IMG/VR virus record: IMGVR_UViG_3300050120_000230
Span: 1-64,000 of that record
Length of the DNA stretch: 64,000 nucleotides
Reading direction: 5' to 3' (one strand)
Within the stretch, counting starts at the first letter, position 1. Each line of letters starts with the position of its first letter. A program made the translations under genes and the position numbers. Shown here piece after piece: positions 1 to 64,000 of this stretch. The notes under the pieces are model-generated. The model was not told the origin of the DNA. It ran no database searches and saw only the letters and a program-made list of their open reading frames with translations.

Positions 1-2
1 GT

Positions 3-2093
3 GCTGGCGATAGCTCCATCAAGTCGCTCTATGCGACACTCGATCAAATTCCGACCGTGACGATTGCTGAGAGCGGTGTCACGGCTGGCTTCAACATCAA
101 CAGCGTCGAGATCGACCAGTCGTGTGGACCGGGTTGGCGGAATGCCAGTTCGTATATGACTGGGATCAACATGACGATCACCGAACCGTTGGGTTCGAGC
201 CTCGTCGAAGCGATGATGAACGCCGCTATCGCGCTGAATGTCCAAGACTTCGGGAAGATGTGGTATTTCCTCGAACTCGTTTTCCAAGGCTACGACGAAG
301 ACGGAGACATCGAAACGACGCCGTTGTCTTCCTTGAACTTGGAGAACGGTGGCCGGTGGGTCTATCAGATCGCCATCACCAACATGGAAGTCAACATGAA
401 TGAGAGCGGGGCGAGCTACAAGCTCACCTGTATGCCTTATTCCATGCACGCTTTCGACGATCAGACCTGTGGCCGTGTGCCTGAAGTTCTCAGCGTCAAC
501 GGTGGAACCATCCAAGATTTCTGCAACGACTTCGCGACCAAATTGACCAAGTCTTGGACGGATCGCTATCTCGGCGAAATCTACACGTTCAAAATCAACA
601 TTCGCCCGCTGGTCGATGACAATCGGATTGCCGGTGGGTTCAAGCTCGCGCAAGGCGATTACGACCCGATCCGCAACCTGTCTCTAGACGCTGGTGACGG
701 CAAGACTCCGCACGCCCAAATTCCCGCCGGAACGACGATCAGCGATCTGATTATGTTCCTCTACTGCCACTGCGAAGACGCGCAGAAAATGATGCTGGAC
801 ACCACATCGCCACAGAACCTCGAAGACGGCGATGGCGAGACGGTCACCTACAACAAGAAGCAATATCGCGTGCCCATCGTTCCGCACGTCGAAGCGGACG
901 TGAAAGTCACCGGCTACGACCCGATCACCGGGCTCTACATGAAGGAAATTACCTACCACGTCTGGGGGTATCGTTCCTACACGACCAATCTCTCGAACAA
1001 ACAATACACGACGATGAAGGCCGATCCTTCGATCTCGGTGAAGATCGCGGATGAGCTTCGCACCCGAGGTTATCTCCGCAAGCGTTACGAGCACCGGTTC
1101 ACCGGTCTCAACACCGAAGTGCTGCGTTTCGACCTCGACTACAACTTCGCCTTCTCCACAGTCCTTCCGAAAATCACCGGCTGGCGCGAAGGGATCAACC
1201 AGACTTCAGATCATGCCAAACGTAACCCGGCGCTGACCGCGAACGCCGCGATGAATACGGCCGCTTTCCCGAACGAGACCACTGCCGGGACACCCGATGG
1301 CGATCCGCTCACGCAAGCACAATCAACGTTGGTCGCGGCGAACGATGGCATTTCGGAAGCCGAAGGCGTTGTGAACGATGAAACGGCCACTCCGGCTCAG
1401 AAGAATGCTGCGAACTCCGTGATCGCGGCGGCTAATCGTTCGAAGCAGGCAATTCAAGAACAGGTCGGTCGCATCCGTGCGAACGATCTTGCTGCACAGA
1501 AAGCATCTCGCGAACAGATCGAAGCTCAGGGTCCGGTCAACATCTATGCCGAAGACGCCGTCGTCGGCGACTCTCCGTTCAAACTGACCTACGTCCAAGG
1601 CCACGGCGAAGCATCGTCTGCTGCCGGAACGGGCTTCTTGGGTCAATGGCACCGTGGCGCCAGTCTGGCGGGGGCTGTGCTCAACCAGTTGCACGAGCCG
1701 CTCACCGAATCTCTCGCGAACATCACTCTCGAAATTCGCGGCGATCCCTACTGGATCGGATATTCGCACCTCGAACGCCGGTCCATCCTAAACGACGGTC
1801 TGAAGCACAACGCAGACTCACCGATGCCCAACTACACGGAAGGTGACTCGACGCTCGCTTTGATCCTGCGTTTCCCAAGCGGCATTGACCCAACGAGTGG
1901 CGCTCCGATCATCCGCGAAGACGATGTCTTCAACGGTCTCTATCGCGTGACTTCGATCAAGAGCGCGTTCAGCGGCGGTGAGTTCAAGCAGACGCTCGAA
2001 GCTTTCAAGCTCGAACTCATCACGATGATCCAGTCGAACAACAAGACAGGCGCCCAGCCTGCTCCCGGCGATGGGAGCACAGGCCAGCAATGA
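3..2093 (+). CDS. Virion tail/baseplate hub-like protein, 5' end outside window
   Basis: Frame is open from position 3 to TGA at 2093. C-terminal IRGDPYW and FNGLYRVTSIKSAFSGGEFKQTL resemble hub proteins; it overlaps the gp5-like gene (ATGA). Confidence 0.6.
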   Translation, partial: AGDSSIKSLYATLDQIPTVTIAESGVTAGFNINSVEIDQSCGPGWRNASSYMTGINMTITEPLGSSLVEAMMNAAIALNVQDFGKMWYFLELVFQGYDEDGDIETTPLSSLNLENGGRWVYQIAITNMEVNMNESGASYKLTCMPYSMHAFDDQTCGRVPEVLSVNGGTIQDFCNDFATKLTKSWTDRYLGEIYTFKINIRPLVDDNRIAGGFKLAQGDYDPIRNLSLDAGDGKTPHAQIPAGTTISDLIMFLYCHCEDAQKMMLDTTSPQNLEDGDGETVTYNKKQYRVPIVPHVEADVKVTGYDPITGLYMKEITYHVWGYRSYTTNLSNKQYTTMKADPSISVKIADELRTRGYLRKRYEHRFTGLNTEVLRFDLDYNFAFSTVLPKITGWREGINQTSDHAKRNPALTANAAMNTAAFPNETTAGTPDGDPLTQAQSTLVAANDGISEAEGVVNDETATPAQKNAANSVIAAANRSKQAIQEQVGRIRANDLAAQKASREQIEAQGPVNIYAEDAVVGDSPFKLTYVQGHGEASSAAGTGFLGQWHRGASLAGAVLNQLHEPLTESLANITLEIRGDPYWIGYSHLERRSILNDGLKHNADSPMPNYTEGDSTLALILRFPSGIDPTSGAPIIREDDVFNGLYRVTSIKSAFSGGEFKQTLEAFKLELITMIQSNNKTGAQPAPGDGSTGQQ

Positions 2094-4036
2094 AGCCGTC
2101 GTTCAACCCCAAAGTCTTGCCGCGTGGCTATCGCCGCGACTCGCACATGGGTCGCGTGCGGGACAGCAACATCTATGTCGGCGTAGTCAAGCGCAACGAC
2201 GACGGACAACGCATGGGCCGTCTGGCCGTGTGGATTCCAGAAATCGGCGGCGATCCGAACAATCCGCAGAACTGGTTCATCGTCAGTTACGCGAGCCCGT
2301 TCGCCGGTGTGACGAACCCCAACGCTCTCGTCGAAGATGCCACGAACCTCGACGGCACCCAGCAGTCGTATGGCTTCTGGATGAATCCGCCGGACCTTGA
2401 GAACCAAGTTCTGGTGTGCTTCGCCAATGGCGACACCGCCTTGGGATTCTGGTTCGCCTGCCTCTATCAGCAGAACATGAACCACATGGTGCCCGGCATC
2501 GCGACCGGCACTCCGACCGAAGATGGCAACTACTGTTCCAGTCAGCCGCCGGTGGCGGAATACAACAAGTGGAGCAAAGAGAACCCAGACAAGCCGAAGA
2601 GGGCTGCCTACACACCTCTGGCCAATGGTCTATCCGAACAAGGTCTTTTCTCTGATCCTGAACGTGGCCCGGCCGATTCGTCTGCTCGCCGCGAAGCACC
2701 GTCGAAGGTCTACGGCTGGCTGACGCCGCGTGGCAATCAAGTCTACGTCGATGACAACCCGGCCAACGAGTTCATCCGTATGCGAACTCGTTCCGGCGCC
2801 CAAGTGCTGGTCAACGAAACGACGGGCTTCGTCTACATCAACTCGAAGAACGGCAACTCGTGGGTCGAGATTTCCGACAAGGGTGTGGACATCTATTCCA
2901 AGGGTGCAGTCAGCCTGCGCTCTGAAGGTTCGCTGAACCTGCACGCCGATGGCTCCCTGAACATCGAAGCCGATGGTAACCTGAACCTGCGCGCCGGAGG
3001 CAACCTGACCCTTCAGAGCGCCCACCATTCGCACTTCGCGGGCAACGGCGATCTCGTTCTCGATTTCGGTGGAACTGCCAGCACCAAGGCTGGCGGAAAC
3101 ATTTTGCTGGCGGCTACTGGCGCTGTGCGCTCTGGCGCCGGTGGCGACATCACGGCTTCGTCCGGTGGTTCGAACATCCGCTCCGCTTCGGTCATCTTCG
3201 ACAATGCTTCGACAGCGGCCCCGCCTGCGAACGCTCCGTCTGCCAAGGTTGAGCAGCCGCGCGATCTACCGGAAGTGAACGGTTCGGCTCCCTGCTACCA
3301 ACAGAGCACGCGTAAAACGATCACGCGCCGGATGCCGACGCATGAACCGTTCGTCAACCACCCGAAGGCTGGGGGCTCTGGCGATCAATCGAACAACCCG
3401 GACCTTAAGAAATCCGACGAATACGCTTCAGCGGCGGACGCCAATTCGGTCGCCAATTCGAGCACCGTTCCGAACGACGACAACACGAGCTTCACGGATG
3501 ACGACGTGTCGTGGCTGACGGTCTGCCTGCTCACCGAAGCCGGTGGTCTTGGCGATGACATGCTGGCCGCTGTTGGACAGGTAGTGATGAACCGTTCTTC
3601 AGTCGGCTTCGCAGGCAATGTGCGAAACGATGCGTGGTCGGGCATCAAGAAATACGTGCTGGCCTATGCCGCATTCTCGTTTTTCTGGTCATCCAATGGC
3701 CGTAGCCTCGACGTGGGCGGTGGCAAGCCTGCTCGCTCTGGTTCGCCGCCCCGCCTGACGATCCCGCCCGCATTGTTCGCGGCCGGTGAGAAGAAGGGCA
3801 TCGATAAGATCAAGTCGTCGCAGGGCTCAACCGAATGGAACCACTGCAAGCAGATCGCGACGCAGCTTCTCGCAGGCACCTACAACGCCAGCACGGCTGT
3901 GGCGCCGATCAAAGCCAACAAACGGTGCACGATGTATGTGAACGCTAGCACGGCTTCGCCGGTGTGGGCTGTGCCGAGCAAGTTCGTCACTCAGGTCGGC
4001 CATCCGCGTCTGTCACACAGTTTCTACCTGCAATAA
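2090..4036 (+). CDS. Baseplate central spike (gp5-like) with C-terminal SleB/Hydrolase_2-type cell wall hydrolase
   Basis: N-terminal OB-fold motif (GVVKRNDD..RMGRLAVWIP, SYGFW..PP), beta-helix repeats (GSLNLHADGSLNIEADGNLNLRAGG), PTHEPF, then LTVCLLTEAGG..AVGQVVMNR. Confidence 0.85.
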   Translation: MKPSFNPKVLPRGYRRDSHMGRVRDSNIYVGVVKRNDDGQRMGRLAVWIPEIGGDPNNPQNWFIVSYASPFAGVTNPNALVEDATNLDGTQQSYGFWMNPPDLENQVLVCFANGDTALGFWFACLYQQNMNHMVPGIATGTPTEDGNYCSSQPPVAEYNKWSKENPDKPKRAAYTPLANGLSEQGLFSDPERGPADSSARREAPSKVYGWLTPRGNQVYVDDNPANEFIRMRTRSGAQVLVNETTGFVYINSKNGNSWVEISDKGVDIYSKGAVSLRSEGSLNLHADGSLNIEADGNLNLRAGGNLTLQSAHHSHFAGNGDLVLDFGGTASTKAGGNILLAATGAVRSGAGGDITASSGGSNIRSASVIFDNASTAAPPANAPSAKVEQPRDLPEVNGSAPCYQQSTRKTITRRMPTHEPFVNHPKAGGSGDQSNNPDLKKSDEYASAADANSVANSSTVPNDDNTSFTDDDVSWLTVCLLTEAGGLGDDMLAAVGQVVMNRSSVGFAGNVRNDAWSGIKKYVLAYAAFSFFWSSNGRSLDVGGGKPARSGSPPRLTIPPALFAAGEKKGIDKIKSSQGSTEWNHCKQIATQLLAGTYNASTAVAPIKANKRCTMYVNASTASPVWAVPSKFVTQVGHPRLSHSFYLQ

Positions 4037-4048
4037 TCGACTCGGTAA

Positions 4049-4396
4049 TTGCGGTGCGGTATAAGCACTGTAGTGAAAATCTTCACCAATCATTCGGGGA
4101 CGACGCAGGATACGTTCAGTATCGGCAAGCGTGGGGTCGAGCTTATTCGTGGCTATGGTTCGCCACATCAGCACCATGCTCACGCTACGGTCGGCAGTCT
4201 CTACTTCCAGACCGAACTAGGTATCTTGTTGGTGAAACGCCCATCCGGTGAATGGGACGCCATGGCCACCCAAGCGTCAGTTCAGCTTTCGATGGTCATG
4301 GTCTCGCAGACCATCGAGCGATGCGTTCGCATGGCACTCTGGACCATGGCAGGACTGGTGGTCTTCGTGACGCTGATGCTCGTGTTTACTCGGTGA
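4049..4396 (+). CDS. Hypothetical protein with C-terminal transmembrane helix
   Basis: ORF follows gp5 and has a hydrophobic C-terminus; the start may be the GTG near 4073. Confidence 0.5.
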   Translation: MRCGISTVVKIFTNHSGTTQDTFSIGKRGVELIRGYGSPHQHHAHATVGSLYFQTELGILLVKRPSGEWDAMATQASVQLSMVMVSQTIERCVRMALWTMAGLVVFVTLMLVFTR

Positions 4397-4790
4397 ACTC
4401 GTGCTGGAACAGAAGTAGCAGCACCCAGTCTTTTTGGAACTGGCCGAGATCGCCGCTCACTTTCTTGATCTGGAAGATGCCCGCACGCACATGGTCCTTG
4501 AAATCGACGGCTCCCCACCCACCGGCATGAACTTGCGGGTGATAGTCGCAGATCAGCGTGTCGGTCGAGAGTTGGATGTGCTGCGGGGCAAGCCAACGAC
4601 TGTGGACAAGATGAAACTCCAAACTCCACATGACGCCCTCGGAGAGATGCTCTCCGAGTAGGCGTTCGAGTTTGAAATTGTTCGCGTGATGGGCCGTGAG
4701 CCTCAGACCGGCGATCATACCGGTCTGACGAGGTTGCTTCCAGACGTGGTTGTAGATAGCCGCTACGTCTTTCGAAGTGGCGGCGACCAT
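4386..4790 (-). CDS. Hypothetical protein
   Basis: ATG overlaps the stop of the upstream minus-strand gene. Confidence 0.5.
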   Translation of the reverse strand: MVAATSKDVAAIYNHVWKQPRQTGMIAGLRLTAHHANNFKLERLLGEHLSEGVMWSLEFHLVHSRWLAPQHIQLSTDTLICDYHPQVHAGGWGAVDFKDHVRAGIFQIKKVSGDLGQFQKDWVLLLLFQHEFTE

Positions 4791-5002
4791 CAGACCAGAT
4801 CGTGCTTCCGCAGCGCCGGGCGAATGACGAGGAAGTAGATCGGCATCAGCGAGAAACCGACGAACTGGTAGGTCCCGGCCATGTCGCCAGCCATGTATTT
4901 GTGGTCGGCGCCGATGACGAAGAACGCGAACACGGCGACTTGAATCAGCGGGAACGCCCAGAAATCGCACGCCTTGTTGAAGAGTCGTTGGAAGGTGCTC
5001 AT
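4790..5002 (-). CDS. Small membrane protein
   Basis: Two hydrophobic segments; AGGAG upstream of the ATG at 5002. Confidence 0.6.
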   Translation of the reverse strand: MSTFQRLFNKACDFWAFPLIQVAVFAFFVIGADHKYMAGDMAGTYQFVGFSLMPIYFLVIRPALRKHDLV

Positions 5003-5013
5003 GGTTTGTGCTC

Positions 5014-5355
5014 CTAGTTTTCGGATTGCCAAATCAGGTCTTCGTATTTCTCGATGAGATCGGGATTTCCCAGACGCATCATCTGCACGAGCTTGCGGAG
5101 GCGAACGATGTCGTCGTCGGTGTCGATCATTTCGAACTCGGCCCACCCCACGGTATTGCCCGCTTCGTCGGTGAGGCGCTTCATCGGCCACTTGCCCTTG
5201 ACCAGTAGATTGGTCGGGCTCAGCGGAAGTTGATCGTCCCCCAGACGACGGAGGATGCGGCCGACTTCCATGCCCGCGATATCAACGCCGTTGGCGTTCT
5301 TGAAGGCCGGGCTCTCGCATTCGATGCTGAGCGTGAAGGTAAGGCGCTTGCCCAT
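5014..5355 (-). CDS. Hypothetical protein
   Basis: Starts MGKRLTFTLSIECESPAF; coupled to the upstream stop. Confidence 0.65.
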   Translation of the reverse strand: MGKRLTFTLSIECESPAFKNANGVDIAGMEVGRILRRLGDDQLPLSPTNLLVKGKWPMKRLTDEAGNTVGWAEFEMIDTDDDIVRLRKLVQMMRLGNPDLIEKYEDLIWQSEN

Positions 5356-5564
5356 CAGTTCACCTTGGGGAGGATTTGCGAGCCGTCTTCCGGCACGGGG
5401 ACGATTTGCAGGAGACCTTTGGCGTGCAGGCGGCCGAACATGCCGCCCGTGCCACCGCTCTCGGCCCACGTATCGGCGTCGATCTGCTGGACAGCGAAGG
5501 TCTGACCACGGCCAGCGGCGCCGAGGGCTACAGCGGCGATGAAGCCTTTGCGTTGACGAGCCAT
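5355..5564 (-). CDS. Hypothetical protein
   Basis: AGGAG SD and a TTGACG promoter-like sequence upstream. Confidence 0.6.
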   Translation of the reverse strand: MARQRKGFIAAVALGAAGRGQTFAVQQIDADTWAESGGTGGMFGRLHAKGLLQIVPVPEDGSQILPKVN

Positions 5565-5666
5565 GCGTGATCTCCTGTGCAGTTCAGAATGTCATTCTCT
5601 CATCAAAGTCGAATCCGTCAACAATACTTTAGTGCATGGGTCCATGCATTAGGCTACGGTGCGGAA

Positions 5667-5792
5667 ATGAGAACCAATTACCCCATCCCGCCCGCACCGA
5701 AGCCCGGCATGTCCGACCCCCGTTCGACTGGGCGGCCTACGCCGACTCGGATTCGCCGACCGCAAATGTCTGACCCTCGGAGCACGCGTTAA
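5667..5792 (+). CDS. Small Pro/Arg-rich peptide with duplicated MSDPRST
   Basis: The heptapeptide occurs twice with different synonymous codons. Confidence 0.45.
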   Translation: MRTNYPIPPAPKPGMSDPRSTGRPTPTRIRRPQMSDPRSTR

Positions 5793-6090
5793 GCTCGTCG
5801 AGGATGTCCTGAAAGTCGTTGTTCGTCCAATCGAGTGGTTGGTAGTAGCGAAGGTAATTGTTCGTCACGTCGAACCCACCACGGCGGGGCCAAGGGCGAA
5901 GGCTACACCCTTGAGCACTTCAAGGAGCTAAAGAGCCGCCCGCCGGGCCTGATGGCCGAGTTGGATCGCCTTCACAGAGTGTTTTCCACTCTGCGTCGGT
6001 TAGTCGCCAGAAATATCCGAACTGCCCAACGTATACGTATCTGCTCTGAGTCTGCTTGGGCTCGGTGTATCGCCTGCGTCTGCGTGTCAT
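5737..6090 (-). pseudogene. Gene disrupted by an internal 80-bp inversion (5887-5966)
   Basis: AGGAGG SD and ATG at 6090, in-frame TGA at 5920-5922 inside the segment. Flipping the segment gives a stop-free 117-aa ORF. Confidence 0.7.
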
Positions 6091-6187
6091 GAGAAAGTGC
6101 CTCCTACCTATAATGGGGTCGCGAGAAGGCCATTATGTGCAGGCCATTTTTCAACTTTCTCGGAGTGTGGATTTTTCGTCACAGTAT

Positions 6188-6203
6188 TTTTGGTTGACCA
6201 AAA
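6188..6203. promoter_or_regulatory. Palindromic TTGG-N4-CCAA site overlapping a TTGACC -35-like box
   Basis: TTTTGGTTGACCAAAA; related sites at 14666, 51204, 54666 and 60804. Confidence 0.5.
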
Positions 6204-6225
6204 TCTCGAAATCACTACAAAGGCG

Positions 6226-7260
6226 ATGATGAACAGTGTTGTCAAACCCGCGAAGTTTCTGATCGCTATAGTGACGCTTTGCTTCGCGACGATGGCGGCT
6301 GCTCAGAACACTCCGAGGGCTACAGCGTCACAAGGACAGTGGGCTCACTATTCGTCGGCTCAACCATTGATCGCCGTGGCGCCCACGCCAGAGGTCCCCA
6401 AGCCCGTTCCGGTGGTAGTTCCCGCACCTCACATCCAAAATCCCATCGAGCACGCGTTGCAAGTGGCCTTGGACGATTATCGCGCTGGCAAAACCAGTGA
6501 CGACGTGATCGCACGATATGGCGGAACACCATCCGCTTATGGCCACATGCTGGAATTGAACGTCGCCCGCGCACGGGCGCTGCCTTCGGTGTTCCCAGAA
6601 CGCTACGTCGTGGTGAACATCCCCTCGCAAACACTTGATCTTTACGTCGATGGCAAACGTGCCTTGACCATGCGGGTCATCACTGGTCGGCCGGATGCTC
6701 CTACGCCCACGATGGTGACCAACATCACCACGGCCATCTACAATCCCTACTGGAACGTCCCGTGGGAAATGGTGCGTGACACCTATTCGAAACGGGCCAT
6801 GGCCAACTCGCATTACCTGAAGTTGATGCACATGGAAGCACTCGACGGTTGGGGCGCGGACGCCAAGGTCATCCCAGAATCACAGGTTCCGTGGAAGGAC
6901 GTGGCGGCGGGGACGATCTACCAACGCGTTCGGCAGCGTCCGGGTGACGATAACATGATGGGCATCGTCAAGTTCGAGTTGGCGGACAACAGCAAGGGCA
7001 TCTATCTTCACGACACCCCGTTGCGGAAAAACTTCAACGGCACATGGGTTGTGCTTCACGCGATGAGTTCCGGTTGCATCCGTCTCTTCGACGCCAAGAC
7101 ACTCGCCAATGCCTTGATGGGAACGCAGCCCGCGTTTGCCGACACGGAACATCGCGTTCTGCTGACGAAGCCGGTGCCGATTTTCATCACCTATTTCACA
7201 GCGATGCCCAGTGAAACAGGATTGGTCTTCTACCATGACGGCTACGACGCCGATAAATAA
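6226..7260 (+). CDS. L,D-transpeptidase (YkuD domain, YcbB-like), secreted
   Basis: Signal peptide; VVVNIPSQTL, VITGRP..PTP, NPYWNVP, RQRPG..NMMGIVKF, catalytic IYLHDTP...SSGCIRL. Confidence 0.9.
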   Translation: MMNSVVKPAKFLIAIVTLCFATMAAAQNTPRATASQGQWAHYSSAQPLIAVAPTPEVPKPVPVVVPAPHIQNPIEHALQVALDDYRAGKTSDDVIARYGGTPSAYGHMLELNVARARALPSVFPERYVVVNIPSQTLDLYVDGKRALTMRVITGRPDAPTPTMVTNITTAIYNPYWNVPWEMVRDTYSKRAMANSHYLKLMHMEALDGWGADAKVIPESQVPWKDVAAGTIYQRVRQRPGDDNMMGIVKFELADNSKGIYLHDTPLRKNFNGTWVVLHAMSSGCIRLFDAKTLANALMGTQPAFADTEHRVLLTKPVPIFITYFTAMPSETGLVFYHDGYDADK

Positions 7261-7263
7261 TCA

Positions 7264-7737
7264 GTGCGCGAATACATCGACATTCTGGCCGAAGCTCAGA
7301 GCCAAATCCCACCCGAGCTTGCTGCCCAAATCCTTTCAGACCGGCTTTGCAAGCACGGGGTGAAACTGGCGCCGAGCGCACGTCTGTGGCGTGGCGAGGG
7401 TTCTGAAGGCGGAAGCGGGTTCGCCACCTATGGCCGAGGGCTCTACTTCACCGCTGATCGCAAAGTCGCGGCCGAATATGCCGGAGACGATGGCGAGATC
7501 GTCGAAATCGCTCGGGCCTATCTTCCCGACAATGCGCTGCGTTTCGACACCACAAATGATTTCCAGATTTGGAAGCAGAGGGCTTACACGCTGCTGGGCT
7601 TCAGAGGCCCGCAGGAGTTCGCAGCCGCATACGATGATCTTGGCGTTTTCATCCGCACCCTTGATCCGACCATCGACGGCATCCAGATGTTCACGGGCAA
7701 AGACTCCGTCTTCGTCCTCTACGGAATGGACGAGTAA
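7264..7737 (+). CDS. ADP-ribosyltransferase-like late protein with N-terminal tag
   Basis: LWRGE...YGRGLYFTADRKVAAEYA resembles the ART core; TAAATA 4 nt upstream. Confidence 0.55.
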   Translation: MREYIDILAEAQSQIPPELAAQILSDRLCKHGVKLAPSARLWRGEGSEGGSGFATYGRGLYFTADRKVAAEYAGDDGEIVEIARAYLPDNALRFDTTNDFQIWKQRAYTLLGFRGPQEFAAAYDDLGVFIRTLDPTIDGIQMFTGKDSVFVLYGMDE

Positions 7738-7782
7738 TATCCTTGACCGGATAGCGTTCCGTGGGATCATGCCTCAACAGTT

Positions 7783-8052
7783 ATGGAGGCTCCTATGTGG
7801 TTCATGAAGCCGAAGGTCGTGCCGGTTCCTCCGCGTCGAGTTGAACTGCGTCCCGAAGAGAAGACCGTCATCGCGAAGTTCGCCGAAGGCGATGAAGACA
7901 TGAAGCCCCACGCCATTGCGTGCTATCGTCGCAACATCGGCCGGGTGCCGAAGACGACTGCCGAGATGGGCTTCATGGCTGAAATCGATACGCGTTCGCC
8001 CGATCTGGCGATGCGTTCGTATTTCCGCCGCCGGGTGCTCGGCCAAGCATGA
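7783..8052 (+). CDS. Hypothetical protein
   Basis: TTGACC promoter-like sequence upstream; GGAGG suggests a start at ATG 7795. Confidence 0.6.
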   Translation: MEAPMWFMKPKVVPVPPRRVELRPEEKTVIAKFAEGDEDMKPHAIACYRRNIGRVPKTTAEMGFMAEIDTRSPDLAMRSYFRRRVLGQA

Positions 8053-8285
8053 AATCATCTCGTCCCAAGATCGCCCGAATGACCGGAGACGAATTTCGCG
8101 ATTTCAACGCGGAGTTTCCTTATCGTGCTCGCATCCCTATGGGCGAACACGGGACCGACCCGGAACGGGGGCTGATCGAACGCTTTTTTCGAAGCATCAA
8201 TTCGCCCGTGGCGACCAGCACTAATCTCGTCTATCTGACAACGGTCTCCGATCTCACGCTCCTGAAACTGGGAATGTATCGGTGA
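8049..8285 (+). CDS. Hypothetical protein
   Basis: ATGA-coupled to its neighbours. Confidence 0.6.
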   Translation: MKSSRPKIARMTGDEFRDFNAEFPYRARIPMGEHGTDPERGLIERFFRSINSPVATSTNLVYLTTVSDLTLLKLGMYR

Positions 8286-8548
8286 TCCTTCGTGATGTCC
8301 CATGGTCTGATCTGAAGATCGGCCAAGGGGTTTCCGTCACGAGCACCACCGATGTGATGCTCGGCACCATCGTCCGACTCGAACGCGAACCCATGATCTG
8401 GATCGCGTGGAAAGACGGCAACCACCAAGAATATCACCAATCAGTTCTTCCGCATGTGGAATTGCTGGATGAAGTTGAACACGCCGGATCGCACGATTTT
8501 GATAAAATCTTGACCGACCGCGAATTTATTGACGCCGAAGGGGAATAA
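8282..8548 (+). CDS. Hypothetical protein
   Basis: GTGA-coupled ORF. Confidence 0.6.
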   Translation: MILRDVPWSDLKIGQGVSVTSTTDVMLGTIVRLEREPMIWIAWKDGNHQEYHQSVLPHVELLDEVEHAGSHDFDKILTDREFIDAEGE

Positions 8549-8602
8549 ATCTCGGGCGAGGCGGGTCATATAAATATGAAGTCTGTTCGGAGCCCCCGCC
8601 CC

Positions 8603-9160
8603 ATGGAAATGCGTCGCCTCATTGACCTGTCCACCCCGAGAAAACTCACCGAGAGTGAGCAACGAACCATTTTGAAACCCAAGCGCGGTAAAAATGGTCT
8701 TTTCATCGAAGTGAAAGATGCCAGCGCGGAGCGCGAGACGATTGAAAATCACAATCGCGAACGGTTCGCCAATCACTTCCACTACGCAGACAAATTCGCA
8801 GGGAATACGAACACCTTCGATGCCGAGGGCGACTACAACTGCGGGCGCTGCAACCAAGCGGACGACAAATATTGCCTGCTGCTGGATATCAAGTCCATCG
8901 ACCCGGCGGCTGGTAGCTGCGGAGATTGGGAGAACATCGACGCGGGCGATCCCGAGATGATGCTCAATGAGAAATCCCCGGAAGAAGCCGCCTATGGTGT
9001 TGCCGCGAACGGCAAGGGATTCGGATGCCATCGGTGCCCGTTCGCCAGTCGCGCGTTCGAACCCGACAGCCGAGGCCGGGACAAATATTGCGGCAAGGGC
9101 GATTTCCGGGTGTTCGACAATGCGTGCTGCTCTCTGAATGGCGCCGAACTCAAGAAATAA
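8603..9160 (+). CDS. Cys-rich protein with two HiPIP-like CxxC...C...C modules
   Basis: CGRC..C..IDPAAGSCGDW and CHRC..C..CC; TATAAATA at 8569-8576. Start uncertain (8576, 8603 or 8609). Confidence 0.6.
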   Translation: MEMRRLIDLSTPRKLTESEQRTILKPKRGKNGLFIEVKDASAERETIENHNRERFANHFHYADKFAGNTNTFDAEGDYNCGRCNQADDKYCLLLDIKSIDPAAGSCGDWENIDAGDPEMMLNEKSPEEAAYGVAANGKGFGCHRCPFASRAFEPDSRGRDKYCGKGDFRVFDNACCSLNGAELKK

Positions 9161-9215
9161 GTCGTTGACCAAATCCTTGACTTTCTAGCGATCACCGATA
9201 GGTTGCCCCTACACT

Positions 9216-9596
9216 ATGTCGCGGGGTATCATGTCCAAAATCGGTTTCGCCACTGTCGCTCTCGCCGCCTTGCTGCTCACAAGCTGTGAGGCCCCGGACA
9301 ACGGCCCGGAGAATGCCATGGGGCGAGCCAAAGGCTTCGTTGAAGGCATGGGTTGGAAGCCCACTCAAGTCGAGGTGCTCGCCGAGGGCAAGCCCTGCGC
9401 GAAAGCCGAATATGGCGTTCTGGTTCGCGAAGAGAAAGCCCCCATCGACCGGGTCGCGCTGGTGTGCGTGCCGCAAGCGTCCTACACGGTGACCACGGAC
9501 GGTGGTGTGCCGGTGCCCCGCGCGGTGCAATTCTCCGTCCCGGCGAACGTGGCTCCCGCGCCGCCGGAACCGGCTCCGGCCGAAGTCAGCAAGTAA
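9216..9596 (+). CDS. Putative lipoprotein
   Basis: Hydrophobic stretch ending in LLTSC lipobox. Confidence 0.65.
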   Translation: MSRGIMSKIGFATVALAALLLTSCEAPDNGPENAMGRAKGFVEGMGWKPTQVEVLAEGKPCAKAEYGVLVREEKAPIDRVALVCVPQASYTVTTDGGVPVPRAVQFSVPANVAPAPPEPAPAEVSK

Positions 9597-9597
9597 G

Positions 9598-10671
9598 ATG
9601 GCCACATCCACCCAATACAACCCGCAAGTCGAACTCAACAAGGTGCTGCTGAGCGCCGGGGTGAGCAAGACCGTCTACGCTCTCGTCACGCCGGAAACGG
9701 AAGCGACGAAGGCCGTGGCGTTCGGGGATGCGGGTAGCGCCGAGCGCGAGGAATATCTCGACCAGTTTCGGGATGCGTGGACCGGCAAGCAGGATCGTTT
9801 CCACGAAGAGTTCTTCGAAACTTGGGCCGAATGGTCGAAGCCGATGGTCGATCTCGACCGCAAGCTGTTCCCGTTCTTCTATCCGACCGCTGGGGCCAGC
9901 GAGCCGCTTCGTCATCTGATCTACGAGTTCGCCGCCCGGCGATACAAGCAGGGTGCTCTCGAACCGTTCATTCACGTCTTCGAGGGTGAATACGAAGGCT
10001 ACAAGGCTATGGCCGAAGCCGCCGGGCTCGAAGTGATCGAACATGATCGCGCCGACTGGGAAAATGTCGCCGATATTATGGGGCGGGCTGACGACAACCA
10101 CCTCTTCTTCCTGAGCCAGCCGTCCGCCATCGACGGCAACATCTGGGAAGACGCCCCGAAGTTTCTGGCGAAGATTTCCGAGCACATGGCGTGGAGCCAA
10201 TGGCCGGTCGATCCGAGGGTCGTGATGGACCTGACCTATGTCGGCGCCGTCGCCGATGTGAAGATGAAGTTCAACATGAACGAACCCTGCGTCCGCAACG
10301 TGGTGTTCAGTCTCTCCAAGCCGTTCGGCACCTATTACGACCGCATCGGCGGCGTGTTCTGCCGGTGGGAAGACGCGGGTCTGTTCGGCAACAAGTGGTT
10401 CAAAGGTCTCACCGGCCTTCGGATCGGCACGCTGATGATGCAGCGCCATCATGTGTTCGAACTGCCGCGCAAATATCTGCACTATCAGCACCTCGCCGCC
10501 GCGCACGCGAGCAAGGCTCTGGGATTTGAGTTCACCCCGGCCGATGTGTATCTTCTGGCCACGGCGCCTGCCGGAGGCGACTTGCCAATGGCCAACTACC
10601 TTCGACGGGCGGGAAAACTTCGAGTGTGTGTCACGCCCGCGATGGCCAAGATGATCGCGGAGAACGCGTAA
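9598..10671 (+). CDS. PLP-dependent aminotransferase-like enzyme (fold type I)
   Basis: TAGASE, SQPSAIDG, MDLTY, FSLSKPFG..RIG (PLP lysine) and LRVC motifs. Confidence 0.75.
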   Translation: MATSTQYNPQVELNKVLLSAGVSKTVYALVTPETEATKAVAFGDAGSAEREEYLDQFRDAWTGKQDRFHEEFFETWAEWSKPMVDLDRKLFPFFYPTAGASEPLRHLIYEFAARRYKQGALEPFIHVFEGEYEGYKAMAEAAGLEVIEHDRADWENVADIMGRADDNHLFFLSQPSAIDGNIWEDAPKFLAKISEHMAWSQWPVDPRVVMDLTYVGAVADVKMKFNMNEPCVRNVVFSLSKPFGTYYDRIGGVFCRWEDAGLFGNKWFKGLTGLRIGTLMMQRHHVFELPRKYLHYQHLAAAHASKALGFEFTPADVYLLATAPAGGDLPMANYLRRAGKLRVCVTPAMAKMIAENA

Positions 10672-11012
10672 TGGCTTGGCTCCTGACCGCCGACATGGAC
10701 ACCGAAGGCCACGGACGAGAAGGCTTCTTGGACGGATGGCATGTCGTTGCCTTCAGCCGGAAACCGGCCGCGCTCAAAGCCAAGGCGAAAATCGAGGCGC
10801 TGATTTCTGAGATCAATGCAGCGGTTCACGATCTACAACCCTATGAGCGCGGAGAGGCAGTCGTCGAAACTCCGCAGTGGCGTGAACTCGTCGCCTCGTT
10901 CCCGAAAGCGTTCGGAGAATATCCCACCGCCTATTTCAATGAACACGATTTTTCGACGGACAGGGACTTCAACGTCCTGCTCGATGTCGTCCCCTTGGAG
11001 GTTCGTCGATGA
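10671..11012 (+). CDS. Hypothetical protein
   Basis: TAATG-coupled to the PLP enzyme gene. Confidence 0.6.
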   Translation: MAWLLTADMDTEGHGREGFLDGWHVVAFSRKPAALKAKAKIEALISEINAAVHDLQPYERGEAVVETPQWRELVASFPKAFGEYPTAYFNEHDFSTDRDFNVLLDVVPLEVRR

Positions 11013-11845
11013 AGAACATTCAGTGCATCGCCGACAAGGCGGAAATCCACACGTTCGTCATGCGCTTGTGGAAAACGGATATGTTCCGTGAGTCTCATAG
11101 GGCTGGCGGGTTCATCTTCCGAGCCGTCGAGCGGTTCGCATGGCTTCCGCGCGTGTTCGCGGAGATGTCGAACGATCATCTGGAACGGGCTCACTTCTCG
11201 TCATGGTGGGGCGTGACGATGCTGCGCGAGGATTACACCAACCCGGTCATCCACGATCTCTATCTTCTGCACGAATTCTACCACGCCGCCCACATGCCCT
11301 ACATCCCGAACATCGGGAAGGCGGCCTTCGACGACAAGATGCAACGCAACGAACTCGAAGCGAGCGTCCTGTCCGAAATCGCGGTCTACTTCGAGATGCC
11401 CGGCCTACGCGAAGTGTCCTTCGATCACGACATCTACGCGGATCGGTTCCTCAACGACCCGGTCATGAACGTGCTCTGGAAGACCAACAAGGACGTGGCC
11501 GTCGAGACCATTCGCTCGATGCGTCGGGACGTGATGGTCAGCAAGCCCGAACACCTCATGGACCTGACGGAAAGCTGGATTCGTCGGTTTGCCGAGCAGA
11601 ACGCCATCTACTCGATTACGTGGTCGGATCGCTATCTGGAAGTCGAACGCCGGATGGCGGACTTGCAGACGCAGGCCGCCGCCGACCGGAACGATGCCCT
11701 GAAGTACCACGTCGATTGGATCATTCGCGAAGCCGAACGTGATCCACTGGACAACGTGCCTTTCCGTCAAGAGGCCGAACTGTTCGCTACGTTCTATTGG
11801 GCGAACAAGGAAAAATATTCGGTGGCAATGGCGAAGAACAAATGA
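11009..11845 (+). CDS. HExxH-motif protein (putative metalloenzyme)
   Basis: LLHEFYHAAH with downstream NELEAS; clean 278-aa ORF. Confidence 0.65.
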   Translation: MKNIQCIADKAEIHTFVMRLWKTDMFRESHRAGGFIFRAVERFAWLPRVFAEMSNDHLERAHFSSWWGVTMLREDYTNPVIHDLYLLHEFYHAAHMPYIPNIGKAAFDDKMQRNELEASVLSEIAVYFEMPGLREVSFDHDIYADRFLNDPVMNVLWKTNKDVAVETIRSMRRDVMVSKPEHLMDLTESWIRRFAEQNAIYSITWSDRYLEVERRMADLQTQAAADRNDALKYHVDWIIREAERDPLDNVPFRQEAELFATFYWANKEKYSVAMAKNK

Positions 11846-12033
11846 CCCGTTCCGAGGAATACCGCGCCAAGGCGGCCGAGATGCGCGACGAGGCGGCGAA
11901 GACGAACCTGCCGCTGGTGCGTCAACAGCATCTCATTGCCGCCAAGGTGTGGGACAGCATGGCCGACCGCGAAGATCATGCGATCCGCCAAGCCGACGAC
12001 CGTCGCGCGAGCATTCAAAAGGAACCGGGATGA
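11842..12033 (+). CDS. Small helical hypothetical protein
   Basis: Starts MTRSEEYRAKAAE; coupled ORF. Confidence 0.6.
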   Translation: MTRSEEYRAKAAEMRDEAAKTNLPLVRQQHLIAAKVWDSMADREDHAIRQADDRRASIQKEPG

Positions 12034-12052
12034 CGTTTATGGTCACCGTCTG

Positions 12053-12514
12053 ATGGGAATGCCCTACGCCCTTCTGAAGCAAGACAAGCCCGAGGTTTTC
12101 GACCTTGGGAAGGGCGTTCGCATGGTCGGTTGGACCGAAGTGTTCGAACGCCGCTACGGGCCTCCCTTCAGCAATACCCCGGCGGACATTTTCAACATCT
12201 TCGGGTCGGACGACAAGGGCAATTTCTTGGAGCCGTTGCAGTCGCTCGATTTGGCGCTCCTGACCAAACGTCTCGAAAAATTCGATCACGGATATTCGGG
12301 CGAGGCGGCGGTTGTCGCCAAGCGGATCATCGACTGGATGGGTGACGATGTCTGCTATCTTTGCAACTACTGGGAAGAGCTTTCCGGCTGCATCGAGAGC
12401 CGCATGAGCGCGAAGAAAATCGCTGCCGAGTTCAACGATCTCGCCGTGAAACTTTCGGTCCCCATGGCCAAATACAAGGAAACCGGCGACGTGTGGGGCT
12501 CGGACCATGACTGA
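12053..12514 (+). CDS. Hypothetical protein
   Basis: ORF in a co-oriented cluster. Confidence 0.55.
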   Translation: MGMPYALLKQDKPEVFDLGKGVRMVGWTEVFERRYGPPFSNTPADIFNIFGSDDKGNFLEPLQSLDLALLTKRLEKFDHGYSGEAAVVAKRIIDWMGDDVCYLCNYWEELSGCIESRMSAKKIAAEFNDLAVKLSVPMAKYKETGDVWGSDHD

Positions 12515-12902
12515 AAAACTTCAGCGCACAAAATTCGCGATCTATGATCCCACGACGAAGCTCTTCGTTTCGAAGAAACGTGGCTATCTCCAAAACATTT
12601 GGACTGACCAGTTCGAAAACATTCAGAGCTATGCCATTCCGAGCAACGCACTCGAAATACAGCAGTGGGCGAAGTCCATGGCGCCTGCGGCCGAGATCAT
12701 CGAATTGACGATCACACTGGAATGGACCACTGCAAAGTCCGACTTCTCAATCGAAGACACGTCACAGTTCAAGAAGCACAAGGCGTTCTACGACAAGTTC
12801 CTTCCGGCGGTTGAGAAGGACGTGGACTCGCTGAGTGACGCCGACTGGAAGCGTTTCAAAAACGCTCGATATTTCCTTCAACGGGCAAAGGTCATCCCAT
12901 GA
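12507..12902 (+). CDS. Hypothetical protein
   Basis: Overlap-coupled ORF. Confidence 0.65.
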   Translation: MTEKLQRTKFAIYDPTTKLFVSKKRGYLQNIWTDQFENIQSYAIPSNALEIQQWAKSMAPAAEIIELTITLEWTTAKSDFSIEDTSQFKKHKAFYDKFLPAVEKDVDSLSDADWKRFKNARYFLQRAKVIP

Positions 12903-13276
12903 GTTTCGCATCCGTGGCCTGTCCCGAGACCGATAAACCGTGTTCGGCTATCTCATGCGTAAATGCGGGAATTCCACTCTCGACGTGCATTCACCGTGGT
13001 GTCGAGCAGTTCGTCGGCCGCTCGCACGGTGATCCCCGGACGGAGATCATCTGGAAGAGCCTGCCCTACTATCCGCACGGCTTCATCGTGCCCGCGCTGA
13101 ACACACAGAATACGCCAACAGCGATCCTGAACTGGCTGGACGAAAACTGCGAGTTCGGCGACTGGGTGCGCTATTTCGGGACGTTCCGTTTCAAGTCGAA
13201 ACAAACGTCCGACTCGTTTCGTCTCTGGCTTCTCGAACAAGCTCGCCCTGACTTGAAGAAAGTTCTCGCAGCCTGA
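12899..13276 (+). CDS. Hypothetical protein (WL...F.F.....F.L family)
   Basis: NWLDENC...FRFKSKQTSDSFRLW. Confidence 0.6.
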   Translation: MSFASVACPETDKPCSAISCVNAGIPLSTCIHRGVEQFVGRSHGDPRTEIIWKSLPYYPHGFIVPALNTQNTPTAILNWLDENCEFGDWVRYFGTFRFKSKQTSDSFRLWLLEQARPDLKKVLAA

Positions 13277-13420
13277 TGTTCATGCGCTGGCGCCTTCCCA
13301 AGCGGTTCTGGGGTCATCCTGACAACTGGAACGATGCGGCGTGGGACGAATACATGGATCGCGGCATGAGCGGTCACTGGTATGATCGGCTCGTATGCTG
13401 GTGGAGAGGGTGGGAAAAGA

Positions 13421-13630
13421 GTGTCTAGGCCAGAACTGCATCTGCAAGTCGTTCGCGAAGCGGTTGTCGAGAAACTGTCGCTGGGCGGCGAAGTAGTATC
13501 CGACGCGGGCGTTGATCGGATCGTCGATCAAGTGATGACAATGCTGGAAAGCAAAGCTATCGGGACCATTGCCGAGTTGCACGCCGGTATTGACGCAGCC
13601 ATCGCGAAAGAACTCGGGCGCGGCAACTGA
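13421..13630 (+). CDS. Hypothetical protein
   Basis: GTG start in a co-oriented cluster. Confidence 0.5.
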   Translation: MSRPELHLQVVREAVVEKLSLGGEVVSDAGVDRIVDQVMTMLESKAIGTIAELHAGIDAAIAKELGRGN

Positions 13631-13686
13631 TATTGTTGACAGCATGGAAACCTGTGAGATCATCTGATCTCACATAGGAGCCCTGC

Positions 13687-13956
13687 ATGACCAAATCCGT
13701 TTCTTACATGCCGAGCGTTTTCTGGGTCGCCACGGTTCACCGCGACTCCGAGACGATTCCGATGAGCCTCTGTTCGATGATTTCTGATCTTTGGGGCCGA
13801 GACATCGAAACGGTGAAAACGGACGTGGCCGAGCGGATCGTCATTCTCCGTAAGCGCCACCGCGCGGTGGAAATCGCCCATCATGAAGAAATCTCGTTCG
13901 GTGTTGCCGAACGGCGTGCGGAGCAGGAAGCCAACACGAAGGTCGAATTCGCATGA
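13687..13956 (+). CDS. Hypothetical protein
   Basis: TTGACA promoter-like sequence and AGGAG SD upstream. Confidence 0.65.
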   Translation: MTKSVSYMPSVFWVATVHRDSETIPMSLCSMISDLWGRDIETVKTDVAERIVILRKRHRAVEIAHHEEISFGVAERRAEQEANTKVEFA

Positions 13957-14243
13957 ATACCTGCAACATTGAGCAAGGCGCCGAAGGTCCGGTGTTCGCC
14001 TGTGCCTATGAGAACATGGGCAAGGCGCTCTATGAGACTTCGAGCCGACTGACGCCGCGCATCGTGGTCGCCGACAAGATCGGCGACGGTAGTGCTGGTG
14101 TCGAGATCGCCATCGAGTATTCGGAAAGGTCCGATCACACCAACAAGCACATCGTCTTGGCACCGGTTTTCACCCCCGCCATGGCCCGGCAATTCGCAGC
14201 GCGCCTGATGGAAGCTGCCAATGAAGCTGAACAGGTGGTCTGA
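13953..14243 (+). CDS. Hypothetical protein
   Basis: ATGA-coupled ORF. Confidence 0.6.
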   Translation: MNTCNIEQGAEGPVFACAYENMGKALYETSSRLTPRIVVADKIGDGSAGVEIAIEYSERSDHTNKHIVLAPVFTPAMARQFAARLMEAANEAEQVV

Positions 14244-14656
14244 TGATCGTATGCGTAGAAGAATGCACCGAAACTAAGATCGGCCAAACCCCCGGCACGC
14301 CCGAGGGCTGGCGTGACTCGCGCGACTATGCGCGAGACTCTTCCACTAGTTTCATCCGCGTTGATCGGCTTGCCGCCAACAACCCGCTGCGTGTGGCTAT
14401 CGAACACGCCATTGCATGGCAACGGGAGATGGGTGACGAGCGGATGAACTACGACTATGACGGCGAACTGCCGTATCCCTATTCGTCTTCAATTTACGCG
14501 AACACCAACGGCGCGAGCGACTCCGAGGTGTTCGTGGAAGACCACGAGTTTCCCCTGATGGTGGAAGCCAGCATTCGTCTCTGCATCGAGGAAGATGGGG
14601 CAGTCGTTCGCCAGTTGCGCGAAGCTGACGTTCGCAAGTGCATCGAGAACGGTTGA
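14243..14656 (+). CDS. Hypothetical protein
   Basis: TGATG-coupled ORF. Confidence 0.6.
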   Translation: MIVCVEECTETKIGQTPGTPEGWRDSRDYARDSSTSFIRVDRLAANNPLRVAIEHAIAWQREMGDERMNYDYDGELPYPYSSSIYANTNGASDSEVFVEDHEFPLMVEASIRLCIEEDGAVVRQLREADVRKCIENG

Positions 14657-14706
14657 CTTAATCTCTTTGGTCAACCATTCTCCCATAGCTTAGCTTGGGG
14701 GTTCAA

Positions 14707-14979
14707 ATGGCTAAATGGCGGGATATTTTCAAAGGCATCGGAACATGTATTCTACTGCTTTTCGCTTTCCTGATACTTCGGTCGTGTGATCCAGACGTAG
14801 AGATCAAGCGGGCACAGGCACGAGCCGATGATGCATATGCCCTAGCGGACGAAGCACGAGTAAAGCAAGAAGACGCTGAAAATCGGTTGGCTGATACTGA
14901 GACAAAGCTAAAGGATGCAGATGACCGATTAACGGCTATCGAGCAAAAAATCTGCGGAGGGAGCACCTGTGATGAGTAA
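14707..14979 (+). CDS. Membrane-anchored coiled-coil protein
   Basis: N-terminal TM segment followed by a heptad-rich region. Confidence 0.6.
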   Translation: MAKWRDIFKGIGTCILLLFAFLILRSCDPDVEIKRAQARADDAYALADEARVKQEDAENRLADTETKLKDADDRLTAIEQKICGGSTCDE

Positions 14980-15502
14980 TCGGATGTTCAAGACAATTCT
15001 CATCGCCGGTGCGGTTCTGATGCTCGCGGCCCCAGTCCATGCGTTAGAACGCGATGGCTTCCGTGTCGGAATGACGTTTGACGAGGCCCAAAAAACTGTG
15101 CCGCTTGGCTACTCTCTCAAGCTTCTTCCGAATGCCACTTCTATTTTCCAAGCCTACATTCCCATAAATGATAGGCAAGACGTGTTTGGTAGCCTCGCGT
15201 TTTGTCGTGGCCATTTGATTTCCTATGCCAGCCCAAATATTAACGTGGACGGCGAATACATCAACGAAGTTGAGAGGGCGATTTCTATCTATGGCTCCCA
15301 GCCCAGAACAAAAGTAATTAGTTCTTCGTGGTCTGGTAGAGGCGGCGGCACGATCCAAACTATGTCGTTGACTTGGACTCTGGTTTCCGGCGAGCAATAT
15401 GAAATTGATCTACTTCCCCAAGGCCACGATTCATATGGTAACGTTAGTCACATAGCGTCGGCCTTCGTCCGCATCGCTGCACAAAATACCCGTTGTAGCT
15501 GA
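14972..15502 (+). CDS. Secreted/periplasmic hypothetical protein
   Basis: Signal peptide ending PVHA; GFRVGMTFDEA; lower GC than neighbours. Confidence 0.65.
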   Translation: MSNRMFKTILIAGAVLMLAAPVHALERDGFRVGMTFDEAQKTVPLGYSLKLLPNATSIFQAYIPINDRQDVFGSLAFCRGHLISYASPNINVDGEYINEVERAISIYGSQPRTKVISSSWSGRGGGTIQTMSLTWTLVSGEQYEIDLLPQGHDSYGNVSHIASAFVRIAAQNTRCS

Positions 15503-15566
15503 AAATATTGACCACGGTTGGGCGAACAGGTAACTTGAGAGCATAGCTCATCAAGGATATATTCAA

Positions 15567-15698
15567 ATGACTACCTCTAAAAAAGATGCCAGCAAAGCTG
15601 GCAAAATCCTGCGCGAAAGCAAGGATAAAGACATGAAGAGCGTCGCGGCTTCTGATTTGGCCCAGACGAAACGAAATACCACGAAGAAAAAGAAATGA
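15567..15698 (+). CDS. Small basic protein, not in ORF track
   Basis: AAGGA SD; MTTSKKDASKAGKILRESKDKDMKSVAASDLAQTKRNTTKKKK. Confidence 0.6.
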   Translation: MTTSKKDASKAGKILRESKDKDMKSVAASDLAQTKRNTTKKKK

Positions 15699-15952
15699 TC
15701 GGTTCGCGCATCACAACTCTCTTGGGTGTGGGTTCCATCCAAAAGATTAACGGAAGCATCGCAACCGTGAAATTGGACGAAGCCATGAAAGTCATGGCGA
15801 CCCAAGAAATCTTTGACACGGTTGATGTGAATACCGCCGAAGAACCTCGTGTGGGAATTTATATGGCCGTGCTACCGGTCTTAAATAATCCGCCGCCCGG
15901 TGACCTTGGCGATCAACTCTATCATAAGGCCAGTCTCCGGCGTCTCGCGTAA
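15695..15952 (+). CDS. Hypothetical protein
   Basis: ATGA-coupled ORF. Confidence 0.5.
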   Translation: MIGSRITTLLGVGSIQKINGSIATVKLDEAMKVMATQEIFDTVDVNTAEEPRVGIYMAVLPVLNNPPPGDLGDQLYHKASLRRLA

Positions 15953-15978
15953 GGAAACCCCTTTTCATAAATACTCGT

Positions 15979-16473
15979 ATGCGCGAGTTCATGAATATCG
16001 TCAACGAAGGTCTGGCCGGAGAGGACGAGATGCTCAGTGAGGCAACACCGCGAAACTTCGGAAAATGGGCGGCGAGCATGGCCGGAGCAGCCGCGCTGGC
16101 GGCGGGGCTCAGTGGCTGCTCTGACACAACGTCTGGCAGTCCTACACCGGTTGTGAGCAAGGCAGATTGCGAGAGTGATGGCGGTGCCGGGTGCGAAACG
16201 GAAGCCGACAGTCCAGAAGGCGCCGAGGCTATCGACTATAAGAACGAGTGGAACAGGCGCCTTTGCCTTGCACAAGGTGGTGACTGGGACTCAAGTTCCA
16301 TGATACCCACCAAAATTGCCGATCACCCGCTCCGTGGGATGTGTAGCAATATAAGACAAAGAGATGCTTGTGCCGATGTTGGGGCCTGTCCCGAACTGGA
16401 TGATAAGGGCATGAAACAATGGGACAGGGATTGGTGGAAAGCGCACCCGAATCTCATCCAACCGAAACCGTGA
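15979..16473 (+). CDS. Late protein with N-terminal tag, internal lipobox and Cys-rich body
   Basis: TAAATA 5 nt upstream; MREFMNIVNE...LSEA...AAALAAGLSGC. Confidence 0.65.
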   Translation: MREFMNIVNEGLAGEDEMLSEATPRNFGKWAASMAGAAALAAGLSGCSDTTSGSPTPVVSKADCESDGGAGCETEADSPEGAEAIDYKNEWNRRLCLAQGGDWDSSSMIPTKIADHPLRGMCSNIRQRDACADVGACPELDDKGMKQWDRDWWKAHPNLIQPKP

Positions 16474-16514
16474 CCAATTTCCGATAATGCATCATGTGCG
16501 CGTAAGGGATCGCG

Positions 16515-16718
16515 ATGGAACCTAAACTGACCGTGAAATTCTACGTTTCGGCATATGACGAAAGCGGCTACGGGGACAATCGATCAAAAGATTTCGACAG
16601 TGGTGACGCCGCCGTAGCGTATGCCGAATCTTTGGAGGCCCGGTTCCACGCGTCGGTCTATAAGCGGATCACGATGGAGCCCATGAGCATCCAAATTTGG
16701 CCGATCCGCGAACCTTGA
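16515..16718 (+). CDS. Hypothetical protein
   Basis: AAGGGA SD; short ORF. Confidence 0.55.
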   Translation: MEPKLTVKFYVSAYDESGYGDNRSKDFDSGDAAVAYAESLEARFHASVYKRITMEPMSIQIWPIREP

Positions 16719-17025
16719 TGTCCACTGCGCGAGCTTCTCGCGCATCGTATGCATTCCATCGCATCCGGGCGATCACGATGTTCGCGTCGGTGACTGATCC
16801 AAGTTCGAAATGCTGGGTCACTGGTTGGTTCGGCCAATGCACAGCGTGGCCCAATCTCTGCAACTTATAAACCTCGTTGCGTTCCGGCATAGGCTTGGCA
16901 TCGAACTCCTGCCAATCGGATTGGTAGAACTGCGAGCCGAGATAGTGCCAACCGGGATGATGCTCGTCCAACCAGTCGTGAACCTCTGCCGTTTGACGGT
17001 AGAGGATCGGAAACGTCATAATCAT
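16669..17025 (-). CDS. Hypothetical protein
   Basis: Coupled to the upstream minus-strand ORF. Confidence 0.5.
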   Translation of the reverse strand: MIMTFPILYRQTAEVHDWLDEHHPGWHYLGSQFYQSDWQEFDAKPMPERNEVYKLQRLGHAVHWPNQPVTQHFELGSVTDANIVIARMRWNAYDAREARAVDIKVRGSAKFGCSWAPS

Positions 17026-17183
17026 TTGGCGCGCAGACGTTCGATCTCGTCGGCCGCTTCGTCCAGTAGATCGGCGATACGATCCCGCTGGCCTTCCTGA
17101 ACGGATTTTCGACTCGGTATTTGGCGCCTGATTTCCGCACGTTTGCGGAGCCGGTAGACCAGATCGGTTTCATCCTCAATCAT
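17022..17183 (-). CDS. Small hypothetical phage protein, not in ORF track
   Basis: MIEDETDLVYRLRKRAEIRRQIPSRKSVQEGQRDRIADLLDEAADEIERLRAK; ATGA overlaps at both ends. Confidence 0.7.
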   Translation of the reverse strand: MIEDETDLVYRLRKRAEIRRQIPSRKSVQEGQRDRIADLLDEAADEIERLRAK

Positions 17184-17707
17184 TTCGTTCCACGATTTGG
17201 CTCAAGGCCAACCCACGTCAAAATTGTTTCCAGCCCGGCCCAGAAGCCGATCCCGTCGAGGATCGGGTTCAGGATGTTCGTCAACGGGCAGTAGCGACGA
17301 TCCTCATGCCTGTGATGACCATTGTGGTGGTTCGGAGACTGGATGATCCCGATCTCCTGCAACATCAAAAATCTGCCCGGCCGGTGCGTGAGAACATGCA
17401 CTTCGTTCAACAGCAGGCCACCCAAAGTGGCGAAGAACCATACGAACGACGGACCCGCGAGACCAAACCAAACGGCGCTCACGATGCTGACGGCAACCCA
17501 CGTTTCGATATTGCGATAGATCAGAGAGTTCCCGAGGAAAGACTGTGGATCAGAATGATGTAGGCGATTGGCCTTGATGACCATCGGCCCGATCAGCGGC
17601 ATGTCTTCTCGTCCCACACGGTCTTCCCACCAGTGAAAAACGCCACCCGCAAAATCTGCGATGAGCCAACCGAGCAATGATTGGCCAAAAATTCGGAAAT
17701 CGTCCAT
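17180..17707 (-). CDS. CarF/TMEM189 (Kua-B) family lipid desaturase
   Basis: ADFAGGVFHWWED, RLHH, NEVHVLTH, LQEIGIIQSPNHHNGHH..YC histidine pattern; TM helices. Confidence 0.85.
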   Translation of the reverse strand: MDDFRIFGQSLLGWLIADFAGGVFHWWEDRVGREDMPLIGPMVIKANRLHHSDPQSFLGNSLIYRNIETWVAVSIVSAVWFGLAGPSFVWFFATLGGLLLNEVHVLTHRPGRFLMLQEIGIIQSPNHHNGHHRHEDRRYCPLTNILNPILDGIGFWAGLETILTWVGLEPNRGTK

Positions 17708-17723
17708 GTCTCCTATTTATGGG

Positions 17724-18062
17724 TCAGACCATCTTTAACATCAGAGCGAACTTCTCGCGGGCTGCGACAAGCTCAGCCGAGAGTCCTTTGATCTGTTCGA
17801 CCAATTCTTCGGCTTCTTCCAGAGTTTCGACCCGTTTCACGACATGCTTCATCTCGACTTCGTATTGGCCGGGGTTTCGAGATTGAAGGACCGCCGGATG
17901 AATAGCGCGCGTCCAAGTGTATTGCGGAACAGTGACCAGCCCTCGTCCCAAGGACGCCAGACTTCGGCCGATATAATTGCCGTTGTTCGATTCCCGCCAA
18001 AAGCTCCGAACCTCGAAGACATTCCACACGCCGTTTTCGTCGGAGACGAGGACGTAGCTCAC
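17724..18062 (-). CDS. Hypothetical protein
   Basis: GTGA-coupled ORF. Confidence 0.55.
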   Translation of the reverse strand: MSYVLVSDENGVWNVFEVRSFWRESNNGNYIGRSLASLGRGLVTVPQYTWTRAIHPAVLQSRNPGQYEVEMKHVVKRVETLEEAEELVEQIKGLSAELVAAREKFALMLKMV

Positions 18063-18247
18063 TGGTAGTCTTCCGGGTAGAGATGCATCACCGCGCCGTT
18101 GTAGCGCGACAGCCACGTCATGAGCGCCTTATCCATGGCTACGGCACGAACAGAGTTGCCATGATGCAAGGCAACTCGCTTGGCGCGGCCGTAACGGCGC
18201 CATTTGCGTTCGCACTTTCGCATAAACTTGTAGAGCTTGTGATCCAT
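18059..18247 (-). CDS. Hypothetical protein
   Basis: Short ORF in a minus-strand cluster. Confidence 0.5.
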   Translation of the reverse strand: MDHKLYKFMRKCERKWRRYGRAKRVALHHGNSVRAVAMDKALMTWLSRYNGAVMHLYPEDYQ

Positions 18248-18265
18248 TGGACCACCGTATCGTAA

Positions 18266-18529
18266 TCAGATGCCGAAGAACATTTTGAAAAGCGTCGCTG
18301 CTTCCTGATCCTTGAAGAACGCGCACTTCATGCTCGGGTGCGGGGCCTCGTTCGGAGCACAGATCGTATACCATCCATCGCCTCGCCCGTTTTCACAGAC
18401 GCCGACGTTCTCTCGCAACCATTTGAAGCCTTCTCTACTCAGCCAATGGCCTTCGAGATGATCCGGTGATATTGCAACCCGGTAGGGATGATACCCGGAA
18501 CTGTCTTTCTTTGTCGAAGTAGGATGCAT
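18266..18529 (-). CDS. Hypothetical protein (WL...F.D..A..FK family)
   Basis: KWLRENVG...AFFKDQEAATLFKMFF. Confidence 0.6.
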   Translation of the reverse strand: MHPTSTKKDSSGYHPYRVAISPDHLEGHWLSREGFKWLRENVGVCENGRGDGWYTICAPNEAPHPSMKCAFFKDQEAATLFKMFFGI

Positions 18530-18566
18530 CCCACATTATGCCCTCTAATGCTGCATGGGTCCAACA

Positions 18567-18950
18567 ATGACGTTCTATCACGCCACCTATCGACATCGTC
18601 TGGATTCCATCCGCCGACATGGGCTGACGCCCACGGTGGCTGATCCCAATTTCCCCGGCGCGGAGCCCGGCGTCTATTTGGCGTCCGATCCGATGATTCC
18701 GGTGGCGTTTTTGCTCGAACACAGCATCGAAAACGCAAATGAGAAGGATAATCCGAGCCAAATCGTCGAAAACTTCGTGGTTATCGTCATCGACGACTCG
18801 CGGCTGGACAAACGGAAGCTAGGTCCCGACCCACAACTGTCAGAGCAAGAAGGCTTGTGGTGCTATCGCGGTGTGATCGATGTGACGAACATGCCAATAT
18901 TGGATATCGCGACCTTGCAACTATCCCACTTGCCTGCCGACCACAGTTGA
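18567..18950 (+). CDS. ART-fold protein (Tpt1/KptA- or DUF952-like)
   Basis: FYHAT...LDSIRRHGL.P...GVYLA motif. Confidence 0.6.
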   Translation: MTFYHATYRHRLDSIRRHGLTPTVADPNFPGAEPGVYLASDPMIPVAFLLEHSIENANEKDNPSQIVENFVVIVIDDSRLDKRKLGPDPQLSEQEGLWCYRGVIDVTNMPILDIATLQLSHLPADHS

Positions 18951-18980
18951 GCTACGGATTGGGTGAGCAGGAGAACCCTC

Positions 18981-19382
18981 ATGAAGACTTTCTACACCTC
19001 GAACTATGAACGCAGCAGCACGAGCCCCCTCGCCGTGTCCATCAGCAACCCCGCCGATGTGCCCGCGACCTACGAAGGCGCCCGCGATGCCGACCTGTCG
19101 CCGACCGACGACCTTCTGGAACGCTACCACGCCCGCGACGTGAGCCATGAAGGCTACGCCGCCGCCTACATCGCGCTGCTCGGCGAGCGCGGCATCACGC
19201 CGCAAAGCATCGCCGACAAGTTCGAGGAAGGCACGATCTTCGTGTGCTACGACTACGAGGACGGCGCCAGCGGTTCGGAAGATGCCGACACCGGCACGGC
19301 CGACGACCTGAGCATCTGCCACCGGGTGTTCCTGTCCAAGTGGCTGAACGATTCCGGCGTGGTCACGATCTCCGAAATCTAA
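18981..19382 (+). CDS. DUF488-like protein
   Basis: LSPTDDLL..Y, FVCY and CHRVFLSKWL motifs; AGGAG SD. Confidence 0.65.
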   Translation: MKTFYTSNYERSSTSPLAVSISNPADVPATYEGARDADLSPTDDLLERYHARDVSHEGYAAAYIALLGERGITPQSIADKFEEGTIFVCYDYEDGASGSEDADTGTADDLSICHRVFLSKWLNDSGVVTISEI

Positions 19383-19486
19383 CGCTCCGAGAGGGCTCTG
19401 TGAGGCTGTCAGGACGTTTGTTCTGAGAATAGCACCACGGAGCCCCCGGTAGTGCTAAGAGCCGCCCACGGCCCGGAAAATGGCCT

Positions 19487-20131
19487 CTACGCGGCCATTG
19501 ACGCGCGCTTGGCGCCTGTCATCAGATCGGCGATCTGTTTCGTGAGAACCGGATCGAGCACGACTATGCTGCCGTCTGCCTTTTGCATGAAGTTCGACAG
19601 GCCGAGATCGAAGTGGAAATCTTCGGGATCGGGGTCCTTCTTCTTCACGAACTGCATCAAGTCGTAGAGGATGTGGCCCTCGAAGTCGCCGAACGAGCGC
19701 ACGAACGCTTGCAGCGACATTTTCTCCATGAAGAAACCGCGTTTCTCGGAGTGGGTCAGGAACTTGTGGTAAATTTGGTTGAAGGTCGTGATGATCTTCT
19801 TGACCATGCGCTCGTTGTCTTGATCGAGCCGTTCGTATTTCGGCATCTCGAAGATGTAGATCGGGAGCGCCTTGAACTTTGCGATCTTGTGCGAGCCTGA
19901 CTGGTATTCTCCCAGACGCTTTGCGATACCGAGGTGATCCAGCCATTCACCCTTCATCTTGTCGCGAGTGAGCAGGATGACGTTGCCGTCACCTTTGTCC
20001 AGCGCCAGACTGCTGACGCCTTGGCCAAGCACCCGCAATCCCTTGAACTGCTCTGGTACTTCGTCCTGCTGAACGCCGACCCATTGATGTTCCGGCGCCT
20101 CGCGGAGAATGGCGAAATCGCTGATCTTCAT
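19487..20131 (-). CDS. Protein kinase-like protein
   Basis: Gly loop VLGQGVSSLA, catalytic HFDLGLSNFM, VVLDP; start MKISDFAILRE lies just after the upstream stop. Confidence 0.65.
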   Translation of the reverse strand: MKISDFAILREAPEHQWVGVQQDEVPEQFKGLRVLGQGVSSLALDKGDGNVILLTRDKMKGEWLDHLGIAKRLGEYQSGSHKIAKFKALPIYIFEMPKYERLDQDNERMVKKIITTFNQIYHKFLTHSEKRGFFMEKMSLQAFVRSFGDFEGHILYDLMQFVKKKDPDPEDFHFDLGLSNFMQKADGSIVVLDPVLTKQIADLMTGAKRASMAA

Positions 20132-20135
20132 AGAA

Positions 20136-20702
20136 TCAGGGGCGGGGAATACGGGGCGACGCGGGGGCTGCTTGCGGAGTTTGCTGCTGTTGAGCCGCAG
20201 CGCGAGCGGCTGCACGTTCTGCATCGGCCTTGCGCTGCTCGATAGCGTCCCATGCTTCTTCTTCGGCTTCGTCTTCGCTGTGCCATGCACCCGACCACGT
20301 CTCTTCACCGGTCAGACGGAAGTAGTAGCCTTCGCCAGCACGATCTTCTTCACCGTCCGGGTCATCGTAGAAGAACTCGATCTCGAAAGGATCGTCTTCC
20401 ATCTTGGAAGGCCAGCCGGTGTTGGATTCGGTCATGACGGGCTCGATGTCGTCGAGGGTGAGGCGTGCAACATATTGCTCGCGACCATCTTCCTGTTCGT
20501 CATCGAATGCAACGAACACGTCAGGAGCATAGTCACTGCCGTGGTGACTGGGTTCGGAGCCGACCATGACACCTTCGCGGCCGGTCGCAGTTTCGCGAAC
20601 ACGCGCACCGTCTTCAGGGGCATCGTATTCGGTGTGGTGCACTTCGCCGTTGGGGTAACGAAGCTCGTTCGCTTCGTTGATGATGTCGATATACTTACGC
20701 AT
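20136..20702 (-). CDS. Acidic late protein with N-terminal tag
   Basis: AAGGAG SD; starts MRKYIDIINEA. Confidence 0.65.
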   Translation of the reverse strand: MRKYIDIINEANELRYPNGEVHHTEYDAPEDGARVRETATGREGVMVGSEPSHHGSDYAPDVFVAFDDEQEDGREQYVARLTLDDIEPVMTESNTGWPSKMEDDPFEIEFFYDDPDGEEDRAGEGYYFRLTGEETWSGAWHSEDEAEEEAWDAIEQRKADAERAAARAAAQQQQTPQAAPASPRIPRP

Positions 20703-20711
20703 GGTGTCTCC

Positions 20712-21968
20712 TTAGAGCTTCATGATGTAGGCGAGGGCGTAGAACGCGGGCCGATTGTCGAACGACAATGCGTGGCTGTGCGTCGTCGCGTTCGCGGCGG
20801 TCACGACGTGAGTGTGAACCCCGTCAGCAGAAATTGGGTGGGTGTGGGCAACACTGTTGCCGATAGGATCGGTCGCCGTCAGCGCGACGCCTGTGACGCC
20901 AGCGGTGCTTCCAGAAGCATAGCCAAAACCGGTGCCGATGCGCGGCACGCCGCCAGAGGATGCGGCCAGACCGTGGGTGTGGGGCGGAAGTTCAGCGACC
21001 GACAACGAATGGCCGCCGGTGCCGCCGTGATTGTGCCCACCAGCCGTGGCGGCGGTGATGACGTGAGTGTGGCCGCCGTCTTGAGCAGTTGAAATGTTGA
21101 GCGTGTTGTTGCCGCCGCTGAGACCATCGGTCATGTCGCCGAAGCCAGACGATGCGACGACGAAACGTCCGCGCAGATTGGGGGTGCTGTTGGTGCCGTC
21201 GCAGATCGCCCAGCCGCCGGGGACAGCCGTCGAGTTACCGCTCCACATCACGATGACGCCGCGCGGGATCAGATCGAATCCACCTTCTTTGAGCTTACCG
21301 GAACCCGTGACGTTCACGTTGGCATTGGCTACCAACAGGGCGCCGGTCATCGTGCCACCAGTGTTCTGCACCGAGTTGGCGAGATTGGCCGGGACATAAC
21401 CCAACGCGGCGATCACCGCAGCTTGGTCAGCCGTCGAAGCCGGGGAAGGATTAGCAGCCGAGGAAATGCGGCCGGAACCATCCACGACGATGATCGGGGC
21501 AAAGTACGTGCCAGCCGCAACGCCGGTGTTGGATAGTGAAACGGGGATCGAGATGTTGGCGGTGCCGTCGAAGGGCGCGGTGCCAGTCGCATCGCCGGAC
21601 ACGGCGATATTCACGGCATTGGCGAGGCCAACCGCAAGTCCAGTGCCGCCGACGTTGTAGAAGCCTTGCGGATTGCTGCCGATAGTCGGCTGGAAGACCT
21701 TCATCGTGTTGGAGGTCTTGTCGTACCAGAGTTGGCCGATCAGCGCGTTCGCCGGAGCCGAATCGTCAGCGAAGTTTTCCAGAAGATGAACGAAGTTTTC
21801 GGAGGTCGCCTCGGAATACGAACGCGCACCACGACGCAGAAGTTGGAGAGAAGTCAGGGACGTATCAACAATCGAGTTGGACACTTGTCCGACATCCAGC
21901 ACCAAAGTGCCATCGCCGCCAAGAACAACGTCGTTTGTCAGCCTGATTTCATAACCGTTCTGGGCCAT
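20712..21968 (-). CDS. Tail fibre with collar and His-rich tip
   Basis: NFVHLLENFA..GQLWYD, collar PRGVIVMWSG..P.GWAICDG..TPNLRGRF, HxH tip motifs, PAFYALAYIMK. Confidence 0.85.
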   Translation of the reverse strand: MAQNGYEIRLTNDVVLGGDGTLVLDVGQVSNSIVDTSLTSLQLLRRGARSYSEATSENFVHLLENFADDSAPANALIGQLWYDKTSNTMKVFQPTIGSNPQGFYNVGGTGLAVGLANAVNIAVSGDATGTAPFDGTANISIPVSLSNTGVAAGTYFAPIIVVDGSGRISSAANPSPASTADQAAVIAALGYVPANLANSVQNTGGTMTGALLVANANVNVTGSGKLKEGGFDLIPRGVIVMWSGNSTAVPGGWAICDGTNSTPNLRGRFVVASSGFGDMTDGLSGGNNTLNISTAQDGGHTHVITAATAGGHNHGGTGGHSLSVAELPPHTHGLAASSGGVPRIGTGFGYASGSTAGVTGVALTATDPIGNSVAHTHPISADGVHTHVVTAANATTHSHALSFDNRPAFYALAYIMKL

Positions 21969-21999
21969 CGGGGGTTACTTTCCAGCGAGTGTCCAGTAT

Positions 22000-23022
22000 T
22001 TATGCGAGGGGTCCGCGCACATCTCCGTAAACTTGCCACGTCACGAAGCTCGCGCCTTCCACGGCAGAGCCCGCAGGACCACCGTTTAGACCCGGTCCAC
22101 CAGCACTTGCGGTGCTCGCCAAGCCCGGTTGGCCTTCATCGCCACCGGCGCCACCAGCGGTGGCTTGAGCCCATTCCTTGGAGCCTTGGTTCGAAAGCGT
22201 CCCCGCCGCACCACCGTGACCGATGCTTCCCGGCTGACCGAGAAACGATCCAGAACGGAAGCTGCCGCCACCCGGACCTTGCGTGATGCCCGCGCCGCCG
22301 CCGCCACCGGTGCCGGGGTCATCGAAGCCTTGCGACGGTCCAGCGCCAGCACCGCCGCCGCCACCACCACCACCGCCGCCGATAATGCCGTTGTTGTAGA
22401 TCGTGGTCGCGACTCGCGCCTTGACAGCCACGCCACCAATGGAACCCGGCGTCGGAGCATCGACGGCCGCGTGTGAGTCGTCGTAGAGCCCGCCGTAGCC
22501 ACCGGCGCCACCTGAACCGATGATACCGGTTCCTGAGTTGACGAAGAGGTTGACCACGGAGCCCAAAGGCAACAGGCCCGTGTCGAACGATGGGAGGGCC
22601 AGATTGTAATCGAGGATGCGGCCTTCGGCTTGGCCACCATGCGAATAGTGCCACTGGGCGTAGGAGATCAAGCCCCTAGCCCAACCTGCTCCGGCCGAGA
22701 CCACGTCCGGGTAACGGTCGAGGTAGGCTTGCCAATTGATGGTAGATGCCGTCGAGGACCCGAGATTGCCGACGACGGTGATGTTGGCCACGACAGGCGT
22801 CAGCCCATCCCATTGGCCGGTAGCCGTTACCGAGTTGAAGACGTTGTAGTTGAAACCCGAAATGTTGTCGGTGAACTGGAAGCTCTTGCTGAAGACAAGA
22901 CGCCAGACGCCTTGGTCCTTGACCCACACTTCTTTCGAATCCACCCAGCTACCGCCGTTGTGGATGAAAATTTGTTTGGCCTTACGCCACTGGCCGGAGA
23001 ATGCATATGTCTCAGCGACCAT
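22000..23022 (-). CDS. Gly-rich adhesin (gp38-like) fibre tip
   Basis: Trp-rich N-terminus (QWRK..WVD..WRLVF) and polyglycine loops. Confidence 0.7.
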   Translation of the reverse strand: MVAETYAFSGQWRKAKQIFIHNGGSWVDSKEVWVKDQGVWRLVFSKSFQFTDNISGFNYNVFNSVTATGQWDGLTPVVANITVVGNLGSSTASTINWQAYLDRYPDVVSAGAGWARGLISYAQWHYSHGGQAEGRILDYNLALPSFDTGLLPLGSVVNLFVNSGTGIIGSGGAGGYGGLYDDSHAAVDAPTPGSIGGVAVKARVATTIYNNGIIGGGGGGGGGGAGAGPSQGFDDPGTGGGGGAGITQGPGGGSFRSGSFLGQPGSIGHGGAAGTLSNQGSKEWAQATAGGAGGDEGQPGLASTASAGGPGLNGGPAGSAVEGASFVTWQVYGDVRGPLA

Positions 23023-23025
23023 GGA

Positions 23026-23919
23026 TCAGTACCTATACCAGACATCCCCGTCTTGGCCGCCGGACGGTGCGAAGGACGAAACAGTCACGTTGCGCGACGC
23101 GGGCAGGACGCCTTGCAAATAGGAGAGATTGACCGGGTCACCACCAGAAATTGGCGACTGAAGACCGGTGATGCGGTTGCCGTTCATGTTGAGCGTGCCG
23201 GACATCGTGTCACCAGCCTTGTGCACGACGGCCGCATCGTTGGCCGGGGTGTAGCCCAGCGCCGAAGTGATCTGCGAAGAATTGATCCCGGTGATGCCGT
23301 TGGCCGTAGGCGTGAAGCCAAGCGCCGCAACAACATCGGCCGAGGTGAGCGTGACGGCGCCCGAGCGAGTGACCGCACCGGTGAAAGAACTGACGTACTG
23401 CGACGGACCAGCGCCATCGCCGCCCGAGTTCGTGAGGCTGGTGATCCGACCTTTGGAGTCCACGACGATTGCGGGAGAGTTGTAGACAACACCCGGAATG
23501 TTCGCGGCGCTGTTGGCCGTCGAGCCGACGCCGGTCATCAGGGTTGCGAGCGTTACAGCGATGCTGACGTTCGTCGAACCATCGAACGAAGTCGTGCCGG
23601 TGGCGTCACCGCTGATTGCAATGTTTACCGCATTGGCGAGCTTCTTCGCGCTCTGACCAATGGCGGTCCACGCGGAGTCACGCGTGTCCCAAACCTTGAT
23701 GACTTTGTTGGCCGTGTCATACCACACTTGGCCAGTGCGTCGCTTCGAAGGTTGGGTATCTGATGCGAAATTTTCGAGAAGGTGCGTGAAGTTGTTGGCG
23801 TAGGGTTCGCCCCAACCCATGAAGTTCTTACCAGCCAGCGCAAGCGCGGTATTGGCGGTGTTGATTGTCTGTGCGTCGATGGTGAAATTGCCATCGAAGG
23901 AGGTAACTGTATAGGGCAT
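23026..23919 (-). CDS. Tail fibre protein
   Basis: NFTHLLENFA..GQVWYD, KAGDTMSG repeat, APSGGQDGDVW end. Confidence 0.8.
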   Translation of the reverse strand: MPYTVTSFDGNFTIDAQTINTANTALALAGKNFMGWGEPYANNFTHLLENFASDTQPSKRRTGQVWYDTANKVIKVWDTRDSAWTAIGQSAKKLANAVNIAISGDATGTTSFDGSTNVSIAVTLATLMTGVGSTANSAANIPGVVYNSPAIVVDSKGRITSLTNSGGDGAGPSQYVSSFTGAVTRSGAVTLTSADVVAALGFTPTANGITGINSSQITSALGYTPANDAAVVHKAGDTMSGTLNMNGNRITGLQSPISGGDPVNLSYLQGVLPASRNVTVSSFAPSGGQDGDVWYRY

Positions 23920-23933
23920 ACTCTAGTCCTCCC

Positions 23934-24557
23934 TTACGACATGAAAATACGGATCGTGTAGACGATCTCGATTGTGCGGTTCAGGGACTTTTGGACCGGG
24001 TGGAAGATGACGTGCGTCAACAGCTTCCCGGTGCCTTCGATGGGCGAGAACGCCTTCAGGCCGATTTCGTCGAACACGAATGTGCCTTCGACATCGGTCG
24101 TGTTGTCGAACGACAACTGGCCGGGCGGCTCGCTCGTTTCGAGTGTGCAAGTCACGACGATGTCGGTGTAGGTGGCGTTCTGTGTGTGCTGGACGCGCAG
24201 ATTGTTGTCCACGACGTTGACGTTCAACGGGGACATGTCGTCCACCACCTTGGCGTAGGTCTGGTTGTAGAGTTGAGCGGACTGGCCGGTAGCGTTCGGC
24301 GGGAAGTAGGTCACAGCACCGGTGCCGGAAACGGTCGATGCACCGTTGCCGAAGACCATCTGGTGAATGTGGCCAGTCGGGCGGTTCGACAGGCTCAGAG
24401 CGAGAGCTTCGGACATGTTCTCGAAGTGAATCGCGTTGTTCTTGTCCACGAGCACTTCGCCGGTGTCGCGGTCGCGAACCAGAACGTGTCCAACAAATTT
24501 GGCTCCAAGCTTATCGTGCATTTTTGTTTCCCAAAGTATCCTGTTGAACAAAATCAT
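23934..24557 (-). CDS. Virion structural protein
   Basis: GHVLVRD...VFDEIGL...LLTHVIFHPVQKSLNR; two TAAATA upstream; start may be 24521. Confidence 0.7.
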   Translation of the reverse strand: MILFNRILWETKMHDKLGAKFVGHVLVRDRDTGEVLVDKNNAIHFENMSEALALSLSNRPTGHIHQMVFGNGASTVSGTGAVTYFPPNATGQSAQLYNQTYAKVVDDMSPLNVNVVDNNLRVQHTQNATYTDIVVTCTLETSEPPGQLSFDNTTDVEGTFVFDEIGLKAFSPIEGTGKLLTHVIFHPVQKSLNRTIEIVYTIRIFMS

Positions 24558-24705
24558 CGCGCTGATTAAGTAGAACCTCCTGTGTATCCTTGTCTCGGAT
24601 CAGCATATGGCCAATCATGTTGACTTGAGACTTGTCATCTACAGGTGGTTTTTCTTCGCGTTCCATAATTCTGCCCGTATTTACTGTCGTATTTATCTGC
24701 TGACA

Positions 24706-27700
24706 TTACGAGTAGAAGGTCTCGCCTCCGAACACGCGATCCGGTCGAATATCCAGTTTGCGGCGGCCGTCGTGCACATCGCTGCCGTTCGGGTGGATGA
24801 GACCCTTGGATGTGGATAGGTAGACAGTGGCGCCAGCGGGCGGCGGGACTGCGAATGTCGCGATCAGATTCCCGTTGACCACAGTCGGCGTATAGTCGTG
24901 CTGGATCGTGCCCAGAGTATTCGTCTGACCGCTGCTGAACTTCGGAACGAGCACGCTGTAGCCGGTGTAGCCGTCGCTGCGAATCGGCTGCCCATCGGCA
25001 TAGGAGAGCGGTTCAAACACACTGACCGACAAGTCGTTGACCACCGTCTCGCCGGGCAGAGCGAATGCAGTCGCAGAACCATCGGCGGTGTAAGAAACGA
25101 GGTGACGTTGTTCCGTGCAAATGCGGGTATTATGCGTTCCGCGACGAAGCTCACTCAACACGACATTGGTGTTGCCGACGATCTCATAGGCGAAGAACTC
25201 GATGCGCTCATCGTTCAACCAGATCACACCGGGCTTGGTGATGATCCTGTGGTGATCGCTGGCGTCAAACTCGCTCAGCGTGACTGCGGAATTGGTGCTC
25301 AGTTCTTCGGCCACTGGCAGGCTGAACGGCATGACACCGAGTGTGCTCGGAACCACGGTGATGGTGTTGCTGGTCGGTGTCAGATCGCCGACCAATGTCG
25401 CATCCGGCACACCCCAAGTGACGAACTCGTAGGCGTCGCTGCGGATGACGAAGATGTCGCGGGTTTCGCTTTCGGGATCGATCCCCGTGTCGCCAACGCG
25501 ACCCACGTCATAGAGCGTGGTGTCGTGCGGCCGGGCGTCGTAGTCGCCGACTTCTTTCGGCGCCATGAGATCGGTCGAGGGCCGATTCATCGAGATGAGC
25601 CACGAGGCACGCGACAACGGTTGGCCACGGAAATTGGTGATGACGACCTTCTCTTGTCCGGTAGGCAGGGTCTTCGGAGCCGGGATGGTCGGATCGTGAT
25701 AGACGCCGTTGACGGTCATCCACACGTAGCTGAGACCGAACGGGCTATCGAAGGTGTAGAGACCATTGACGGTCGCATTCACGATGCTGGTTTCGAGGCC
25801 GAGTTGGTCCTTGTCACTGAACGTGGTTGCAGCGATCCGCGAGTTCGCGTCCACCGTTTTGGTGATGTGCAAGACACCGTTCGAGATGCTGTAGTCAGTG
25901 GTCGGGAGCAGACGCAGGCCATCGACTTCGATGATCGAAGATTCGTCTTCATCGGTGAACGGCTTGGACGGATTTGTGAGCGTCCAAATCTGCGAACCAT
26001 TGTAGGTCAACGTTTCGTTGAACACCTTCGAGCCCATCGGCTGGCCCATGACCGAGGGATTGCCTTGAGCCAGTAGGACGATGCGCGACGGTTGCGACGG
26101 CGTGTTCGCCAACGTCAGCGAATTGGCTGTGAGGGTGTAGTCGCTCGACTGAAGGAACTCACCGTTCAGCGTGATCGAGATGACGTAGGGAGTGACATCC
26201 TTCAGCAACGTGAACGTCGGGGTTCCCGTGGTGTATTCTAGGACTTCCAAATCTTCGACGGAGGTATACGAAGAGATGCCGAAAGCCTTGACGATGACTT
26301 CGTTCACTTGCACGCTATTTGCGACAAGCTGCACGGTCACTTCGTTGGTTTCCAGATTGACGGTGTAGTCAGTGCCTTCTTCAGCGCGGACACCATCGCG
26401 GAACACAGCGACCCCGTCGTTGTATTGCATCAGGATGTCGCCGAAGTAGAGAACGGCTGCCGACGTAGCGGTGTTGGACGTGTCGAACTTACGGAAAGAC
26501 TCCGGCGGGGTGCCGAGGTTGAAGTTCGTCTGCACGACCATCTTCAACGATTCGCCTGTGCCGGTGACGACCAGTTCTTGCGGTCGCCCAGCATCAAGCT
26601 CCGGGTCAGCAAAGCCGAAGTAACGTTCGTTCGGATTGATCGTCTCAACGTCTTCCGCAGCGTTGCTCAGCGGAGCGTTTCCATCGATGTCGTAGTCACG
26701 ATTGGTGTTGTCGCCGAGCGACCCACCATCCATCACGTTGCCCTTGAATTGGAGGCCCATGAGGACTTCCAAGTTCTTCTCGGCCGCCTCCGCATTTTCG
26801 GGATCGTAGAACCGCTGGATGCGATCTCCCGCGAGCCCGGAGGTGAGGTTCTGCTTGACGTTGATAGTGACGATGTCGCCATCGTTCGGCATCACGTCGA
26901 TGGTTACCGAGTCGGTGTCGGAGGTGAACTGCGCGTCGGTCAGCCGTGTAGAATTGACGAACACTTCTACGATTTCTTCACGCATGTCGATGATGCTGGG
27001 ATCGATACCCGCCATCACGAAACCAAGCGGGTTCGGACGGTCGGAGATGAATGTGAATTGTTGGCTTGCCAGCAACGGCATGTGGTCAACACGGTCGAAG
27101 TTCAGACCGATGTTCATGTGGCGAACACCGTTCCAGCCAGACGCGATGTAGAGGTCAGGATCGCTGATCGGATTCTGATAGTTGGCGAACCATTCTTTCC
27201 ACGGCGACTGCGTCGTGATGATGCTCATGTCCAGCGCGCTGGTCAGATCGAGATTGCGGTAGCGGCCGGTGGTCGGGTCCAGATAGACCGGGAAATCGAA
27301 GTCAGTGGACGACGCGTTCGCGATATCGGTTTGCGGTGTGACGAGGCGTGTAAACTCGCGCGTCTTGACGCGATAAGGCTTCACCTCATCCAGATAGTTG
27401 AGCAGGTTTTGCGTGTTGTCGATGGGCTGCACGGGCGTCTGCGTGAGCGCCTCATTGTATCCACCAACGTTCAGGAACGATGTCTTGAACGCCCACGGCA
27501 CTTGGTCCTGTTGGGCGTGCACAAAGTGCATGATGCTGAAGAAGAGTTCGTTGACTTCGAGGGGCTCCAACGCCGGTGCATCTTGCAACAAGTTGAAGAG
27601 AACTTGGAACTCCCAACTGCCGTCACGATTGCCGATCTTGGCGAGATCGTTCGCGCTGATGGGATCGAGGCCGATGGTCGGGCGAGACGGATCATCGTAG

Positions 27701-28653
27701 AACGATGAGGAGAAGGCGATGGTCCCGTTCTGCCGTGCGACCACGTTCCAAGCACCATCGGTATATGCGGTCCACACCCACGAGCCGGTGCCGTCGTCAT
27801 CGACGCGCACGAAGGTTGTCGTGGGATTGGGGTTCTCGGCGAGGTCACGGGCTTTGGCCGTGGCGTAGCGAACGACGGGCGGGTTGGTCGCGATGTAGCC
27901 GGTCGCATACCAGTCGATGTAGTCCCAAAAATCTCGCGTGCGATAGGTCTGATAGCGAAGCAGTTTGAAGCCTGCTGCATCCACGTCCGCGTCGCTGGAA
28001 ATACCGACGAACTCCCAGACGGTCCAGAAGCCAGAAGTCGTGCTCACGCCGTCCACGAGCACACGGGTGCCCACGGCAATCGGCGTAGAGCCTTGGGTCA
28101 GAAGATCGCGATCATGGAAAGACGTGACGTGGTGATCGTAGCCGGATGCGATGCTGAAAACTTCTTGCGGATTGGCGGCGATATGTTCGGGGGTCGGACC
28201 ACCGGCCGGGATGCTCGCGACGTAGACGCTCCATTGAGGGCCTTCTTGGTTTCCGAGACCGTTGACGAGAACGCTGGGATGTCCGCCAGCCAAAATCTCG
28301 GCAACGAACGCCGGATCGACCAACAGGCTGTCACGCTCTTGCAGCGAAAAAACTTGATAGTCCCACATGGTATTGGGTGGGGTGGCTTCGATCTGCGTCG
28401 TGCCCGGAGCCACGCGCCAGATGAGCGATTCTTGGACGGGAGTCTGTGCATCCATCAGGGCAACTGCCGAGGCGCGTTCGAGCGCCACCGGATTACGAGC
28501 AAAGATGATGTTGAGCATTCGCACAAAGGACGACCGCGCATCGAACAAGCCGGTGCGTGTGGAGTCCGTCACGAACATATTTTGGCCCGGCATGATACCA
28601 ACCGGGCCACCCTTGTAATATTTCGCGAGGGTGCCTGAAGAAGACTGCGTCAT
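24706..28653 (-). CDS. Large virion structural protein, probable C-terminal part of a split giant protein
   Basis: WAFKTSF, YLDEVKPYRVKTREF, PGVIWLNDERIEF..LRRGT; own TAAATA. Confidence 0.75.
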   Translation of the reverse strand: MTQSSSGTLAKYYKGGPVGIMPGQNMFVTDSTRTGLFDARSSFVRMLNIIFARNPVALERASAVALMDAQTPVQESLIWRVAPGTTQIEATPPNTMWDYQVFSLQERDSLLVDPAFVAEILAGGHPSVLVNGLGNQEGPQWSVYVASIPAGGPTPEHIAANPQEVFSIASGYDHHVTSFHDRDLLTQGSTPIAVGTRVLVDGVSTTSGFWTVWEFVGISSDADVDAAGFKLLRYQTYRTRDFWDYIDWYATGYIATNPPVVRYATAKARDLAENPNPTTTFVRVDDDGTGSWVWTAYTDGAWNVVARQNGTIAFSSSFYDDPSRPTIGLDPISANDLAKIGNRDGSWEFQVLFNLLQDAPALEPLEVNELFFSIMHFVHAQQDQVPWAFKTSFLNVGGYNEALTQTPVQPIDNTQNLLNYLDEVKPYRVKTREFTRLVTPQTDIANASSTDFDFPVYLDPTTGRYRNLDLTSALDMSIITTQSPWKEWFANYQNPISDPDLYIASGWNGVRHMNIGLNFDRVDHMPLLASQQFTFISDRPNPLGFVMAGIDPSIIDMREEIVEVFVNSTRLTDAQFTSDTDSVTIDVMPNDGDIVTINVKQNLTSGLAGDRIQRFYDPENAEAAEKNLEVLMGLQFKGNVMDGGSLGDNTNRDYDIDGNAPLSNAAEDVETINPNERYFGFADPELDAGRPQELVVTGTGESLKMVVQTNFNLGTPPESFRKFDTSNTATSAAVLYFGDILMQYNDGVAVFRDGVRAEEGTDYTVNLETNEVTVQLVANSVQVNEVIVKAFGISSYTSVEDLEVLEYTTGTPTFTLLKDVTPYVISITLNGEFLQSSDYTLTANSLTLANTPSQPSRIVLLAQGNPSVMGQPMGSKVFNETLTYNGSQIWTLTNPSKPFTDEDESSIIEVDGLRLLPTTDYSISNGVLHITKTVDANSRIAATTFSDKDQLGLETSIVNATVNGLYTFDSPFGLSYVWMTVNGVYHDPTIPAPKTLPTGQEKVVITNFRGQPLSRASWLISMNRPSTDLMAPKEVGDYDARPHDTTLYDVGRVGDTGIDPESETRDIFVIRSDAYEFVTWGVPDATLVGDLTPTSNTITVVPSTLGVMPFSLPVAEELSTNSAVTLSEFDASDHHRIITKPGVIWLNDERIEFFAYEIVGNTNVVLSELRRGTHNTRICTEQRHLVSYTADGSATAFALPGETVVNDLSVSVFEPLSYADGQPIRSDGYTGYSVLVPKFSSGQTNTLGTIQHDYTPTVVNGNLIATFAVPPPAGATVYLSTSKGLIHPNGSDVHDGRRKLDIRPDRVFGGETFYS

Positions 28654-28693
28654 GATCCTATTTATGAGCCGCCATAACTGCGGGTTTTACTCA

Positions 28694-29446
28694 TCAGTAG
28701 GAGATTTGCACGAAGCCTTGAACGCCAGAGCCGCCGACGAACCAGCTTGGGCCGGATCGATCATAAGAACCGCCACCGCCCCCGCCGGAACCATAGCCTG
28801 TGCCATCTTGGCCAGTGGTGCCGGGGCCAGCGTTGCCACCAGCGCCGCCAGCCGCACCGGCCAGAGGACCAGCGCCGCCCGGTGCACCCGGTGTGCTTGC
28901 AAAGTCGCTTGTGCCTGCCGGGCCGGTCTGTCCTGCATTGCCGTTAGGAGACCCGGAGAGGCCACCGGGAGCGGTGAGGCTGCCGTGGTTCACATTGGGG
29001 CTGCCGGAGCCTCCTTGGCCCCCAGAGGCCGTATAAACGTCGCTTCCGTGGGTGATAGTCGTGTCCCCGCCCGGATTGCCGTTTCCATCGACCGGATTGT
29101 GGTCGCTATTACCCGGAAGGTTGCCCGAACCGGGAAGGCCGATGTGAATAGTCAGCACGTCGCCGGGCGCGCAGGCGATGGGCACATTCTGTTGCCAGCC
29201 GCCGGAGCCGCCGCCGCCGCCGCCACCACCGGAACCGATCTGCGTCCCAGCGCCACCACCGGCGCCAGCACCAATCAGCCAGTCGATATTGACCGAGAAA
29301 ACACCGGGAGGAACGGTGAAGGAACCATCCGCAGTGAATTGCAGAGTGCCGGATGCAGCACTCGTCGTCGTGATAGAGAAAATTCGTTCGACGGGCGGGT
29401 TGACGCCATCCGATACCGAGACCGTAAACGAGGAGACTTGATCCAT
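28694..29446 (-). CDS. Gly-rich virion tip protein beginning with a partial Ig repeat
   Basis: FTADGSFTVPPGV..GAGAGGG Gly-rich domain; TAAATA 4 nt upstream. Confidence 0.75.
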   Translation of the reverse strand: MDQVSSFTVSVSDGVNPPVERIFSITTTSAASGTLQFTADGSFTVPPGVFSVNIDWLIGAGAGGGAGTQIGSGGGGGGGGSGGWQQNVPIACAPGDVLTIHIGLPGSGNLPGNSDHNPVDGNGNPGGDTTITHGSDVYTASGGQGGSGSPNVNHGSLTAPGGLSGSPNGNAGQTGPAGTSDFASTPGAPGGAGPLAGAAGGAGGNAGPGTTGQDGTGYGSGGGGGGSYDRSGPSWFVGGSGVQGFVQISY

Positions 29447-29453
29447 CCTCTAT

Positions 29454-32267
29454 TTACGTTTTCGTCAACGACGAGTTGAACGTATCGAGGACCGCACTAC
29501 CATCCGAGGTATTGATGACCGTGAATACAACGCTGGTGGTATGGTAACCACCGAAACGGAAGAGCACGACATCGCCGTTGACCACGTCGAAGCTTACATT
29601 AGTGCCACCTTGGATGATGCTCGCCGTTGAGAGTGTGCCGTTGATGTAAACCGCCAGATTTTCCCCGGCAGCCAACGTGCGATTACACGCAATATTCAAC
29701 GTGATGTGGGTGTTGATCCCAGTGATGCCTTGGGTGTTCGTGTTGCCACCAATGGACACGCCGGGGATGAAGCTATCGTCAGTCGGGCCGGTCGCGGAAG
29801 TGTCCGTCCAGTTCACTGGATCGGGTGTGCGGTCAAACTGGTGCGTTCCGGTAATCAGGCCGCCAGAGGTCATCGAGAAACCGGCCGGAAGAGCCGTGTT
29901 CGCAAAGAAGGTCAACGGATCGCCTTCGGGGTCGTGTGCGACCAATTGGAAGCTATTCGTATCGCCGGGGAAACCGGTCAGGGCCGGAATATCACCTGCG
30001 GGAGTGTCCCACACTGGCGGTAGATTGGCGGCTGCCGCGATGACGTTCATCTGGAACGAACGGTCAGTGGTTTTCGCACCGTCGCTCGCCGTGACCGAGA
30101 ACACAGTGTTCGTTGCGATATTCGCGATGTTGCCCGTGATGAGACCGCCGCCTGTCAGAGACAAACCGACCGGAAGCGTGGTCGAGTTGGCCAACGAATA
30201 GGTGACCGGCTTACCCTCTGGATCGTGAGCCAAGAGTTGTTGGTGAGCGGCAGTGTTGCCGACAAACGTTCCGAGCGATCCGGCGGGCGTGTCCCAAACC
30301 GGAGGAGCATCGACATGCTGAATCGTCAGATTGAAGTCACGCGATACGGTGTATTGACCATCCGACGCATTGACCGTGAAATCGTAAACCGAGAGATCGT
30401 TCTGTTGAAGAAGCGTGCCACGCATCTCGTAGATGGAGTTCGAATACGGCGGGCCATCCTTACGGCGGGTGAGATCGGAATAGGGTGGGCCACCATTGTC
30501 GAAGGCGGCGCGGTTCAAACGAATGCGGCCACGGATTGCGACGTAGGGAGAAGGGTCGGGGAGCGTGAACTCTGCGCTGATCGTATACCATTGGTTCAGC
30601 GTCCACAGCGACGTGTCGAAGAGATCGTAGCCGACATTATTCGGATCAGAGACATACCCGGCGCCGGAGCGTTGGCCTTGAATGGTGATGACGCCGTTGG
30701 CGAAGAAACAGTCGAACGCCGGGCGAACGAAACCCTTCTGTGAGTTGTCGTCTTGAGTCTTGCGAATGGAATATTTGATGACGTAGCGCGCACCCGGCAT
30801 CGGGGTGGTTTCTTGGTTGTCGGAGACGAATGTCGTCTGTGCAGCTTTCGACCGGAAAACGTGCGTGCCGTCGCTATCGACAGCCAGATAAGAAGGCCCG
30901 GCAAGGGTGGAATTAAGGCCAGTCGGATCGACGATATACCAAACTGTGTTGGCGTTCGCGATCTCTTCGTCACCAACAGAGAAAGCCTGTGGAATGCCGG
31001 TGAGCACACCGGTGTTTGAGACCGACGAAATTGACATGCCGATAACGTCAATGCCCGACAATGCGATACCGTTTGCGGACACGTTGGAGATCGAATAGGT
31101 CAACGGGTCTTGGTCTACGTCCGTCGCAATGAACGTGATCGGAGACATGGACGTGTTCTCAAGGAACAGACCGACGTTGCCTGTCGCCGGAGACTGGAAG
31201 ATCGGGGGAACGTTGACGTTCTTGACGCGCAGACTGAACGTGCGCGGAACATCGAACTCACCATCGTAGGCGAACACTTGGAACGGGAAATCTCGGTGCA
31301 TGTTGCGCGCCGATCCCACAAAGGGACTTTCCGGCACGATCTGGTCGGCGACAGGCGGAAGGCTGCCGGTCAGCACGCCGTTCGCGTTCAGGGCGAGCGT
31401 CGAGTTGGCGATCTCGCCATTGAACAGCGAACCGTTGGCGCGGAACACGAGTGGTGCATTGACTTCCGGGTTGGGGTTGAAGTCGATCTCGGGGTCGTCC
31501 ACGCCGAGGACTTTGTAGCCCACAGCATTGTTTCCCACGGCCGGGTTGCCGAACGAGTCAACGGCTTCAATCGACGTGATGCCAGAGACACGCAGCGTGC
31601 GAATATCACCGGTGGTGATGCTGTGCAGTGCAGGCGTGCCAGCCGGGGACGTGATCTTGAAATACGCCCCGCCTTCGTAGGATGCCCCGTAGTCCACCGG
31701 GCTGCTGTGAAAGGTATTGACCGAGGCAATGATATCTTGCGTCGTCTGGGCGATGGAATTGTTGAACGGAATCGTCGCGGAGATCAGGATACCGTTGGCC
31801 ACCAGCGTCGCGTTGCCGGTGGTTCCGGTGAACATCCACAGGTCGGTGACCGTCGCTTGCGCGATGTCTTGACCCTCGAACATTTCAAGGATCAGGCCAC
31901 CACTGGAAACAGACCAGACCGGCGGCAAGTTGATGTGTTTGACAGTGATCGAGAACGGCTGGTCCTTGATGTTCACACCGTCGAAGGCGCCGACGTTGAA
32001 ATACCAAGTGTGGTCGCCTTTGAGCGTTTCGCCGGTGTCGTAATGCTTGAGGTCCAGAGTTCCCGTGATCGTGCCTTCGGACGGATCAAGGAAAGCGCCA
32101 TCAGGCAGGCTGCCACTCGTCAACAGATAGGTGACATCCTGCATTTCAGGGTCACGAGCGGACAGCCGGGCGAGGAACGAATCACCTTCGTAGCAGACAC
32201 CATTGGTCATATCCGGCCGGTGCTTGCTCTGGATTTCGTTCAGTAGAGGGAAAGCATTGTCGATCAT
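29454..32267 (-). CDS. Virion protein with tandem putative Ig (He_PIG-like) repeats
   Basis: Repeated PPVW...A.DPEG.P.TY...LP.GLSL...G.ITG...F.V.ASDG..R.F units. Confidence 0.8.
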   Translation of the reverse strand: MIDNAFPLLNEIQSKHRPDMTNGVCYEGDSFLARLSARDPEMQDVTYLLTSGSLPDGAFLDPSEGTITGTLDLKHYDTGETLKGDHTWYFNVGAFDGVNIKDQPFSITVKHINLPPVWSVSSGGLILEMFEGQDIAQATVTDLWMFTGTTGNATLVANGILISATIPFNNSIAQTTQDIIASVNTFHSSPVDYGASYEGGAYFKITSPAGTPALHSITTGDIRTLRVSGITSIEAVDSFGNPAVGNNAVGYKVLGVDDPEIDFNPNPEVNAPLVFRANGSLFNGEIANSTLALNANGVLTGSLPPVADQIVPESPFVGSARNMHRDFPFQVFAYDGEFDVPRTFSLRVKNVNVPPIFQSPATGNVGLFLENTSMSPITFIATDVDQDPLTYSISNVSANGIALSGIDVIGMSISSVSNTGVLTGIPQAFSVGDEEIANANTVWYIVDPTGLNSTLAGPSYLAVDSDGTHVFRSKAAQTTFVSDNQETTPMPGARYVIKYSIRKTQDDNSQKGFVRPAFDCFFANGVITIQGQRSGAGYVSDPNNVGYDLFDTSLWTLNQWYTISAEFTLPDPSPYVAIRGRIRLNRAAFDNGGPPYSDLTRRKDGPPYSNSIYEMRGTLLQQNDLSVYDFTVNASDGQYTVSRDFNLTIQHVDAPPVWDTPAGSLGTFVGNTAAHQQLLAHDPEGKPVTYSLANSTTLPVGLSLTGGGLITGNIANIATNTVFSVTASDGAKTTDRSFQMNVIAAAANLPPVWDTPAGDIPALTGFPGDTNSFQLVAHDPEGDPLTFFANTALPAGFSMTSGGLITGTHQFDRTPDPVNWTDTSATGPTDDSFIPGVSIGGNTNTQGITGINTHITLNIACNRTLAAGENLAVYINGTLSTASIIQGGTNVSFDVVNGDVVLFRFGGYHTTSVVFTVINTSDGSAVLDTFNSSLTKT

Positions 32268-35200
32268 CGAAGACTCGGGTCAATAGGAACATCATCAGCA
32301 TCGGGGCCAGTATACCAAACCGGTGGCTTATTTACCGAGGTAACAGCCGAAGGCAGAACAAGCACAGGCGGGAGCAACATCTTCGTTTGGTCGAAACCAA
32401 CCAAACTGTCGCGCAGCTTCTCCCACAGCCATTCCGGCGGCAGGGAGCGTTCGTCTTGCGGACGAAGCAGGAGCCATTGATCGTGCACGACGCCTTCGTC
32501 ATCATCGCTGACTTCGATTTGCAGCACGGTGCCGGACGATGCAGACTCCGTGGACTCGTCAAACGTGTCGTCCAAGAACGGATTGACACCGCCGACCAGC
32601 ACACCGTTCGGCATGACCGGAGCGATCCACGGCTGATCTTCGATCATCGGATTGGTGATGAAGTTCGAAACCGTGGCGACCGACATCTGACGGCCAACGT
32701 TGGCCGGGATGTTCAGGCGGTTTTTGACCCAGAAATAGAAGTAGGTGGCGATCACACCGCCCACGGACTCTTCTGCCTCAACCCAGCTAGGATTTTCGGA
32801 GTTGTAGACAACACCGTCGATGGTGCCGGTGGTGTCCGTCAGAACAGCGGCTTCATACTCAAGCGGATGCAGAGTGGAACGCGTCCATTCGTAAACATCG
32901 ACTGACGTGCTTGGGGCGATCTGACCCCAGTGCCCGATACGGTATTGGACTTCTTGGTTGTAGCGGCTGCTGCTGGTCAGACCAAAGCTGACGTTGTCGG
33001 TTTCGGTCTCAAGGAAGCGAACCGTCTTGAGGTCCCACCACACGCGGCCGACTTGTGCCGGACCCCAAGGTCCAACAGCTTGACCGGTGGACGAGAACGA
33101 CGGCGTGCCATCTTCGTCGAAGGAACTCGGTACGACGTTATAGTTCGCCGGATCGTAGTCCACGATGTAGTCAATCTCGGCCTTTGCGCGGCCGGGAATG
33201 ATGCCGGTCAACGGCGTCACGACGGTCAGGTGGTCGAGCGACAGAGGCTCGGGTTCCAACGACGTGGTGGTGACTTTGGTCTTCAGGTTGTAGATCAGCG
33301 ACGACGCAATTCGAGCGCCATCCATGCGGGTCGGTTGTGACCGCACGACGTTCCAGAACTTGAAGGTATCCGTCCGGCGATTGTTGTCGTCGGCGATGGT
33401 GATTTGGTTGTCCGGCTGCACTTCGCCGTCTGCATAGTCGTCAAGAATTTCGGTGATCGAACCACGCTGATAGACACGCCACGGCGAGCCATCGACGTAG
33501 GCGATGTCCCCATCCAAAACGCCGACACGATTCTTGAAGGAATTGAACTCGTCGAGATTGGTGAAGTGGATCGTGCGGAGCACACGCAGCGCCGGGCCGA
33601 TCTGACCTTTGGAGACGAACTCGTAGCCCTTCTTGCCGGTGGTCAGGATGTCGATCCAGTTATCGCCGAGGTCCCAAACACGCTGCACACCTTGCAACAG
33701 AGGATCAGAGAAAGTGTCGCCGTCGATGACGATGAACAGGCCGCGATCCGTGCTGACCAACCCGTGAGGATTGACCGTGTAGATGCGAGTCGTCGTGTTC
33801 GACAACGTAATGTCTTCGGCGTTGGTCACCACGTTGGCGACGGTGTTCGTGTTGCCGTCTGCGCTGAGATTGTAGACTTTCAACGCATCCCAAACCGGAC
33901 GCTTGGAAACGACCATTTCCTGAGACATGACTTCGAAGATCGCATCGGAATACGGGGTCGTGACCAAGTCATCGGGATAGGAGCGATTGACGCGCAGACG
34001 CGAGCGAGCTTCGGTGAACGGTGGGGAGATCGGAACCGTCCATTCGCACTCGACATCATACCAACGGTCGAGCACCCAATTCGAAGTGTCGATCATATCC
34101 GTCTGCTTCGTGAAGCCGAAGCCAGACTTCGTTCCAAGCGCCGGAGCATCGGAGCCATCGGCCTTGAAGGCGTCGAACGCCGGGCGAACGAATGCCTTGA
34201 TGCCGTTAGTCTCGCGCAGAGTTTTACGCACGCTGAACGACACATTGTAGGTCTCGCCGGGAACCGGCACGAAACTATCGTCGCTGCTGATGTAGGGCGC
34301 TTCGCCAGCCGTAGATTGGAAGACCCGCGTACCATCGTCGAGGACCGTTGTTTGGTCGTTGGCGAGCGTCCGGGCGTTAGACGTTCCGTCCCAGTGGCCG
34401 GAGCCTAGAGCGATACCGAGTTCATACCAGTCGGTCGCACTGACCTGAGAGATTTCACGGCTCTCAAGATTGTTGTGAACCCACACGACTTCGCCGAGCG
34501 GCAAGGTCACGCCAGCGTTTGCATCGTAGACCGTGAGCACGTCATCGACCGAAAAGACAGTATGATCGACTTCGGTCAGACGCACATAGCCGGAGACCGG
34601 AAGATCGCCCGGCAACGGCTTTGCGTTCGGCCGCTGCGGGAAAGTGCTGAGCGGATTGTTCGGACGTTCGACCCATTTCGAATCGACGCCAGTGATCGTG
34701 CTGTCCGCCAGTTCGATCCAGTCCGGCTGTTGAGAAACGACCGGAGAGTTTGCGTCAGTGACGCGGAATTCGATGTATTGCGGATCGCGTTTGACGGTCG
34801 ATTGACCGAACAGGAATGCGACACGGTTGCGGTTTTGAATCGCACCATATTCATCGATCTTGATCGCCCACTCTTCGAAGAATTGTAGGTCGCGGCTTTG
34901 CTCGATGAAGTCGGAGCGCAGCAGCTTGTTGAAGGCGCCGGGCGCCCCCTTCTGGTGGATCAAGCCTTGGTAGAACTCGAACTGTTCCACTTCCGAAAGC
35001 ACGAGGCTGGCCAGATAGTCTCGGCTATCGTAACCGATGCTATGACGAGCGTGATCGCGTAGTGTTGCGTTGTCCGCCTTTTCGATGTCCCACATCGTCA
35101 GAAGATCAGTCGCAGCCTTGTCGAAGTTCGACTTGATGACGTTGTCGATGAGCACGTAGCCCGGAATGTCGAGGCGGCCGTTCCAGTCCATGGCGCGGTT

Positions 35201-38200
35201 GCCAATCAGACGAAGACGAGGCTGACGCAGATTGAACAGCGGCGCGTAAATGATGTCGTTGAAAATCGTCGTATTGTTGAAGATCAAGACGTGCTCGATC
35301 TCACCGATGTTCACGCGCGAACCGAACACATCGGAGTTCTTCGACAACAGCATGGCTTCACCGTCGATACGGTTAACCACGACGTTCTCACGCTTGATCG
35401 GCATACCCGCGCGATCTAGCATTCCGTAGACGCCGTTGATCGGGCTGAGAACGTCCAGAACCATACCGTGATCGGTGTTGAATTTCAGGCCACTAGCGCC
35501 GGGCGACAGGGCGATGAAGTTGCCGGGCTGCCAGTTGACCTGAGACCACGCGAGGAACTCGCGTACAGCCAAGGACCAGTCGAGCGGCTCTTGGGTGTCG
35601 GGATTGACCTGATCGAACACCCAGCCGTGGGCCACGAGGTAACGCTCGTAGCTGAGCAGGAAATCGGCAACTTGTTGGAAGGTCGCGAAGACCGTTCCGT
35701 AGGCAACTTGCTGCGTGTCGGGGCCGCCACGTCCGTAGGTGACAACGCGCGGCGCCTGTTGCGGAATGGCAGAGACCACCGACCAGAAAGTCTGATCGAA
35801 AACCGCACTGCTGGTGTGCCCCTTGATCGCCGAATAGACTGTGCTCTGGTAGGCAACGTTCGTGCCGCTCGGATAATAGGTATTCGGTCGCCATGTGTTG
35901 ATGACGGGCTCCGGCGTTGAGGCCAGACTGATGAGACCCTTCGGGCCATTTTCGAGGCCGGGGATCGTCGTGAAGAACGGTGTGCGAGTGTCGTAACCGA
36001 TCACGCGCCAGCCTTGGCCCGTCCATTCGATGACAACGCCGCTATAGACTTCTTCGCGTGTCGAAGGCGAATGATAGAGTTGCACGTCAACGTCTTCGGC
36101 CGGGAGCAGACCGAAGTTGTCGGCGAGCACGCGCAGGTTGTCAGACGTGGTGAAACCCGCCACCTTGTGGGCGAGCTTGACAGTGAGGCCACGGATAGCC
36201 GAACCGAAGTTCGACGGTGCTTGACCACGCGAAACCATGTAGTCGCTGATCCACTGCTGAACGCCTTCGGCGACGACCTTCGTGCCGGTCAGATCGAGTT
36301 CGCCATGCACGTAGATCGTGCTGTCCAAAGGACGGTTGCCGGTGGGTCCGTAAATCCATTGGCCGGTGTCGTCTTGAATCAGATTAGTGGTGTCCCAACC
36401 TTGCTCAACGAAACGAGCGGGCTTGATGAGGAAACCGATCTGAGCTTGCGCGAAGCAGAACGATTGCGACAGACGCCACAGGGCTTCCACGGGACCGATG
36501 TCTCCGGCCTGCCAAGGTGCAGTCGCCTGCTGATAGGTCGGTGCGTCGGGGATGATGCCACACTGGATGGGATCAAGCAGATTGCCTTCTTCATCGACCG
36601 GAAGAACGAGGTCGAGATCGGCGCGTGCATAACGCACATCGGTGCCAGCACGAGGTCCGCCACGGATCAAACCGTCGCGCAAATCTTCCCACAGTTTGGT
36701 GTTGCCGCTCGTGTAAGGAGCCGGGCCATATTCACCCTGCCACCACGTCGGCTTATCCACAAAGCCGAGCATCTCCCACGGCGCCACATGCGGTCGGAAG
36801 GTATCGTAGTAGAGGATGTAGATGCCGCGCCAATTACCCGGAACCGGGTTAGATTCCCGATCCACGCTGGACGAGAAATTCCATGTGAACGGGTTGGATG
36901 GATCGTAGCTATTATTCGCTCGATAATCGAGACGATTGATCTGAGCCCAGCGTTGGAAATAGGGCGAATACATCGCGTCGATTTCGGCGCTGGTATAGTT
37001 CAGATCGGTAGCCGTTACGAACTTCGTGGCCACGTAATGTTGGAGATCGAACAACGGGCGAGCTTCGGTCTTGAAGCGGGCGTTGATGTTGTCGAAAATG
37101 CGCTGTTCGAGCGCCAGCATGATCGGATCACGCATGTCGCCAAACGCGGGGACTGCACTGCCATCGTGGCCGCGAACCAACGTCACCGGTGAACTGAAAC
37201 TATTGTCCACATAGATGACCGGCTGGCTTACCGAGGCCAGACCCATTGATGCCGGGGTGGGCGGAATGAAGAACTGGCCACCAGCCATCGTGCTCCCCGA
37301 GAACGGGAAGTCACTGGTCTTGTTGAGACGCAGTTGATTGAGGATTGCGGTGACCCACAGTTCAGGAGCGTCGGTGTCCACCAACGTGCCAGCCGCACGG
37401 AAATCGAGGATCGTTTGAACGAATTTGTTGCGGAAACGTGAGTATTCTTGCTCGGCGTAGCGCAGAGAAGACGGTAGATCGTAGTTCGCATTCGCAGAGA
37501 TCAACATCGTCTTCAGGAGCGGAGAACGGTGTTGGAGAATCTTGTTGCCGTTACCCAGAACCTTGGCGGTGTCGCGCCAGTTGTTCACACTGTAGGGGTG
37601 GCCGGTGAACCCAACCTGTTGGGTCATGATCTCGCTAAAATGGTCGAACCATTCGTTGCGGCTGATCGTATCGACTTGCAGATTGCCGGGGTTGGCTTGC
37701 AGGTTCAACGGGATTTCGTAGACACCATTGACCAACGCCTGTGTGCTCGGTGTCGCCACCGGGAACCAGTTGTTGGAGAACGAGCCATTGTCGGTCTCCG
37801 ACAGGAAGTGGTGATAGTAGAAACCACTGACGGTCCCACCAACGTAAGTGACCCGATTGACGACGGGGTCGATCTCGAAGAGCGGCTGTGCAAACGAATT
37901 GACGATGATCGGGAAACCGAGCACTGCGTCCGGTGTGCCCGTGCCAATCTTGTAACCGAACAGACGGCTGCCAGCGAAGTCAGTACCTTGGTAGACGTTG
38001 TCGTCGTTGAGCGCATTCTCCGACGAATCGTAGAGCATGAACAACGGATTTGAAGCGCCAGTCTGAGCGATCTGCCATTCGATACCGTCGAACCAATATT
38101 CCACGGGATCGGTGAACACGCTGTCGGTCGGGTGACCCACGCGAATGATGTCGCCACGTACCGGCTGACCTTCGAGCACGAGTTCGATCACGTCGGCTGT

Positions 38201-39751
38201 GGCGCCGGACGGAAGCGGGGTGTCGGGGTTCGACACGACGCGATAGATGAGGTTGTTCAGCGCGGGTTCGGTCGAGTTGGATTGATGCACGAACAGGCGG
38301 TCGTTTGGTTGCAGAACATAACCATCGTCAACGACCACAGAGCCCACGATGGTGCCGTCCGGCATGTGTGCGAAGAACTGCCCGTTGACCCGCGATAGCG
38401 CGATCTTACCGGTGTCCCAGACGTTGTCGTCGTTGGGGTTCAGGTCCCAATTGTCGATGACATCGACGGTCGAGTTCGAGAGCACGCCTTGCACGTCCGC
38501 AAGACGGCGGGTGCCATAGTTGAACAGTTCGATGTTCGGAAGGAACTCGATGATCGGCCGGGTGGCGCGACGAGAGGCGAAATCTTGACCGGTCCAATCG
38601 AGAGAAGCTTCGTGGACCCAGAGGTTGCGGCGTGTCCACGGGCTATCGTCGCGCGAACGGCGGTCGATCACCACGTATTGGGGCGTAGAACCGCCTGTGT
38701 CGCCCGAGTAGTCGGGTGTTAGATTGATTGCTTGCCCAACGCCGTCGAGGATGAAAGGCCGCCCAGTGGCCACGGTAGTGCCGATTCCGTCGATCAGACG
38801 CACGCGCGAACCCGATGTCGCCATCTGGGCATTGATCGCAGGTTCCCACTTCAGGATGTCGAGCAGGAACCGCACCGATGCGGTGTGTGCGGTGACACAG
38901 GTCCAGACCATCGGGCTGCCGTGCTCATCTTCCGCGAAGGTGAGTTCGCCCACTTCGTAGGTGCGCGGCAGGTTCACATAATCGTTGCTGTCGTTGAGAC
39001 CCGGAAACACCGATTGCCATGCCAAGAACGGCGAGTAATCCAGCGTGACCAGACCGTCGAGAACGGCGGTCATATCGCCATAGCGAATGGTTTCGATGTA
39101 GTCGCCCACCGACAGGCCAGAGGTCGAGATGACCGCATCGCCGTGCGTGGTGACGTTGTTCGCGACTGGCACACCATTGACGAGGACGACCGGCACTTCA
39201 CCTTCGCCGACGAACACGGGATCGGCGGGCGGCAGAGCGTAGGCCGTGGTGGCGGCGTTGCCGTCGTAAACGTAGACCGCGCGTTCAGCGCGCAGGTTGA
39301 TGATCGAGTTCGCAGTCTCGTCGTCGGTGAGCGAACCCATCCAGACGTATTGCAGATAGTTGTTCAGCTTATCGAGATCGACCGGCGGCGCCCACGAGTA
39401 GTAGTCGCCTTCGAACATACGGCTGTGGTTGTTCACGGCCGCGCCCTGCGAACGCAGGTAGTTGATGAGATCGTCGTAGCACAGGCTGTCCGTCAGAACG
39501 CCACCTGTGTTCGACGAGATCATCGCGGGTTCAAGCTGATAGGCAGTGCGCGACGGAGACGGTTCGGCAAGGTAAAAATCCTTGTCCGGGTTGTAGTAAA
39601 CGGGCTTTTGGCCGACGTAACCACTAATCGCTTCCGACTCACCCGGCTGGAACAGTTGATCGACTGTCGCAGCAAAGAAGTTCTTCAGCGTATCCGTTTG
39701 CAGGACAGCCGGAAGCTGGGTGATTAGACGACGCTTGGGAGTCTTGGCCAT
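32264..39751 (-). CDS. Giant virion structural protein (2495 aa)
   Basis: Long clean ORF in the baseplate cluster with TAAATA 4 nt upstream; internal W.P..Y..G..V.Y CBM-like motif. Confidence 0.85.
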   Translation of the reverse strand: MAKTPKRRLITQLPAVLQTDTLKNFFAATVDQLFQPGESEAISGYVGQKPVYYNPDKDFYLAEPSPSRTAYQLEPAMISSNTGGVLTDSLCYDDLINYLRSQGAAVNNHSRMFEGDYYSWAPPVDLDKLNNYLQYVWMGSLTDDETANSIINLRAERAVYVYDGNAATTAYALPPADPVFVGEGEVPVVLVNGVPVANNVTTHGDAVISTSGLSVGDYIETIRYGDMTAVLDGLVTLDYSPFLAWQSVFPGLNDSNDYVNLPRTYEVGELTFAEDEHGSPMVWTCVTAHTASVRFLLDILKWEPAINAQMATSGSRVRLIDGIGTTVATGRPFILDGVGQAINLTPDYSGDTGGSTPQYVVIDRRSRDDSPWTRRNLWVHEASLDWTGQDFASRRATRPIIEFLPNIELFNYGTRRLADVQGVLSNSTVDVIDNWDLNPNDDNVWDTGKIALSRVNGQFFAHMPDGTIVGSVVVDDGYVLQPNDRLFVHQSNSTEPALNNLIYRVVSNPDTPLPSGATADVIELVLEGQPVRGDIIRVGHPTDSVFTDPVEYWFDGIEWQIAQTGASNPLFMLYDSSENALNDDNVYQGTDFAGSRLFGYKIGTGTPDAVLGFPIIVNSFAQPLFEIDPVVNRVTYVGGTVSGFYYHHFLSETDNGSFSNNWFPVATPSTQALVNGVYEIPLNLQANPGNLQVDTISRNEWFDHFSEIMTQQVGFTGHPYSVNNWRDTAKVLGNGNKILQHRSPLLKTMLISANANYDLPSSLRYAEQEYSRFRNKFVQTILDFRAAGTLVDTDAPELWVTAILNQLRLNKTSDFPFSGSTMAGGQFFIPPTPASMGLASVSQPVIYVDNSFSSPVTLVRGHDGSAVPAFGDMRDPIMLALEQRIFDNINARFKTEARPLFDLQHYVATKFVTATDLNYTSAEIDAMYSPYFQRWAQINRLDYRANNSYDPSNPFTWNFSSSVDRESNPVPGNWRGIYILYYDTFRPHVAPWEMLGFVDKPTWWQGEYGPAPYTSGNTKLWEDLRDGLIRGGPRAGTDVRYARADLDLVLPVDEEGNLLDPIQCGIIPDAPTYQQATAPWQAGDIGPVEALWRLSQSFCFAQAQIGFLIKPARFVEQGWDTTNLIQDDTGQWIYGPTGNRPLDSTIYVHGELDLTGTKVVAEGVQQWISDYMVSRGQAPSNFGSAIRGLTVKLAHKVAGFTTSDNLRVLADNFGLLPAEDVDVQLYHSPSTREEVYSGVVIEWTGQGWRVIGYDTRTPFFTTIPGLENGPKGLISLASTPEPVINTWRPNTYYPSGTNVAYQSTVYSAIKGHTSSAVFDQTFWSVVSAIPQQAPRVVTYGRGGPDTQQVAYGTVFATFQQVADFLLSYERYLVAHGWVFDQVNPDTQEPLDWSLAVREFLAWSQVNWQPGNFIALSPGASGLKFNTDHGMVLDVLSPINGVYGMLDRAGMPIKRENVVVNRIDGEAMLLSKNSDVFGSRVNIGEIEHVLIFNNTTIFNDIIYAPLFNLRQPRLRLIGNRAMDWNGRLDIPGYVLIDNVIKSNFDKAATDLLTMWDIEKADNATLRDHARHSIGYDSRDYLASLVLSEVEQFEFYQGLIHQKGAPGAFNKLLRSDFIEQSRDLQFFEEWAIKIDEYGAIQNRNRVAFLFGQSTVKRDPQYIEFRVTDANSPVVSQQPDWIELADSTITGVDSKWVERPNNPLSTFPQRPNAKPLPGDLPVSGYVRLTEVDHTVFSVDDVLTVYDANAGVTLPLGEVVWVHNNLESREISQVSATDWYELGIALGSGHWDGTSNARTLANDQTTVLDDGTRVFQSTAGEAPYISSDDSFVPVPGETYNVSFSVRKTLRETNGIKAFVRPAFDAFKADGSDAPALGTKSGFGFTKQTDMIDTSNWVLDRWYDVECEWTVPISPPFTEARSRLRVNRSYPDDLVTTPYSDAIFEVMSQEMVVSKRPVWDALKVYNLSADGNTNTVANVVTNAEDITLSNTTTRIYTVNPHGLVSTDRGLFIVIDGDTFSDPLLQGVQRVWDLGDNWIDILTTGKKGYEFVSKGQIGPALRVLRTIHFTNLDEFNSFKNRVGVLDGDIAYVDGSPWRVYQRGSITEILDDYADGEVQPDNQITIADDNNRRTDTFKFWNVVRSQPTRMDGARIASSLIYNLKTKVTTTSLEPEPLSLDHLTVVTPLTGIIPGRAKAEIDYIVDYDPANYNVVPSSFDEDGTPSFSSTGQAVGPWGPAQVGRVWWDLKTVRFLETETDNVSFGLTSSSRYNQEVQYRIGHWGQIAPSTSVDVYEWTRSTLHPLEYEAAVLTDTTGTIDGVVYNSENPSWVEAEESVGGVIATYFYFWVKNRLNIPANVGRQMSVATVSNFITNPMIEDQPWIAPVMPNGVLVGGVNPFLDDTFDESTESASSGTVLQIEVSDDDEGVVHDQWLLLRPQDERSLPPEWLWEKLRDSLVGFDQTKMLLPPVLVLPSAVTSVNKPPVWYTGPDADDVPIDPSLR

Positions 39752-39755
39752 ACTG

Positions 39756-39761
39756 TATTTA
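39756..39761 (-). promoter_or_regulatory. Late promoter TAAATA (representative copy)
   Basis: Same hexamer at +7254, +8571, +15968, -17714, -21997, -24678, -24690, -28659, -29451, -46018, -47886, -49993, +52401, +54764 and +56657, each before a gene; resembles T4 TATAAATA. Confidence 0.85.
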
Positions 39762-39843
39762 CTAGCTCGATAAAGGTCGTATATTTAGCTTGACGAAAAA
39801 CACGTTCATGAGAAACTTCAGCTAACAACGCAGGAGGTTTTCG

Positions 39844-40302
39844 ATGAATGCTCTCGTTCTTACCGCCGTGCTCATCACGCAGACCTTCGGTGGTCAGATG
39901 CACGTTCAGGAAAACCTCAGCGAGGGCGCCTGCATTCAAGCTTCCTGCCTCGCCACCGAGCAAATGACGTGTGAAGCGGCCGACAAGCGCGATGCCGAAC
40001 TCGTTCGACAGAACGTCATTCGCATCCAGCAGCACAATCTCGCCGTCGCCCAATGGCGGGTGATCCATCCCAAGGAAGCCGCCAACTGCGACGCCCTCTG
40101 GGATCGTGAAGTCGCCGAATTCCGCGCCGCACAGACGAAAGATCATTCTGGTCCGACCGTGAACGTGGTCGAACTGCCGGAAGTCTGCTCCAACAACCGG
40201 GAAGAATCCCCCAACTCGAACTCGAATACCAGCCGCCAAGTCTCCAACAACGACATCCGCGAAGCGTTCTGCGTCAGCGGCGGCATCATTCATCGTCGGT
40301 AA
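39844..40302 (+). CDS. Putative secreted Cys-containing protein
   Basis: AGGAGG SD, TTGACG upstream, hydrophobic N-terminus. Confidence 0.65.
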   Translation: MNALVLTAVLITQTFGGQMHVQENLSEGACIQASCLATEQMTCEAADKRDAELVRQNVIRIQQHNLAVAQWRVIHPKEAANCDALWDREVAEFRAAQTKDHSGPTVNVVELPEVCSNNREESPNSNSNTSRQVSNNDIREAFCVSGGIIHRR

Positions 40303-40305
40303 ACG

Positions 40306-40572
40306 ATGAACGCCGTTGTCATCGCCACGGTCTTGCTCATTCAAACGCTGGATGGGCAGACCCACACGGTTTCCATGCTCGACAACAAGTCATGCGTGGC
40401 CGTCGTGTGCGACGGCGCCGACAGTTGCGGGATCATCGCCAAAGGTCTGGATTTTTTCCCGATGGGCGCGCAGTCAGCGAAGTGCGTCGCGGTCGCTGAC
40501 AACGATCAGAACGACGTTCCGAAGTTCTTCACGTTCAATCGGCCGCACGGTCGCACCAAGCACCGGCGTTAG
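40306..40572 (+). CDS. Paralog of the upstream gene
   Basis: MNAVVIATVLLIQTLDGQ versus MNALVLTAVLITQTFGGQ. Confidence 0.65.
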   Translation: MNAVVIATVLLIQTLDGQTHTVSMLDNKSCVAVVCDGADSCGIIAKGLDFFPMGAQSAKCVAVADNDQNDVPKFFTFNRPHGRTKHRR

Positions 40573-40904
40573 CCGAAGCGGAGCTTGAAGACCAAGGCTT
40601 CACCGGGCGTCTTGAAGAAAAACTCCCAGACGAAATTATCCGTCTTCTGTCCAAGCTGATAGGTCACATGGCGAACGGTGCCGGTGCAATCGCTCGCGAT
40701 CCATTCGCGGATTTCTTTCTTCAGCGGAGCATCGAGCACGCGGTGGACTGGCTTATCCCAACCGGTGATCCCGAATCGGCGGAAAAACAACCATTGGTCG
40801 TGGCTGAATTTCAGCGCAACTCGGCGATCACCGAAAACGCCGTTGGGTATTCCATGTCGTAGAGTGGCCATCAGAGTAACAACACAATCCAAAAAATGAT
40901 GCAC
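40569..40904 (-). CDS. Hypothetical protein (W...F.F...A..FKL family)
   Basis: REWIASDCTG...FFFKTPGEALVFKLRF. Confidence 0.6.
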   Translation of the reverse strand: MHHFLDCVVTLMATLRHGIPNGVFGDRRVALKFSHDQWLFFRRFGITGWDKPVHRVLDAPLKKEIREWIASDCTGTVRHVTYQLGQKTDNFVWEFFFKTPGEALVFKLRFG

Positions 40905-41077
40905 ATGAACAGCATCGCGATGGCCAAGACCACAATGATGACGCTCAACACCATCATTAATACCAGTGGATCGACGAAACGTTCTAATTGTTTCGCGCGC
41001 GCATCTGCACGGGCATGACGCCTTACTGTCTGAATGAGTGGCGATTCACGGTATGTATACTCATCGAACCTACGCAT
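40871..41077 (-). CDS. Small membrane protein
   Basis: Long hydrophobic C-terminus. Confidence 0.4.
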   Translation of the reverse strand: MRRFDEYTYRESPLIQTVRRHARADARAKQLERFVDPLVLMMVLSVIIVVLAIAMLFMCIIFWIVLLL

Positions 41078-41084
41078 AACCGCA

Positions 41085-41843
41085 TCAGCGGATACGGAGG
41101 TTTGTCGCCGTGTTCGAGAGGATGATGTTCACGTCCGTGACTTGTGCCGTGGAAATGAAAATCTCATCCGAGCGTGACCGGACTTCGAATCCGTCACCGA
41201 AATTGGAATCGCCGAACGTCGGCACTACAACGACTGAGGCCACGATGTTCGCAAGCTGCTGGTGAATGTAGGCGGCCAGTTCTGTGTAATAAAAAGTCTC
41301 GCCAAAATCCCAGTTTTTCACGTCGAAATAGTTGTTCACGGCACGAATGACTTGGCTGCTGATTTCACCATCGCTGAGCGTCGAGTTCGCGACCTTGACG
41401 ACCTTGAACTTGGCCTTCAGTTGGTCGTCCGCTCCGTTGCCGAACAGGAACTTGTATTTCGCAGGGCGCCAGACGATCTGATCGCTGAACATGCGGAACT
41501 CTTCGAACTGTTCGAAAGCTAGACGAAGGTCCAGTTCGGTCGGGGGAGTCGGCAGGTTGGCAGGATCAGCGCCGCTCTTGATCCACAGGCGGGTGAGATA
41601 GTCGTATTCGGACGTGAGGACGAAGAGATCATGCACGTTGGTCCGCGCCGGGTCGATGCGTTCATCGTTTGAAGCGTAGTGCTTCCACTGGAACTTGAGC
41701 GGAGGCACAGAGGTAGGAGACGTGGTTTCAACGCCGTCAGCCGGGGACGTTCCGGTGACTTTCAGACGATAATACCGGCCGTTGCTGGTCACGATGGTGC
41801 CAACCGGAGAGTATTGCGATGCGGGAGTCCAAGCAGCGACCAT
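41085..41843 (-). CDS. Baseplate wedge (gp6-like) C-terminal fragment
   Basis: LKFQWKHY..RIDP, WDFGETFYYTELAAYIH, DEIFISTA. Confidence 0.7.
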   Translation of the reverse strand: MVAAWTPASQYSPVGTIVTSNGRYYRLKVTGTSPADGVETTSPTSVPPLKFQWKHYASNDERIDPARTNVHDLFVLTSEYDYLTRLWIKSGADPANLPTPPTELDLRLAFEQFEEFRMFSDQIVWRPAKYKFLFGNGADDQLKAKFKVVKVANSTLSDGEISSQVIRAVNNYFDVKNWDFGETFYYTELAAYIHQQLANIVASVVVVPTFGDSNFGDGFEVRSRSDEIFISTAQVTDVNIILSNTATNLRIR

Positions 41844-41850
41844 GAATGCC

Positions 41851-44800
41851 TTAAGTTACTATAGTGATTGAGAAATCTTGATCGGTGTGATTGTCGGAAG
41901 TAGGCGATCCATACGACGCCCGAAGGGTGTAATGGATGACTGTGCCGTTCGACACACCGGTAACGACCGGCGAGAACAGCACACCTTCGGTAACCAATGT
42001 CGGAGGCGAAGACGGCAGCGTCACGGTGTTTCCGCTATTGAACATGCCGTTCGCGAAATAGATGTTCGCGGCAGCCAAAGCAGATTGCCCAGCAACAATA
42101 GTCTGGTAGATGCCGTTGAATGAACCATCCGAACTGGCCAATGTGACCGCCGGACCAAGCGACGTTCCCAGTCGCGGATTGTATCCGATACCGGCCACGC
42201 CGTTGGCTGTCACGACTTGCCAGACCGGCGGGGAGTGCGCGGTCAGCACGAGTGTGAATGCACGATCTTCGAAGGACAGGCCATTAGATGCACGCAGAGT
42301 GAACGCGTAGTTTTGCGGGTCCTGTGCCGGATCGACCGGCGGGAAGGTGCCGGAAAGCACGCCATCCGGGGTGAGGAAAATACCAGACGGGAAGCTCCCA
42401 GACGATTTCGTATAGGTGATCGGGAAACTGCTGGGGTCGATAGCCGTGAACTGCTTCGAGATGACCGTACCGGGGACATACGCGCCCAAGGAGCCCGGAT
42501 TGGTAGTCCACTCCGGCGCCGGGGTTGCGTCTGTGCCGCGCATCGTAAAGTTGCGAGGAGAGGACAACACGCCGTTTGTAGCCACAACGTCGAACGACCA
42601 AATCTGTTCGCCGAGCACTTCGGGCATCCGGCCGGAGAACACACCCGTGTTCGCGTCGAGGATGATGCCGTTGCCGACATCGCCACCCGGAAGGAGAGCC
42701 GCGTTCGTTTGATAAGTGAGCGGGAGCCCTTGGGGATCGGTTGCGAACAACGTCCCATAGATGAGAGTGCCTTCGTTGACGTTGGCCAACGAGCCGCCGG
42801 GCGTAATCCACACCGGCGGGAGAATTTCTTCCCACGTCTGTTCCCAATCGGGGCTGTTACCCAGCGGGTTACCCGGTTGTTGGGTGTTCGGGGCTCCGGT
42901 CCAAGTAGCCGCAACGTTGGGGCCTCGACCGATGCCATAGGTATAGGCGCCCTGACGTTGGATGACCCAGCCGTTTTCTTCGTCTGTGGCGTCTTCTGTC
43001 GTCTTCACCCAGAAAGTATTTTCGCGGGTGGCGATGGCGTTTGCCGAAATCTGGAACGCGACGGCGCCGAGATCGTAGCTATCGCCACCGAGTTCACGAC
43101 GCAGAGCTTCGGTTTCGAAGACGTTCACCGCGCCGACCAGCGGCACGTAACCAACGTCGCTGTTCTGCCAGAACAAATATCGGCCTTGGTCACGCGGATC
43201 GGTCACGGACTCAAAAGTCGTCGGATCGTCGGGGAAACCATTCAGATTGTAGTCTGCGAAACTAACGGTGACGCGGGTCGGGTCGGCCGAACCGTCGCGG
43301 TTGATGTAGATGCGATTGACCGCGAGGTCGTAGTCCTTCGGCAGGGCTTGGCCTTCTTCGCCCGCCGCCAAGTTTTCGTTGATCTTCAAGACGCGGACGT
43401 AATCCATCGTCTCGACACCGGTTTCGGAATCGACAGTCTTGCGGCCGTCGTTATACCACTGAACTTTCTTCAGGCTCTCGAAGACATAGCGCAATCCATT
43501 GGCGATGATCGACCACACGCCACCGGCGCCATAGGTCACGGTCATGACTTCGAAACTGGTCGCAGTCGGTGTCTCCGGGCTCAACACCCAAGACGGAACG
43601 TTGGTGGACGGATCGATGGCGTAGTCGAACCACAGCGTGAACGATTGATTGTTGCGGATGAAAGTCTGCATCGCCGTCGAGGTCGCGGCATCCAAGCCGG
43701 AATTGAACCTCGGGATGACGCGAGAGATGGTCGCACCGTCCGGCACGCTCAACGACAAGGTCACAGGACCAGCCGTTCCGGCCGGGGGCGGATCGGTTTC
43801 AGTGCCGGTGATGTTGGAGATTGTGGCCCACAGAAGGGTGCCGTTCGAGTCGAACTCGACGATGGCGCCTTCCACGAGATACAGGTTGGCATCCGAGAAA
43901 TAGCCGGTGCTGCTGAAGCTTACGTCAGAGTCCGCCCGGTTCCAGATGATCCCGAACGGTGCATTCACGTCGGCCATGATGGCGTCGGACTGGTGCAACA
44001 AATAGTCCTGCGCGTAATTCAGCACCTCTTGACGAGTGAGCACGGGCTGAATGTAGAGCGAGACGATATCTCCCGCCGAGGGCGCGAGCGACATGGGAAC
44101 TTCAGTGTAGATGTCGTAGGGTTCACGGAAGAAAAGGCCGTCATCAGCGAAGACATCCACGTCCTGATAGGTGCCGGTCGGGTCGTTGAGATCGATGAAG
44201 CGAGAATGGCCGGAATAGATGCGGTTGATCGCCTTCAGCTTCACAGCCAAATTGCTTTGCAGCGGGAACGTGTTGTAGTCCTCGCCGGAGACCATGCGGT
44301 TCTGCGTCGCGTAGACGGACGGGGCGCGAGCCTTGATCTGATCGTCGGTTTCGCGCGGAGTCGAGTTCGAGACGGCTGATTGCAGCGAGAACGTGAGGGT
44401 GAGGGTCTTCTTGACGCCTGCACGATTGTAGTAGGGCAACGACAGTTTCACCCGGTTCATGTCGGTCGGGCGAATCTGATATTGCTGCCCGTTGGACACA
44501 CGATAGAAGACGCGGATGTTGCCGGTCGGAACGGTGCCGAAGCGGCCATCCGAGAAGCGCACGCTGATTGCATCGTCGGTGCGGGTGATGACCGAGAAAA
44601 TGTCTCGGATCGTCGGGTCAAAGTTGTTGTAGGTGATGTTCTCGTTGAACAGCGCCGGGACCTTACTCCACGATTGCAGGACATTGCCGCTATCGGTGAC
44701 GGTCTGCACCCACACGTCGGTGTCGTTGACGTTCAGTGCGTCGATGTCGAGGACGTTGTTTTCGACGGGCGTGGGCAGGCTGAACACGTTCCGCTGAAGC

Positions 44801-45582
44801 GTGCCCTGCTTGAACATCATGAAGAAACCGGTCTGGCCGCTCGAATTGCCGTTGCCGTCATTCCGGTAGAACATGTGGAAAGCGTTTTGATAGTCGGGTT
44901 CGCGCTCCGAGAAACCACCGCCATCGTCGAAATCACCGTTGACGACTTCGAAGTCCATCGACGAACCATTGACCTTGGCCGCGAAGCCTAGGTTGGCTTC
45001 GGACATCAGGTTGTTCACGCGATAGAGTTGGGTATCGATGCCACTCACGTCGCCGTCTTTGAGCGGCACACCGAATGGATTGGTCGAGATGTAGGCGCTG
45101 TTGAGCACGAGCACGAAGCGTTCGAACCAATCCGGGTCATCCGGGTTGTCCCACTGAATCGTGCTGCCGTTGAGGTTCGTGCCAAAACCGTCGAGCACAT
45201 CATCGTCGGTCATCACTTCGACCAGCTTGACGAGGCCCTGTGCGGTTTGGTTGCGGCGCGGGTTGTAGGAGATGAAACGAGCAAGACGAAGGATGCTCAG
45301 GCGGCTTTCGGCCGTCTCAAGGAAGCTCTCACGAGCATTGAGGTCAGTCTTGAACGCCAGCGTACCCGCGAGCCACGACAACAGGTCAATGAGCGCCACG
45401 AACTCAGACGACTCGATCCAGTCGTTGAAGTTTTCCGGGTAGTTCTGTTGGATATAGTCGCGCAGAGCACGGTTGATCGACGGCGGATCACTCGCGTTGA
45501 AGTTCACATCGGTGAATGCACGGTAGAGAACCTGCCAGTCTTGACCGGCAAACAACTCACTCTGGCGGATACTCTGCGACAA
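41851..45582 (-). CDS. Baseplate wedge (gp6-like) N-terminal part fused to Ig repeats
   Basis: YPENFNDWIESSEFVALID, NARESFLETAE, FSDGRFGTVP, ETDDQIKARAP..QNRMVSGEDY; follows gp25. Confidence 0.85.
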   Translation of the reverse strand: MSQSIRQSELFAGQDWQVLYRAFTDVNFNASDPPSINRALRDYIQQNYPENFNDWIESSEFVALIDLLSWLAGTLAFKTDLNARESFLETAESRLSILRLARFISYNPRRNQTAQGLVKLVEVMTDDDVLDGFGTNLNGSTIQWDNPDDPDWFERFVLVLNSAYISTNPFGVPLKDGDVSGIDTQLYRVNNLMSEANLGFAAKVNGSSMDFEVVNGDFDDGGGFSEREPDYQNAFHMFYRNDGNGNSSGQTGFFMMFKQGTLQRNVFSLPTPVENNVLDIDALNVNDTDVWVQTVTDSGNVLQSWSKVPALFNENITYNNFDPTIRDIFSVITRTDDAISVRFSDGRFGTVPTGNIRVFYRVSNGQQYQIRPTDMNRVKLSLPYYNRAGVKKTLTLTFSLQSAVSNSTPRETDDQIKARAPSVYATQNRMVSGEDYNTFPLQSNLAVKLKAINRIYSGHSRFIDLNDPTGTYQDVDVFADDGLFFREPYDIYTEVPMSLAPSAGDIVSLYIQPVLTRQEVLNYAQDYLLHQSDAIMADVNAPFGIIWNRADSDVSFSSTGYFSDANLYLVEGAIVEFDSNGTLLWATISNITGTETDPPPAGTAGPVTLSLSVPDGATISRVIPRFNSGLDAATSTAMQTFIRNNQSFTLWFDYAIDPSTNVPSWVLSPETPTATSFEVMTVTYGAGGVWSIIANGLRYVFESLKKVQWYNDGRKTVDSETGVETMDYVRVLKINENLAAGEEGQALPKDYDLAVNRIYINRDGSADPTRVTVSFADYNLNGFPDDPTTFESVTDPRDQGRYLFWQNSDVGYVPLVGAVNVFETEALRRELGGDSYDLGAVAFQISANAIATRENTFWVKTTEDATDEENGWVIQRQGAYTYGIGRGPNVAATWTGAPNTQQPGNPLGNSPDWEQTWEEILPPVWITPGGSLANVNEGTLIYGTLFATDPQGLPLTYQTNAALLPGGDVGNGIILDANTGVFSGRMPEVLGEQIWSFDVVATNGVLSSPRNFTMRGTDATPAPEWTTNPGSLGAYVPGTVISKQFTAIDPSSFPITYTKSSGSFPSGIFLTPDGVLSGTFPPVDPAQDPQNYAFTLRASNGLSFEDRAFTLVLTAHSPPVWQVVTANGVAGIGYNPRLGTSLGPAVTLASSDGSFNGIYQTIVAGQSALAAANIYFANGMFNSGNTVTLPSSPPTLVTEGVLFSPVVTGVSNGTVIHYTLRASYGSPTSDNHTDQDFSITIVT

Positions 45583-45595
45583 TTTCTATATCCTC

Positions 45596-45997
45596 TTACT
45601 GGAAGCCGAGTTCGGCATCTTGGCGAGCATCAAAGTCAACGTAGAAAGTCTCCGACACGGAGAATGGATCGTAATTCAGAGTCATTTCGACCCGAATACC
45701 AGACCCCATCTGGAAGACTTGAACATCGTTGACGCTAACTCGACTATCCATTTCACAAATTCTCATGGTTTCCGCGACGATGAGGTCACGAATTCCAGTC
45801 GTAAGGGGCTCCATCATGTAATCCCAGATTTTGCACCCAAAATCAGGACGCATTACCCGTTCACCCACCCGAGTATTGAAGTGGTTCATCAAGTCCCGCT
45901 TGATGAGTTCAATATCGTAGTAGGTCCAGTCTTTCGTCAGGGACTCACCAGCGGTGCTGAACCCTTTGAAAATATTTTGACTATCACCGGTGGCCAT
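45596..45997 (-). CDS. Baseplate wedge subunit gp25-like
   Basis: DIELIKRDLMNHFNTRVGERVMRPDFGC..EP, DSRV. Confidence 0.9.
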   Translation of the reverse strand: MATGDSQNIFKGFSTAGESLTKDWTYYDIELIKRDLMNHFNTRVGERVMRPDFGCKIWDYMMEPLTTGIRDLIVAETMRICEMDSRVSVNDVQVFQMGSGIRVEMTLNYDPFSVSETFYVDFDARQDAELGFQ

Positions 45998-46060
45998 GAG
46001 AAACCTTACTTTAGATGTATTTATTTGAGCAATAACTCCCGCCTTTATTGAGACGAACCT

Positions 46061-46444
46061 ATGAAGTTACAGTCCTATGTCGTATCTATTCTGAAGAGGG
46101 ACGGTTCTATGTCTTTCTTGCGGTGGATGGCGACTTCCACGAAGCGCACAACCAGCAACAGTGGTCTCACGCACGACCCGTCCATGGCCCGGCGGTTCGA
46201 ATTGGATATCGACAAGGCAGAGGTTCTCGAATGGATCGAGTCGGAGCGTGGCAAGATCGCCCGCTATGCTGATCCCGACACCATGAAGATCATGATCTTC
46301 GAGCAAACGCTCATTCCCGTGCCCGACAACGACATCGAATGGAAAACGAGCCTTCAACGCAGTGGCGTTGCGAAGCTTTCTAAGCTAGAGATCGAAGCTC
46401 TTGGCTTGGAGAAATATGAAATTGAGCGCCGCCTCAGTAAATGA
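46061..46444 (+). CDS. Hypothetical protein
   Basis: 127-aa ORF inserted opposite the structural genes. Confidence 0.55.
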   Translation: MKLQSYVVSILKRDGSMSFLRWMATSTKRTTSNSGLTHDPSMARRFELDIDKAEVLEWIESERGKIARYADPDTMKIMIFEQTLIPVPDNDIEWKTSLQRSGVAKLSKLEIEALGLEKYEIERRLSK

Positions 46445-46575
46445 ACTCGATGCTCTGATCTATTTTGAAGATCGCAACGGCTACCCTTACTACATAGTGA
46501 CGGGGCCGGATGGGCAGAGTCATGGCTTCTGGCATCGCGAACTTGCGAGGGCGGTGGCTCAGACGGTAATAGACC

Positions 46576-47880
46576 TTAAGACTTCGGCGGAAGACGATCT
46601 TTGATGTCTTCGATTTCAGCGCGCAGTTCTTTGACGGCTTCGATCAACAATGCCGCGAGGTTGCCGTAGGCGACCGACAGCAAGCCGTTCGTTTGTTCGT
46701 GAACGACTTGCGGCATGATTTCCTGCATTTCTTGCGCGATAACACCGATTTGCTCGGGGTTGCCAGCAATATCAGCGCGCTTGAAGTAAGTGCCGCGCAG
46801 CATATCGACCTTGTCGAGAGCATTCTCGATAGTGCGGATGTCATACTTGATGGTCACGTCGGACAAGCTGGTGATTTCACCCACGGCCGTGATCTGGCCG
46901 CCGACGAACAGATCACCGCCAATGTTGGCATTGTCTGCGACGATCAAATTGTTGTTGATCGTCAGTTGGCCCGACATCGTGTCGCCGGTCTTCTGAACAG
47001 CGTTGGCGTCAGAGCCGGTGGCATTGGCCAACAGGGCGGACAGGCCGACGACGTTGTTTGCGACGGTGTAGACATTGGAGACACCACCGTGGTCGGTGAT
47101 GCTCGTGTTCGAGATAGCGTATGCGAAATCGGAGCGGATCATGGCATCGTTGGCGATGCGATCCGTGATTTCCTGATTGAGTGCATTGGCCGTGAACGTT
47201 GCGGTCGTCAGCGCATTCGCGGCATCGGCGGAAGCATTTGCTGAATCGGCCACGGCGTTGTCGATCAAGCTGCCGAACATACCCACGGTGTTCGCGAGGT
47301 CGTTCAAGGCGTCTTGGTTGACGAAAATGTTGTCGATCTCAGCTTGCAGCGCGGTATCTGCGTTCGCACGCAGGGTTTCTTCGGTGCTCAGTGCACCCGC
47401 AAGTGACGACAGAGCCGAGTTGGCGATGGCAAACTGTCCAGTGACGTAGCTCAACGGCACGGCATCGGTAGGCAGAGTCGGAGAATAGCCCAGTGTCAGC
47501 TTCGTGGTGATCGTCATGGTTGAGAGCGTGACGAGACCGGCCGCATCCTTAAAAATGCCCGAACGCCAGCCAGAACCATTGTAGAATTGAATGCCGGTAG
47601 ACGGATCGTAGCGGATCATGCCGGTGAGCGGCGTGCCGGGATCACCGATGGGCAAAACCAGTCCGTTGTCCTTGTAGGACCCGGTCAGGATGACATCGGC
47701 GCCGGACATCGTGGCCGCCAGTGCAACGATGCTGTTCGCATCGCTGTGCATGATTTGCAGACGTTCGACAGCGGTTTTGATGATCGCGAAGTTGTCGCGG
47801 AACTGCTGTGACGACTGATCCACGTTCGGCAGGGGGAAACCTGCGCTGAAAACAATATTTTGGCCGCTGTCGATACCCAT
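46576..47880 (-). CDS. Tail fibre with C-terminal intramolecular chaperone (peptidase S74) domain
   Basis: SDVTIKYDI..IENALDKV..LRG, IGVIAQE, LSVAYGNLAALLIEAVKEL; KTGDTMSG. Confidence 0.85.
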   Translation of the reverse strand: MGIDSGQNIVFSAGFPLPNVDQSSQQFRDNFAIIKTAVERLQIMHSDANSIVALAATMSGADVILTGSYKDNGLVLPIGDPGTPLTGMIRYDPSTGIQFYNGSGWRSGIFKDAAGLVTLSTMTITTKLTLGYSPTLPTDAVPLSYVTGQFAIANSALSSLAGALSTEETLRANADTALQAEIDNIFVNQDALNDLANTVGMFGSLIDNAVADSANASADAANALTTATFTANALNQEITDRIANDAMIRSDFAYAISNTSITDHGGVSNVYTVANNVVGLSALLANATGSDANAVQKTGDTMSGQLTINNNLIVADNANIGGDLFVGGQITAVGEITSLSDVTIKYDIRTIENALDKVDMLRGTYFKRADIAGNPEQIGVIAQEMQEIMPQVVHEQTNGLLSVAYGNLAALLIEAVKELRAEIEDIKDRLPPKS

Positions 47881-47902
47881 GAGGATATTTATCCGCGACG
47901 GG

Positions 47903-49987
47903 TCAGGTGCTCGTGGTGTTGAACTTCGCTCTATTCATGCGGAAGAACTTGCCTTCGGTGAACACCAGCGTGTCGAGACGAACCGTGTTCTGATCGAACG
48001 TGGTAGTTGCACCATCAAACGTCGTCTGGATGCCCATGGTCTGGAAAATCATGAAATATTGGTCGAACTCAACTTCGTGACCATCGCGAACTGGATCGCT
48101 GCTGTCAGTTGCCCGTGCGGCCGGAACTGAACGCAGGGAGATACGGTCGAGCACGCCTTGCCCGGTTCCCGGTTGCAGATAAGCCAGCACCACAGCCGGA
48201 ATGTAGCCTAGAGCCGTGGACGCATCGGTTCCGGTCTGCGGGCACGTCATCCACAGCGGGAGGTTCTCAGGGCCTTTGAGGCTCATGTCGTGAGTTTCAG
48301 TCGGATCGAGCGCCGGGAAGCCCAATGCATTCACGAACTCGGCGCGGATGTTGTTGATGCTGGACGGATGAATGAACGTCGTATTCGACGGCGTAGATTG
48401 CGGGTAGCGAACAGGAGACTCGACGGGCACACCGTCTGTCACGGTCCAACCGCCAGCGTGTTCCAGAGGATCAACCACTTCGCGATAGAGCACCTCGTAA
48501 ATCACCACGCCGTCGATCTTGGCAAATGCGATCTTGTGATCTCCCAGTCGAAGTTTGACCGGACCATCGAGATTTGACGCACGAACTGTCTGCTCAAGCA
48601 CGGAAGCATTTCCTTGCAGGCCACCGGCCAAGAAAATGCTCATGCTCGAAGTCACACCGGCCGGGCCGTAGTTCGGGTCCTGCTGGCGGAAATATTCTTC
48701 TGCGTTGATGACCGACGAATAGTAGGTCGTCAGCGGTGTGGTCGTCTTCACACGGACCTTGAACGTCATGTTGAAGAAGGTCTCAACGCTGTAGCGGCTC
48801 AGAACCTTGATCGAGAATTGGCGATCTTGGAACGTGTCGCTCACCTGTGCGCGGATCGTGAACGTAAACGTCTGGTCAGCCGGGATATGGGCCAAAATGC
48901 CTTCGATGTCGCCGGTTGCCGTATTCAACGACAAGCCGGGCGGCAAGGGAGAATTGTTGGAGGCCAGTGAATAGACCACAGGTTCGCCGGTGGTGCAGGT
49001 TGCCCGCACACCAATCGGAAACGCTTGTGCTTCGGGCAATGTGGCCAGCAGCCCGGCAGGCGTGACCCACAGGATGAAGCGCAGCGGCTCCAAGGCGCTG
49101 AAGGGCGGCGAAATCTCGATCATGAACGTCTTCGGCGTGGCGCCGGAACCCGTCGTGATCGGGTTGCCCCGGTTGTCGAGCATTTCAATCGTGAAGAAGT
49201 ATTTCCCAAGCTGGGCATCGGCCGCGATGGTGCCGCTCACGACTCCCGTGTGCGGATCGACGCTCAAGCCCGGAGGAAGCGTGTTGAACGGCGAAACGAT
49301 GTCGGTCGCACCGATGAACGTTTCGACAACCAACGTAGGCGGCAGGCCGCCCGGTTGAGAGATTGCGATCTGATATACAAAGGGCGTTCCACGGGTCGTT
49401 GCACCAATTGGAACGAAATCAAACGCCGATGGTTGTGCTTGTTGAGTCTGCTCCGGCGGCAGGCTGCCCCATGACGGGGGCGCCGCTTGAACCGTAGCCG
49501 GGTCAGCTTCGATGGAGAAACTGCGATCTCGCGAGTAGGTTCCATCGGAAATACGCACGGCAAAGCTATAGGTCAGAGACGGACCATCTGTCGGAAGCAC
49601 ACCGACTTTACCCGAAATCTCACCCGTCGAAGACAACGACAGGCCGGGCGGCAAATTGTCGTGCAGCATGGAATACGAGATGGGCTCCGACGTGGTCAGG
49701 TCAACGACATCGGTGTTGCTCAGAGCATTATGAAACTCAATCGCATTGGCGATCAAGGTATAGGCAGTATTTGCCAAAGACTGACTGTTGAGTTGCACCT
49801 CGGTGAGGAAGGACACACTTGGGCCAATGTGAACGATGGTGTTACCAAATGCTAGGATAGCATCGGAATCATCGCCCATGAACTTAGCTTTACGGGAGGC
49901 CGCAAGCGTTTGGGACACCAAATCGTTCTCGGTAACGGGAGTCAAAGCGCCCGCAAGTGTCGTCCAAACAGGGTAAAAGGTGACCAT
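47903..49987 (-). CDS. Virion protein with putative Ig repeats
   Basis: Three LPPGLS(L/V) units; TAAATA 5 nt upstream. Confidence 0.8.
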   Translation of the reverse strand: MVTFYPVWTTLAGALTPVTENDLVSQTLAASRKAKFMGDDSDAILAFGNTIVHIGPSVSFLTEVQLNSQSLANTAYTLIANAIEFHNALSNTDVVDLTTSEPISYSMLHDNLPPGLSLSSTGEISGKVGVLPTDGPSLTYSFAVRISDGTYSRDRSFSIEADPATVQAAPPSWGSLPPEQTQQAQPSAFDFVPIGATTRGTPFVYQIAISQPGGLPPTLVVETFIGATDIVSPFNTLPPGLSVDPHTGVVSGTIAADAQLGKYFFTIEMLDNRGNPITTGSGATPKTFMIEISPPFSALEPLRFILWVTPAGLLATLPEAQAFPIGVRATCTTGEPVVYSLASNNSPLPPGLSLNTATGDIEGILAHIPADQTFTFTIRAQVSDTFQDRQFSIKVLSRYSVETFFNMTFKVRVKTTTPLTTYYSSVINAEEYFRQQDPNYGPAGVTSSMSIFLAGGLQGNASVLEQTVRASNLDGPVKLRLGDHKIAFAKIDGVVIYEVLYREVVDPLEHAGGWTVTDGVPVESPVRYPQSTPSNTTFIHPSSINNIRAEFVNALGFPALDPTETHDMSLKGPENLPLWMTCPQTGTDASTALGYIPAVVLAYLQPGTGQGVLDRISLRSVPAARATDSSDPVRDGHEVEFDQYFMIFQTMGIQTTFDGATTTFDQNTVRLDTLVFTEGKFFRMNRAKFNTTST

Positions 49988-50220
49988 GCCCTTATTTATG
50001 GAACTGGAAAAATCCTCGTATTCCTAATTTTGGTTTCCCACTTGCTCGTAAACCAAATTAGGCGTAAACAGTCCCGTTGCTCCAAGGTAACTCCATCTTG
50101 GATGGCTATAATGAATGCATTTTCACCACTCGCTTTATCCAAGATGGAAAACCCCGCTGTGGGGCTTTCTCGGCACCCCCGATGCCTAAAGGCACGGGCA
50201 AGAAAGGATGAGGTTCAGCG

Positions 50221-51123
50221 ATGAATTTCAAACTGACGTTCAATAGGCCAGCCGTCCGGCAATTCATCGAAGGTGGTGAAGGGCGAGGGCTGAAGATCAA
50301 GATCGAGAACGGCACCGTGATGTTCATGCCGTCGAATGTCGATGGCGATGACACTGCCTCTCTCAACCCTCGAACACGCGGTGGATATGAGTCCATCGTG
50401 GAAGGTTCCGGCGCTGACGAGGTGCTCAAGCATCTCAACAACCCCTCCGGTCCCTTCTTCGTCCTTCGCCGCGTCGGCAAGGACTGGGTCGCCGCCGAGC
50501 CGTATCACGGCAAGGACGCTCCCCCGAAGTTCGAACCCCACGTCCGGGTTTGGCACTCTTCTCAACCCAAGCACGTCACCAAGAAGACTTCGGCTCCCAA
50601 ACGAGCCACCCCGAAAGCTCAAGTCGTCGCTGCCGAGCCGATGGACATCGCCGACCGCGTTCGGTGGGCCTACACCAAGCTCGGCGAAGAACGCCGCCCC
50701 GGCCGCCCTTCCCGCGAGTTCATGGAAGCCCGGCAGATCAAAGACTCTTTCGAAGCTGTCGCCGTGGAGTTCATCTCCGATCTCGGCACGAAGATCGACG
50801 TGAAGGCGGCTGTCGAAGCTCACCGTCAACTCACGGCTTTCCTCGCCATCGCGGCGCCGGAAGCCTTGCTGCAAGGTGATGCTCCGATCAAGAAGCGCGC
50901 GCCTCGCAAGGCGAAAGTCGTCGAGGAAGCCAAGATCGTCGAACCGGCGGCCGAGATGGTCCGCACCAACGGCAAGACCGACGACGAAGAATCGGAAGGT
51001 CAAATCCGCGAAGCCTTGCAGAAGCTCGGCCTCGAAGAAAAGCCCGGCCCGCGTTCCAAGCGTATCCGTGGCCGCGTCCAAGTCGATGCGTTCAACGGCG
51101 TCCACGATCTGGCCACCGCTTAG
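50221..51123 (+). CDS. Basic Lys/Ala/Pro-rich hypothetical protein
   Basis: Strong codon bias, GAGG SD, terminator downstream. Confidence 0.75.
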   Translation: MNFKLTFNRPAVRQFIEGGEGRGLKIKIENGTVMFMPSNVDGDDTASLNPRTRGGYESIVEGSGADEVLKHLNNPSGPFFVLRRVGKDWVAAEPYHGKDAPPKFEPHVRVWHSSQPKHVTKKTSAPKRATPKAQVVAAEPMDIADRVRWAYTKLGEERRPGRPSREFMEARQIKDSFEAVAVEFISDLGTKIDVKAAVEAHRQLTAFLAIAAPEALLQGDAPIKKRAPRKAKVVEEAKIVEPAAEMVRTNGKTDDEESEGQIREALQKLGLEEKPGPRSKRIRGRVQVDAFNGVHDLATA

Positions 51124-51147
51124 TCTTCTCTACCCTGCGAACGGATG

Positions 51148-51174
51148 CGGCGTCCCATCACGGGGCGCCGTTTT
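51148..51174 (+). terminator. Intrinsic terminator
   Basis: CGGCGTCCC-ATCAC-GGGGCGCCG followed by TTTT. Confidence 0.75.
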
Positions 51175-51229
51175 CGTTTGACCAAGACTCGTCACTGCCT
51201 ATATTTGGTTTCCCAAATTGGAGCCTGTT

Positions 51230-51937
51230 ATGAGTCACGCCTTTTACAACGTCGGCGGCCTACGTTTTTGGACGGAGCGGGAAATCCGCGTCCGCGAGCA
51301 AGCAATCGCCACGCTGCACGGGGAACTTAGTGCTGCGCTCCTGTCGCTGAACTCGGCTTGGACCTTTCATCGCATGGAAGGCCCTTTGCTGACCCCCAGA
51401 TCGTTCATAAGCCCTGCTTACGACGATAGTGACATCTTCCTGCTCGAAGCCAAGTTGGGCGACCAGCAAGGCTCCCTGCGTGCGGAGACGACTGCATCGA
51501 GCTATCTCTACGCCGAACATCTCCTGAAGACCGGCACCCGGCCGCCGGTGTGCGTCTGGCAGGCGGGCAAGTCCTTCCGCCGGGAAACCAACGACGGTGC
51601 GCGAGCGTCCGAACTTCGGTTCAACGAGTTCTACCAGATCGAGTTTCAGTGCATCTACAAGGTGGACACTAAGGCCGACGTGCGCGGCTGTGCTGAAGAG
51701 GCGGTCAGCAAGGCGATCAAGAACATTACGCGGGCTAGCTATCTCCGAATGGTGGACAGTGACCGACTTCCTGCCTACTCGCAGAAAACCAACGACGTGG
51801 AAGTGCTCTACGGCGACAAGTGGAAAGAGATGTGTTCGATCTCCACCCGCACAGACTTCCCGGTCGAAAATATGTTGGTGCTCGAAGTCGCCGTTGGCCT
51901 TGATCGGCTGGTGGTCGTGGAGAGTGAGGCGGCCTGA
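51230..51937 (+). CDS. Minimal class II aaRS catalytic core, GlyRS (alpha2 type)-like
   Basis: LRAETT, QAGKSFRRE (motif 2), LRFNEFYQIEFQ, WKEMCSIS.RTDF, VLEVAVGLDRL (motif 3); no anticodon domain. Confidence 0.8.
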   Translation: MSHAFYNVGGLRFWTEREIRVREQAIATLHGELSAALLSLNSAWTFHRMEGPLLTPRSFISPAYDDSDIFLLEAKLGDQQGSLRAETTASSYLYAEHLLKTGTRPPVCVWQAGKSFRRETNDGARASELRFNEFYQIEFQCIYKVDTKADVRGCAEEAVSKAIKNITRASYLRMVDSDRLPAYSQKTNDVEVLYGDKWKEMCSISTRTDFPVENMLVLEVAVGLDRLVVVESEAA

Positions 51938-52230
51938 TGGCCTATGGTGAATTGAAGCAGAACCTTGCAGTCGGCCAGTTTGTTCGAATTGGCCAGACTG
52001 GGAGCCCAGAACTCGATGGGATGATCTGCCGAGTTCTCGGGATATCGAACAGCGAAGCTACCTGCGATTTCTATATCGTGCTGTTTTCGAAGAAACTCTC
52101 ATTCACGAATGACATGGCCGGTGTCATCATTGAAAGCTGTTTGGAGCCTGCGGATGTTGAATGCCGGAGAATGGGTGCGGCTGGAACAGGCCCTCTCGGA
52201 AGTGACTGTGCATCACGAGCATTTTCCTGA
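51937..52230 (+). CDS. Hypothetical protein
   Basis: TGATG-coupled ORF. Confidence 0.5.
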   Translation: MAYGELKQNLAVGQFVRIGQTGSPELDGMICRVLGISNSEATCDFYIVLFSKKLSFTNDMAGVIIESCLEPADVECRRMGAAGTGPLGSDCASRAFS

Positions 52231-52400
52231 ATGCTTGCGCTACCGGAAACAGTTCAGTGCCATGGTATGGGATCAACTTTCTCTCAATGATCGCGTGGGA
52301 CTTGCGGCAGAGCATCTCTTCCATTGCGGGGTGATGGGCGGCGCGGCCAAAATCATCCACCAAGCCTACATTAAACTTTGCACTGGCCGGTGAGTAGTGC

Positions 52401-52406
52401 TAAATA
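52401..52406 (+). promoter_or_regulatory. Late promoter TAAATA driving the leader peptide-tRNA unit
   Basis: Same motif and 5-nt spacing as at other late genes. Confidence 0.75.
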
Positions 52407-52411
52407 GAGGC

Positions 52412-52459
52412 ATGTCCCACTCGGTGCACATTTCGAGACGCAACAGGCGAAGAGCCTAA
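52412..52459 (+). CDS. Candidate leader peptide MSHSVHISRRNRRRA
   Basis: TAAATA 5 nt upstream of the ATG; Arg codons AGA CGC (AAC) AGG CGA AGA. Confidence 0.65.
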   Translation: MSHSVHISRRNRRRA

Positions 52460-52487
52460 CTTGCTTGACGCCGCAAGGCGTCCTCAT

Positions 52488-52559
52488 GTGCCCGTAGTTC
52501 AGTGGAAGAACGCCTTTTTTCTAAATTGGTCGTCGCAGGTTCGAACCCTGCCGGGCATT
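52488..52559 (+). tRNA. tRNA-Arg(UCU), imperfect anticodon stem
   Basis: Acceptor GTGCCCG/CGGGCAT, D arm GTTC/GAAC, T arm GCAGG-TTCGAAC-CCTGC, anticodon TCT at 52520-52522; two U-U mismatches; no encoded CCA. Confidence 0.8.
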
Positions 52560-52563
52560 CAAT

Positions 52564-52639
52564 GATCCTTTAGCTCAACAGGAAGAGCGCATCTTTCCTA
52601 AAGATGAGGTTGCTGGTTCGAGCCCAGCAAGGGTCGCCA
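52564..52639 (+). tRNA. tRNA-Arg(CCU)
   Basis: Full cloverleaf, anticodon arm CATCT-TTCCTAA-AGATG, A20, discriminator G, encoded CCA. Confidence 0.95.
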
Positions 52640-52849
52640 CTAACTCAGCGGATAGTAGCGCGGAGGATTGTAATCCTTGCCGCCGAATGTTTTGAGAATG
52701 GCTGCCTCATCGGCCGCAAGGCGAAAGACAAATCCCTCGCCGTTGAGACGATGGACATGTTTCTGTTGAAGCTGATCCACCATTGTCCCAAGCGCAGGCG
52801 AAGCATCATATTCTTCAAACGAAACGAAGATGTCGAACTTCTCAGTCAT
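52640..52849 (-). CDS. Hypothetical protein
   Basis: Short ORF ending a minus-strand operon. Confidence 0.5.
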   Translation of the reverse strand: MTEKFDIFVSFEEYDASPALGTMVDQLQQKHVHRLNGEGFVFRLAADEAAILKTFGGKDYNPPRYYPLS

Positions 52850-52996
52850 AGTCGAAGGGATTCCAACCACCACGAATACGGTCGCGCTCGGCGTCCTCGT
52901 GATTGTCCTGACAACCTATGCACCGGCTATCGACCAGCAAGTCTGGATCGAAAGTTTCGAAATCACAATCGACACAGTAGTAAGTCAGACCGAGCA

Positions 52997-53317
52997 TCAG
53001 ACGCTTTCGAGCTTGACCCCAAGGATCATGGCCATGGCCTGCATGATGTCGCCGCCATAGCAATGACCGCTACCGTAGCCACCATCACCGAGCTTGGGAG
53101 AGAACGTGTCGCTCGAACTAGCGAGTTCGTTCTTCTTCTCCCACTTGTCGTAGTTCTTCCAGAGCTTTTCCTGCTCACGCTCCGGCACGTCCGTATCGTC
53201 GATGTCGAAAGGATTTTCTGACGGATGCACTCGGTAGAGCCGCCAGTAGTCGTTATCGATGATGGCGACGCAACCGGGGTTGTCCTTCAGAATCTTGATG
53301 AGATTCCGCTTAGCCAT
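52997..53317 (-). CDS. Hypothetical protein
   Basis: Starts MAKRNLIKILKDNPGC; overlaps the peptidase stop. Confidence 0.65.
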   Translation of the reverse strand: MAKRNLIKILKDNPGCVAIIDNDYWRLYRVHPSENPFDIDDTDVPEREQEKLWKNYDKWEKKNELASSSDTFSPKLGDGGYGSGHCYGGDIMQAMAMILGVKLESV

Positions 53318-54620
53318 TGAGTGCAGCCGCCACCAACGAGGTATAGTCCTTGGGGGCGGCGTTCCCGGCGACGACCACGGTGGTCTTGCCGGTGACCAGT
53401 TGCTTCGCGGCGGCGATGATATCGTCCTTGGTGAGCGAGGTGTATTTCTGCACCGTTTCGCCCATCGTGATGACATTGCCGTCGTTGAAGAACATGTCGG
53501 TGGCCGCTTGGATGCCGACCGAACGAGTCGCTTCGGAGCGCATGACGATCTGGCGGACGACTTGGTTCTTGGCTCGCGTGAGATCGGTGTCGTCGAGTTC
53601 GCCGTTCGCGACCTTCTTCAGTTCGCCAACCGCGACGGTCAGGAACTCATCGACGTTCTCGGCGGCGGCCGATCCGCCGATCAGGAAAATGCTCCCATCG
53701 GCTTGCGGCGACATTCCGCAGCTAACCGAGTAGCAGAGGCCGCGCTTCTCGCGAACGTTCTGGAAGAGCGGCGAGGACATACCACTGCCGAGAACGTCGC
53801 TCAGCAGATCATAGGCAGCGAAATTGGCGTCGTAGTTGCCCGGCGCCGGGAGGCCGACGTAGAGATGGGCCTGTTCGAAACGACTGTCCTGCACGACGGT
53901 CTCGCCGCCGACGTAGTTCGAGGGCACCGAGGGGATCACGGTCTTGCCTTCGACATCGCTGAAACGCTTGGTGACTTCCGCCAAGAACTCGGCGTGGTCC
54001 ACGGCGCCGACTGCCAGCACGATCATGTTGTTCGCGTGGTAGTGCTTGTCCATGTAGGCGTCGAGGGCTGCCTTGTCGAAGCCCCGGACGTTTTCCTTCG
54101 GGCCGAGGATCGGGCGGCCCAGAGGTTGGTTCGGATAGGCCGTGCGGACCATCGCCTCGTAGGCGATGTCATGGATGTCGTCGTTGCTCTCGTTGATCTC
54201 TTCGACGACCACGCCCTGTTCGCGCTTCAGTTCTTCAGCCGGGAACGTGGAGTTCTTCAGAACGTCCGAGAGAATGTCCAGCGCCGGGACGATGTGATCC
54301 GGCAGGCCCATGACGTAGTAGGCGGTCATGTTGGAACTGGTGAAGGCATTGGGCGCCGCGCCGAGGTATTCCACCTCCAAGCTGATCTGCTTGGTGTTGC
54401 GGCTGGTCGTGCCCTTGAAGGCCATGTGTTCGAGGAAGTGAGAGATGCCGTTCTCCGCTTCGGTCTCGGAACGCGAGCCCACGCGGTTGAAAACGGACAC
54501 CATCACGGTGTGGATCGGACGCTTGACTGTGGCCACCCTCAACCCGTTGGCCAAGGTGGTGATCTCGACTGCTTCTGCGGCCGATTCGGATGCGGTGTGA
54601 TCCAGACTGAAATTGTGCAC
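53310..54620 (-). CDS. M16 (pitrilysin/MPP-like) zinc peptidase
   Basis: GSRSE...GISHFLEHMAFKGT (HxxEH), NAFTS, LGSGMSSPLFQNVREKRGLCY; AAGGAG SD. Confidence 0.95.
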   Translation of the reverse strand: MHNFSLDHTASESAAEAVEITTLANGLRVATVKRPIHTVMVSVFNRVGSRSETEAENGISHFLEHMAFKGTTSRNTKQISLEVEYLGAAPNAFTSSNMTAYYVMGLPDHIVPALDILSDVLKNSTFPAEELKREQGVVVEEINESNDDIHDIAYEAMVRTAYPNQPLGRPILGPKENVRGFDKAALDAYMDKHYHANNMIVLAVGAVDHAEFLAEVTKRFSDVEGKTVIPSVPSNYVGGETVVQDSRFEQAHLYVGLPAPGNYDANFAAYDLLSDVLGSGMSSPLFQNVREKRGLCYSVSCGMSPQADGSIFLIGGSAAAENVDEFLTVAVGELKKVANGELDDTDLTRAKNQVVRQIVMRSEATRSVGIQAATDMFFNDGNVITMGETVQKYTSLTKDDIIAAAKQLVTGKTTVVVAGNAAPKDYTSLVAAALNG

Positions 54621-54773
54621 GAAAACTCCTTTAACTGAATGCTCCCAAGGTAGGACGGTTAACCATTTTGGTCAACCAAATTATTTCCGCGCCAAATCCA
54701 TATCTGGATCAGAGATTAAGTCCTACCACCGAAGCGGTATTCGTCAACAAAAAGCGCCCCGCATAAATAAGGG

Positions 54774-55373
54774 ATGCCTCTCGATCTCGAAAAAATCCAA
54801 GACAGCCCTCACCTTCTGGACATCTTGCTTCAGATGGAAGACGTGCTCGACTCGCTCGACGTTTACGTCTTCAAGAACTGGTATCTCGGCGAGATCGCCG
54901 AGGGGCCGACTGTTCGCCGTTACTGGCTCGATTTCACGCTGAAATATCCTTACGATAAGATGCCCGACCCGAAAGCGGCCCTGCGGCTGCTCAAGCACGG
55001 CATCCGTGTGGACTTCTGGAAGGCGAAACTCGAAGACGGCGAGTTCAAAGACGCCGATCAGATGGAGAAAGAAGCCACGGCCGAAGAAGGCACTGAATCC
55101 GATCCGGCCAAAGACCCGGTGGAAGACACAGTCTGGATGGTCCGCATCAGCATCCCGCGCCGCCTTGCCGCGCAGATGTCCTCCGAAGAGATGGACTTCT
55201 ACGATGACGAAGTGGACGTGGACGACGTTGAAGACGCCAAGGACACCGGCATCGACGACGAGAGCGCCTACATGTCGGGTGAAGATGGTCAGCAGGCTCC
55301 GGGTGACCCGAATGCCCCGCCGCCGGGATCGCCTGACGATCAGCAGCAACCGCCGCCCGGAGGCCCCGCCTAA
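54774..55373 (+). CDS. Acidic late hypothetical protein
   Basis: TAAATA 4 nt upstream; YVFKNW..GE...GP...RYW, MPDP. Confidence 0.75.
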   Translation: MPLDLEKIQDSPHLLDILLQMEDVLDSLDVYVFKNWYLGEIAEGPTVRRYWLDFTLKYPYDKMPDPKAALRLLKHGIRVDFWKAKLEDGEFKDADQMEKEATAEEGTESDPAKDPVEDTVWMVRISIPRRLAAQMSSEEMDFYDDEVDVDDVEDAKDTGIDDESAYMSGEDGQQAPGDPNAPPPGSPDDQQQPPPGGPA

Positions 55374-56149
55374 TGGCTACGCTCAACGAGGGTATGCGGC
55401 CCGGTGACCTTGAGGACTTGGTCCTACCGATGCTCACCATCGACGAATATGAGAGCAAGCTCGATGACGACGCCATCGTGATGGGCTTCTACGTCAGCGA
55501 CAAGGATGCCGCTGGTGATCTGAATCGTTACATCCAAAAATCGCCTGTGCAGATGTTGGACACCGAGGTCTCCCCGGCGCCGGATCAGCACGGCTACTAT
55601 ATCGTGTTCATCGAACTCCTCAACGACATTCGTATCGTGGACAACATGGAGGCCATCCTCGAAGAGGTGAGCCCGCTCACGGCCACTGAAGAATGGCAGA
55701 TGCGTCTACGCGGGAATGAAGAAGGCGTGATGCCTTTTTCGTCCAAAGTTCTGAGCCATCGGTTCGCTGAACTCCGTTCGGAAAACGTGGATGGCGAACC
55801 GGGCGGCGGACACGCCGAACACCCTGAGACAGAAAGTCGCGTAATGGAATTCTTCCAACCCAGCGATCTGAAAAACGTGGTCATCGAAGGTCATCGTTTG
55901 GTTCTCACTGGACATGACAGTGAGTTTCGGGCAGAAATTGTTGCGTTCGGTGAAGCAGAATCCCTATTGGATTCATATAACCTCTCCGAGAGTGCATTCT
56001 CTCTGAACCTCACCGACATCGCAAAGTCTCTGAAAATGACGCGTTTGCTCGGTGATGGCTGGATGTCTAGCCGCCTCGGAGAACACTCTATTCTTCAGCA
56101 CGTTGGCTCCGATTCGGCGCTTTTGCTGCGGAACGCGCGCTTCGTTTAA
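55373..56149 (+). CDS. Late hypothetical protein
   Basis: TAATG-coupled; LTIDEYESKL, DTEVSP. Confidence 0.75.
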   Translation: MATLNEGMRPGDLEDLVLPMLTIDEYESKLDDDAIVMGFYVSDKDAAGDLNRYIQKSPVQMLDTEVSPAPDQHGYYIVFIELLNDIRIVDNMEAILEEVSPLTATEEWQMRLRGNEEGVMPFSSKVLSHRFAELRSENVDGEPGGGHAEHPETESRVMEFFQPSDLKNVVIEGHRLVLTGHDSEFRAEIVAFGEAESLLDSYNLSESAFSLNLTDIAKSLKMTRLLGDGWMSSRLGEHSILQHVGSDSALLLRNARFV

Positions 56150-56272
56150 GTCAAGTTAGGAATTATGGCCAAGCTCTAATTTTGACGTGGCTGAACTCCG
56201 TGGGCCGTGGTTAGTTCCCTCCATCGACCGGGCGATTACCACCCGGCGACGTTATAAAAGTCGGAGGGGAAA

Positions 56273-56617
56273 TTGGGCGTCGAAGTCTTGGAAATTCTCT
56301 GCAATTGGAGAGGCATCAACAACCTGAGAAGCGCCAAACAGGAGACCCTATGGCCGAGCATCGAAAGCTTGCGTCATCAAGGGGTCGTTCCCTGTGAGAA
56401 GCCTACCAGCGTTTTGCTAGCACTTCCCCAACGAGACGACATTGACATCATGGAACTGCGCGATTGGCTCGACCTGAACGCGAAGGGCCACTTCAAGATG
56501 TTCAATCGTTTCAACTATGACGAGCAACGATATCAGATCAAGCGAGCTTACGTCGGTGTGAACTTCCGTTTCACTGACCCGAAAGAGGCTTGTCTTTTCA
56601 AGTTGTTCTGGACCTGA
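56273..56617 (+). CDS. Hypothetical protein (WL...F.F.D..A..FKL family)
   Basis: GGAGG SD 5 nt before TTG; DWLDLNAKG...FRFTDPKEACLFKLFW. Confidence 0.6.
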   Translation: MGVEVLEILCNWRGINNLRSAKQETLWPSIESLRHQGVVPCEKPTSVLLALPQRDDIDIMELRDWLDLNAKGHFKMFNRFNYDEQRYQIKRAYVGVNFRFTDPKEACLFKLFWT

Positions 56618-56688
56618 TCGAGTAAAAACCACTCAAGACCCCTACTCGGCGCTCGCTAAATATAGCGAGGGTCAGAGTAGGTGTTCTT

Positions 56689-56937
56689 GTGGACGGAGTA
56701 ATTGGGTCGATTTTGCAAGTTATGACGAGCGGGAATGGAGCGCAAGCTCTCCCGATCATCATGGGCTTGATTATCTGGCATCTGCTAGAAGAGAATAAAA
56801 AACTCAAAGCAGAGAACCAGAAAAAAGATGAACGCATCGACAAAATCGTTGATGACTATCATCGTGGTAATTTGACGCTGACGGAAGCGTTGAACTCGTT
56901 GAAGCTCGTGCTCTTCGAGATCAAGGGCAAAATCTAA
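56689..56937 (+). CDS. Small membrane protein with coiled coil
   Basis: One TM segment; TAAATA at 56657-56662. Confidence 0.65.
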   Translation: MDGVIGSILQVMTSGNGAQALPIIMGLIIWHLLEENKKLKAENQKKDERIDKIVDDYHRGNLTLTEALNSLKLVLFEIKGKI

Positions 56938-58151
56938 TGCGTTGGCCGTTTAGCAATAGCAAACGGCTACAAGAAGCGCGTGCCCGAGAGGTCATGCGCG
57001 ACCTGATGGTGCTTGAGAGCCAAGAGGCTCTTCTGGAAGCCGCCGTCACCACCGCCGACGCGGCCAACTTCGTCACCAACCGCCTTCGATCCAAGCTGCA
57101 AGACAGCGTCGATCAGATCGAATCGACGGCGCGCATCCTGAACGACGCACTGGTCATTTGCGACGACAGCGGTCACATTCAAGCGTTCAACCCGGCTGCC
57201 GAGGCCATGTTCAACACCACGGCCGAAGCCGCTATCTCGACCTTTGTCGGTAGCCTGCTTCAGAGCACAAACCACGCGATCACCGAAGCCGATGATATCT
57301 GGACCATGCTCGATCATATCGACGAGGCCGAGGAAGAGCACGATTTGCACGGGCGGCGCGGGGACGTTCTATTCCCACTGGACGTGAACCACACGCGGCT
57401 CGACCGTTCAGATGGCACGACCATCTTCCTGCTCATCATGCGCGACACGTCGCGTGCCCACGACGGAGTGAAGCTGAAAGGCTATCGCTCCATTTTTGAA
57501 TCCAGCTTCGACGGCATCCTTGTCCTTAAGGACGGGGCCATTGTCGCCGCAAATCCGGCCGCTACGACGGTCTTTGGCTACAACGTCGAGGAACTGCTCT
57601 CTAAGAGCCTTGAGGCGCTGTTCATGTGCGGACGCGAACATACGCCGGTCCCGCTGACGGGTGGCGAAGTTGAGGTGATGGTCGAAGGCAAGCACCGCGA
57701 TGGCCACCTCATGGAAATGTTCTTCACCACCACGACGATCTGGTGGAACGGCGAGTCAGCCACGCTCATCACGATCAAGGACATCACGCCCGTCAAGGCG
57801 CTCGGCGCCGAAGATGCCGAAGCGATGATCTGCTGCTTTGACTCCGACTACCGCATCACGTTCGTGAACAGCGCCTACGCCACGTTCTACGGCCAGAAGC
57901 GCGAGAACCTGATCGGCGAAGACATTCGCACGCTGCTCCCGGCAAACGAGTGCAGCCCCTTCCTCATCCACATCAACAGCCTGACACCGACCGAGCCCAC
58001 TCGCCGTATGCAGCTTCGTTCGACAGATGAGAACGGCGAACATCGCCTTCAGGTTTGGACTGACCACGCATCGTTCGATGACGACGTGGTGGAGTATCAG
58101 CGGATCGGCCGCGATATCTCAAATACGATCACGACCACAACCCGGTCCTGA
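56937..58151 (+). CDS. Triple PAS-domain protein without output domain
   Basis: DALVICDDSGHIQAFNPAAEAMF, DGILV..IVAANPAATTVFGY..EELL, ICCFD..RITFVNSAY..FYG..E.LIG. Confidence 0.85.
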   Translation: MRWPFSNSKRLQEARAREVMRDLMVLESQEALLEAAVTTADAANFVTNRLRSKLQDSVDQIESTARILNDALVICDDSGHIQAFNPAAEAMFNTTAEAAISTFVGSLLQSTNHAITEADDIWTMLDHIDEAEEEHDLHGRRGDVLFPLDVNHTRLDRSDGTTIFLLIMRDTSRAHDGVKLKGYRSIFESSFDGILVLKDGAIVAANPAATTVFGYNVEELLSKSLEALFMCGREHTPVPLTGGEVEVMVEGKHRDGHLMEMFFTTTTIWWNGESATLITIKDITPVKALGAEDAEAMICCFDSDYRITFVNSAYATFYGQKRENLIGEDIRTLLPANECSPFLIHINSLTPTEPTRRMQLRSTDENGEHRLQVWTDHASFDDDVVEYQRIGRDISNTITTTTRS

Positions 58152-58875
58152 TCGTCATCAACCGTTCAAGCATGGCTTGATCCTGAGCATCGTAGAAATC
58201 GGAAGTCTTTCGTATTTTCTCGTGTGCGTCTTTCGTCCCCTGATCTCGTCGGTTCAATATTTGAAGGCCGACGCTCTTATCGACACCTTCCCAGATACGA
58301 TAGTCATGGCCGACATCGCACCGACACGGGCGGTGGTCTTTCCACCAGAGATATAGGTCGCGAGCAATCACCGCTTGCTCGGACTGTTGCGGCGACATCA
58401 TTTGAATCTCGGGATCGGTCGCTTCCCACTCTAGGTAGGCCAATCCCGCGACGCGGCCATGTTTGCGAGGCCAGCGATCAGCGACGAACTTCGGAAGACC
58501 TTTGGGCACACGTTCATCGTGCCATTGCCAGTTACGAGCCGACAGGCCGACTTCGATATGCATGACCAAAAGATCGAAGTTTGCGTAAAGCATGAGGCGG
58601 TCAATGTCATGATTGCCCGGCCCCAACGACTTCACGTTGATGATGTGCGTGCGATTGGTCGTGCGGTTTCGAATCCAATTGACGCCGTTTTTGTAAATCC
58701 TGATCCAGCGACGGATACGGCTAGGCACGGTTTGTTGCAGGAAGACACGCACTGGGAAACGATGGCGCTGGGAGGTTTTGATCCGTTCCCATACTTCCCA
58801 CGTCGCGGCCGTGGGACTGGTCAATAGGAACCAACCAAGCCCTCTCGGCTTGGAACTACGACGAAGGCGGGTCAA
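58129..58875 (-). CDS. Hypothetical protein
   Basis: 248-aa ORF in a minus-strand operon. Confidence 0.6.
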   Translation of the reverse strand: MTRLRRSSKPRGLGWFLLTSPTAATWEVWERIKTSQRHRFPVRVFLQQTVPSRIRRWIRIYKNGVNWIRNRTTNRTHIINVKSLGPGNHDIDRLMLYANFDLLVMHIEVGLSARNWQWHDERVPKGLPKFVADRWPRKHGRVAGLAYLEWEATDPEIQMMSPQQSEQAVIARDLYLWWKDHRPCRCDVGHDYRIWEGVDKSVGLQILNRRDQGTKDAHEKIRKTSDFYDAQDQAMLERLMTIRTGLWS

Positions 58876-59357
58876 AGGATTTCGAAGTCCGGGCCGACCA
58901 CGCGAAGGTTGACGGGTTTACCGCGAAAACGAAAATAATCTCGTCCACCATCGACCATTGCGGATTGGTCGCGGCTCACCCGGCTGTCGTGGCGATACCG
59001 ACTGAAGATGATCTCGCCATCTTCCGCTTCGGCGCCTTCCCAAGTTCCATCAACGACGCTGTGGGCACTGACGATCATGACCGTTCGCATACGAATGAAG
59101 AGGCCAAAATAGTTGCTGAAGTTCGGTTGTGGGGGAGTTTCTTGCCAGAAAACGGAAAAAGGTTCTTCGGAAAAGCCACCATTCGGGCTCTTCAAGCACA
59201 AATCTGCCACATATTCGGCATTATACTGCCGCTCAGCCTTGCTGATATCGATGTGGACGATCTGTTGTCCTTTATTGATCCATCGATTAGGCAAATTTCC
59301 CACCATCCACACGTAGACTTGCACCCACGAGCTTCTCCGTCTCGCGGACCTGTTCAA
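58872..59357 (-). CDS. Hypothetical phage protein
   Basis: IFSRYRHD...MVDGGRDY motif; start uncertain. Confidence 0.6.
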   Translation of the reverse strand: MNRSARRRSSWVQVYVWMVGNLPNRWINKGQQIVHIDISKAERQYNAEYVADLCLKSPNGGFSEEPFSVFWQETPPQPNFSNYFGLFIRMRTVMIVSAHSVVDGTWEGAEAEDGEIIFSRYRHDSRVSRDQSAMVDGGRDYFRFRGKPVNLRVVGPDFEIL

Positions 59358-59517
59358 CCAGTGCTAGGTTCCTAGCGATGATCTGCCCGATAGCGGCGGC
59401 CAACTCGTAGCCTTCCGGCATCGGGATACGAAGCTCTTTGGAGCCCAAGCGAGACGCCTGTCTAGCACGGGCCATGAAGCTTTCGAGAACTTCAGTGTTG
59501 ATCGTATCCTTGGCCAT
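59287..59517 (-). CDS. Small hypothetical protein
   Basis: AGGA SD; ends VDGGKF. Confidence 0.6.
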   Translation of the reverse strand: MAKDTINTEVLESFMARARQASRLGSKELRIPMPEGYELAAAIGQIIARNLALVEQVRETEKLVGASLRVDGGKFA

Positions 59518-59525
59518 GGCAAGTC

Positions 59526-60752
59526 CTAAGCGTAGGCGGCGTTGAGATAGGCTGCGTGATCCGTCGCTTCTTTAGCAAGCGCCGGAAGACCATTTCGATC
59601 ACAGAAGCGAAGAAAATGGATACCGACGTTACCCACCGGCTCTTTTTGAACCGCTTGCACGATCACGGCGTCCATCAAAGCTTTGATGTTTTCCGGTTGC
59701 TGCGTGAGGTCAATGAGGCTCTCGTTGAACTTGTATTCGTCGAGCACCCTCACCTCTTGCGTGATGGCGTTGCCATTGGAATCGGAGCCAGTCAGCTTCT
59801 CCCAACGTTGCAGCATGAAGTTGTTCCAGTTGTAGCCCTGCGTTGCGCGATCTTCCCACGCTTCACTGATGCCGACCTTGTTCTTAGAGCCCTCGTAGCG
59901 CACACCGGGATAGGCCGAGAAAATACCGTCGCCGGTATCACCCCGGACCAGTTTCACGAAGAGAGCTTTTCGCCACCACTCCGGCTCCGGCGTAAATGAA
60001 AACTCTTCCCAAACGTAGTCACAGGCGGCGAACGGGATCGGCTTGTAGCCGGGTTCATCGAGCGCCTTTTGTTTCTGGAATGTTTCGAAAGATTTTTGCC
60101 GGTCGCGCTCAGCCACGTTGTGCTTGCGCTCCTTCTCCTTCTGCTCCTTGTCGTGCTTCACCTTCGCTTCGGCGATGGTCAACCCGACTTTGATCTTGCC
60201 GCTGTCGCCCTTGACGTTGAAGACCAACGGGCGCCCCCGGTCATCGAACACGCCATCGATAGTCAGGAGCCTCATATCCACGCCGTTGTAGATCGAGACG
60301 TTCGGGGCGATCAGTTGGATGAAGTCGGAGTCGCCGGAGAGAATGAAGTGCTCATCGTTCGGGTGAACTTGAATCCAGCGGGCAATGAAATCGTCGCCTT
60401 CGATGCCGGGGCTTTGGAGCACGGTGCAGCGCGTCTTCTCCGACATGTAATCTTGAAAATCGTTCATCACCGCATTGAAGGCTTCTTCCTCTTCCCGATC
60501 AGCGGGCGTTGAAGTGGCCACCATCCGGTCGAGCTTCCGCTTGGCCTTGTATTGCGGGAACACATCGTAGCGCCAGCTTTTGCCTTCGATACAGAGCACG
60601 ACGTGATCGGCCTTGAACTCGCGATGAAGCTTCTTCAGGCTGCGAAAAACGATGGACAGAGCCATACCCGCCTTGGTGTAGGCGTCGCCGCGCACCACAT
60701 GCCGGGCGCGATAAAACAGGTTGGCGACATCAACGATTGCGTAACGGGTCAT
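59526..60752 (-). CDS. rnh: RNase H / 5'-3' flap exonuclease (T4 Rnh-like)
   Basis: IVDVANLFYR, SWR...YK..R, EGDDFIA, ILSGDSDFIQL, GDTGDGI, NESLIDL. Confidence 0.9.
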   Translation of the reverse strand: MTRYAIVDVANLFYRARHVVRGDAYTKAGMALSIVFRSLKKLHREFKADHVVLCIEGKSWRYDVFPQYKAKRKLDRMVATSTPADREEEEAFNAVMNDFQDYMSEKTRCTVLQSPGIEGDDFIARWIQVHPNDEHFILSGDSDFIQLIAPNVSIYNGVDMRLLTIDGVFDDRGRPLVFNVKGDSGKIKVGLTIAEAKVKHDKEQKEKERKHNVAERDRQKSFETFQKQKALDEPGYKPIPFAACDYVWEEFSFTPEPEWWRKALFVKLVRGDTGDGIFSAYPGVRYEGSKNKVGISEAWEDRATQGYNWNNFMLQRWEKLTGSDSNGNAITQEVRVLDEYKFNESLIDLTQQPENIKALMDAVIVQAVQKEPVGNVGIHFLRFCDRNGLPALAKEATDHAAYLNAAYA

Positions 60753-60806
60753 GCATCCTCCGAGAAACCCATCATCGCTTTTCACGGAGGCTATGTCAAA
60801 ATGTGG

Positions 60807-61031
60807 TTAACCAAATTTACTGACGAATGCACGCACCGCATTTAGAAGTTCCGGCGTGAGGCGCGGGTAGCCGTCGAGAATTTCATCGTCGGGGACATTC
60901 GCTTCGATCATCCAGACAATCGTTTCGACTGTCAGGCGCGAATCAGTGAACGTCGGCCGACCGCCGCAGCGGCCGGGAACGCATTCAACTTCTGGGATCG
61001 TCAGAACGATCTCAAGAATATTCTGTGCCAC
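60807..61031 (-). CDS. DUF433 antitoxin-like protein
   Basis: PGRCGGRPTFTDSRLTVETI...EILDGYPRLT. Confidence 0.75.
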   Translation of the reverse strand: MAQNILEIVLTIPEVECVPGRCGGRPTFTDSRLTVETIVWMIEANVPDDEILDGYPRLTPELLNAVRAFVSKFG

Positions 61032-61737
61032 CGTTGTCACGCGGGATGCGGTTGATGACGCGGCCGGAATTGAACGGGACCGGCTGATTATCGTCAACGG
61101 GCGACTCGTCGGCTTGCGAACGACAGACATCAGAGAACCACTGCTCGACGATCTGTTCGTCAGTGGTGCCATGGTAGCCGTTTTTCTTCAGAAACTCGAC
61201 CCATTTTTCGTTCCAGTCGAGTTCGAAGTAGAGGCCGTTGACCCCTTGATCGGAATCAAAACCGTTGTCCACGATGCCGACCCACGGCTCACCTTTGGCG
61301 GTCGCGGCAGTCTTCTCGTATTCGAGAGTTTCGATCTTGCCGTGCTCATGGTCAGCTTGGAGGATAGCCAACTGGCGGTCCAGACTATCGAAGTCGGGAT
61401 AAGCGATCTCGGCGAGCTTCAGATCACGTTCGTAGCCGTCGATTTTCTTGAAGCTGAAATCGATGCGGACCTTGTCCTTCGGATCGAGCACATCATCATT
61501 GAGCAAAGTGGCTTCGGCGATCTCATAGGCATAGTCGTCGATCCGGCCCATGCGTTTCGCCAGCTTCATGTGCTCGTGCTTGTTCTCGATGCCCGTGAAA
61601 TTGATGTCGATCAAACGACGCTCAAGGTCTTCGCCTTCGAGTTCATAGTTCGCCTTGGCCTCGTCAAAGGGGCGGCCCTTGAGCCCCCAGCTTGCCGGAA
61701 GCCATTCGAACGGAATCAAGTTGTTTTTCTTACCCAT
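61012..61737 (-). CDS. Hypothetical phage protein
   Basis: AGGAGG SD; GEPWV...FELDWN..V..L...GY.G..DEQIVEQWF. Confidence 0.75.
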   Translation of the reverse strand: MGKKNNLIPFEWLPASWGLKGRPFDEAKANYELEGEDLERRLIDINFTGIENKHEHMKLAKRMGRIDDYAYEIAEATLLNDDVLDPKDKVRIDFSFKKIDGYERDLKLAEIAYPDFDSLDRQLAILQADHEHGKIETLEYEKTAATAKGEPWVGIVDNGFDSDQGVNGLYFELDWNEKWVEFLKKNGYHGTTDEQIVEQWFSDVCRSQADESPVDDNQPVPFNSGRVINRIPRDNGGTEYS

Positions 61738-61738
61738 A

Positions 61739-62098
61739 TCAATCCTCCTGTGCCATTCGAAGCATCATCATGAACCGATCCCACTCACTGGTGAGCATCA
61801 CGTCTGCTTTGATGGCAGTCATTAGTGTGTCAAAATCTTTGCCCATGACCACATACTTGGCGACGAGCTTTTCGATACCGGACCCTGCGGTTGGGACGTA
61901 AGGGATGCTACCATCTCTCTTACGAAGTTCGTTCATTACAGCGCGGCCAACCTCGGCGTAGGCTCTCTCGACGTTGAGTTGCTCTTGGAAACGAACATGC
62001 TGCTGGGCGAGTTTTTCGTCTATCCGGGCTTGGAATTGCGATTCCAATTTGTCGGCGGCGGTCTTCAGCGCACGGTCCATGATGGTGTCCTGAAACAT
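61739..62098 (-). CDS. SEW(D/E)RF family paralog 3
   Basis: Ends LTSEWDRFMMMLRMA. Confidence 0.7.
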   Translation of the reverse strand: MFQDTIMDRALKTAADKLESQFQARIDEKLAQQHVRFQEQLNVERAYAEVGRAVMNELRKRDGSIPYVPTAGSGIEKLVAKYVVMGKDFDTLMTAIKADVMLTSEWDRFMMMLRMAQED

Positions 62099-62601
62099 CA
62101 GTCTGCCTGTGCGAGGCGAAGGCTGAGCATGAAACGCTCCCACTCGCTCATCAGGAGAGGATTCTCCTTGATGGCCTGTAGGATCACTTCGAAATCTCGG
62201 CCCATATGAATGTAGGTGATGGTCGCATCGACGACTTCGGTCACCGCGTTGTCGTCGATGGCGGGCATCGTGGGTATACCGGCCGCAAAGGTTGCGGTGG
62301 CGGCGCCGTAGAGCGATGGGATCACGACGTTCTTGTTGTGCAAAGCACTCTGTGCAGCCTGCCCAATTTTGGCTTGGGCGACTTGCATGGGCTCGCGCGA
62401 CTCGAACTGCAAACGCAGTCGATCTTCTTGTTGGCGGAACTCTTCGAGCCATCGATTTTCGATAGCTTGTTCCCGTTCGAAGATTTGATCTTGGGTCATC
62501 GGGGTAGCGTCAATTTCCAACGCTTCCATGATTTCCTTAGTATAAACAGTCCTGCTCATGAGTCCTTTGGGGTAATGTGCGTAGTTATTTAGGCTCTTCA
62601 C
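62098..62601 (-). CDS. SEW(D/E)RF family paralog 2
   Basis: Ends LMSEWERFMLSLRLA. Confidence 0.7.
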   Translation of the reverse strand: MKSLNNYAHYPKGLMSRTVYTKEIMEALEIDATPMTQDQIFEREQAIENRWLEEFRQQEDRLRLQFESREPMQVAQAKIGQAAQSALHNKNVVIPSLYGAATATFAAGIPTMPAIDDNAVTEVVDATITYIHMGRDFEVILQAIKENPLLMSEWERFMLSLRLAQAD

Positions 62602-62848
62602 GCATTTTTAGAGCAATCGTAAACCGTTCCCACTCACTCATGAGGAACGGATCGTCATGAATAGCATCGATAATCACCTTGAAATGCAAGCCGAGTTGAA
62701 AAATATCGGAGGCGTTTTCAATAGAGACCTTGCCTATATTCGTGGGCCGATGCCAGTCGGCCATATTGTTGTGGCCGGAGATGATCCGTTTGAACTCTTG
62801 GGCAAAGAGAAGCTCGGTAAGTTCTTTGTCTTCCATTTTCCTATCCAA
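62585..62848 (-). CDS. SEW(D/E)RF family paralog 1
   Basis: Ends LMSEWERFTIALKM. Confidence 0.7.
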   Translation of the reverse strand: MDRKMEDKELTELLFAQEFKRIISGHNNMADWHRPTNIGKVSIENASDIFQLGLHFKVIIDAIHDDPFLMSEWERFTIALKMREEPK

Positions 62849-62850
62849 CG

Positions 62851-62882
62851 AAACGAGGGGCGAAGCCTCAGCCTCGCCCCTC
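62851..62882 (-). terminator. Probable intrinsic terminator downstream of the clamp gene
   Basis: GAGGGGCGA/TCGCCCCTC stem followed on the minus strand by GTTTCGTT. Confidence 0.55.
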
Positions 62883-62981
62883 TGGTCGCGTCAGGCCGAC
62901 TGTGAGCCCTCCTGTCGCTACCGCCACCCGCGTGTGATTGCTCACCTCCCTTTTTGGATGCTGGCAGAGCGGCAGATCAGG

Positions 62982-63713
62982 TTATCGGTTGGCCCGAATG
63001 AAATAGTTGTAGATGCCGTGCGGGGTCTCGACGGCGATACCCAGCACGCCTCGGTTGGTGATCTTCAGCGTGGTAGGGTGCTGGCCGGTCAGCTTCATGA
63101 TCGAGAGGAACTGATGGGTGTTCCACGTCAGGTTGCCCTTCAGGTCGCCCTTGACGCCAGCTTCGAAGACCATGCTCACCCGGTGGTTCGCGGACTCTTC
63201 GTCGCCGATGTAGAACTGAAGGTCACCGTTCTTCGTCCGGGCGCCAAAGCACTTGTCAACTTCGGCGTAGAGGCTGGCCAGTTGCGAGAACTCGGTGACC
63301 TTGGACTTGGTCGGAACGACCGTAACGTCCCACGGGATGTTCGGAATGGTGGCCTGATCGGGAATGTGCTTCGGGTCCATCATGCGGAAATCGGCGTCGT
63401 TGCCGGTCACCTTGTTGCGGAACTCGAACTGCTCGACGGTCATGAGACCATCGCGTTCCTTCTTCTTCACGTTGAAGGTCGCGTCGTCGGTCAGATAATT
63501 CGGGAAGTTCAACAGGCCGCTGAGCAGATTGATGTTGGTCACACCAAACTCGCCCTCGAACTCGGCCAACGGTTGCTTCAGCGTGGCTTCGATGAAAAGG
63601 GTCTTGGTTTCATCGCAACCCTTGATGACCGTTTCTTCGTTGGTGCCAGTGACACGCAGCGCCTCAGTCAGGCCGCCAGTCTGCTTGACCAAGTCAAGAA
63701 GAACTTCTCTCAT
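62982..63713 (-). CDS. DNA polymerase sliding clamp (gp45-like)
   Basis: About 243 aa with clamp-like strand/helix pattern (GEFGVTNINLLSGLL, GIYNYFI) in a replication context near rnh; GGAG SD. Confidence 0.65.
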   Translation of the reverse strand: MREVLLDLVKQTGGLTEALRVTGTNEETVIKGCDETKTLFIEATLKQPLAEFEGEFGVTNINLLSGLLNFPNYLTDDATFNVKKKERDGLMTVEQFEFRNKVTGNDADFRMMDPKHIPDQATIPNIPWDVTVVPTKSKVTEFSQLASLYAEVDKCFGARTKNGDLQFYIGDEESANHRVSMVFEAGVKGDLKGNLTWNTHQFLSIMKLTGQHPTTLKITNRGVLGIAVETPHGIYNYFIRANR

Positions 63714-63758
63714 AGGTATCTCCAATCAATATAGACAGTGTAAGGGGGTCAGTAAGGG

Positions 63759-63986
63759 TTAGACAATATCTTCGTGTAGGTCGCAGGTATTAAGTCGAGT
63801 AGTTGCTTTCAGGAAAGTGTGAAGGGCACACTTGCCCAATCCTGAAATAGATTTGTCTTCAGTTTCGCTGAAATGCACGCAGTCACCACAGCTTCCGGGG
63901 ATCACGCCGAAACGAATTGGGTTCTCGTGCTTGCGAAATCCAGCAAGCTTGCCCATGACAATGGAAGTATCGACTTGGACGGTCAT
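63759..63986 (-). CDS. Small Cys-containing protein
   Basis: CGDCVHF...KCALH...TCD. Confidence 0.5.
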   Translation of the reverse strand: MTVQVDTSIVMGKLAGFRKHENPIRFGVIPGSCGDCVHFSETEDKSISGLGKCALHTFLKATTRLNTCDLHEDIV

Positions 63987-64000
63987 ATTTGGAACAGCTT

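What the first reader, a model, noticed from the sequence alone, without database searches (positions are those of the whole stretch)
5737..6090. 80-bp micro-inversion switches a gene off; flipping it restores a 117-aa ORF
Seen: the minus-strand ORF (AGGAGG, ATG 6090) stops at TGA 5920-5922, while the plus strand of 5887-5966 reads protein-like (GAKGEGYTLEHFKELKSRPPGLMAELD). That segment is flanked by inverted GGCG (5883-5886) and CGCC (5967-5970). Inverting it gives ...WKTLCEGGAKGEGYTLEHFKELKSRPPGLMAELDRRGGFDVTNNYLRYYQPLDW... with no stop until TAG 5737-5739. A hairpin CAGAGTG-TTTTC-CACTCTG (5975-5993) abuts one breakpoint. Inference: an intragenic on/off switch, a fixed template-switch mutation, or an amplification/assembly artefact. 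No invertase is visible in the window.
Basis: partly seen in the sequence, partly recalled or inferred. Interest (0 to 1): 0.7.

Follow-up and report, generated by a model that had tools for sequence, protein, structure and literature searches.

The report
Phage gene broken by micro-inversion
Inside a small conserved gene of a very large peat-soil phage, about 84 bases have been copied in backwards, which breaks the gene in most genomes of the sample while roughly a quarter appear to keep the intact form; this is a known kind of replication error caught while still polymorphic, not a programmed switch.

Summary
The minus-strand frame from ATG 6090 to TAG 5737 has one in-frame stop, TGA at 5920-5922. 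Twenty homologues (85-130 aa) were found using only the broken reading. They align to the gene's two ends on the minus strand and to its middle on the plus strand (5880-5978). A profile of these homologues scores the flipped protein at 110 bits against 69.5 bits as it stands.

In the one public run that holds this phage, contigs in the window's orientation have word depth about 20. It carries T where the window has C.

That letter fits a single replication template switch. An ancestral GGCG / reversed spacer / CACC becomes the window's GGCG / spacer / CGCC if 5887-5970 is replaced by the reverse complement of 5883-5966. No strict inversion does this.

The arms are 4 nt. No resolvase or integrase is found in the 415 kb held. 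The two forms differ by a letter that recombination would not change. So this is a loss-of-function polymorphism, not a switch and not an assembly artefact.

Caveat: the second junction of the intact form was not seen. The gene family is unnamed and occurs among anti-defence genes.

The parts
5737..6090 (-). Whole disrupted gene: 117-codon frame from ATG 6088-6090 to TAG 5737-5739, interrupted by one in-frame TGA
   Evidence: The profile of 20 homologues matches 5779-6051(-) at 68.8 bits, E 1.1e-19, with 1 TGA inside.
6100..6105 (-). Shine-Dalgarno AGGAGG, 9 nt upstream of the ATG
   Evidence: Read directly from the sequence.
5971..6090 (-). Collinear 5' part of the gene (residues 1-40). Conserved YVYVGQFGxxWRLTxxEW block, preceded by a 16-residue Arg-rich extension that the homologues lack.
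   Evidence: Homologue alignments.
5967..5970 (.). Right arm CGCC. The minority form in the sample reads CACC here (A at 5968, seen as T on the gene strand).
   Evidence: Loose letters of the 61-nt contig. Letter-by-letter check.
5887..5966 (+). Inverted spacer. It encodes the conserved middle of the protein (GAKGEGYTL..F.ELKSRPPG) on the wrong strand.
   Evidence: Codon scores. tblastn of 8 homologues hits the plus strand at 5868/5883-5942/5963, with P0008 at E 4.5e-10. Profile hit at 5880-5978(+), model positions 28-59, E 4e-4.
5920..5922 (-). In-frame TGA created by reading the inverted spacer backwards. It truncates the product to 56 aa.
5883..5886 (.). Left arm GGCG
5740..5882 (-). Collinear 3' part of the gene: conserved YYxPLDW..DF..L.EL block and an acidic tail.
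   Evidence: Codon score +13.5 bits in the gene's frame. Homologue alignments.
5975..5993 (.). 7-bp stem, 5-nt loop hairpin, 4 nt from the right breakpoint. A possible stalling site that favoured the template switch (inference).
   Evidence: Inverted repeat I11. Present in both the MFE and centroid DNA folds; the region's z-score is -2.39.

Best explanation
The window shows the majority allele of a small accessory gene of a very large tailed phage. That allele was knocked out by one replication template-switch event.

In the ancestral allele the gene was intact. The spacer was in the opposite orientation, flanked by an imperfect 4-nt inverted repeat: GGCG on the left and CACC on the right. During replication the nascent strand left its template after GGCG (5886). 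It copied the complementary strand back across the spacer and through the left arm, then returned at 5971. As a result 5887-5970 was replaced by the reverse complement of 5883-5966. This inverted the 80-nt spacer and at the same time made the right arm a perfect CGCC.

Read in the gene's frame, the inverted spacer gives 15 unrelated residues and then a TGA. The product is a 56-aa stump that lacks two of the family's four invariant residues (the Leu and the Pro) encoded in the spacer, and the C-terminal half. The intact ancestral allele persists in the same peat sample at roughly a quarter of the phage's depth.

Shown here: the inversion, its breakpoints, the gene family, the majority depth, and one junction of the minority form with its T.

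Inferred: the template-switch mechanism, the direction of change, the left junction of the minority form, and loss of function.
For: 1. Homology.
- phmmer with the broken reading (X at the stop) found 20 proteins of 85-130 aa, aligned collinearly over query residues 13-106.
- They were chosen without any knowledge of the flipped middle. Even so, a profile of 19 of them scores the flipped protein at 110.4 bits and the window reading at 69.5 bits.
- The family's invariant Leu and Pro fall in the spacer and are present only in the flipped form.
- tblastn and the six-frame profile search both place the middle of the family on the plus strand and the ends on the minus strand.
- There is no second copy in the 415-kb record.

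2. Reads.
- In run X1, contigs in the window's orientation cover both junctions at word depth 19.7-22.5.
- A 61-nt contig of depth 6 equals rc(5969-5998) + T + 5886-5915.
- 61 = 2k-1 for k = 31. All 31-mers are distinct within a Logan run (PMC12424806). The middle letter therefore had to differ from C, and it is T.
- This contig reads in frame as ...CEGGAKGEGYTLE.

3. Mechanism.
- An in-silico ancestor (GGCG + reversed spacer + CACC) contains the observed contig.
- Replacing its 5887-5970 with the reverse complement of its 5883-5966 gives the window exactly.
- No strict inversion of that ancestor does.
- Arm homogenisation together with spacer inversion is the described outcome of template switching between short imperfect inverted repeats (PMC8604942; general model in PMC5453318).

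4. No Resolvase or Phage_integrase domain was found in the record.
Against: - Only one of the two junctions of the intact form is seen. The 26 further 31-mers it should contribute at the left junction are absent from the contigs, and the majority contigs are not broken at 5886 or 5970. Graph simplification by the assembler could have removed that low-depth path, but this is unproven.
- Contigs are not reads, so the 6:20 ratio is rough.
- The arms (4 nt, 3 of 4 matched before the event) are much shorter, and the spacer (80 nt) much longer, than in the documented yeast spacer inversions (arms over 9 bp, spacers of a few bp; PMC8604942).
- The run is probably the sample the record was assembled from, so there is no second population.
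- No close relative of the phage was found to show the ancestral state directly.
Confidence: 0.7

Rival explanations
1. The inversion is real and fixed. The 61-nt depth-6 contig is not an intact allele but a fold-back or strand-switch chimera, from library preparation or a replication intermediate, that joins the minus strand at 5969 to the plus strand at 5886.
For: Only this one junction is seen. The graph needs nothing else: rc(right contig) -> T -> 5886... uses only majority 31-mers apart from the 31 new ones. A hairpin sits 4 nt from the junction.
Against: The junction lies exactly where homology says the ancestral junction was, and it is in frame. A chimera made from the window allele would be expected to carry the templated C, not T. 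By contrast, T is exactly what a one-step template switch from an ancestor requires. A depth of 6 against about 20 is far above random chimera rates. No other inverted-junction contig appears in the 3.9-kb control stretch 2000-5885.
Confidence: 0.13
2. An ordinary two-break inversion (break and rejoin, or recombination at the 4-nt repeat) plus an unrelated neighbouring point difference between two co-existing strains, rather than a template switch.
For: A more divergent relative of the phage is present in the same run (151-nt contig, depth 2.2, 10 mismatches at 3931-4081), so strain-level point differences do exist. T against C is a synonymous third-position change of a Gly codon.
Against: It needs two events where one suffices, with the second falling by chance inside the 4-nt arm and making it a perfect repeat. 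No recombinase was found.
Confidence: 0.1
3. A programmed, reversible intragenic inverton: phase variation that turns the gene on and off in the phage population.
For: Both orientations appear in one sample. Intragenic invertons that introduce premature stops are known in bacteria (PMC10028968). The gene family keeps company with anti-defence genes, where bet-hedging would make sense.
Against: The arms are only 4 nt. In the one inverton whose repeats are described in the passages read from that paper (thiC), the inverted repeat has 11 positions, and site-specific recombinases need such repeats to act on. No Resolvase or Phage_integrase domain is present in the 415 kb held. The two orientations differ by a letter in the arm, which conservative recombination cannot produce. 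The minority form cannot be derived from the window form by copying.
Confidence: 0.05
4. There is no inversion. The region is two short genes or a gene with a simple nonsense mutation, and the protein-like plus-strand reading is chance. Alternatively, the window orientation is an assembly artefact.
For: The two halves are in one frame with a single TGA between them. Many arbitrary inversions also give open frames. Antisense frames often score well in this 55% GC genome.
Against: The flipped middle gains 41 bits against a family profile and supplies the invariant Leu and Pro. Eight of eight homologues hit the plus strand there. Both window junctions are carried by 31-mers at depth about 20 in an independent assembly.
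Confidence: 0.02

Closest known systems
Template-switch mutations between short imperfect inverted repeats: quasipalindrome correction (Ripley's model in phage T4), inverted-repeat arm homogenisation with spacer inversion (PMC8604942), and the four-point short-range template-switch model (PMC5453318)
   Same: A stretch is replaced in place by its own reverse complement. It is flanked by a short inverted repeat that is imperfect before the event and perfect after it. One event accounts for both the inversion and the neighbouring base change. A hairpin lies beside a switch point. The event falls inside coding DNA.
   Different: The arms are only 4 nt and the spacer is 80 nt, whereas the documented yeast coding-region spacer inversions have arms over 9 bp and spacers of a few bp. 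Here the event destroys the gene rather than changing one or two residues. It is also seen as a within-sample polymorphism of an uncultured huge phage.
Invertase-mediated intragenic invertons of bacteria (PMC10028968)
   Same: A short (tens of bp) inversion lies wholly inside a gene and introduces a premature stop. Both orientations are detectable in one sample.
   Different: There are no recognisable recombinase-sized repeats, no recombinase gene in the record, and the arm sequence differs between the orientations. Nothing indicates reversibility.
The unnamed protein family of P0002-P0031 (85-130 aa; no Pfam or PHROG family)
   Same: The restored 117-aa product aligns over about 90 residues at 110 bits and has all four invariant residues (W, L, P, W).
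   Different: The window's copy has a 16-residue Arg-rich N-terminal extension and is broken. The family's function is untested. Its only clues are its context among anti-defence and polyvalent-protein genes, and one fusion to an Acb1 domain.

Membership tests
Template-switch (inverted-repeat spacer-inversion) mutation | The changed stretch is the exact reverse complement, in place, of the ancestral stretch | tested here: met
   Homologues align to the plus strand for the middle and the minus strand for the ends, with length conserved. The minority contig gives one ancestral junction letter for letter.
Template-switch (inverted-repeat spacer-inversion) mutation | A short inverted repeat flanks the inverted stretch | tested here: met
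   GGCG at 5883-5886 and CGCC at 5967-5970. At only 4 nt this is not significant on its own.
Template-switch (inverted-repeat spacer-inversion) mutation | Arm homogenisation: the repeat is imperfect in the ancestor and perfect in the derived allele, and one copying event explains all the differences | tested here: met
   The minority form has CACC and the window has CGCC. Replacing 5887-5970 with rc(5883-5966) of the model ancestor reproduces the window, and no strict inversion does. This assumes the ancestor's unseen left junction is GGCG.
Template-switch (inverted-repeat spacer-inversion) mutation | Both junctions of the ancestral allele are documented | tested here: inconclusive
   Only the right (gene-5') junction is seen in contigs. 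The left one is absent from the contigs and from public contig collections.
Template-switch (inverted-repeat spacer-inversion) mutation | Arises during replication by polymerase strand switching | not testable with these tools
   This needs mutation-accumulation or reporter experiments.
Invertase-mediated inverton (phase variation) | Inverted repeats long enough to be a recombinase site | tested here: not met
   The arms are 4 nt, and no longer imperfect repeat spans the breakpoints. In the passages read from the inverton paper, the one repeat described has 11 positions (PMC10028968).
Invertase-mediated inverton (phase variation) | A serine or tyrosine recombinase available | tested here: not met
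   PF00239 and PF00589 gave no match in the 415,409-bp record, and the controls were positive. The record is estimated to be 72% complete, and a host enzyme cannot be excluded.
Invertase-mediated inverton (phase variation) | Both orientations in one population with identical arm sequences (conservative recombination) | tested here: not met
   One junction of the other orientation is present, but it carries T for C inside the arm.
Unnamed small-protein family (P0002-P0031) | Collinear match over the roughly 90-residue core with the invariant W, L, P and W | tested here: met
   The restored form scores 110.4 bits over profile positions 2-90. The window reading keeps only the two Trp residues.
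Any named Pfam or PHROG family | Score above the family threshold | tested here: not met
   The best hits are Arch_fla_DE at E 0.026 and phrog_17398 at E 0.03, both below threshold. The homologues also have no family.

The most novel reading that the evidence does not exclude
The inversion is an enzyme-independent but selected toggle. Repeated template switching at this hairpin-flanked site would flip the spacer back and forth, so the huge phage keeps both an 'on' and an 'off' version of a gene linked to anti-defence. For example, this could evade a host defence that senses the protein. That would be phase variation in a phage without an invertase.
Probability: 0.04. Interest if true: 0.7.

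Novelty: new member of a known kind. Interest (0 to 1): 0.3.

Why it matters
The finding shows that reading a sequence alone can pick out a genuine micro-inversion, and that homology together with k-mer graph evidence can settle such a case.

- **Annotation.** The locus should be annotated as one pseudogene allele of a conserved gene, not as two short ORFs.
- **Mutation biology.** It is a clean natural example, from an uncultured huge phage, of a single template switch that inverts a long (80-nt) spacer between minimal (4-nt) arms and perfects the repeat. The ancestral allele apparently still segregates in the same sample.
- **The gene family.** As a by-product, the work defines a small unnamed protein family of phages and other mobile elements. 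Its members sit among anti-defence genes (Acb1 fusion; ART-PolyVal, Tad6 and NAD-salvage neighbours), so it is a reasonable candidate for functional testing.

None of this changes a general principle.

Tried and rejected
- **Close DNA or protein relatives of the phage.** blastn against phage records gave no match. A word-based protein search with the flipped protein found nothing. The search for related loci in viral contigs found nothing with the flipped protein or with either neighbouring gene.
- **Restored junctions in public contigs.** Exact-pattern scans for both restored junctions in metagenome contigs, and for junction 1 in viral contigs, found nothing.
- **Other runs.** Two searches returned only run X1, which is held as contigs and not as reads. 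Read-level counts, linkage of T with orientation, and the second junction could therefore not be obtained.
- **Genome-wide scan for further micro-inversions by codon log-odds**. It was not discriminating: antisense frames score nearly as well as sense frames in this genome, and the scan gave 267 candidate clusters. It was dropped, so whether this is a one-off remains untested.
- **Alternative genetic code for the TGA.** Not pursued. TGA is the commonest stop of the long ORFs (55 of 110), no suppressor tRNA is present in the window, and the residues either side of the TGA do not match the family.
- **Function by fold.** The AlphaFold model of homologue P0008 (pLDDT 84) has no meaningful match in the PDB or in AlphaFold-DB clusters. 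The ESM Atlas features search gave only unnamed clusters scoring under 0.9.
- **Alternative breakpoints.** The 7-nt repeat 5882-5888/5939-5945 and the 6-nt repeat 5898-5903/5968-5973 also give open frames. They do not fit the observed contig junction.

Full report
**What is in the sequence**

The window is the first 64 kb of a 415,409-bp linear virus record. The record has 55% GC, an estimated completeness of 72%, and no close relative in the phage collection. It comes from a tailed phage: a baseplate-spike OB domain lies at 2090-4036.

On the minus strand an ORF starts at ATG 6090, 9 nt after AGGAGG, and stops at TGA 5920-5922 after 56 codons. The same frame then runs open to TAG 5737-5739. 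GGCG (5883-5886) and CGCC (5967-5970) flank an 80-nt stretch. A 7-bp hairpin lies at 5975-5993.

An in-place inversion cannot change the frame, and 1884 of 4875 arbitrary inversions at the site also give an open frame. Restoring an ORF is therefore not evidence of an inversion by itself.

**Internal evidence**

I built a codon log-odds model from 110 long ORFs of the record.

| Stretch | Frame | Score (bits) |
|---|---|---|
| 5887-5966 | plus frame | +12.2 |
| 5887-5966 | gene's frame | -27.8 |
| 5740-5886 | gene's frame | +13.5 |

None of 7632 in-frame windows of long ORFs scores as low as -27.8. The largest antisense-minus-sense gap among them is 19.6 bits, against 40 here. The 5' part, 5967-6090, scores poorly in every frame. 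It uses rare codons and has an Arg-rich extension.

**Homology settles the question**

I searched 1.84 billion representative proteins with the broken reading, putting X at the TGA (P0001). The query therefore held 27 wrong residues in its middle. Twenty proteins matched (E 1.7e-9 to 8e-4). They are 85-130 aa long, apart from one 1216-aa protein, and each aligned in a single collinear stretch.

- The conserved middle of the homologues reads C-E-x-G-x-x-G-x-G-Y-D-L...L-x-x-R-P. The flipped window sequence reads CEGGAKGEGYTLEHFKELKSRPPG.
- A profile of 19 homologues scores the flipped protein at 110.4 bits and the window reading at 69.5 bits.
- Two of the family's four invariant residues (Leu, Pro) lie in the spacer and exist only in the flipped form.
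- tblastn with eight homologues puts their residues about 26-51 on the plus strand (5868/5883 to 5942/5963; P0008 at E 4.5e-10, 56% identity). Their ends fall on the minus strand.
- The tool's own six-frame profile search of the whole record finds exactly two hits: 5779-6051(-) with one TGA, and 5880-5978(+) covering model positions 28-59. There is no paralogue elsewhere.

The inversion is real.

**What the sample holds**

Only one public run (X1, a peat metagenome and probably the source sample) holds the phage, and it is kept as k = 31 contigs.

| Contig | Length | Word depth | Window coverage |
|---|---|---|---|
| Left contig | 18.3 kb | 19.7 | ends at 5915 |
| Middle contig | 113 nt | 20.1 | 5886-5998, window orientation |
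| Right contig | 7.1 kb | 22.5 | starts at 5969 |
| Minority contig | 61 nt | 6 | rc(5969-5998), one letter, then 5886-5915 |

- The length 61 equals 2k-1. All 31-mers are distinct within a run's contigs (PMC12424806). The middle letter of the minority contig therefore had to differ from the C that both flanks would predict.
- Laying the run on 2000-5968 exposed the letter: it is T.
- On the gene strand this contig reads ...TGT GAA GGT GGG GCC AAG GGC..., that is CEGGAKG.
- The window orientation is therefore backed by read k-mers at about 20x and is not an assembly artefact.
- A form with the restored junction is present at roughly a quarter of the total depth.
- The 3.9-kb control stretch to the left shows no other inverted-junction contig. 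It shows only a 151-nt, depth-2.2 contig with 10 mismatches, from a more distant relative.

**Mechanism**

In plus-strand terms the minority form has CACC where the window has CGCC. I modelled the ancestor as GGCG + reversed spacer + CACC.

- The model contains the observed contig.
- Replacing its 5887-5970 with the reverse complement of its 5883-5966 yields the window, letter for letter.
- No strict inversion of any interval does so.

This is what a replication template switch produces. The nascent strand leaves after the left arm, copies the complementary strand back through the spacer and the left arm, and returns. The spacer is inverted and the imperfect repeat becomes perfect. This pairing of arm homogenisation with spacer inversion is described for short inverted repeats in coding DNA (PMC8604942), and more generally in the short-range template-switch model (PMC5453318).

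The direction of change also follows. The A/T of the minority form cannot be copied from anywhere in the window allele, and the minority orientation is the one that matches the family. The hairpin 4 nt from the right breakpoint may have favoured the switch, though that is inference.

The case is unusual in having very short arms (4 nt, 3 of 4 matched beforehand) and a long spacer (80 nt).

**Why this is not a switch**

- The arms are far too short for a recombinase site.
- No Resolvase or Phage_integrase domain occurs in the 415 kb, and the control searches were positive.
- The arm letter differs between the two orientations, which conservative site-specific recombination would not cause.
- The minority form is not a revertant of the window form.
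- Known intragenic invertons rest on recombinases that recognise a pair of inverted repeats (PMC10028968).

**The main weakness**

The intact allele should also contribute 26 unique 31-mers at its other junction. No such contig is present, and the majority contigs are not broken there.

The assembler simplifies the graph. From my memory of its defaults, it removes short low-coverage connecting paths at a coverage ratio of about 4, which is close to the 20:6 seen here. The loss is therefore plausible but unproven.

The alternative is that the 61-nt contig is a fold-back chimera. I rate this lower, for three reasons. A chimera made from the window allele should carry C. The junction coincides with the homology-defined ancestral junction. 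And a depth of 6 is high for a chimera.

**What the gene is**

The family has no Pfam or PHROG model. A confident AlphaFold model of a member (pLDDT 84; two beta-hairpins, short helices and a long C-terminal helix) has no match in the PDB or in AlphaFold-DB clusters.

Members lie in phage-like contigs of small ORFs and in mobile elements:

- P0002 lies near NAMPT and NMN-adenylyltransferase/Nudix genes.
- P0028 lies on a 597-kb contig.
- P0029 lies near T2SSE, ParB_N and Prok_Ub genes in a Steroidobacteraceae assembly.
- P0018 carries the domain at residues 599-682 of a 1216-aa protein, after an Acb1 anti-CBASS domain. Its neighbours include a giant ART-PolyVal protein and a Tad6 gene.

My inference, held with low confidence, is that this is an accessory module of the anti-defence or host-takeover repertoire. 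That would make its loss tolerable, or even favoured on some hosts.

In the window the gene is the first of a leftward group. It diverges from a YkuD L,D-transpeptidase gene.

**Verdict**

The feature is a genuine micro-inversion, best read as a single template-switch loss-of-function mutation. It is the majority allele in the sample, with the intact allele probably still present. It is a new instance of a known kind of mutation. Interest is modest, with a small bonus for the unnamed gene family.

Noticed in passing
window 7264-7737 (+): The 157-aa ORF next to the locus has a weak, sub-threshold Pfam hit to ART-PolyVal, the ADP-ribosyltransferase of polyvalent proteins (E 0.041). The same domain family neighbours a homologue of the broken gene in L008.
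   Followed up: partly
window 6097-7260 (+), likely start near 6226: A phage-encoded YkuD L,D-transpeptidase domain protein (E 9e-22) with a hydrophobic N-terminus, transcribed divergently from the broken gene.
   Followed up: no
window 3931-4081: Run X1 holds a 151-nt contig of depth 2.2 with 10 mismatches to the window. A more divergent relative of the phage therefore co-occurs in the sample.
   Followed up: no
L008 5001-8651 (protein P0018): A 1216-aa protein carries an Acb1 anti-CBASS domain (residues 367-513) followed by a copy of this family's domain (599-682). It is flanked by an 1852-aa DUF5710/ART-PolyVal protein and a Tad6 gene, an apparent anti-defence island.
   Followed up: partly
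L003 1-1879 and 5001-5354: The closest homologue, P0002, lies about 3 kb from NAMPT and CTP_transf_like/NUDIX genes (NAD salvage) on a phage-like contig.
   Followed up: no
window 5868-5901: An unrelated 20.9-kb contig of depth 54 in run X1 shares 34 nt (3 mismatches) with this stretch. It inflates the summed depth there and has no bearing on the inversion.
   Followed up: yes
window 52488-52639: Two adjacent tRNA-Arg genes (anticodons TCT and CCT), which read the AGA and AGG codons.
   Followed up: no
window 5967-6090 (-): The gene's first 40 codons score poorly in every frame (-14.6 bits in the gene's own frame). They begin with a 16-residue Arg-rich extension that is absent from all homologues.
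   Followed up: partly

What the first reader, a model, noticed from the sequence alone, without database searches (positions are those of the whole stretch)
7254..54776. Late genes appear leaderless: TAAATA lies 4-6 nt before the start codon
Seen: the gap from TAAATA to the start codon is 4 (7264), 5 (15979), 6 (17707), 5 (28653), 4 (29446), 4 (39751), 5 (47880), 5 (49987), 5 (52412) and 4 (54774) nt. Established: T4 late transcription starts a few nt after TATAAATA. Inference: transcripts begin at or next to the AUG, whereas early genes here use AGGAG SD sites, so late mRNAs could use a separate initiation route.
Basis: partly seen in the sequence, partly recalled or inferred. Interest (0 to 1): 0.6.

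Follow-up and report, generated by a model that had tools for sequence, protein, structure and literature searches.

The report
Phage promoter box fused to start codons
In this uncultivated giant phage and its closest relatives, a T4-late-type promoter box (TAAATA) sits 4-5 bases before the ATG of about one gene in ten. Those messages probably start at the start codon itself and have no ribosome-binding leader, but no RNA data exist to prove it.

Summary
All ten spacings are correct. TAAATA occurs 20 times in the window against 4.2 expected.

The window is the first 64 kb of a 415-kb contig, G000, a Rak2/Atu_ph07-like giant myophage from peat. Across G000, 48 of 140 boxes have ATG exactly 4 or 5 nt downstream; the reversed pattern occurs 0 times. 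96% of boxes lie outside coding calls. Six related giant phage genomes share the arrangement. T4, Atu_ph07, Phosso, PBECO4 and one other relative do not.

The box behaves as a promoter, not a ribosome site:
- It also lies 20-37 nt upstream of genes that carry an ordinary Shine-Dalgarno (SD) site.
- Orthologues keep the box but swap "no leader" for an SD leader.
- It marks heads of divergent units, down to 20-26 bp between opposed ATGs.
- Every relative that has the arrangement and is at least 97% complete encodes a gp55-type sigma.

With T4 geometry, a 5-nt gap puts +1 on the A of ATG. The base before it is a pyrimidine in 81 of 94 cases.

Leaderless transcripts are therefore the best reading. 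The "late = leaderless, early = SD" split is not supported, and timing and transcription start sites (TSSs) are unmapped.

Two side findings: a shared N-terminus like the T4 capsid-targeting sequence, and mini-ORFs rich in cognate codons ahead of tRNA genes.

The parts
7254..7266 (+). TAAATA box, 4-nt gap, GTG start of ORF 7264-7737. The N-terminus is VREYIDILAE, like the shared targeting-type N-terminus.
   Evidence: coding score 0.24 per codon. GTG at this gap is at background frequency genome-wide.
15968..15981 (+). TAAATA box, 5-nt gap, ATG of gene 15979-16473. The N-terminus is MREFMNIVNE.
17705..17719 (-). TAAATA box, 6-nt gap, ATG 17707 of gene 17180-17707 (lipid desaturase-like).
28651..28664 (-). 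TAAATA box, 5-nt gap, ATG 28653 of gene 24706-28653 (1315-aa virion structural protein).
29444..29456 (-). TAAATA box, 4-nt gap, ATG 29446 of gene 28694-29446 (glycine-rich, tail-fibre-assembly-like). The TAA of the box is also the stop codon of the upstream gene 29454-32267.
39749..39787 (-). Two TAAATA boxes (39756-39761 and 39782-39787). The proximal one is 4 nt before ATG 39751 of the 2495-aa gene 32264-39751, which heads a unit divergent from gene 39844-40302.
   Evidence: The box and gap 4/5 are kept in orthologues L003, L005, L040, L010-L012 and L042.
47878..47891 (-). TAAATA box, 5-nt gap, ATG 47880 of tail-fibre gene 46576-47880.
   Evidence: Orthologues in relatives lack the box here.
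49985..49998 (-). TAAATA box, 5-nt gap, ATG 49987 of gene 47903-49987 (694 aa, Ig-like domains), which heads a unit divergent from gene 50221-51123.
   Evidence: The box is kept in 8 orthologues: gap 4/5 in six, a 19-21-nt SD leader in two.
52401..52639 (+). TAAATA box, 5-nt gap, then a 15-codon Arg-rich mini-ORF (52412-52459), a hairpin, tRNA-Arg(tct) at 52488-52560 and tRNA-Arg(cct) at 52564-52639.
54764..54776 (+). TAAATA box, 4-nt gap, ATG of gene 54774-55373 (virion structural protein, phrog_12928), which heads a unit divergent from gene 53310-54620.
   Evidence: orthologue with box and gap 5 in L006/L008.
8569..8605 (+). The only full TATAAATA. It is of the leadered type: 26 nt containing GGAG before ATG 8603.
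45995..46023 (-). TAAATA box of the leadered type: 20 nt containing AAGG before ATG 45997 of the baseplate operon (45596-45997, 41851-45582).
21966..22002 (-). TAAATA box of the leadered type, 28 nt before ATG 21968 (gene 20712-21968).
62557..62591 (-). TAAATA box of the leadered type, 26 nt containing AAAGGA before ATG 62559.

Best explanation
[C/A]TAAATA is the -10-like box of a T4-late-type promoter. It is read by host RNA polymerase carrying a phage gp55-family sigma.

In about 48 genes of this contig, 9 of them in the window, the box has been placed 4-5 nt before the ATG. Transcription would then start at, or within a base or two of, the A of the start codon. The mRNA has no 5' leader and no Shine-Dalgarno site, so it must be translated by the leaderless route, in which the ribosome binds a 5'-terminal AUG.

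The same promoter also drives genes with ordinary 15-32-nt SD leaders, so leaderlessness belongs to a subset of genes and not to a whole temporal class.

Shown here: the motif, its spacing, its placement outside genes, its conservation in relatives, the lack of SD sites, and the sigma gene in relatives.

Inferred: the transcription start position, the translation route and the late timing.
For: 1. Spacing. 48 boxes have ATG at gap 4 or 5, against 0 for the reversed pattern. Only ATG is enriched.

2. A signal outside genes. 135 of 140 boxes (96%) lie outside crude coding calls, against 54% for all A/T-only hexamers.

3. No conserved -35 region. Only [C/A] before the box is conserved, as in T4 late promoters.

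4. Geometry. In the T4 P23 complex, adenines sit at -12, -9 and -8. The octamer therefore spans -13..-6, and the sixth base after it is +1, which is the A of ATG at gap 5. The base before the ATG in gap-5 sites is a pyrimidine in 23/28 (G000, this contig), 24/27 (G007) and 34/39 (G002). This is the pattern expected at a start site.

5. Not a ribosome site.
- The same box lies 20-37 nt upstream of SD-led genes.
- A same-strand box lies 81-367 nt upstream of 7 of 10 tRNA clusters.
- For gene 49987, eight orthologues keep the box; six have gap 4/5 and two have a 19-21-nt leader with AGGAG or AAGGA.

6. Heads of transcription units.
- 24 of 48 such genes have a divergent upstream neighbour, against 22% of all genes.
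- Eight verified pairs in relatives have only 20-26 bp between opposed ATGs, filled by two back-to-back boxes.
- The window scan at 44-58 kb found no excess of sigma-70-like promoters and none upstream of these genes.

7. SD sites. 1-3 of 40 such starts have an SD site, against 143/368 other genes and 57/368 decoys.

8. Clade trait.
- Present: G001 55 sites vs 0 control, G002 72 vs 7, G003 44 vs 0, G004 52 vs 7, G005 71 vs 6, G007 103 vs 0.
- Absent: T4 10 vs 12, Atu_ph07 17 vs 26, PBECO4 5 vs 27, Phosso 4 vs 2, G006 31 vs 29.

9. Sigma. All four relatives with the arrangement that were searched and are at least 97% complete encode a gp55-family protein, E 1e-19 to 1e-21. A similar ATAAATA late promoter and a gp55-like sigma were predicted for the Rak2-like phage CBB (PMC5259590).

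10. Function. Products of the leaderless-type genes are virion proteins, tail fibres and proteins with a capsid-targeting-like N-terminus.

11. Precedent for the inference. A -10-like signal about 10-12 bp before the start codon is the accepted mark of leaderless genes in bacteria (PMC3160421).
Against: - No transcription start has been mapped. The only run that holds this DNA is a DNA run.
- No gp55, gp45 or related family was found in G000 itself. The contig is only 72% complete and also lacks the neighbours of gp55 seen in relatives, so this is inconclusive.
- At gap 4, T4 geometry would put +1 on the T of ATG. The polymerase would have to start one base earlier, and the base before the ATG there is mostly G, so a 1-2-nt leader is possible.
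- The SD-leadered sites show no base signature that would locate +1 independently.
- 21 of 48 sites have a co-directional ORF ending within 40 nt, 10 of them using the TAA of the box as their stop codon. Translational coupling could contribute at those sites.
- The box also precedes DNA polymerase and RNR genes, which are not late genes in T4.
- The host is unknown, so its ability to translate leaderless mRNA is unknown.
Confidence: 0.65

Rival explanations
1. TAAATA acts in the RNA. It would be an A/U-rich element just before the AUG that replaces the SD site (for example by binding ribosomal protein S1 or a phage factor), on transcripts that start further upstream.
For: These starts lack SD sites. 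The clade encodes its own ribosomal protein bS21. 21 of 48 sites lie inside co-directional gene arrays, where read-through transcripts would carry the box as RNA.
Against: - The same box lies 20-37 nt upstream of genes that have their own SD site, and upstream of tRNA clusters.
- Orthologues keep the box while inserting an SD leader.
- The sites are enriched at heads of divergent units, with 20-26 bp between opposed ATGs in relatives.
- A gap fixed at 4-5 nt, with a pyrimidine before the A, fits start-site choice better than ribosome binding.
- bS21 is also present in relatives without the arrangement.
Confidence: 0.12
2. TAAATA is a cleavage site for a host or phage endoribonuclease. The enzyme would trim longer primary transcripts just ahead of the AUG, as T4 RegB does at GGAG.
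For: A/U-rich single-stranded sites are typical RNase targets. Processing would also give near-leaderless ends. The motif is strand-specific.
Against: - No such nuclease was looked for or found.
- It does not explain the match to the T4 late box, the co-occurrence with gp55 in relatives, or the back-to-back boxes between divergent genes, which still need promoters.
- It does not explain the avoidance of the motif on both strands of coding DNA.
Confidence: 0.06
3. The pattern is a by-product. It would arise from a TAA stop codon of the upstream gene followed by a coupled restart, from base composition, or from a duplicated cassette shared by paralogues.
For: 10 of 48 boxes supply the stop codon of the upstream gene. 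Many gap-4 sites share the same bases around the ATG and a conserved N-terminus, so some copies may descend from one cassette.
Against: - 27 of 48 sites have no co-directional ORF ending nearby.
- 40 of 48 products are singletons by BLASTP.
- The reversed pattern occurs 0 times, and no shuffle reaches the motif count.
- The arrangement recurs in six other genomes of 45-60% GC, at unrelated genes.
Confidence: 0.03

Closest known systems
Bacteriophage T4 late promoters (TATAAATA, gp55/gp33/gp45-dependent)
   Same: An A/T box at the -10 position with no -35 element. It precedes virion genes. A gp55-family sigma is encoded by the complete relatives.
   Different: The core is [C/A]TAAATA. The full octamer occurs once in the window. 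T4 shows no excess of ATG 4-5 nt after the box, 10 sites against 12 control. Here about a third of the boxes abut an ATG. gp45 and gp33 were not found (gp33 was not searched).
Predicted ATAAATA late promoter of Rak2-like jumbo phages (CBB, GAP32; PMC5259590)
   Same: Nearly the same motif, upstream of structural genes, in the same broad phage group, with a gp55-like sigma and no gp33 or gp45 detected.
   Different: That paper reports no fusion to start codons. The Rak2-like phage PBECO4 has 5 sites against 27 control.
Leaderless ('TA-led') genes of Actinobacteria, Deinococcus and others (Zheng et al. 2011, PMC3160421)
   Same: A -10-like signal 10-12 bp before the start codon, no SD site, and gain or loss between orthologues.
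   Different: Here the signal is a phage sigma's box, not the host TANNNT. It belongs to a virus and concerns a defined subset of genes.
Single leaderless phage genes such as lambda cI from PRM (own knowledge; Brock et al. 2008 is cited)
   Same: Translation from a 5'-terminal AUG.
   Different: Those are isolated regulatory genes. Here there are 48-103 genes per genome, mostly virion-related.
Leader-peptide attenuators (thrL, hisL, trpL; own knowledge)
   Same: Mini-ORFs of 5-17 codons rich in the cognate amino acid, followed by hairpins.
   Different: The downstream genes are tRNA genes, not biosynthetic operons. No U-run terminator was seen, there is no Rfam match, and the ORFs are of the leaderless type.

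Membership tests
T4-type late promoter | 8-bp TATAAATA box about one helical turn upstream of the start site | tested here: inconclusive
   The 6-bp core TAAATA is invariant by construction. The base before it is C or A in 43 of 47 sites. The full octamer occurs once in the window. The start site is not mapped.
T4-type late promoter | No conserved -35 element | tested here: met
   There is almost no information content at -30..-3 relative to the box.
T4-type late promoter | Phage-encoded gp55 sigma | tested here: inconclusive
   Not found in G000. The contig is 72% complete, and the gp55 neighbourhood of relatives is also absent from it. It was found in G001, G002, G004 and G005 at E 1e-19 to 1e-21.
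T4-type late promoter | gp45 sliding clamp and gp33 co-activator | tested here: inconclusive
   T4 gp45 and phrog_223 gave no match in G000. gp33 was not searched. CBB authors also found neither.
T4-type late promoter | Activity late in infection, coupled to replication | not testable with these tools
   No RNA run holds this DNA.
Leaderless (TA-led) genes | -10-like signal about 10-12 bp upstream of the start codon | tested here: met
   The first T of the box is 10-11 nt before the A of ATG in 48 sites. The criterion comes from PMC3160421.
Leaderless (TA-led) genes | No Shine-Dalgarno site | tested here: met
   1-3 of 40 starts have one, against 143 of 368 other genes.
Leaderless (TA-led) genes | Mapped 5' end at the start codon | not testable with these tools
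   No RNA data are available.
T4 capsid targeting sequence | Short N-terminal peptide shared by otherwise unrelated proteins, resembling MKTYQEFIAE of T4 IPII/IPIII | tested here: met
   About 17-23 of the 48 products start with MR-[ED]-[FLW]-I-N-L-V-E-like peptides, and 40 of the 48 are BLASTP singletons. Relatives have the same peptides, including MKTYADILVE.
T4 capsid targeting sequence | Removal by the prohead protease and packaging into the capsid | not testable with these tools
   Pfam PF03420 gave no match, but the control genomes gave none either.
Leader-peptide attenuator | Short ORF enriched in codons of the regulated amino acid or tRNA | tested here: met
   29 cognate residues of 86, against 10.7 under re-pairing. 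Only 1 of 5040 pairings reaches the observed value.
Leader-peptide attenuator | Alternative terminator and antiterminator hairpins | tested here: inconclusive
   Two hairpins are kept between G000 and L003 with compensatory changes, z -3.2 in L003. There is no U-run, and the other leaders fold no better than shuffles.

The most novel reading that the evidence does not exclude
The clade has turned its late promoter into a combined transcription-and-translation start. It uses this in two unreported ways.

(a) A portable cassette of box, ATG and capsid-targeting-like peptide heads dozens of unrelated genes. These would be proteins loaded into the capsid.

(b) Leaderless mini-ORFs rich in the cognate codons sit in front of phage tRNA genes (Arg, Thr, Lys, His, Glu, Ile). 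They would act as ribosome-stalling sensors that tune transcription of each tRNA to its own supply.
Probability: 0.35. Interest if true: 0.8.

Novelty: new variant of a known kind. Interest (0 to 1): 0.6.

Why it matters
If the start sites are confirmed, this is a phage lineage in which one 6-7-bp box specifies both where RNA starts and where protein starts, for 50-100 genes per genome. I found no paper linking gp55-type late transcription with leaderless mRNA.

It would have three consequences:
- Gene callers that rely on ribosome-binding sites will misplace or miss these starts in giant phage genomes.
- The host must translate leaderless mRNA well, which helps host prediction.
- Late phage protein synthesis could escape controls that act on SD-dependent initiation.

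The ortholog series, with the box kept and the leader gained or lost, offers a natural experiment on how genes move between the two initiation routes.

The mini-ORFs ahead of tRNA genes would be a new use of leader-peptide sensing.

Tried and rejected
- RNA evidence.
- gp55 and gp45 in G000. T4 proteins and phrog_234, phrog_12791 and phrog_223 gave nothing. ORFs around gp55 in relatives have no match in G000. I read this as the missing 28% of the genome, not as absence.
- Independent location of +1 from the SD-leadered boxes. No clear base signature was found.
- Sigma-70-like promoters and terminators at 44-58 kb. There is no excess over shuffles and none is upstream of the leaderless-type genes.
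- Translational coupling as the general cause. Rejected, because 27 of 48 sites have no co-directional ORF ending nearby.
- Paralogy as the cause. Rejected, because 40 of 48 products are singletons.
- Phage bS21 as a factor specific to the trait. All genomes with the arrangement have it, but so do Phosso, Atu_ph07 and G006, which lack the arrangement. It does not discriminate.
- Prohead protease PF03420. No match anywhere, controls included, so uninformative.
- Rfam. Only the two tRNAs are found in the window, and nothing in the mini-ORF leader.
- Megablast of the baseplate gene against isolate phages. No match; the nearest isolate is 45% identical at protein level.
- Host identity was not determined.

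Full report
**What the window is.** The window is the first 64 kb of a 415,409-bp linear IMG/VR virus contig, here called G000. It has 55% GC and CheckV rates it 72% complete. The only sequencing run that holds it is a DNA run from a peat metagenome.

Its genes include a baseplate wedge protein, tail fibres and virion proteins. The wedge protein is 45% identical to that of Sinorhizobium phage Phosso, 42% to Agrobacterium phage Atu_ph07 and 35-37% to Rak2-like phages. G000 is therefore an uncultivated giant myophage, distantly T4-like.

**The observation.**
- TAAATA occurs 20 times in the window against 4.2 expected, and no shuffle reaches 20.
- The full T4 octamer occurs once.
- Across the contig, 140 boxes exist. 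The next ATG is 4 nt away in 19-20 cases and 5 nt away in 28, against 0-4 for any other gap.
- The reversed pattern occurs 0 times. GTG, TTG and control triplets are at background.
- TAAATA is the most enriched hexamer at that offset from ATGs, ahead of AGGAGG.
- 44 of 47 such ATGs open ORFs of at least 60 aa.
- The extended consensus is [C/A]TAAATA, with no conserved -35 region.

**Promoter or ribosome signal?** Several independent lines point to a transcription signal.
1. 135 of 140 boxes lie outside my crude coding calls (96%). All A/T-only hexamers together give 54%. The motif is avoided inside genes.
2. A second class of boxes lies 20-37 nt upstream of an ATG with a GGAG-type SD site in between. 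Its genes include tail sheath, large terminase, a collagen-like tail fibre and two phrog_8578 proteins. They also include DNA polymerase and the large subunit of ribonucleotide reductase.
3. A same-strand box lies 81-367 nt upstream of 7 of 10 tRNA clusters.
4. For gene 49987, eight orthologues in relatives keep the box. Six have gap 4 or 5. Two (L018, L042) have a 19-21-nt leader with AGGAG or AAGGA. The 2495-aa gene 39751 keeps the box and gap 4/5 in seven relatives.
5. Half of the leaderless-type genes (24 of 48) have a divergent upstream neighbour, against 22% of all genes. In the window these are 39751, 49987 and 54774.
6. In relatives G002, G003 and G007 I verified eight divergent pairs of ORFs, each of at least 118 aa. 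Their ATGs are only 20-26 bp apart, and the spacer is two back-to-back boxes. Both genes need a promoter, and there is no room for leaders.
7. A sigma-70-type scan of 44-58 kb finds fewer sites than shuffles and none upstream of these genes.

**Geometry.** T4 late promoters are an 8-bp TATA box one helical turn upstream of the start site, without a -35 element (PMC2988020). In the cryo-EM open complex on P23, the flipped adenines are at -12, -9 and -8 (PMC7892883). This places the octamer at -13..-6 and +1 at the sixth base after it.
- At gap 5 that base is the A of ATG.
- The base before the ATG at gap 5 is a pyrimidine in 23/28 (G000), 24/27 (G007) and 34/39 (G002, first 300 kb). This is the usual preference at a start site (own knowledge).
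- At gap 4 the A is the fifth base and the preceding base is mostly G. The start there may be at the A or one to two bases earlier. This is the weakest point of the geometry.

**Translation.** Only 1-3 of 40 leaderless-type starts have an SD core at a usable distance. Among other genes 143 of 368 do, and among mid-gene decoys 57 of 368. SD-dependent and SD-free initiation therefore coexist. A -10-like signal 10-12 bp before the start codon is the accepted mark of leaderless genes in bacteria (PMC3160421).

**Distribution among relatives.** Counts are sites against the reversed-pattern control.

| Genome | Sites | Control |
|---|---|---|
| G001 (578 kb) | 55 | 0 |
| G002 (517 kb, 45% GC) | 72 | 7 |
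| G003 | 44 | 0 |
| G004 | 52 | 7 |
| G005 (608 kb) | 71 | 6 |
| G007 (500 kb) | 103 | 0 |
| T4 | 10 | 12 |
| Atu_ph07 | 17 | 26 |
| PBECO4 | 5 | 27 |
| Phosso | 4 | 2 |
| G006 | 31 | 29 |

- G007 favours gap 4 (75 against 27) and G002 favours gap 5 (39 against 6).
- All four relatives with the arrangement that were searched and are at least 97% complete encode a gp55-family protein.
- G000 does not show one. It also lacks the genes that flank gp55 in relatives, so the gene probably lies in the missing part.
- For the Rak2-like phage CBB, an ATAAATA late promoter and a gp55-like sigma had been predicted, without gp33 or gp45 (PMC5259590).
- I found no paper that links gp55-type promoters with leaderless mRNA.

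**Verdict on the interpretation.** The leaderless reading is the best-supported one, at about 0.65.
- The box is not confined to leaderless genes.
- SD sites are not confined to early genes.
- 'Late' is plausible for the virion genes but is unproven. The box before DNA polymerase and RNR genes suggests it may serve a broader middle-to-late programme.

**Side finding 1: a shared N-terminus.** About 17-23 of the 48 products begin with a shared peptide such as MREFINLLEQ, MRDFINLVEN or MREWINLVER. The rest of each protein is unrelated: 40 of 48 are BLASTP singletons.
- T4 IPII and IPIII begin MKTYQEFIAE. This is the capsid targeting sequence that loads diverse internal proteins into the prohead (PMC3012670).
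- Relatives show the same peptides, including MKTYADILVE.
- This explains the frequent ATG-CG-N-GA after gap-4 boxes.
- It suggests a box-ATG-targeting-peptide cassette heading many putative packaged proteins, which would fit late expression.
- The GTG start at 7264 encodes VREYIDILAE.

**Side finding 2: mini-ORFs before tRNA genes.** The site at 52412 opens a 15-codon ORF, MSHSVHISRRNRRRA. Its Arg codons include AGA twice and AGG once. It lies 28 nt before tRNA-Arg(tct) and tRNA-Arg(cct).
- G000 has a second case: MRMTVTTRTTTTG before tRNA-Thr(cgt).
- G007 has five cases: Lys, His, Glu, Ile plus Thr, and one whose last codon is ATA before tRNA-Ile(tat).
- G001 has two, Thr and Arg. L003 and L042 have Arg versions.
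- Re-pairing the seven peptides of G000 and G007 with the seven tRNA sets gives 10.7 cognate residues on average. The observed value is 29, and only the true pairing, 1 of 5040, reaches it.
- All these mini-ORFs are gap 5; L042 is gap 6.
- The Arg leader folds into two hairpins kept in L003 with compensatory changes, but there is no U-run.
- There is no Rfam match and I found no paper on the subject.
- This looks like leader-peptide sensing applied to tRNA genes. It also indicates that an ATG 5 nt after the box is really translated.

**Limits.**
- My gene calls are a simple codon-score model, so counts that depend on them are approximate.
- Start sites, timing, host and the translation route are inferred, not observed.

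Noticed in passing
window 52401-52639; G000 268984-269153; also G007, G001, L003, L005, L042: Leaderless-type mini-ORFs of 5-17 codons, rich in the amino acid of the tRNA gene(s) just downstream (Arg, Thr, Lys, His, Glu, Ile). Only the true pairing of peptide and tRNA, 1 of 5040, reaches the observed number of cognate residues. They may be attenuator-like sensors of tRNA supply.
   Followed up: partly
window 7264, 15979; G000 99136, 153485, 248514, 261543 and about 15 more; relatives L110-L117: Unrelated proteins share an N-terminus of the type MR-[ED]-[FLW]-I-N-L-V-E. It resembles the T4 capsid targeting sequence MKTYQEFIAE of IPII/IPIII. These may be proteins packaged into the capsid.
   Followed up: partly
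G000 whole contig: The palindrome TTTAAA does not occur at all in 415 kb, while hexamers of similar composition occur 19-35 times. This may be avoidance of a restriction site.
   Followed up: no
G000 52488-380730: ARAGORN finds 52 tRNA genes, mostly in clusters at 159-172 kb, 297 kb and 379-381 kb. One has anticodon CTA, which reads the amber stop codon, at 373385-373472.
   Followed up: no
G000 395294-395449 (+); also G001, G002, G004, G005, G006, G007, Phosso, Atu_ph07: A ribosomal protein bS21 homologue is encoded by the phage and by nearly all its large relatives, in two copies in G005 and G007. It is absent from PBECO4. Its presence does not track the leaderless arrangement.
   Followed up: yes
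window 17180-17707 (-): A lipid desaturase / fatty-acid hydroxylase-like gene (Pfam PF10520, E 2e-30) sits behind a box with a 6-nt gap. This is an unusual metabolic gene for a phage.
   Followed up: no
G000 267401-267430: Back-to-back boxes 5 bp apart. The left gene has ATG at gap 4. The right box is followed at gap 5 by GTG-CGT, a possible second GTG start of the leaderless type.
   Followed up: no
window 24678-24695 and 39756-39787 (-): Tandem TAAATA boxes 12 and 26 nt apart on the same strand, upstream of one gene. They may be double promoters.
   Followed up: no

Follow-up and report, generated by a model that had tools for sequence, protein, structure and literature searches.

Genes at the locus

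The window analyzed here comprises the first 64,000 nucleotides of the viral record IMGVR_UViG_3300050120_000230, which is linear, 415,409 bp long, and has a CheckV completeness of 72%. The giant phage comes from peat soil. Five genes in the window had been singled out in a sequence-only reading, which proposed that their unrelated late protein products share an N-terminal tag that packs enzymes into the phage head for injection. The genes and their surroundings are as follows.

7254..7259, + strand: TAAATA late-promoter-like box, 4 nt before a GTG start and overlapping the stop of the YkuD gene that precedes it
7264..7293, + strand: 10-residue type A tag MREYIDILAE with a predicted cut behind Glu10
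7264..7737, + strand: tagged candidate cargo gene (MREYIDILAE then A), 157 aa, GTG start, ART-fold-like domain
8569..8576, + strand: TATAAATA box, 27-33 nt upstream of the 8603/8609 starts with GGAG in between; not the leaderless arrangement
8603..9160, + strand: Cys-rich gene, start at 8603 (MEMRRLIDL..) or 8609 (MRRLIDLSTPRKLTE then S), doubtful extended tag
15968..15973, + strand: TAAATA box, 5 nt before ATG
15979..16473, + strand: tagged gene (MREFMNIVNE then G), 164 aa, lipoprotein-type signal (..AALAAGLSGC..) followed by a Cys-rich part
19487..20131, - strand: kinase-like gene (MKISDFAILRE then A), 214 aa, borderline tag, starting 5 nt past the stop of the 20702 gene
20136..20702, - strand: tagged gene, 188 aa, acidic, tag MRKYIDIINE then A at 20673-20702
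20712..23022, - strand: pair of fibre-like late genes directly upstream of 20702
20712-21968, - strand: tail-collar-like gene (Pfam Collar, E=0.0097)
22000-23022, - strand: Gp38 adhesin-like gene (Pfam GP38, E=5.6e-6)

All five N-termini are found where the sequence-only reading had placed them, and the three strict tags (7264+, 15979+, and 20702-) sit exactly at their claimed positions. The assertion that the proteins are unrelated is borne out: once the first 12-14 residues are removed, none of the five has BLASTP similarity to another. Each gene was also said to follow a TAAATA box or a late fibre gene, and this is the case. Specifically, TAAATA boxes precede 7264 and 15979, the TATAAATA box precedes 8603/8609, the 20702 gene lies behind the tail-collar/fibre-like gene, and the 20131 gene lies behind 20702.

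What the proteins are can be said with differing precision. The description of the 7264 product as ART-like holds at the level of the fold and no further: Pfam ART-PolyVal is matched below cut-off (E=0.041), the best Foldseek hit has E=0.12, and VIA-align yields Z of at most 5.3, with 39 chains, mostly ART-fold proteins, at Z of at least 2. In its AF2 model, the fold leaves out residues 1-12, which are modeled as a helix of low confidence. Orthologues of this protein retain a tag, one of them of the other type (MRWKEINEA) and one with an extra domain inserted between the tag and the ART-like domain; the residues directly behind the tag are not conserved. The 8609 product is Cys-rich, as described (11 Cys in 183 residues), and matches nothing in Pfam or PHROG. 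The 15979 product has no homologue besides itself among 5.8 billion proteins, and the lipoprotein export signal right behind its tag makes it a poor fit with a head-internal protein. The kinase-like label of the 20131 product rests on PHROG 3809 (E=1.5e-7) and PHROG 15752 (protein kinase, E=6.5e-5), and PDB sequences provide no match. Finally, the 20702 product contains no known domain. Its gene, the last but one in a late fibre operon, is led by a Shine-Dalgarno sequence (AAGGAG), and its orthologues retain the tag as RKY[IL]DI[IL]xE-A.

A leader at the starts of some 30 genes

The genome-wide motif scan that had been suggested as a check, run as a strict regular expression over the six-frame translation of all 415,409 bp, returns four matches, every one at an ORF start; the fourth is MRQYIDIVSE at 214276+. 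A BLOSUM profile built from these four strict tags gives them scores of 31-36, and 0 of 613,093 non-start six-frame positions reach 31. A Glu-anchored matrix extends the set to 34 genes with scores of at least 8. All 34 matches end in Glu, and P3 is hydrophobic (I/L/M/V/F) in 33, the exception being a doubtful match, MSTILNE at 220747. The tag heads about 30 genes of the record, and the three to five of the original proposal were too few. The signature reads M-R-x-aromatic/aliphatic-x-[DENQ]-[IL]-hydrophobic-(x)-E. The Glu-terminated leader is 8-13 residues long and comes in two registers, ..I-L-x-E and ..L-F-E; in type A tags, position 4 is Y/F/W and positions 7 and 8 are I/L. In a few tags (216724, 369263, and 8609), the Glu is missing or irregularly placed.

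Two N-termini of the window, 20131 and 8609, had been called looser versions of the tag. They are present, but they resemble it less well than the strict three do. At 8609, likeness is limited to the MRRLIDL start, the first L-x-E comes at residues 13-15, and the matrix score of 4.3 falls below threshold. At 20131, the score is 6.8, a level that about 1% of internal Met positions reach. With a loose regular expression, 23 of 49 TAAATA-linked genes match; the rate is 26 of 598 among the remaining genes and 3.1% among internal Met positions.

Codons within the tags vary: Arg is written as CGC, CGT, CGA, AGG, or AGA, Leu uses five codons, and Glu and Ile codons also differ. Judged by this synonymous variation, the tag is selected at the protein level. 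The 38 tagged proteins encoded genome-wide form 35 BLAST clusters with differing Pfam domains, among them ART-PolyVal, C3/Alt-like ART, Acb1, NUDIX, GNAT, and cell-wall hydrolase families. The tag is modular, lying outside the folded domain and heading about 35 unrelated families. The cargo would largely consist of host-modifying and counter-defence enzymes, which would be of most use on arrival.

Late-promoter-like boxes and start codons

One feature that the sequence-only reading did not see is the gap of only 4-5 nt, lacking a Shine-Dalgarno sequence, between the TAAATA box and the start codon. In the record, 49 genes have the arrangement TAAATA-N3-6-start, with a Shine-Dalgarno-like motif in only three, and the box also precedes large structural genes. 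Of the 34 best-tagged genes, 21 start 4-5 nt past a TAAATA with no Shine-Dalgarno sequence. This spacing, seen at most of the tagged genes, suggests leaderless late mRNAs. The record yielded no gp55-like sigma factor; in the cultured, distantly related Agrobacterium phage Atu_ph07, the gp55-like gene lies just short of the position at which the record begins.

Virion proteins and head genes of relatives

The record shares 104 ORFs with Atu_ph07, in syntenic blocks, and belongs to a distant, Polybotosvirus-like group of jumbo phages with genomes of 415-490 kb. Lineages that keep the tag pattern have core proteins only 25-59% identical. When the matrix, trained on the present record alone, is applied to the Atu_ph07 ORFs, it picks 31, of which 21 occur in the published ESI-MS/MS virion proteome (Fisher p about 5e-14, a value inflated by one 13-member paralogue family). 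Counted by family, 9 virion families stand against about 10 non-virion matrix matches. The proteome consists of protein-level tables for the whole virion, with gp numbering verified here, and its "virion-associated" list also takes in contaminants, RecA-like and SSB proteins among them. The tagged virion proteins are gp33, gp43, gp47, gp53-63, gp205, gp206, gp407, gp408, gp482, gp487, gp561, gp594, and gp672. In the published Atu_ph07 paper, they appear as hypothetical virion proteins, and a shared leader is not mentioned. The tag is the same, in the forms MRWxQLTE, MRLIDLLE, and MSxxLRKFxNIxNE then SY, but it mostly heads other protein families, and the starts are led by Shine-Dalgarno sequences; Atu_ph07 has no TAAATA-N4-5-ATG arrangement. 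In this phage, the tag is absent from tail, baseplate, fibre, portal, and neck proteins.

A Pfam search and tblastn over the 415-kb record reveal no gp21-type protease, and neither a portal nor a full capsid (MCP) gene was found in this sequence, which is about 72% complete. On the usual reading, these genes would lie in the missing ~28%. Relatives supply the head module. Atu_ph07 gp204 matches Peptidase_S77 (77.5 bits), and the adjoining gp205 and gp206 (MSIRKFLNIINE then S) are tagged virion proteins. A gp21-type protease is encoded in 44 related viral contigs, including four at least 90% complete, and all four relatives of that completeness possess the head module. The protease, scaffold, and capsid protein of 16 relatives open with ..LTE.., ..LLE-S.., and ..LFE-S..ALCE-G.

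What the leader may do

In this lineage, there exists a tag that is enriched at gene starts, selected at the protein level, modular, and, in a relative, a mark of virion proteins. We consider it likely that this shared N-terminus is a T4-type capsid-targeting sequence, here in a new jumbo-phage lineage and with a much larger cargo. The original interpretation is upheld in part: comparison with T4, together with virion enrichment and the protease in relatives, favors it, and its estimate of scale was too low. Probably, the tag loads enzymes, including ADP-ribosyltransferases, an anti-CBASS nuclease, and a NUDIX hydrolase, into the head, from which they would be delivered together with the DNA.

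The proposed course of events is as follows. Expression of the cargo would be late and, for most genes, driven by a TAAATA box that lies 4-5 nt ahead of the start codon. The leader, a putative short amphipathic element with Arg/Lys at position 2, aromatic/aliphatic anchors, a hydrophobic P3, and Glu at P1, would dock otherwise unrelated proteins on the scaffolding core during prohead building, such that the shell encloses them. A prohead protease of the gp21 family would then cut after the Glu (I/L-x-E), freeing the mature proteins in the head. Going by T4 precedent and the kinds of enzymes, these would leave the head together with the DNA when the phage next infects a host. The predicted load contains several ADP-ribosyltransferase-fold proteins, an Acb1 anti-CBASS domain, NUDIX and GNAT proteins, a kinase-like protein, and a cell-wall hydrolase.

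More tentatively, and with slightly less confidence than doubt, we speculate that across a family of 400-500-kb jumbo phages, comprising the peat phage, Atu_ph07, and relatives known by the dozen from metagenomes, one universal leader of 8-13 residues pre-loads some 20-30 different proteins, about 5% of genes. Among these would be an anti-CBASS Acb1 domain, several ADP-ribosyltransferases, and NUDIX, GNAT, and kinase-like enzymes, so that both counter-defence and host takeover would precede phage transcription. In the present lineage, leaderless late mRNAs, made from T4-like late promoters joined directly to the start codon, would be the route of cargo expression.

Alternative explanations

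The tag could direct incorporation into the virion by a means other than that of T4, either as an uncleaved docking helix (for portal, inner body, tail, or baseplate) or as a peptide recognized by a phage AAA+ chaperone or translocase that brings folded proteins into the head. The evidence in Atu_ph07 is at the level of virion association, which is compatible with this explanation, and for this jumbo-phage group Iyer et al. raise the possibility that phage ATPases of the BCS1/ClpX type carry proteins into the head (PMC7824862). The record does encode a ClpX-like protein, at 393844, a homologue of the Atu_ph07 ORF at 1385. However, the [ILMV]-x-E end of the tag is the specificity of gp21-type proteases, and the same type of site opens the protease, scaffold, and capsid protein of the relatives; moreover, tagged genes adjoin the protease gene in Atu_ph07 and in relatives, and known tail, baseplate, and fibre proteins have no tag. 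We regard this alternative as unlikely.

Two further alternatives deny the tag a role in the virion, and both are less probable still. That the conserved 5' end serves expression, as the first stretch transcribed from the TAAATA promoter or as an aid to leaderless ribosome starts, draws on the 21 of 34 best tags that stand on TAAATA-4-5-nt genes without a Shine-Dalgarno sequence. It is largely refuted: synonymous sites vary freely, 26-28 of the 49 TAAATA-linked genes, large structural ones included, lack a tag and have diverse second codons, the genes at 20702, 214276, 128329, 310906, and 315077 have a tag and no TAAATA, and in Atu_ph07, where the TAAATA-N4-5-ATG arrangement does not occur, the tag heads Shine-Dalgarno-led genes. 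Scarcely more probable is that the tag is left over from common descent or cassette shuffling, i.e., an exon-like N-terminal piece spread by recombination and devoid of present function. The conserved leader of T-even phages may favor the swapping of internal-protein cassettes, and some of the tagged proteins have the ART fold in common. Yet the pattern is kept across lineages with 25-59% core identity, the residues right behind it are not conserved, and the tag nucleotide sequences differ at most synonymous sites, which implies that the copies are old and under purifying selection.

Implications

If the tag works as that of T4 does, it provides a simple rule for predicting, in uncultured giant phages, which proteins travel with the DNA, a class that is difficult to recognize and in which anti-defence and host-takeover functions abound. 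Should a single leader really serve the entire family, it would be a sequence handle by which the ejected proteome could be listed straight from genomes. An Acb1-type enzyme or ADP-ribosyltransferase carried in the capsid would be active ahead of any build-up of host immune signaling, which bears on how jumbo phages confront CBASS-like systems. The T4 leader has already been used for loading foreign proteins into capsids, and the present tag could likewise be a portable packaging signal, in this case for large capsids. Finally, to judge from the tight TAAATA-ATG spacing at 49 genes, leaderless mRNAs may be transcribed from T4-type late promoters.

Comparison with known systems

The T4 comparison on which the proposal was founded holds. 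In the T4 record, ipII and ipIII begin MKTYQEFIAE then A, and ipI begins MKTFKEFTSTTTPVSTITE then A. MKTYQEFIAE-A and the MREYIDILAE-A of 7264 have in common M1, K/R2, Y4, E/D6, F/I7, I/L8, A9, and E10. In the T4 leader, residues 4 and 7 function in targeting and residues 8 and 10 in processing (PMC9026906); these are the conserved positions of the present tag. The doubtful leader at 8609 is comparable in length to the 19-residue leader of T4 IPI. The T4 leader scores 14.5 on the four-seed profile, a level that 176 of 613,093 null positions reach, and only 2.2 on the Glu-anchored matrix, so the likeness is one of pattern and not of statistical homology. As with IPI, IPII, IPIII, and Alt, a short N-terminal leader heads unrelated, non-essential proteins, made late in T4 and probably here too. 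The T4 cargo and the predicted cargo here both contain ADP-ribosyltransferases, that of T4 being Alt, which is cut at ITE-6 and LTE-619 (PMC5694885). A gp21-family protease, here in the relatives, and a late-type promoter motif (TATAAATA vs TAAATA) are likewise common to both. The differences are several: T4 has 4-5 tagged genes and this phage about 30; the leader here is 8-13 residues long in two registers; T4 cargo is small, basic, and DNA-bound, whereas the predicted cargo here is mostly enzymes (Acb1, NUDIX, GNAT, ART-PolyVal, and kinase-like); start codons here stand directly behind the promoter box; and the lineage is a distant jumbo-phage group, for which cleavage and ejection are predictions.

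The giant phages phiKZ, 201phi2-1, and SPN3US also possess many head-internal proteins, some in paralogue families, that a T4-related prohead protease cuts C-terminal to Glu (PMC5694885). Their site, however, is S/A/G-x-E and their propeptides are long and dissimilar, whereas the leader here is short and uniform and has I/L/M/V-x-E at its end. Polyvalent (MuF-linked) proteins offer the other parallel, as they bring ART, GNAT, and nucleotide-signal-degrading domains into the host along with the DNA (PMC7824862), and ART-PolyVal is a Pfam family that tagged proteins in the record match. Polyvalent proteins, however, assemble many effector domains in one giant polypeptide anchored by a head-morphogenesis domain, whereas in the present phage each effector is the product of a separate small gene with its own tag.

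Distribution of the tag

The short N-terminal tag ending in Glu is more widespread in this phage record than first reported. The sequence-only reading had placed it on five N-termini, at 7264, 15979, 20702, 20131 and 8609. All five exist at those positions, and the first three carry the strict tag; on a Glu-anchored matrix, 20131 is borderline (6.8) and 8609 doubtful (4.3). The genome-wide motif scan proposed in that reading, run with the strict pattern on a six-frame translation of the whole record, yields four copies, each opening an ORF:

7264, +, strict tag, in the window
15979, +, strict tag, in the window
20702, -, strict tag, in the window
214276, +, strict tag, outside the window

A profile built from these four seeds scores its own seeds at 31-36, a level (31) reached by 0 of 613,093 non-start positions. 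The profile scan added the N-termini MREFINLLE, MREWINLVE, MRDFINLVE and MRDLMNLVE, and a scan of starts linked to TAAATA boxes uncovered a second register, comprising MRYREIIGE, MRYHEIIRE, MRAHEIMTE, MRYWEIISE, MRAREIFE and MRVLDLFE. Aligned from the Glu, both registers follow the consensus aromatic or aliphatic-x-[DENQ]-[IL]-hydrophobic-(x)-E. A loose regular expression matches 23 of the 49 genes that start 3-6 nt after TAAATA, compared with 26 of 598 other genes and 3.1% of internal Met positions. The Glu-anchored matrix, which mixes the two registers, picks 34 genes at a threshold passed by 0.5% of internal Met positions, a count with some circularity, since those same genes served to train the matrix.

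The tag as a protein module

Codon use and protein context indicate that the tag acts at the protein level and forms a module of its own. Synonymous positions vary freely among tags, with five Arg codons, five Leu codons and both Glu codons in use. This variation, together with the untagged genes behind TAAATA and the tagged genes led by Shine-Dalgarno motifs in Atu_ph07, a distant cultured relative, largely rules out a nucleotide-level signal of the promoter or leaderless kind. Descent from a single paralogous family is ruled out by differing Pfam domains and by BLAST clustering: trimmed of their first 14 residues, 38 tagged proteins form 35 clusters, which upholds the earlier claim that unrelated proteins stand behind the tag. 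In the AF2 model of the 7264 protein (pLDDT 84.9), residues 1-12 form a low-confidence helix outside the confident globular domain. Twelve homologues of this protein from other metagenomes retain the order tag, variable linker, domain; one of them has the other tag type (MRWKEINEA), and one carries an extra insert of ~110 residues separating tag from domain. Homologues of the 20702 protein retain RKY[IL]DI[IL]xE-A.

Tagged genes and their putative cargo

Tagged proteins with Pfam matches, whole record
106555, ART-PolyVal (ADP-ribosyltransferase, ART), 67.7 bits
267428, ART-PolyVal, 46.4 bits
248514 and 7264, ART-PolyVal, weak
369263, ADPrib_exo_Tox
315077, Acb1 anti-CBASS, 128 bits
128329, NUDIX
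196781, GNAT
102294, cell-wall hydrolase

Outside the window, a late operon at 313545-316564 (+) holds two tagged genes. The first, behind TAAATA, encodes a 510-aa protein opening MADIRKFMDMLSE↓E (the arrow marks the predicted cut after Glu). The second encodes a 496-aa protein opening MKIEDLFE↓A, and its residues 14-166 match Pfam Acb1 at 128 bits. This arrangement suggests a tagged, late-made anti-CBASS enzyme packaged for the next infection. Also outside the window, at 222653 (+), a 58-aa ORF opens MRWKEIIANE↓S. Over residues 2-52 it shares 49% identity with the last 51 residues of gp53, a tagged 778-aa virion protein of Atu_ph07; it is a tagged mini-protein matching the tail end of a large protein.

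Within the window, the description of the 7264 protein as ART-like holds in part: its VIA-align matches are mostly ART-fold chains, but scores are weak (Foldseek E at least 0.12, Z at most 5.3). Its top VIA-align match is a domain of a cyanophage pre-ejectosome protein. A tblastn search against phages found no match for it. Five related large contigs were searched for its homologue and gave none, so the cargo is variable. The 20702 protein is acidic and has no known domain. For 20131, the kinase-like assignment comes from a PHROG match only, with no match in a PDB sequence search, and the 8603/8609 protein is Cys-rich as described, although its tag is doubtful. The 15979 protein is an orphan, with no homologue in a 5.8-billion-protein set. 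Directly behind its tag lies a lipoprotein-type signal, K-W-AASMAGAAALAAG-LSGC, followed by a Cys-rich C-terminal part, and these features fit poorly with a head-internal location. A classical lipoprotein precursor would result from a start at the internal Met (residue 18), and the gene could therefore have two products.

Tagged genes and neighbors in the window
6229-7260, +, YkuD L,D-transpeptidase, 79 bits, N-terminal hydrophobic segment
15979-16473, +, tagged protein with lipoprotein-type signal
17180-17707, -, lipid desaturase, 106 bits
18567-18950, +, untagged 127-aa protein opening ..MTFYHATYRHRLDSIRRHGLTP..
20712-23022, Gp38/collar-like fibre genes

The YkuD and lipid desaturase genes are envelope-modifying auxiliary genes adjoining tagged genes. 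By eye, MTFYHATYRHRLDSIRRHGLTP in the 18567-18950 protein resembles the first motif of H-Y-E-type ADP-ribosyltransferases or Tpt1-like enzymes; this protein has no Pfam match at E<=0.01.

The phage and its relatives

The record, whose first 64 kb make up the window, is linear, 415,409 bp long, with a GC content of 55% and a completeness of ~72% (IMG/VR, CheckV); the sole sequencing run listed for it is a DNA run of a peat metagenome. No near relative at the DNA level turned up when 14 kb of the window was compared by Megablast with 50,697 phage records. At the protein level, 104 ORFs are shared with the 490-kb Agrobacterium phage Atu_ph07, a Polybotosvirus, at 25-59% identity and in long syntenic blocks; among them are the terminase (59%), tail sheath (47%) and baseplate proteins. 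Four large related contigs with a completeness of 90% or more lie at a similar distance, sharing 55-59% in a baseplate protein.

A Pfam Peptidase_S77 search and tblastn with the Atu_ph07 protease, portal and major capsid protein (MCP) found neither a protease or portal gene nor a complete capsid gene in the record. Given that core proteins are 45-59% identical to those of Atu_ph07, such genes would be detectable if present, and they presumably lie in the quarter of the genome that the record does not cover. The sole exception is a 47-residue MCP-like piece at 252122-252262. It belongs to a 183-aa ORF outside the window (252032-252583, -), is 51% identical to Atu_ph07 MCP residues 73-119, and the ORF matches Pfam Gp23 at 65.9 bits over profile positions 3-45. 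This ORF may be a capsid N-arm fragment, a decoy or a remnant.

Virion and protease evidence

The best-supported reading is that the tag is probably a T4-type capsid-targeting and propeptide signal, with cleavage, head location and ejection as predictions. It draws on sequence logic and on the published virion proteome of Atu_ph07 (ESI-MS/MS; Attai et al. 2018). Specifically, a matrix trained on this phage's genome and no other selects 31 Atu_ph07 ORFs, and the virion list contains 21 of these as opposed to 115 of the remaining 1,174 ORFs (p=5e-14); 13 of the selected virion proteins are paralogues of a single family, which leaves about 9-14 independent families. The gp numbers were assigned by molecular mass, and annotation agrees for gp33, gp43, gp47 and gp53-63. 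The tag is absent from the Atu_ph07 sheath, baseplate, fibre, portal and neck proteins. At 39484-50592 of that genome, eleven consecutive paralogues, gp53-gp63, all open M[RK]W.QL[TNI]E or MRLFQLLE; each is listed in the published virion proteome as a hypothetical protein. The predicted cuts fall after ..NIINE in gp206, ..QLTE in gp55-62 and ..DLLE in gp43, gp561 and gp672.

Atu_ph07 gp204 is a Peptidase_S77 protease of the type of T4 gp21, the prohead protease. Adjoining it are the genes for two virion proteins, gp205, opening MDFRQIRALLE↓G, and gp206, opening MSIRKFLNIINE↓S. In 16 related contigs, the N-terminus reads MALVLTE.. for the protease, M(D/E)(N/K)GL..LLE↓S..LNE↓E for the scaffold and M(T/S)KLFE↓SNW..AL(C/L)E↓G for the capsid protein. 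Thus, all three canonical gp21 substrates open with tag-type L-x-E sites. Two related metagenomic contigs (L070 and L072) carry tagged genes opening MRAYELYES, MSGQDLRKIMNLMES and MRYNELTES beside the protease.

TAAATA boxes and probable late expression

Genome-wide, 49 genes have [C/A]TAAATA 3-6 nt, mostly 4-5, ahead of the start codon. The boxes in the window lie at:

7254, 15968 and 54764
17713 (-), 28659 (-), 29451 (-), 39756 (-), 47886 (-) and 49993 (-)

A Shine-Dalgarno-like motif precedes 3 of the 49 TAAATA-linked genes versus 244 of 598 other genes. Among the TAAATA-linked genes are large structural ones (28653-, 39751-, 49987- and 278445+) with homologues in the Atu_ph07 virion. The T4 late promoter is TATAAATA, which the TAAATA box resembles; at T4-like spacing, transcription would start at or beside the A of ATG, giving leaderless mRNAs. 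In this layout, start codons seem joined directly to T4-type late promoters. Neither Atu_ph07 nor the head modules of other relatives have this arrangement, and some tagged genes here lack it; tag and promoter are thus separable.

Comparison with T4

In T4, ten leader residues suffice for packaging, with targeting in residues 4 and 7 and processing in residues 8 and 10 (PMC9026906). The T4 ADP-ribosyltransferase Alt is cut at ITE-6 and LTE-619 (PMC5694885). A literature search of incomplete coverage turned up no account of a capsid-targeting sequence in Rak2-like or Atu_ph07-like phages, which does not prove novelty. What stands out in the present system is its scale, the enzymes among its cargo and its association with late genes that are apparently leaderless.

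The T4 record gives MKTYQEFIAE↓A for ipII and ipIII and MKTFKEFTSTTTPVSTITE↓A for ipI. Changing the Glu of the T4 leader to Asp blocks cleavage while leaving packaging intact. On the four-seed profile, the T4 leader scores 14.5, a level met by 176 of 613,093 null positions, and on the mixed-register Glu-anchored matrix only 2.2; we do not claim statistical homology. Compared residue by residue, the likeness is positional and no proof of homology: MKTYQEFIAE in T4 and MREYIDILAE here are identical at positions 1, 4, 9 and 10 and conservative at positions 2, 6, 7 and 8.
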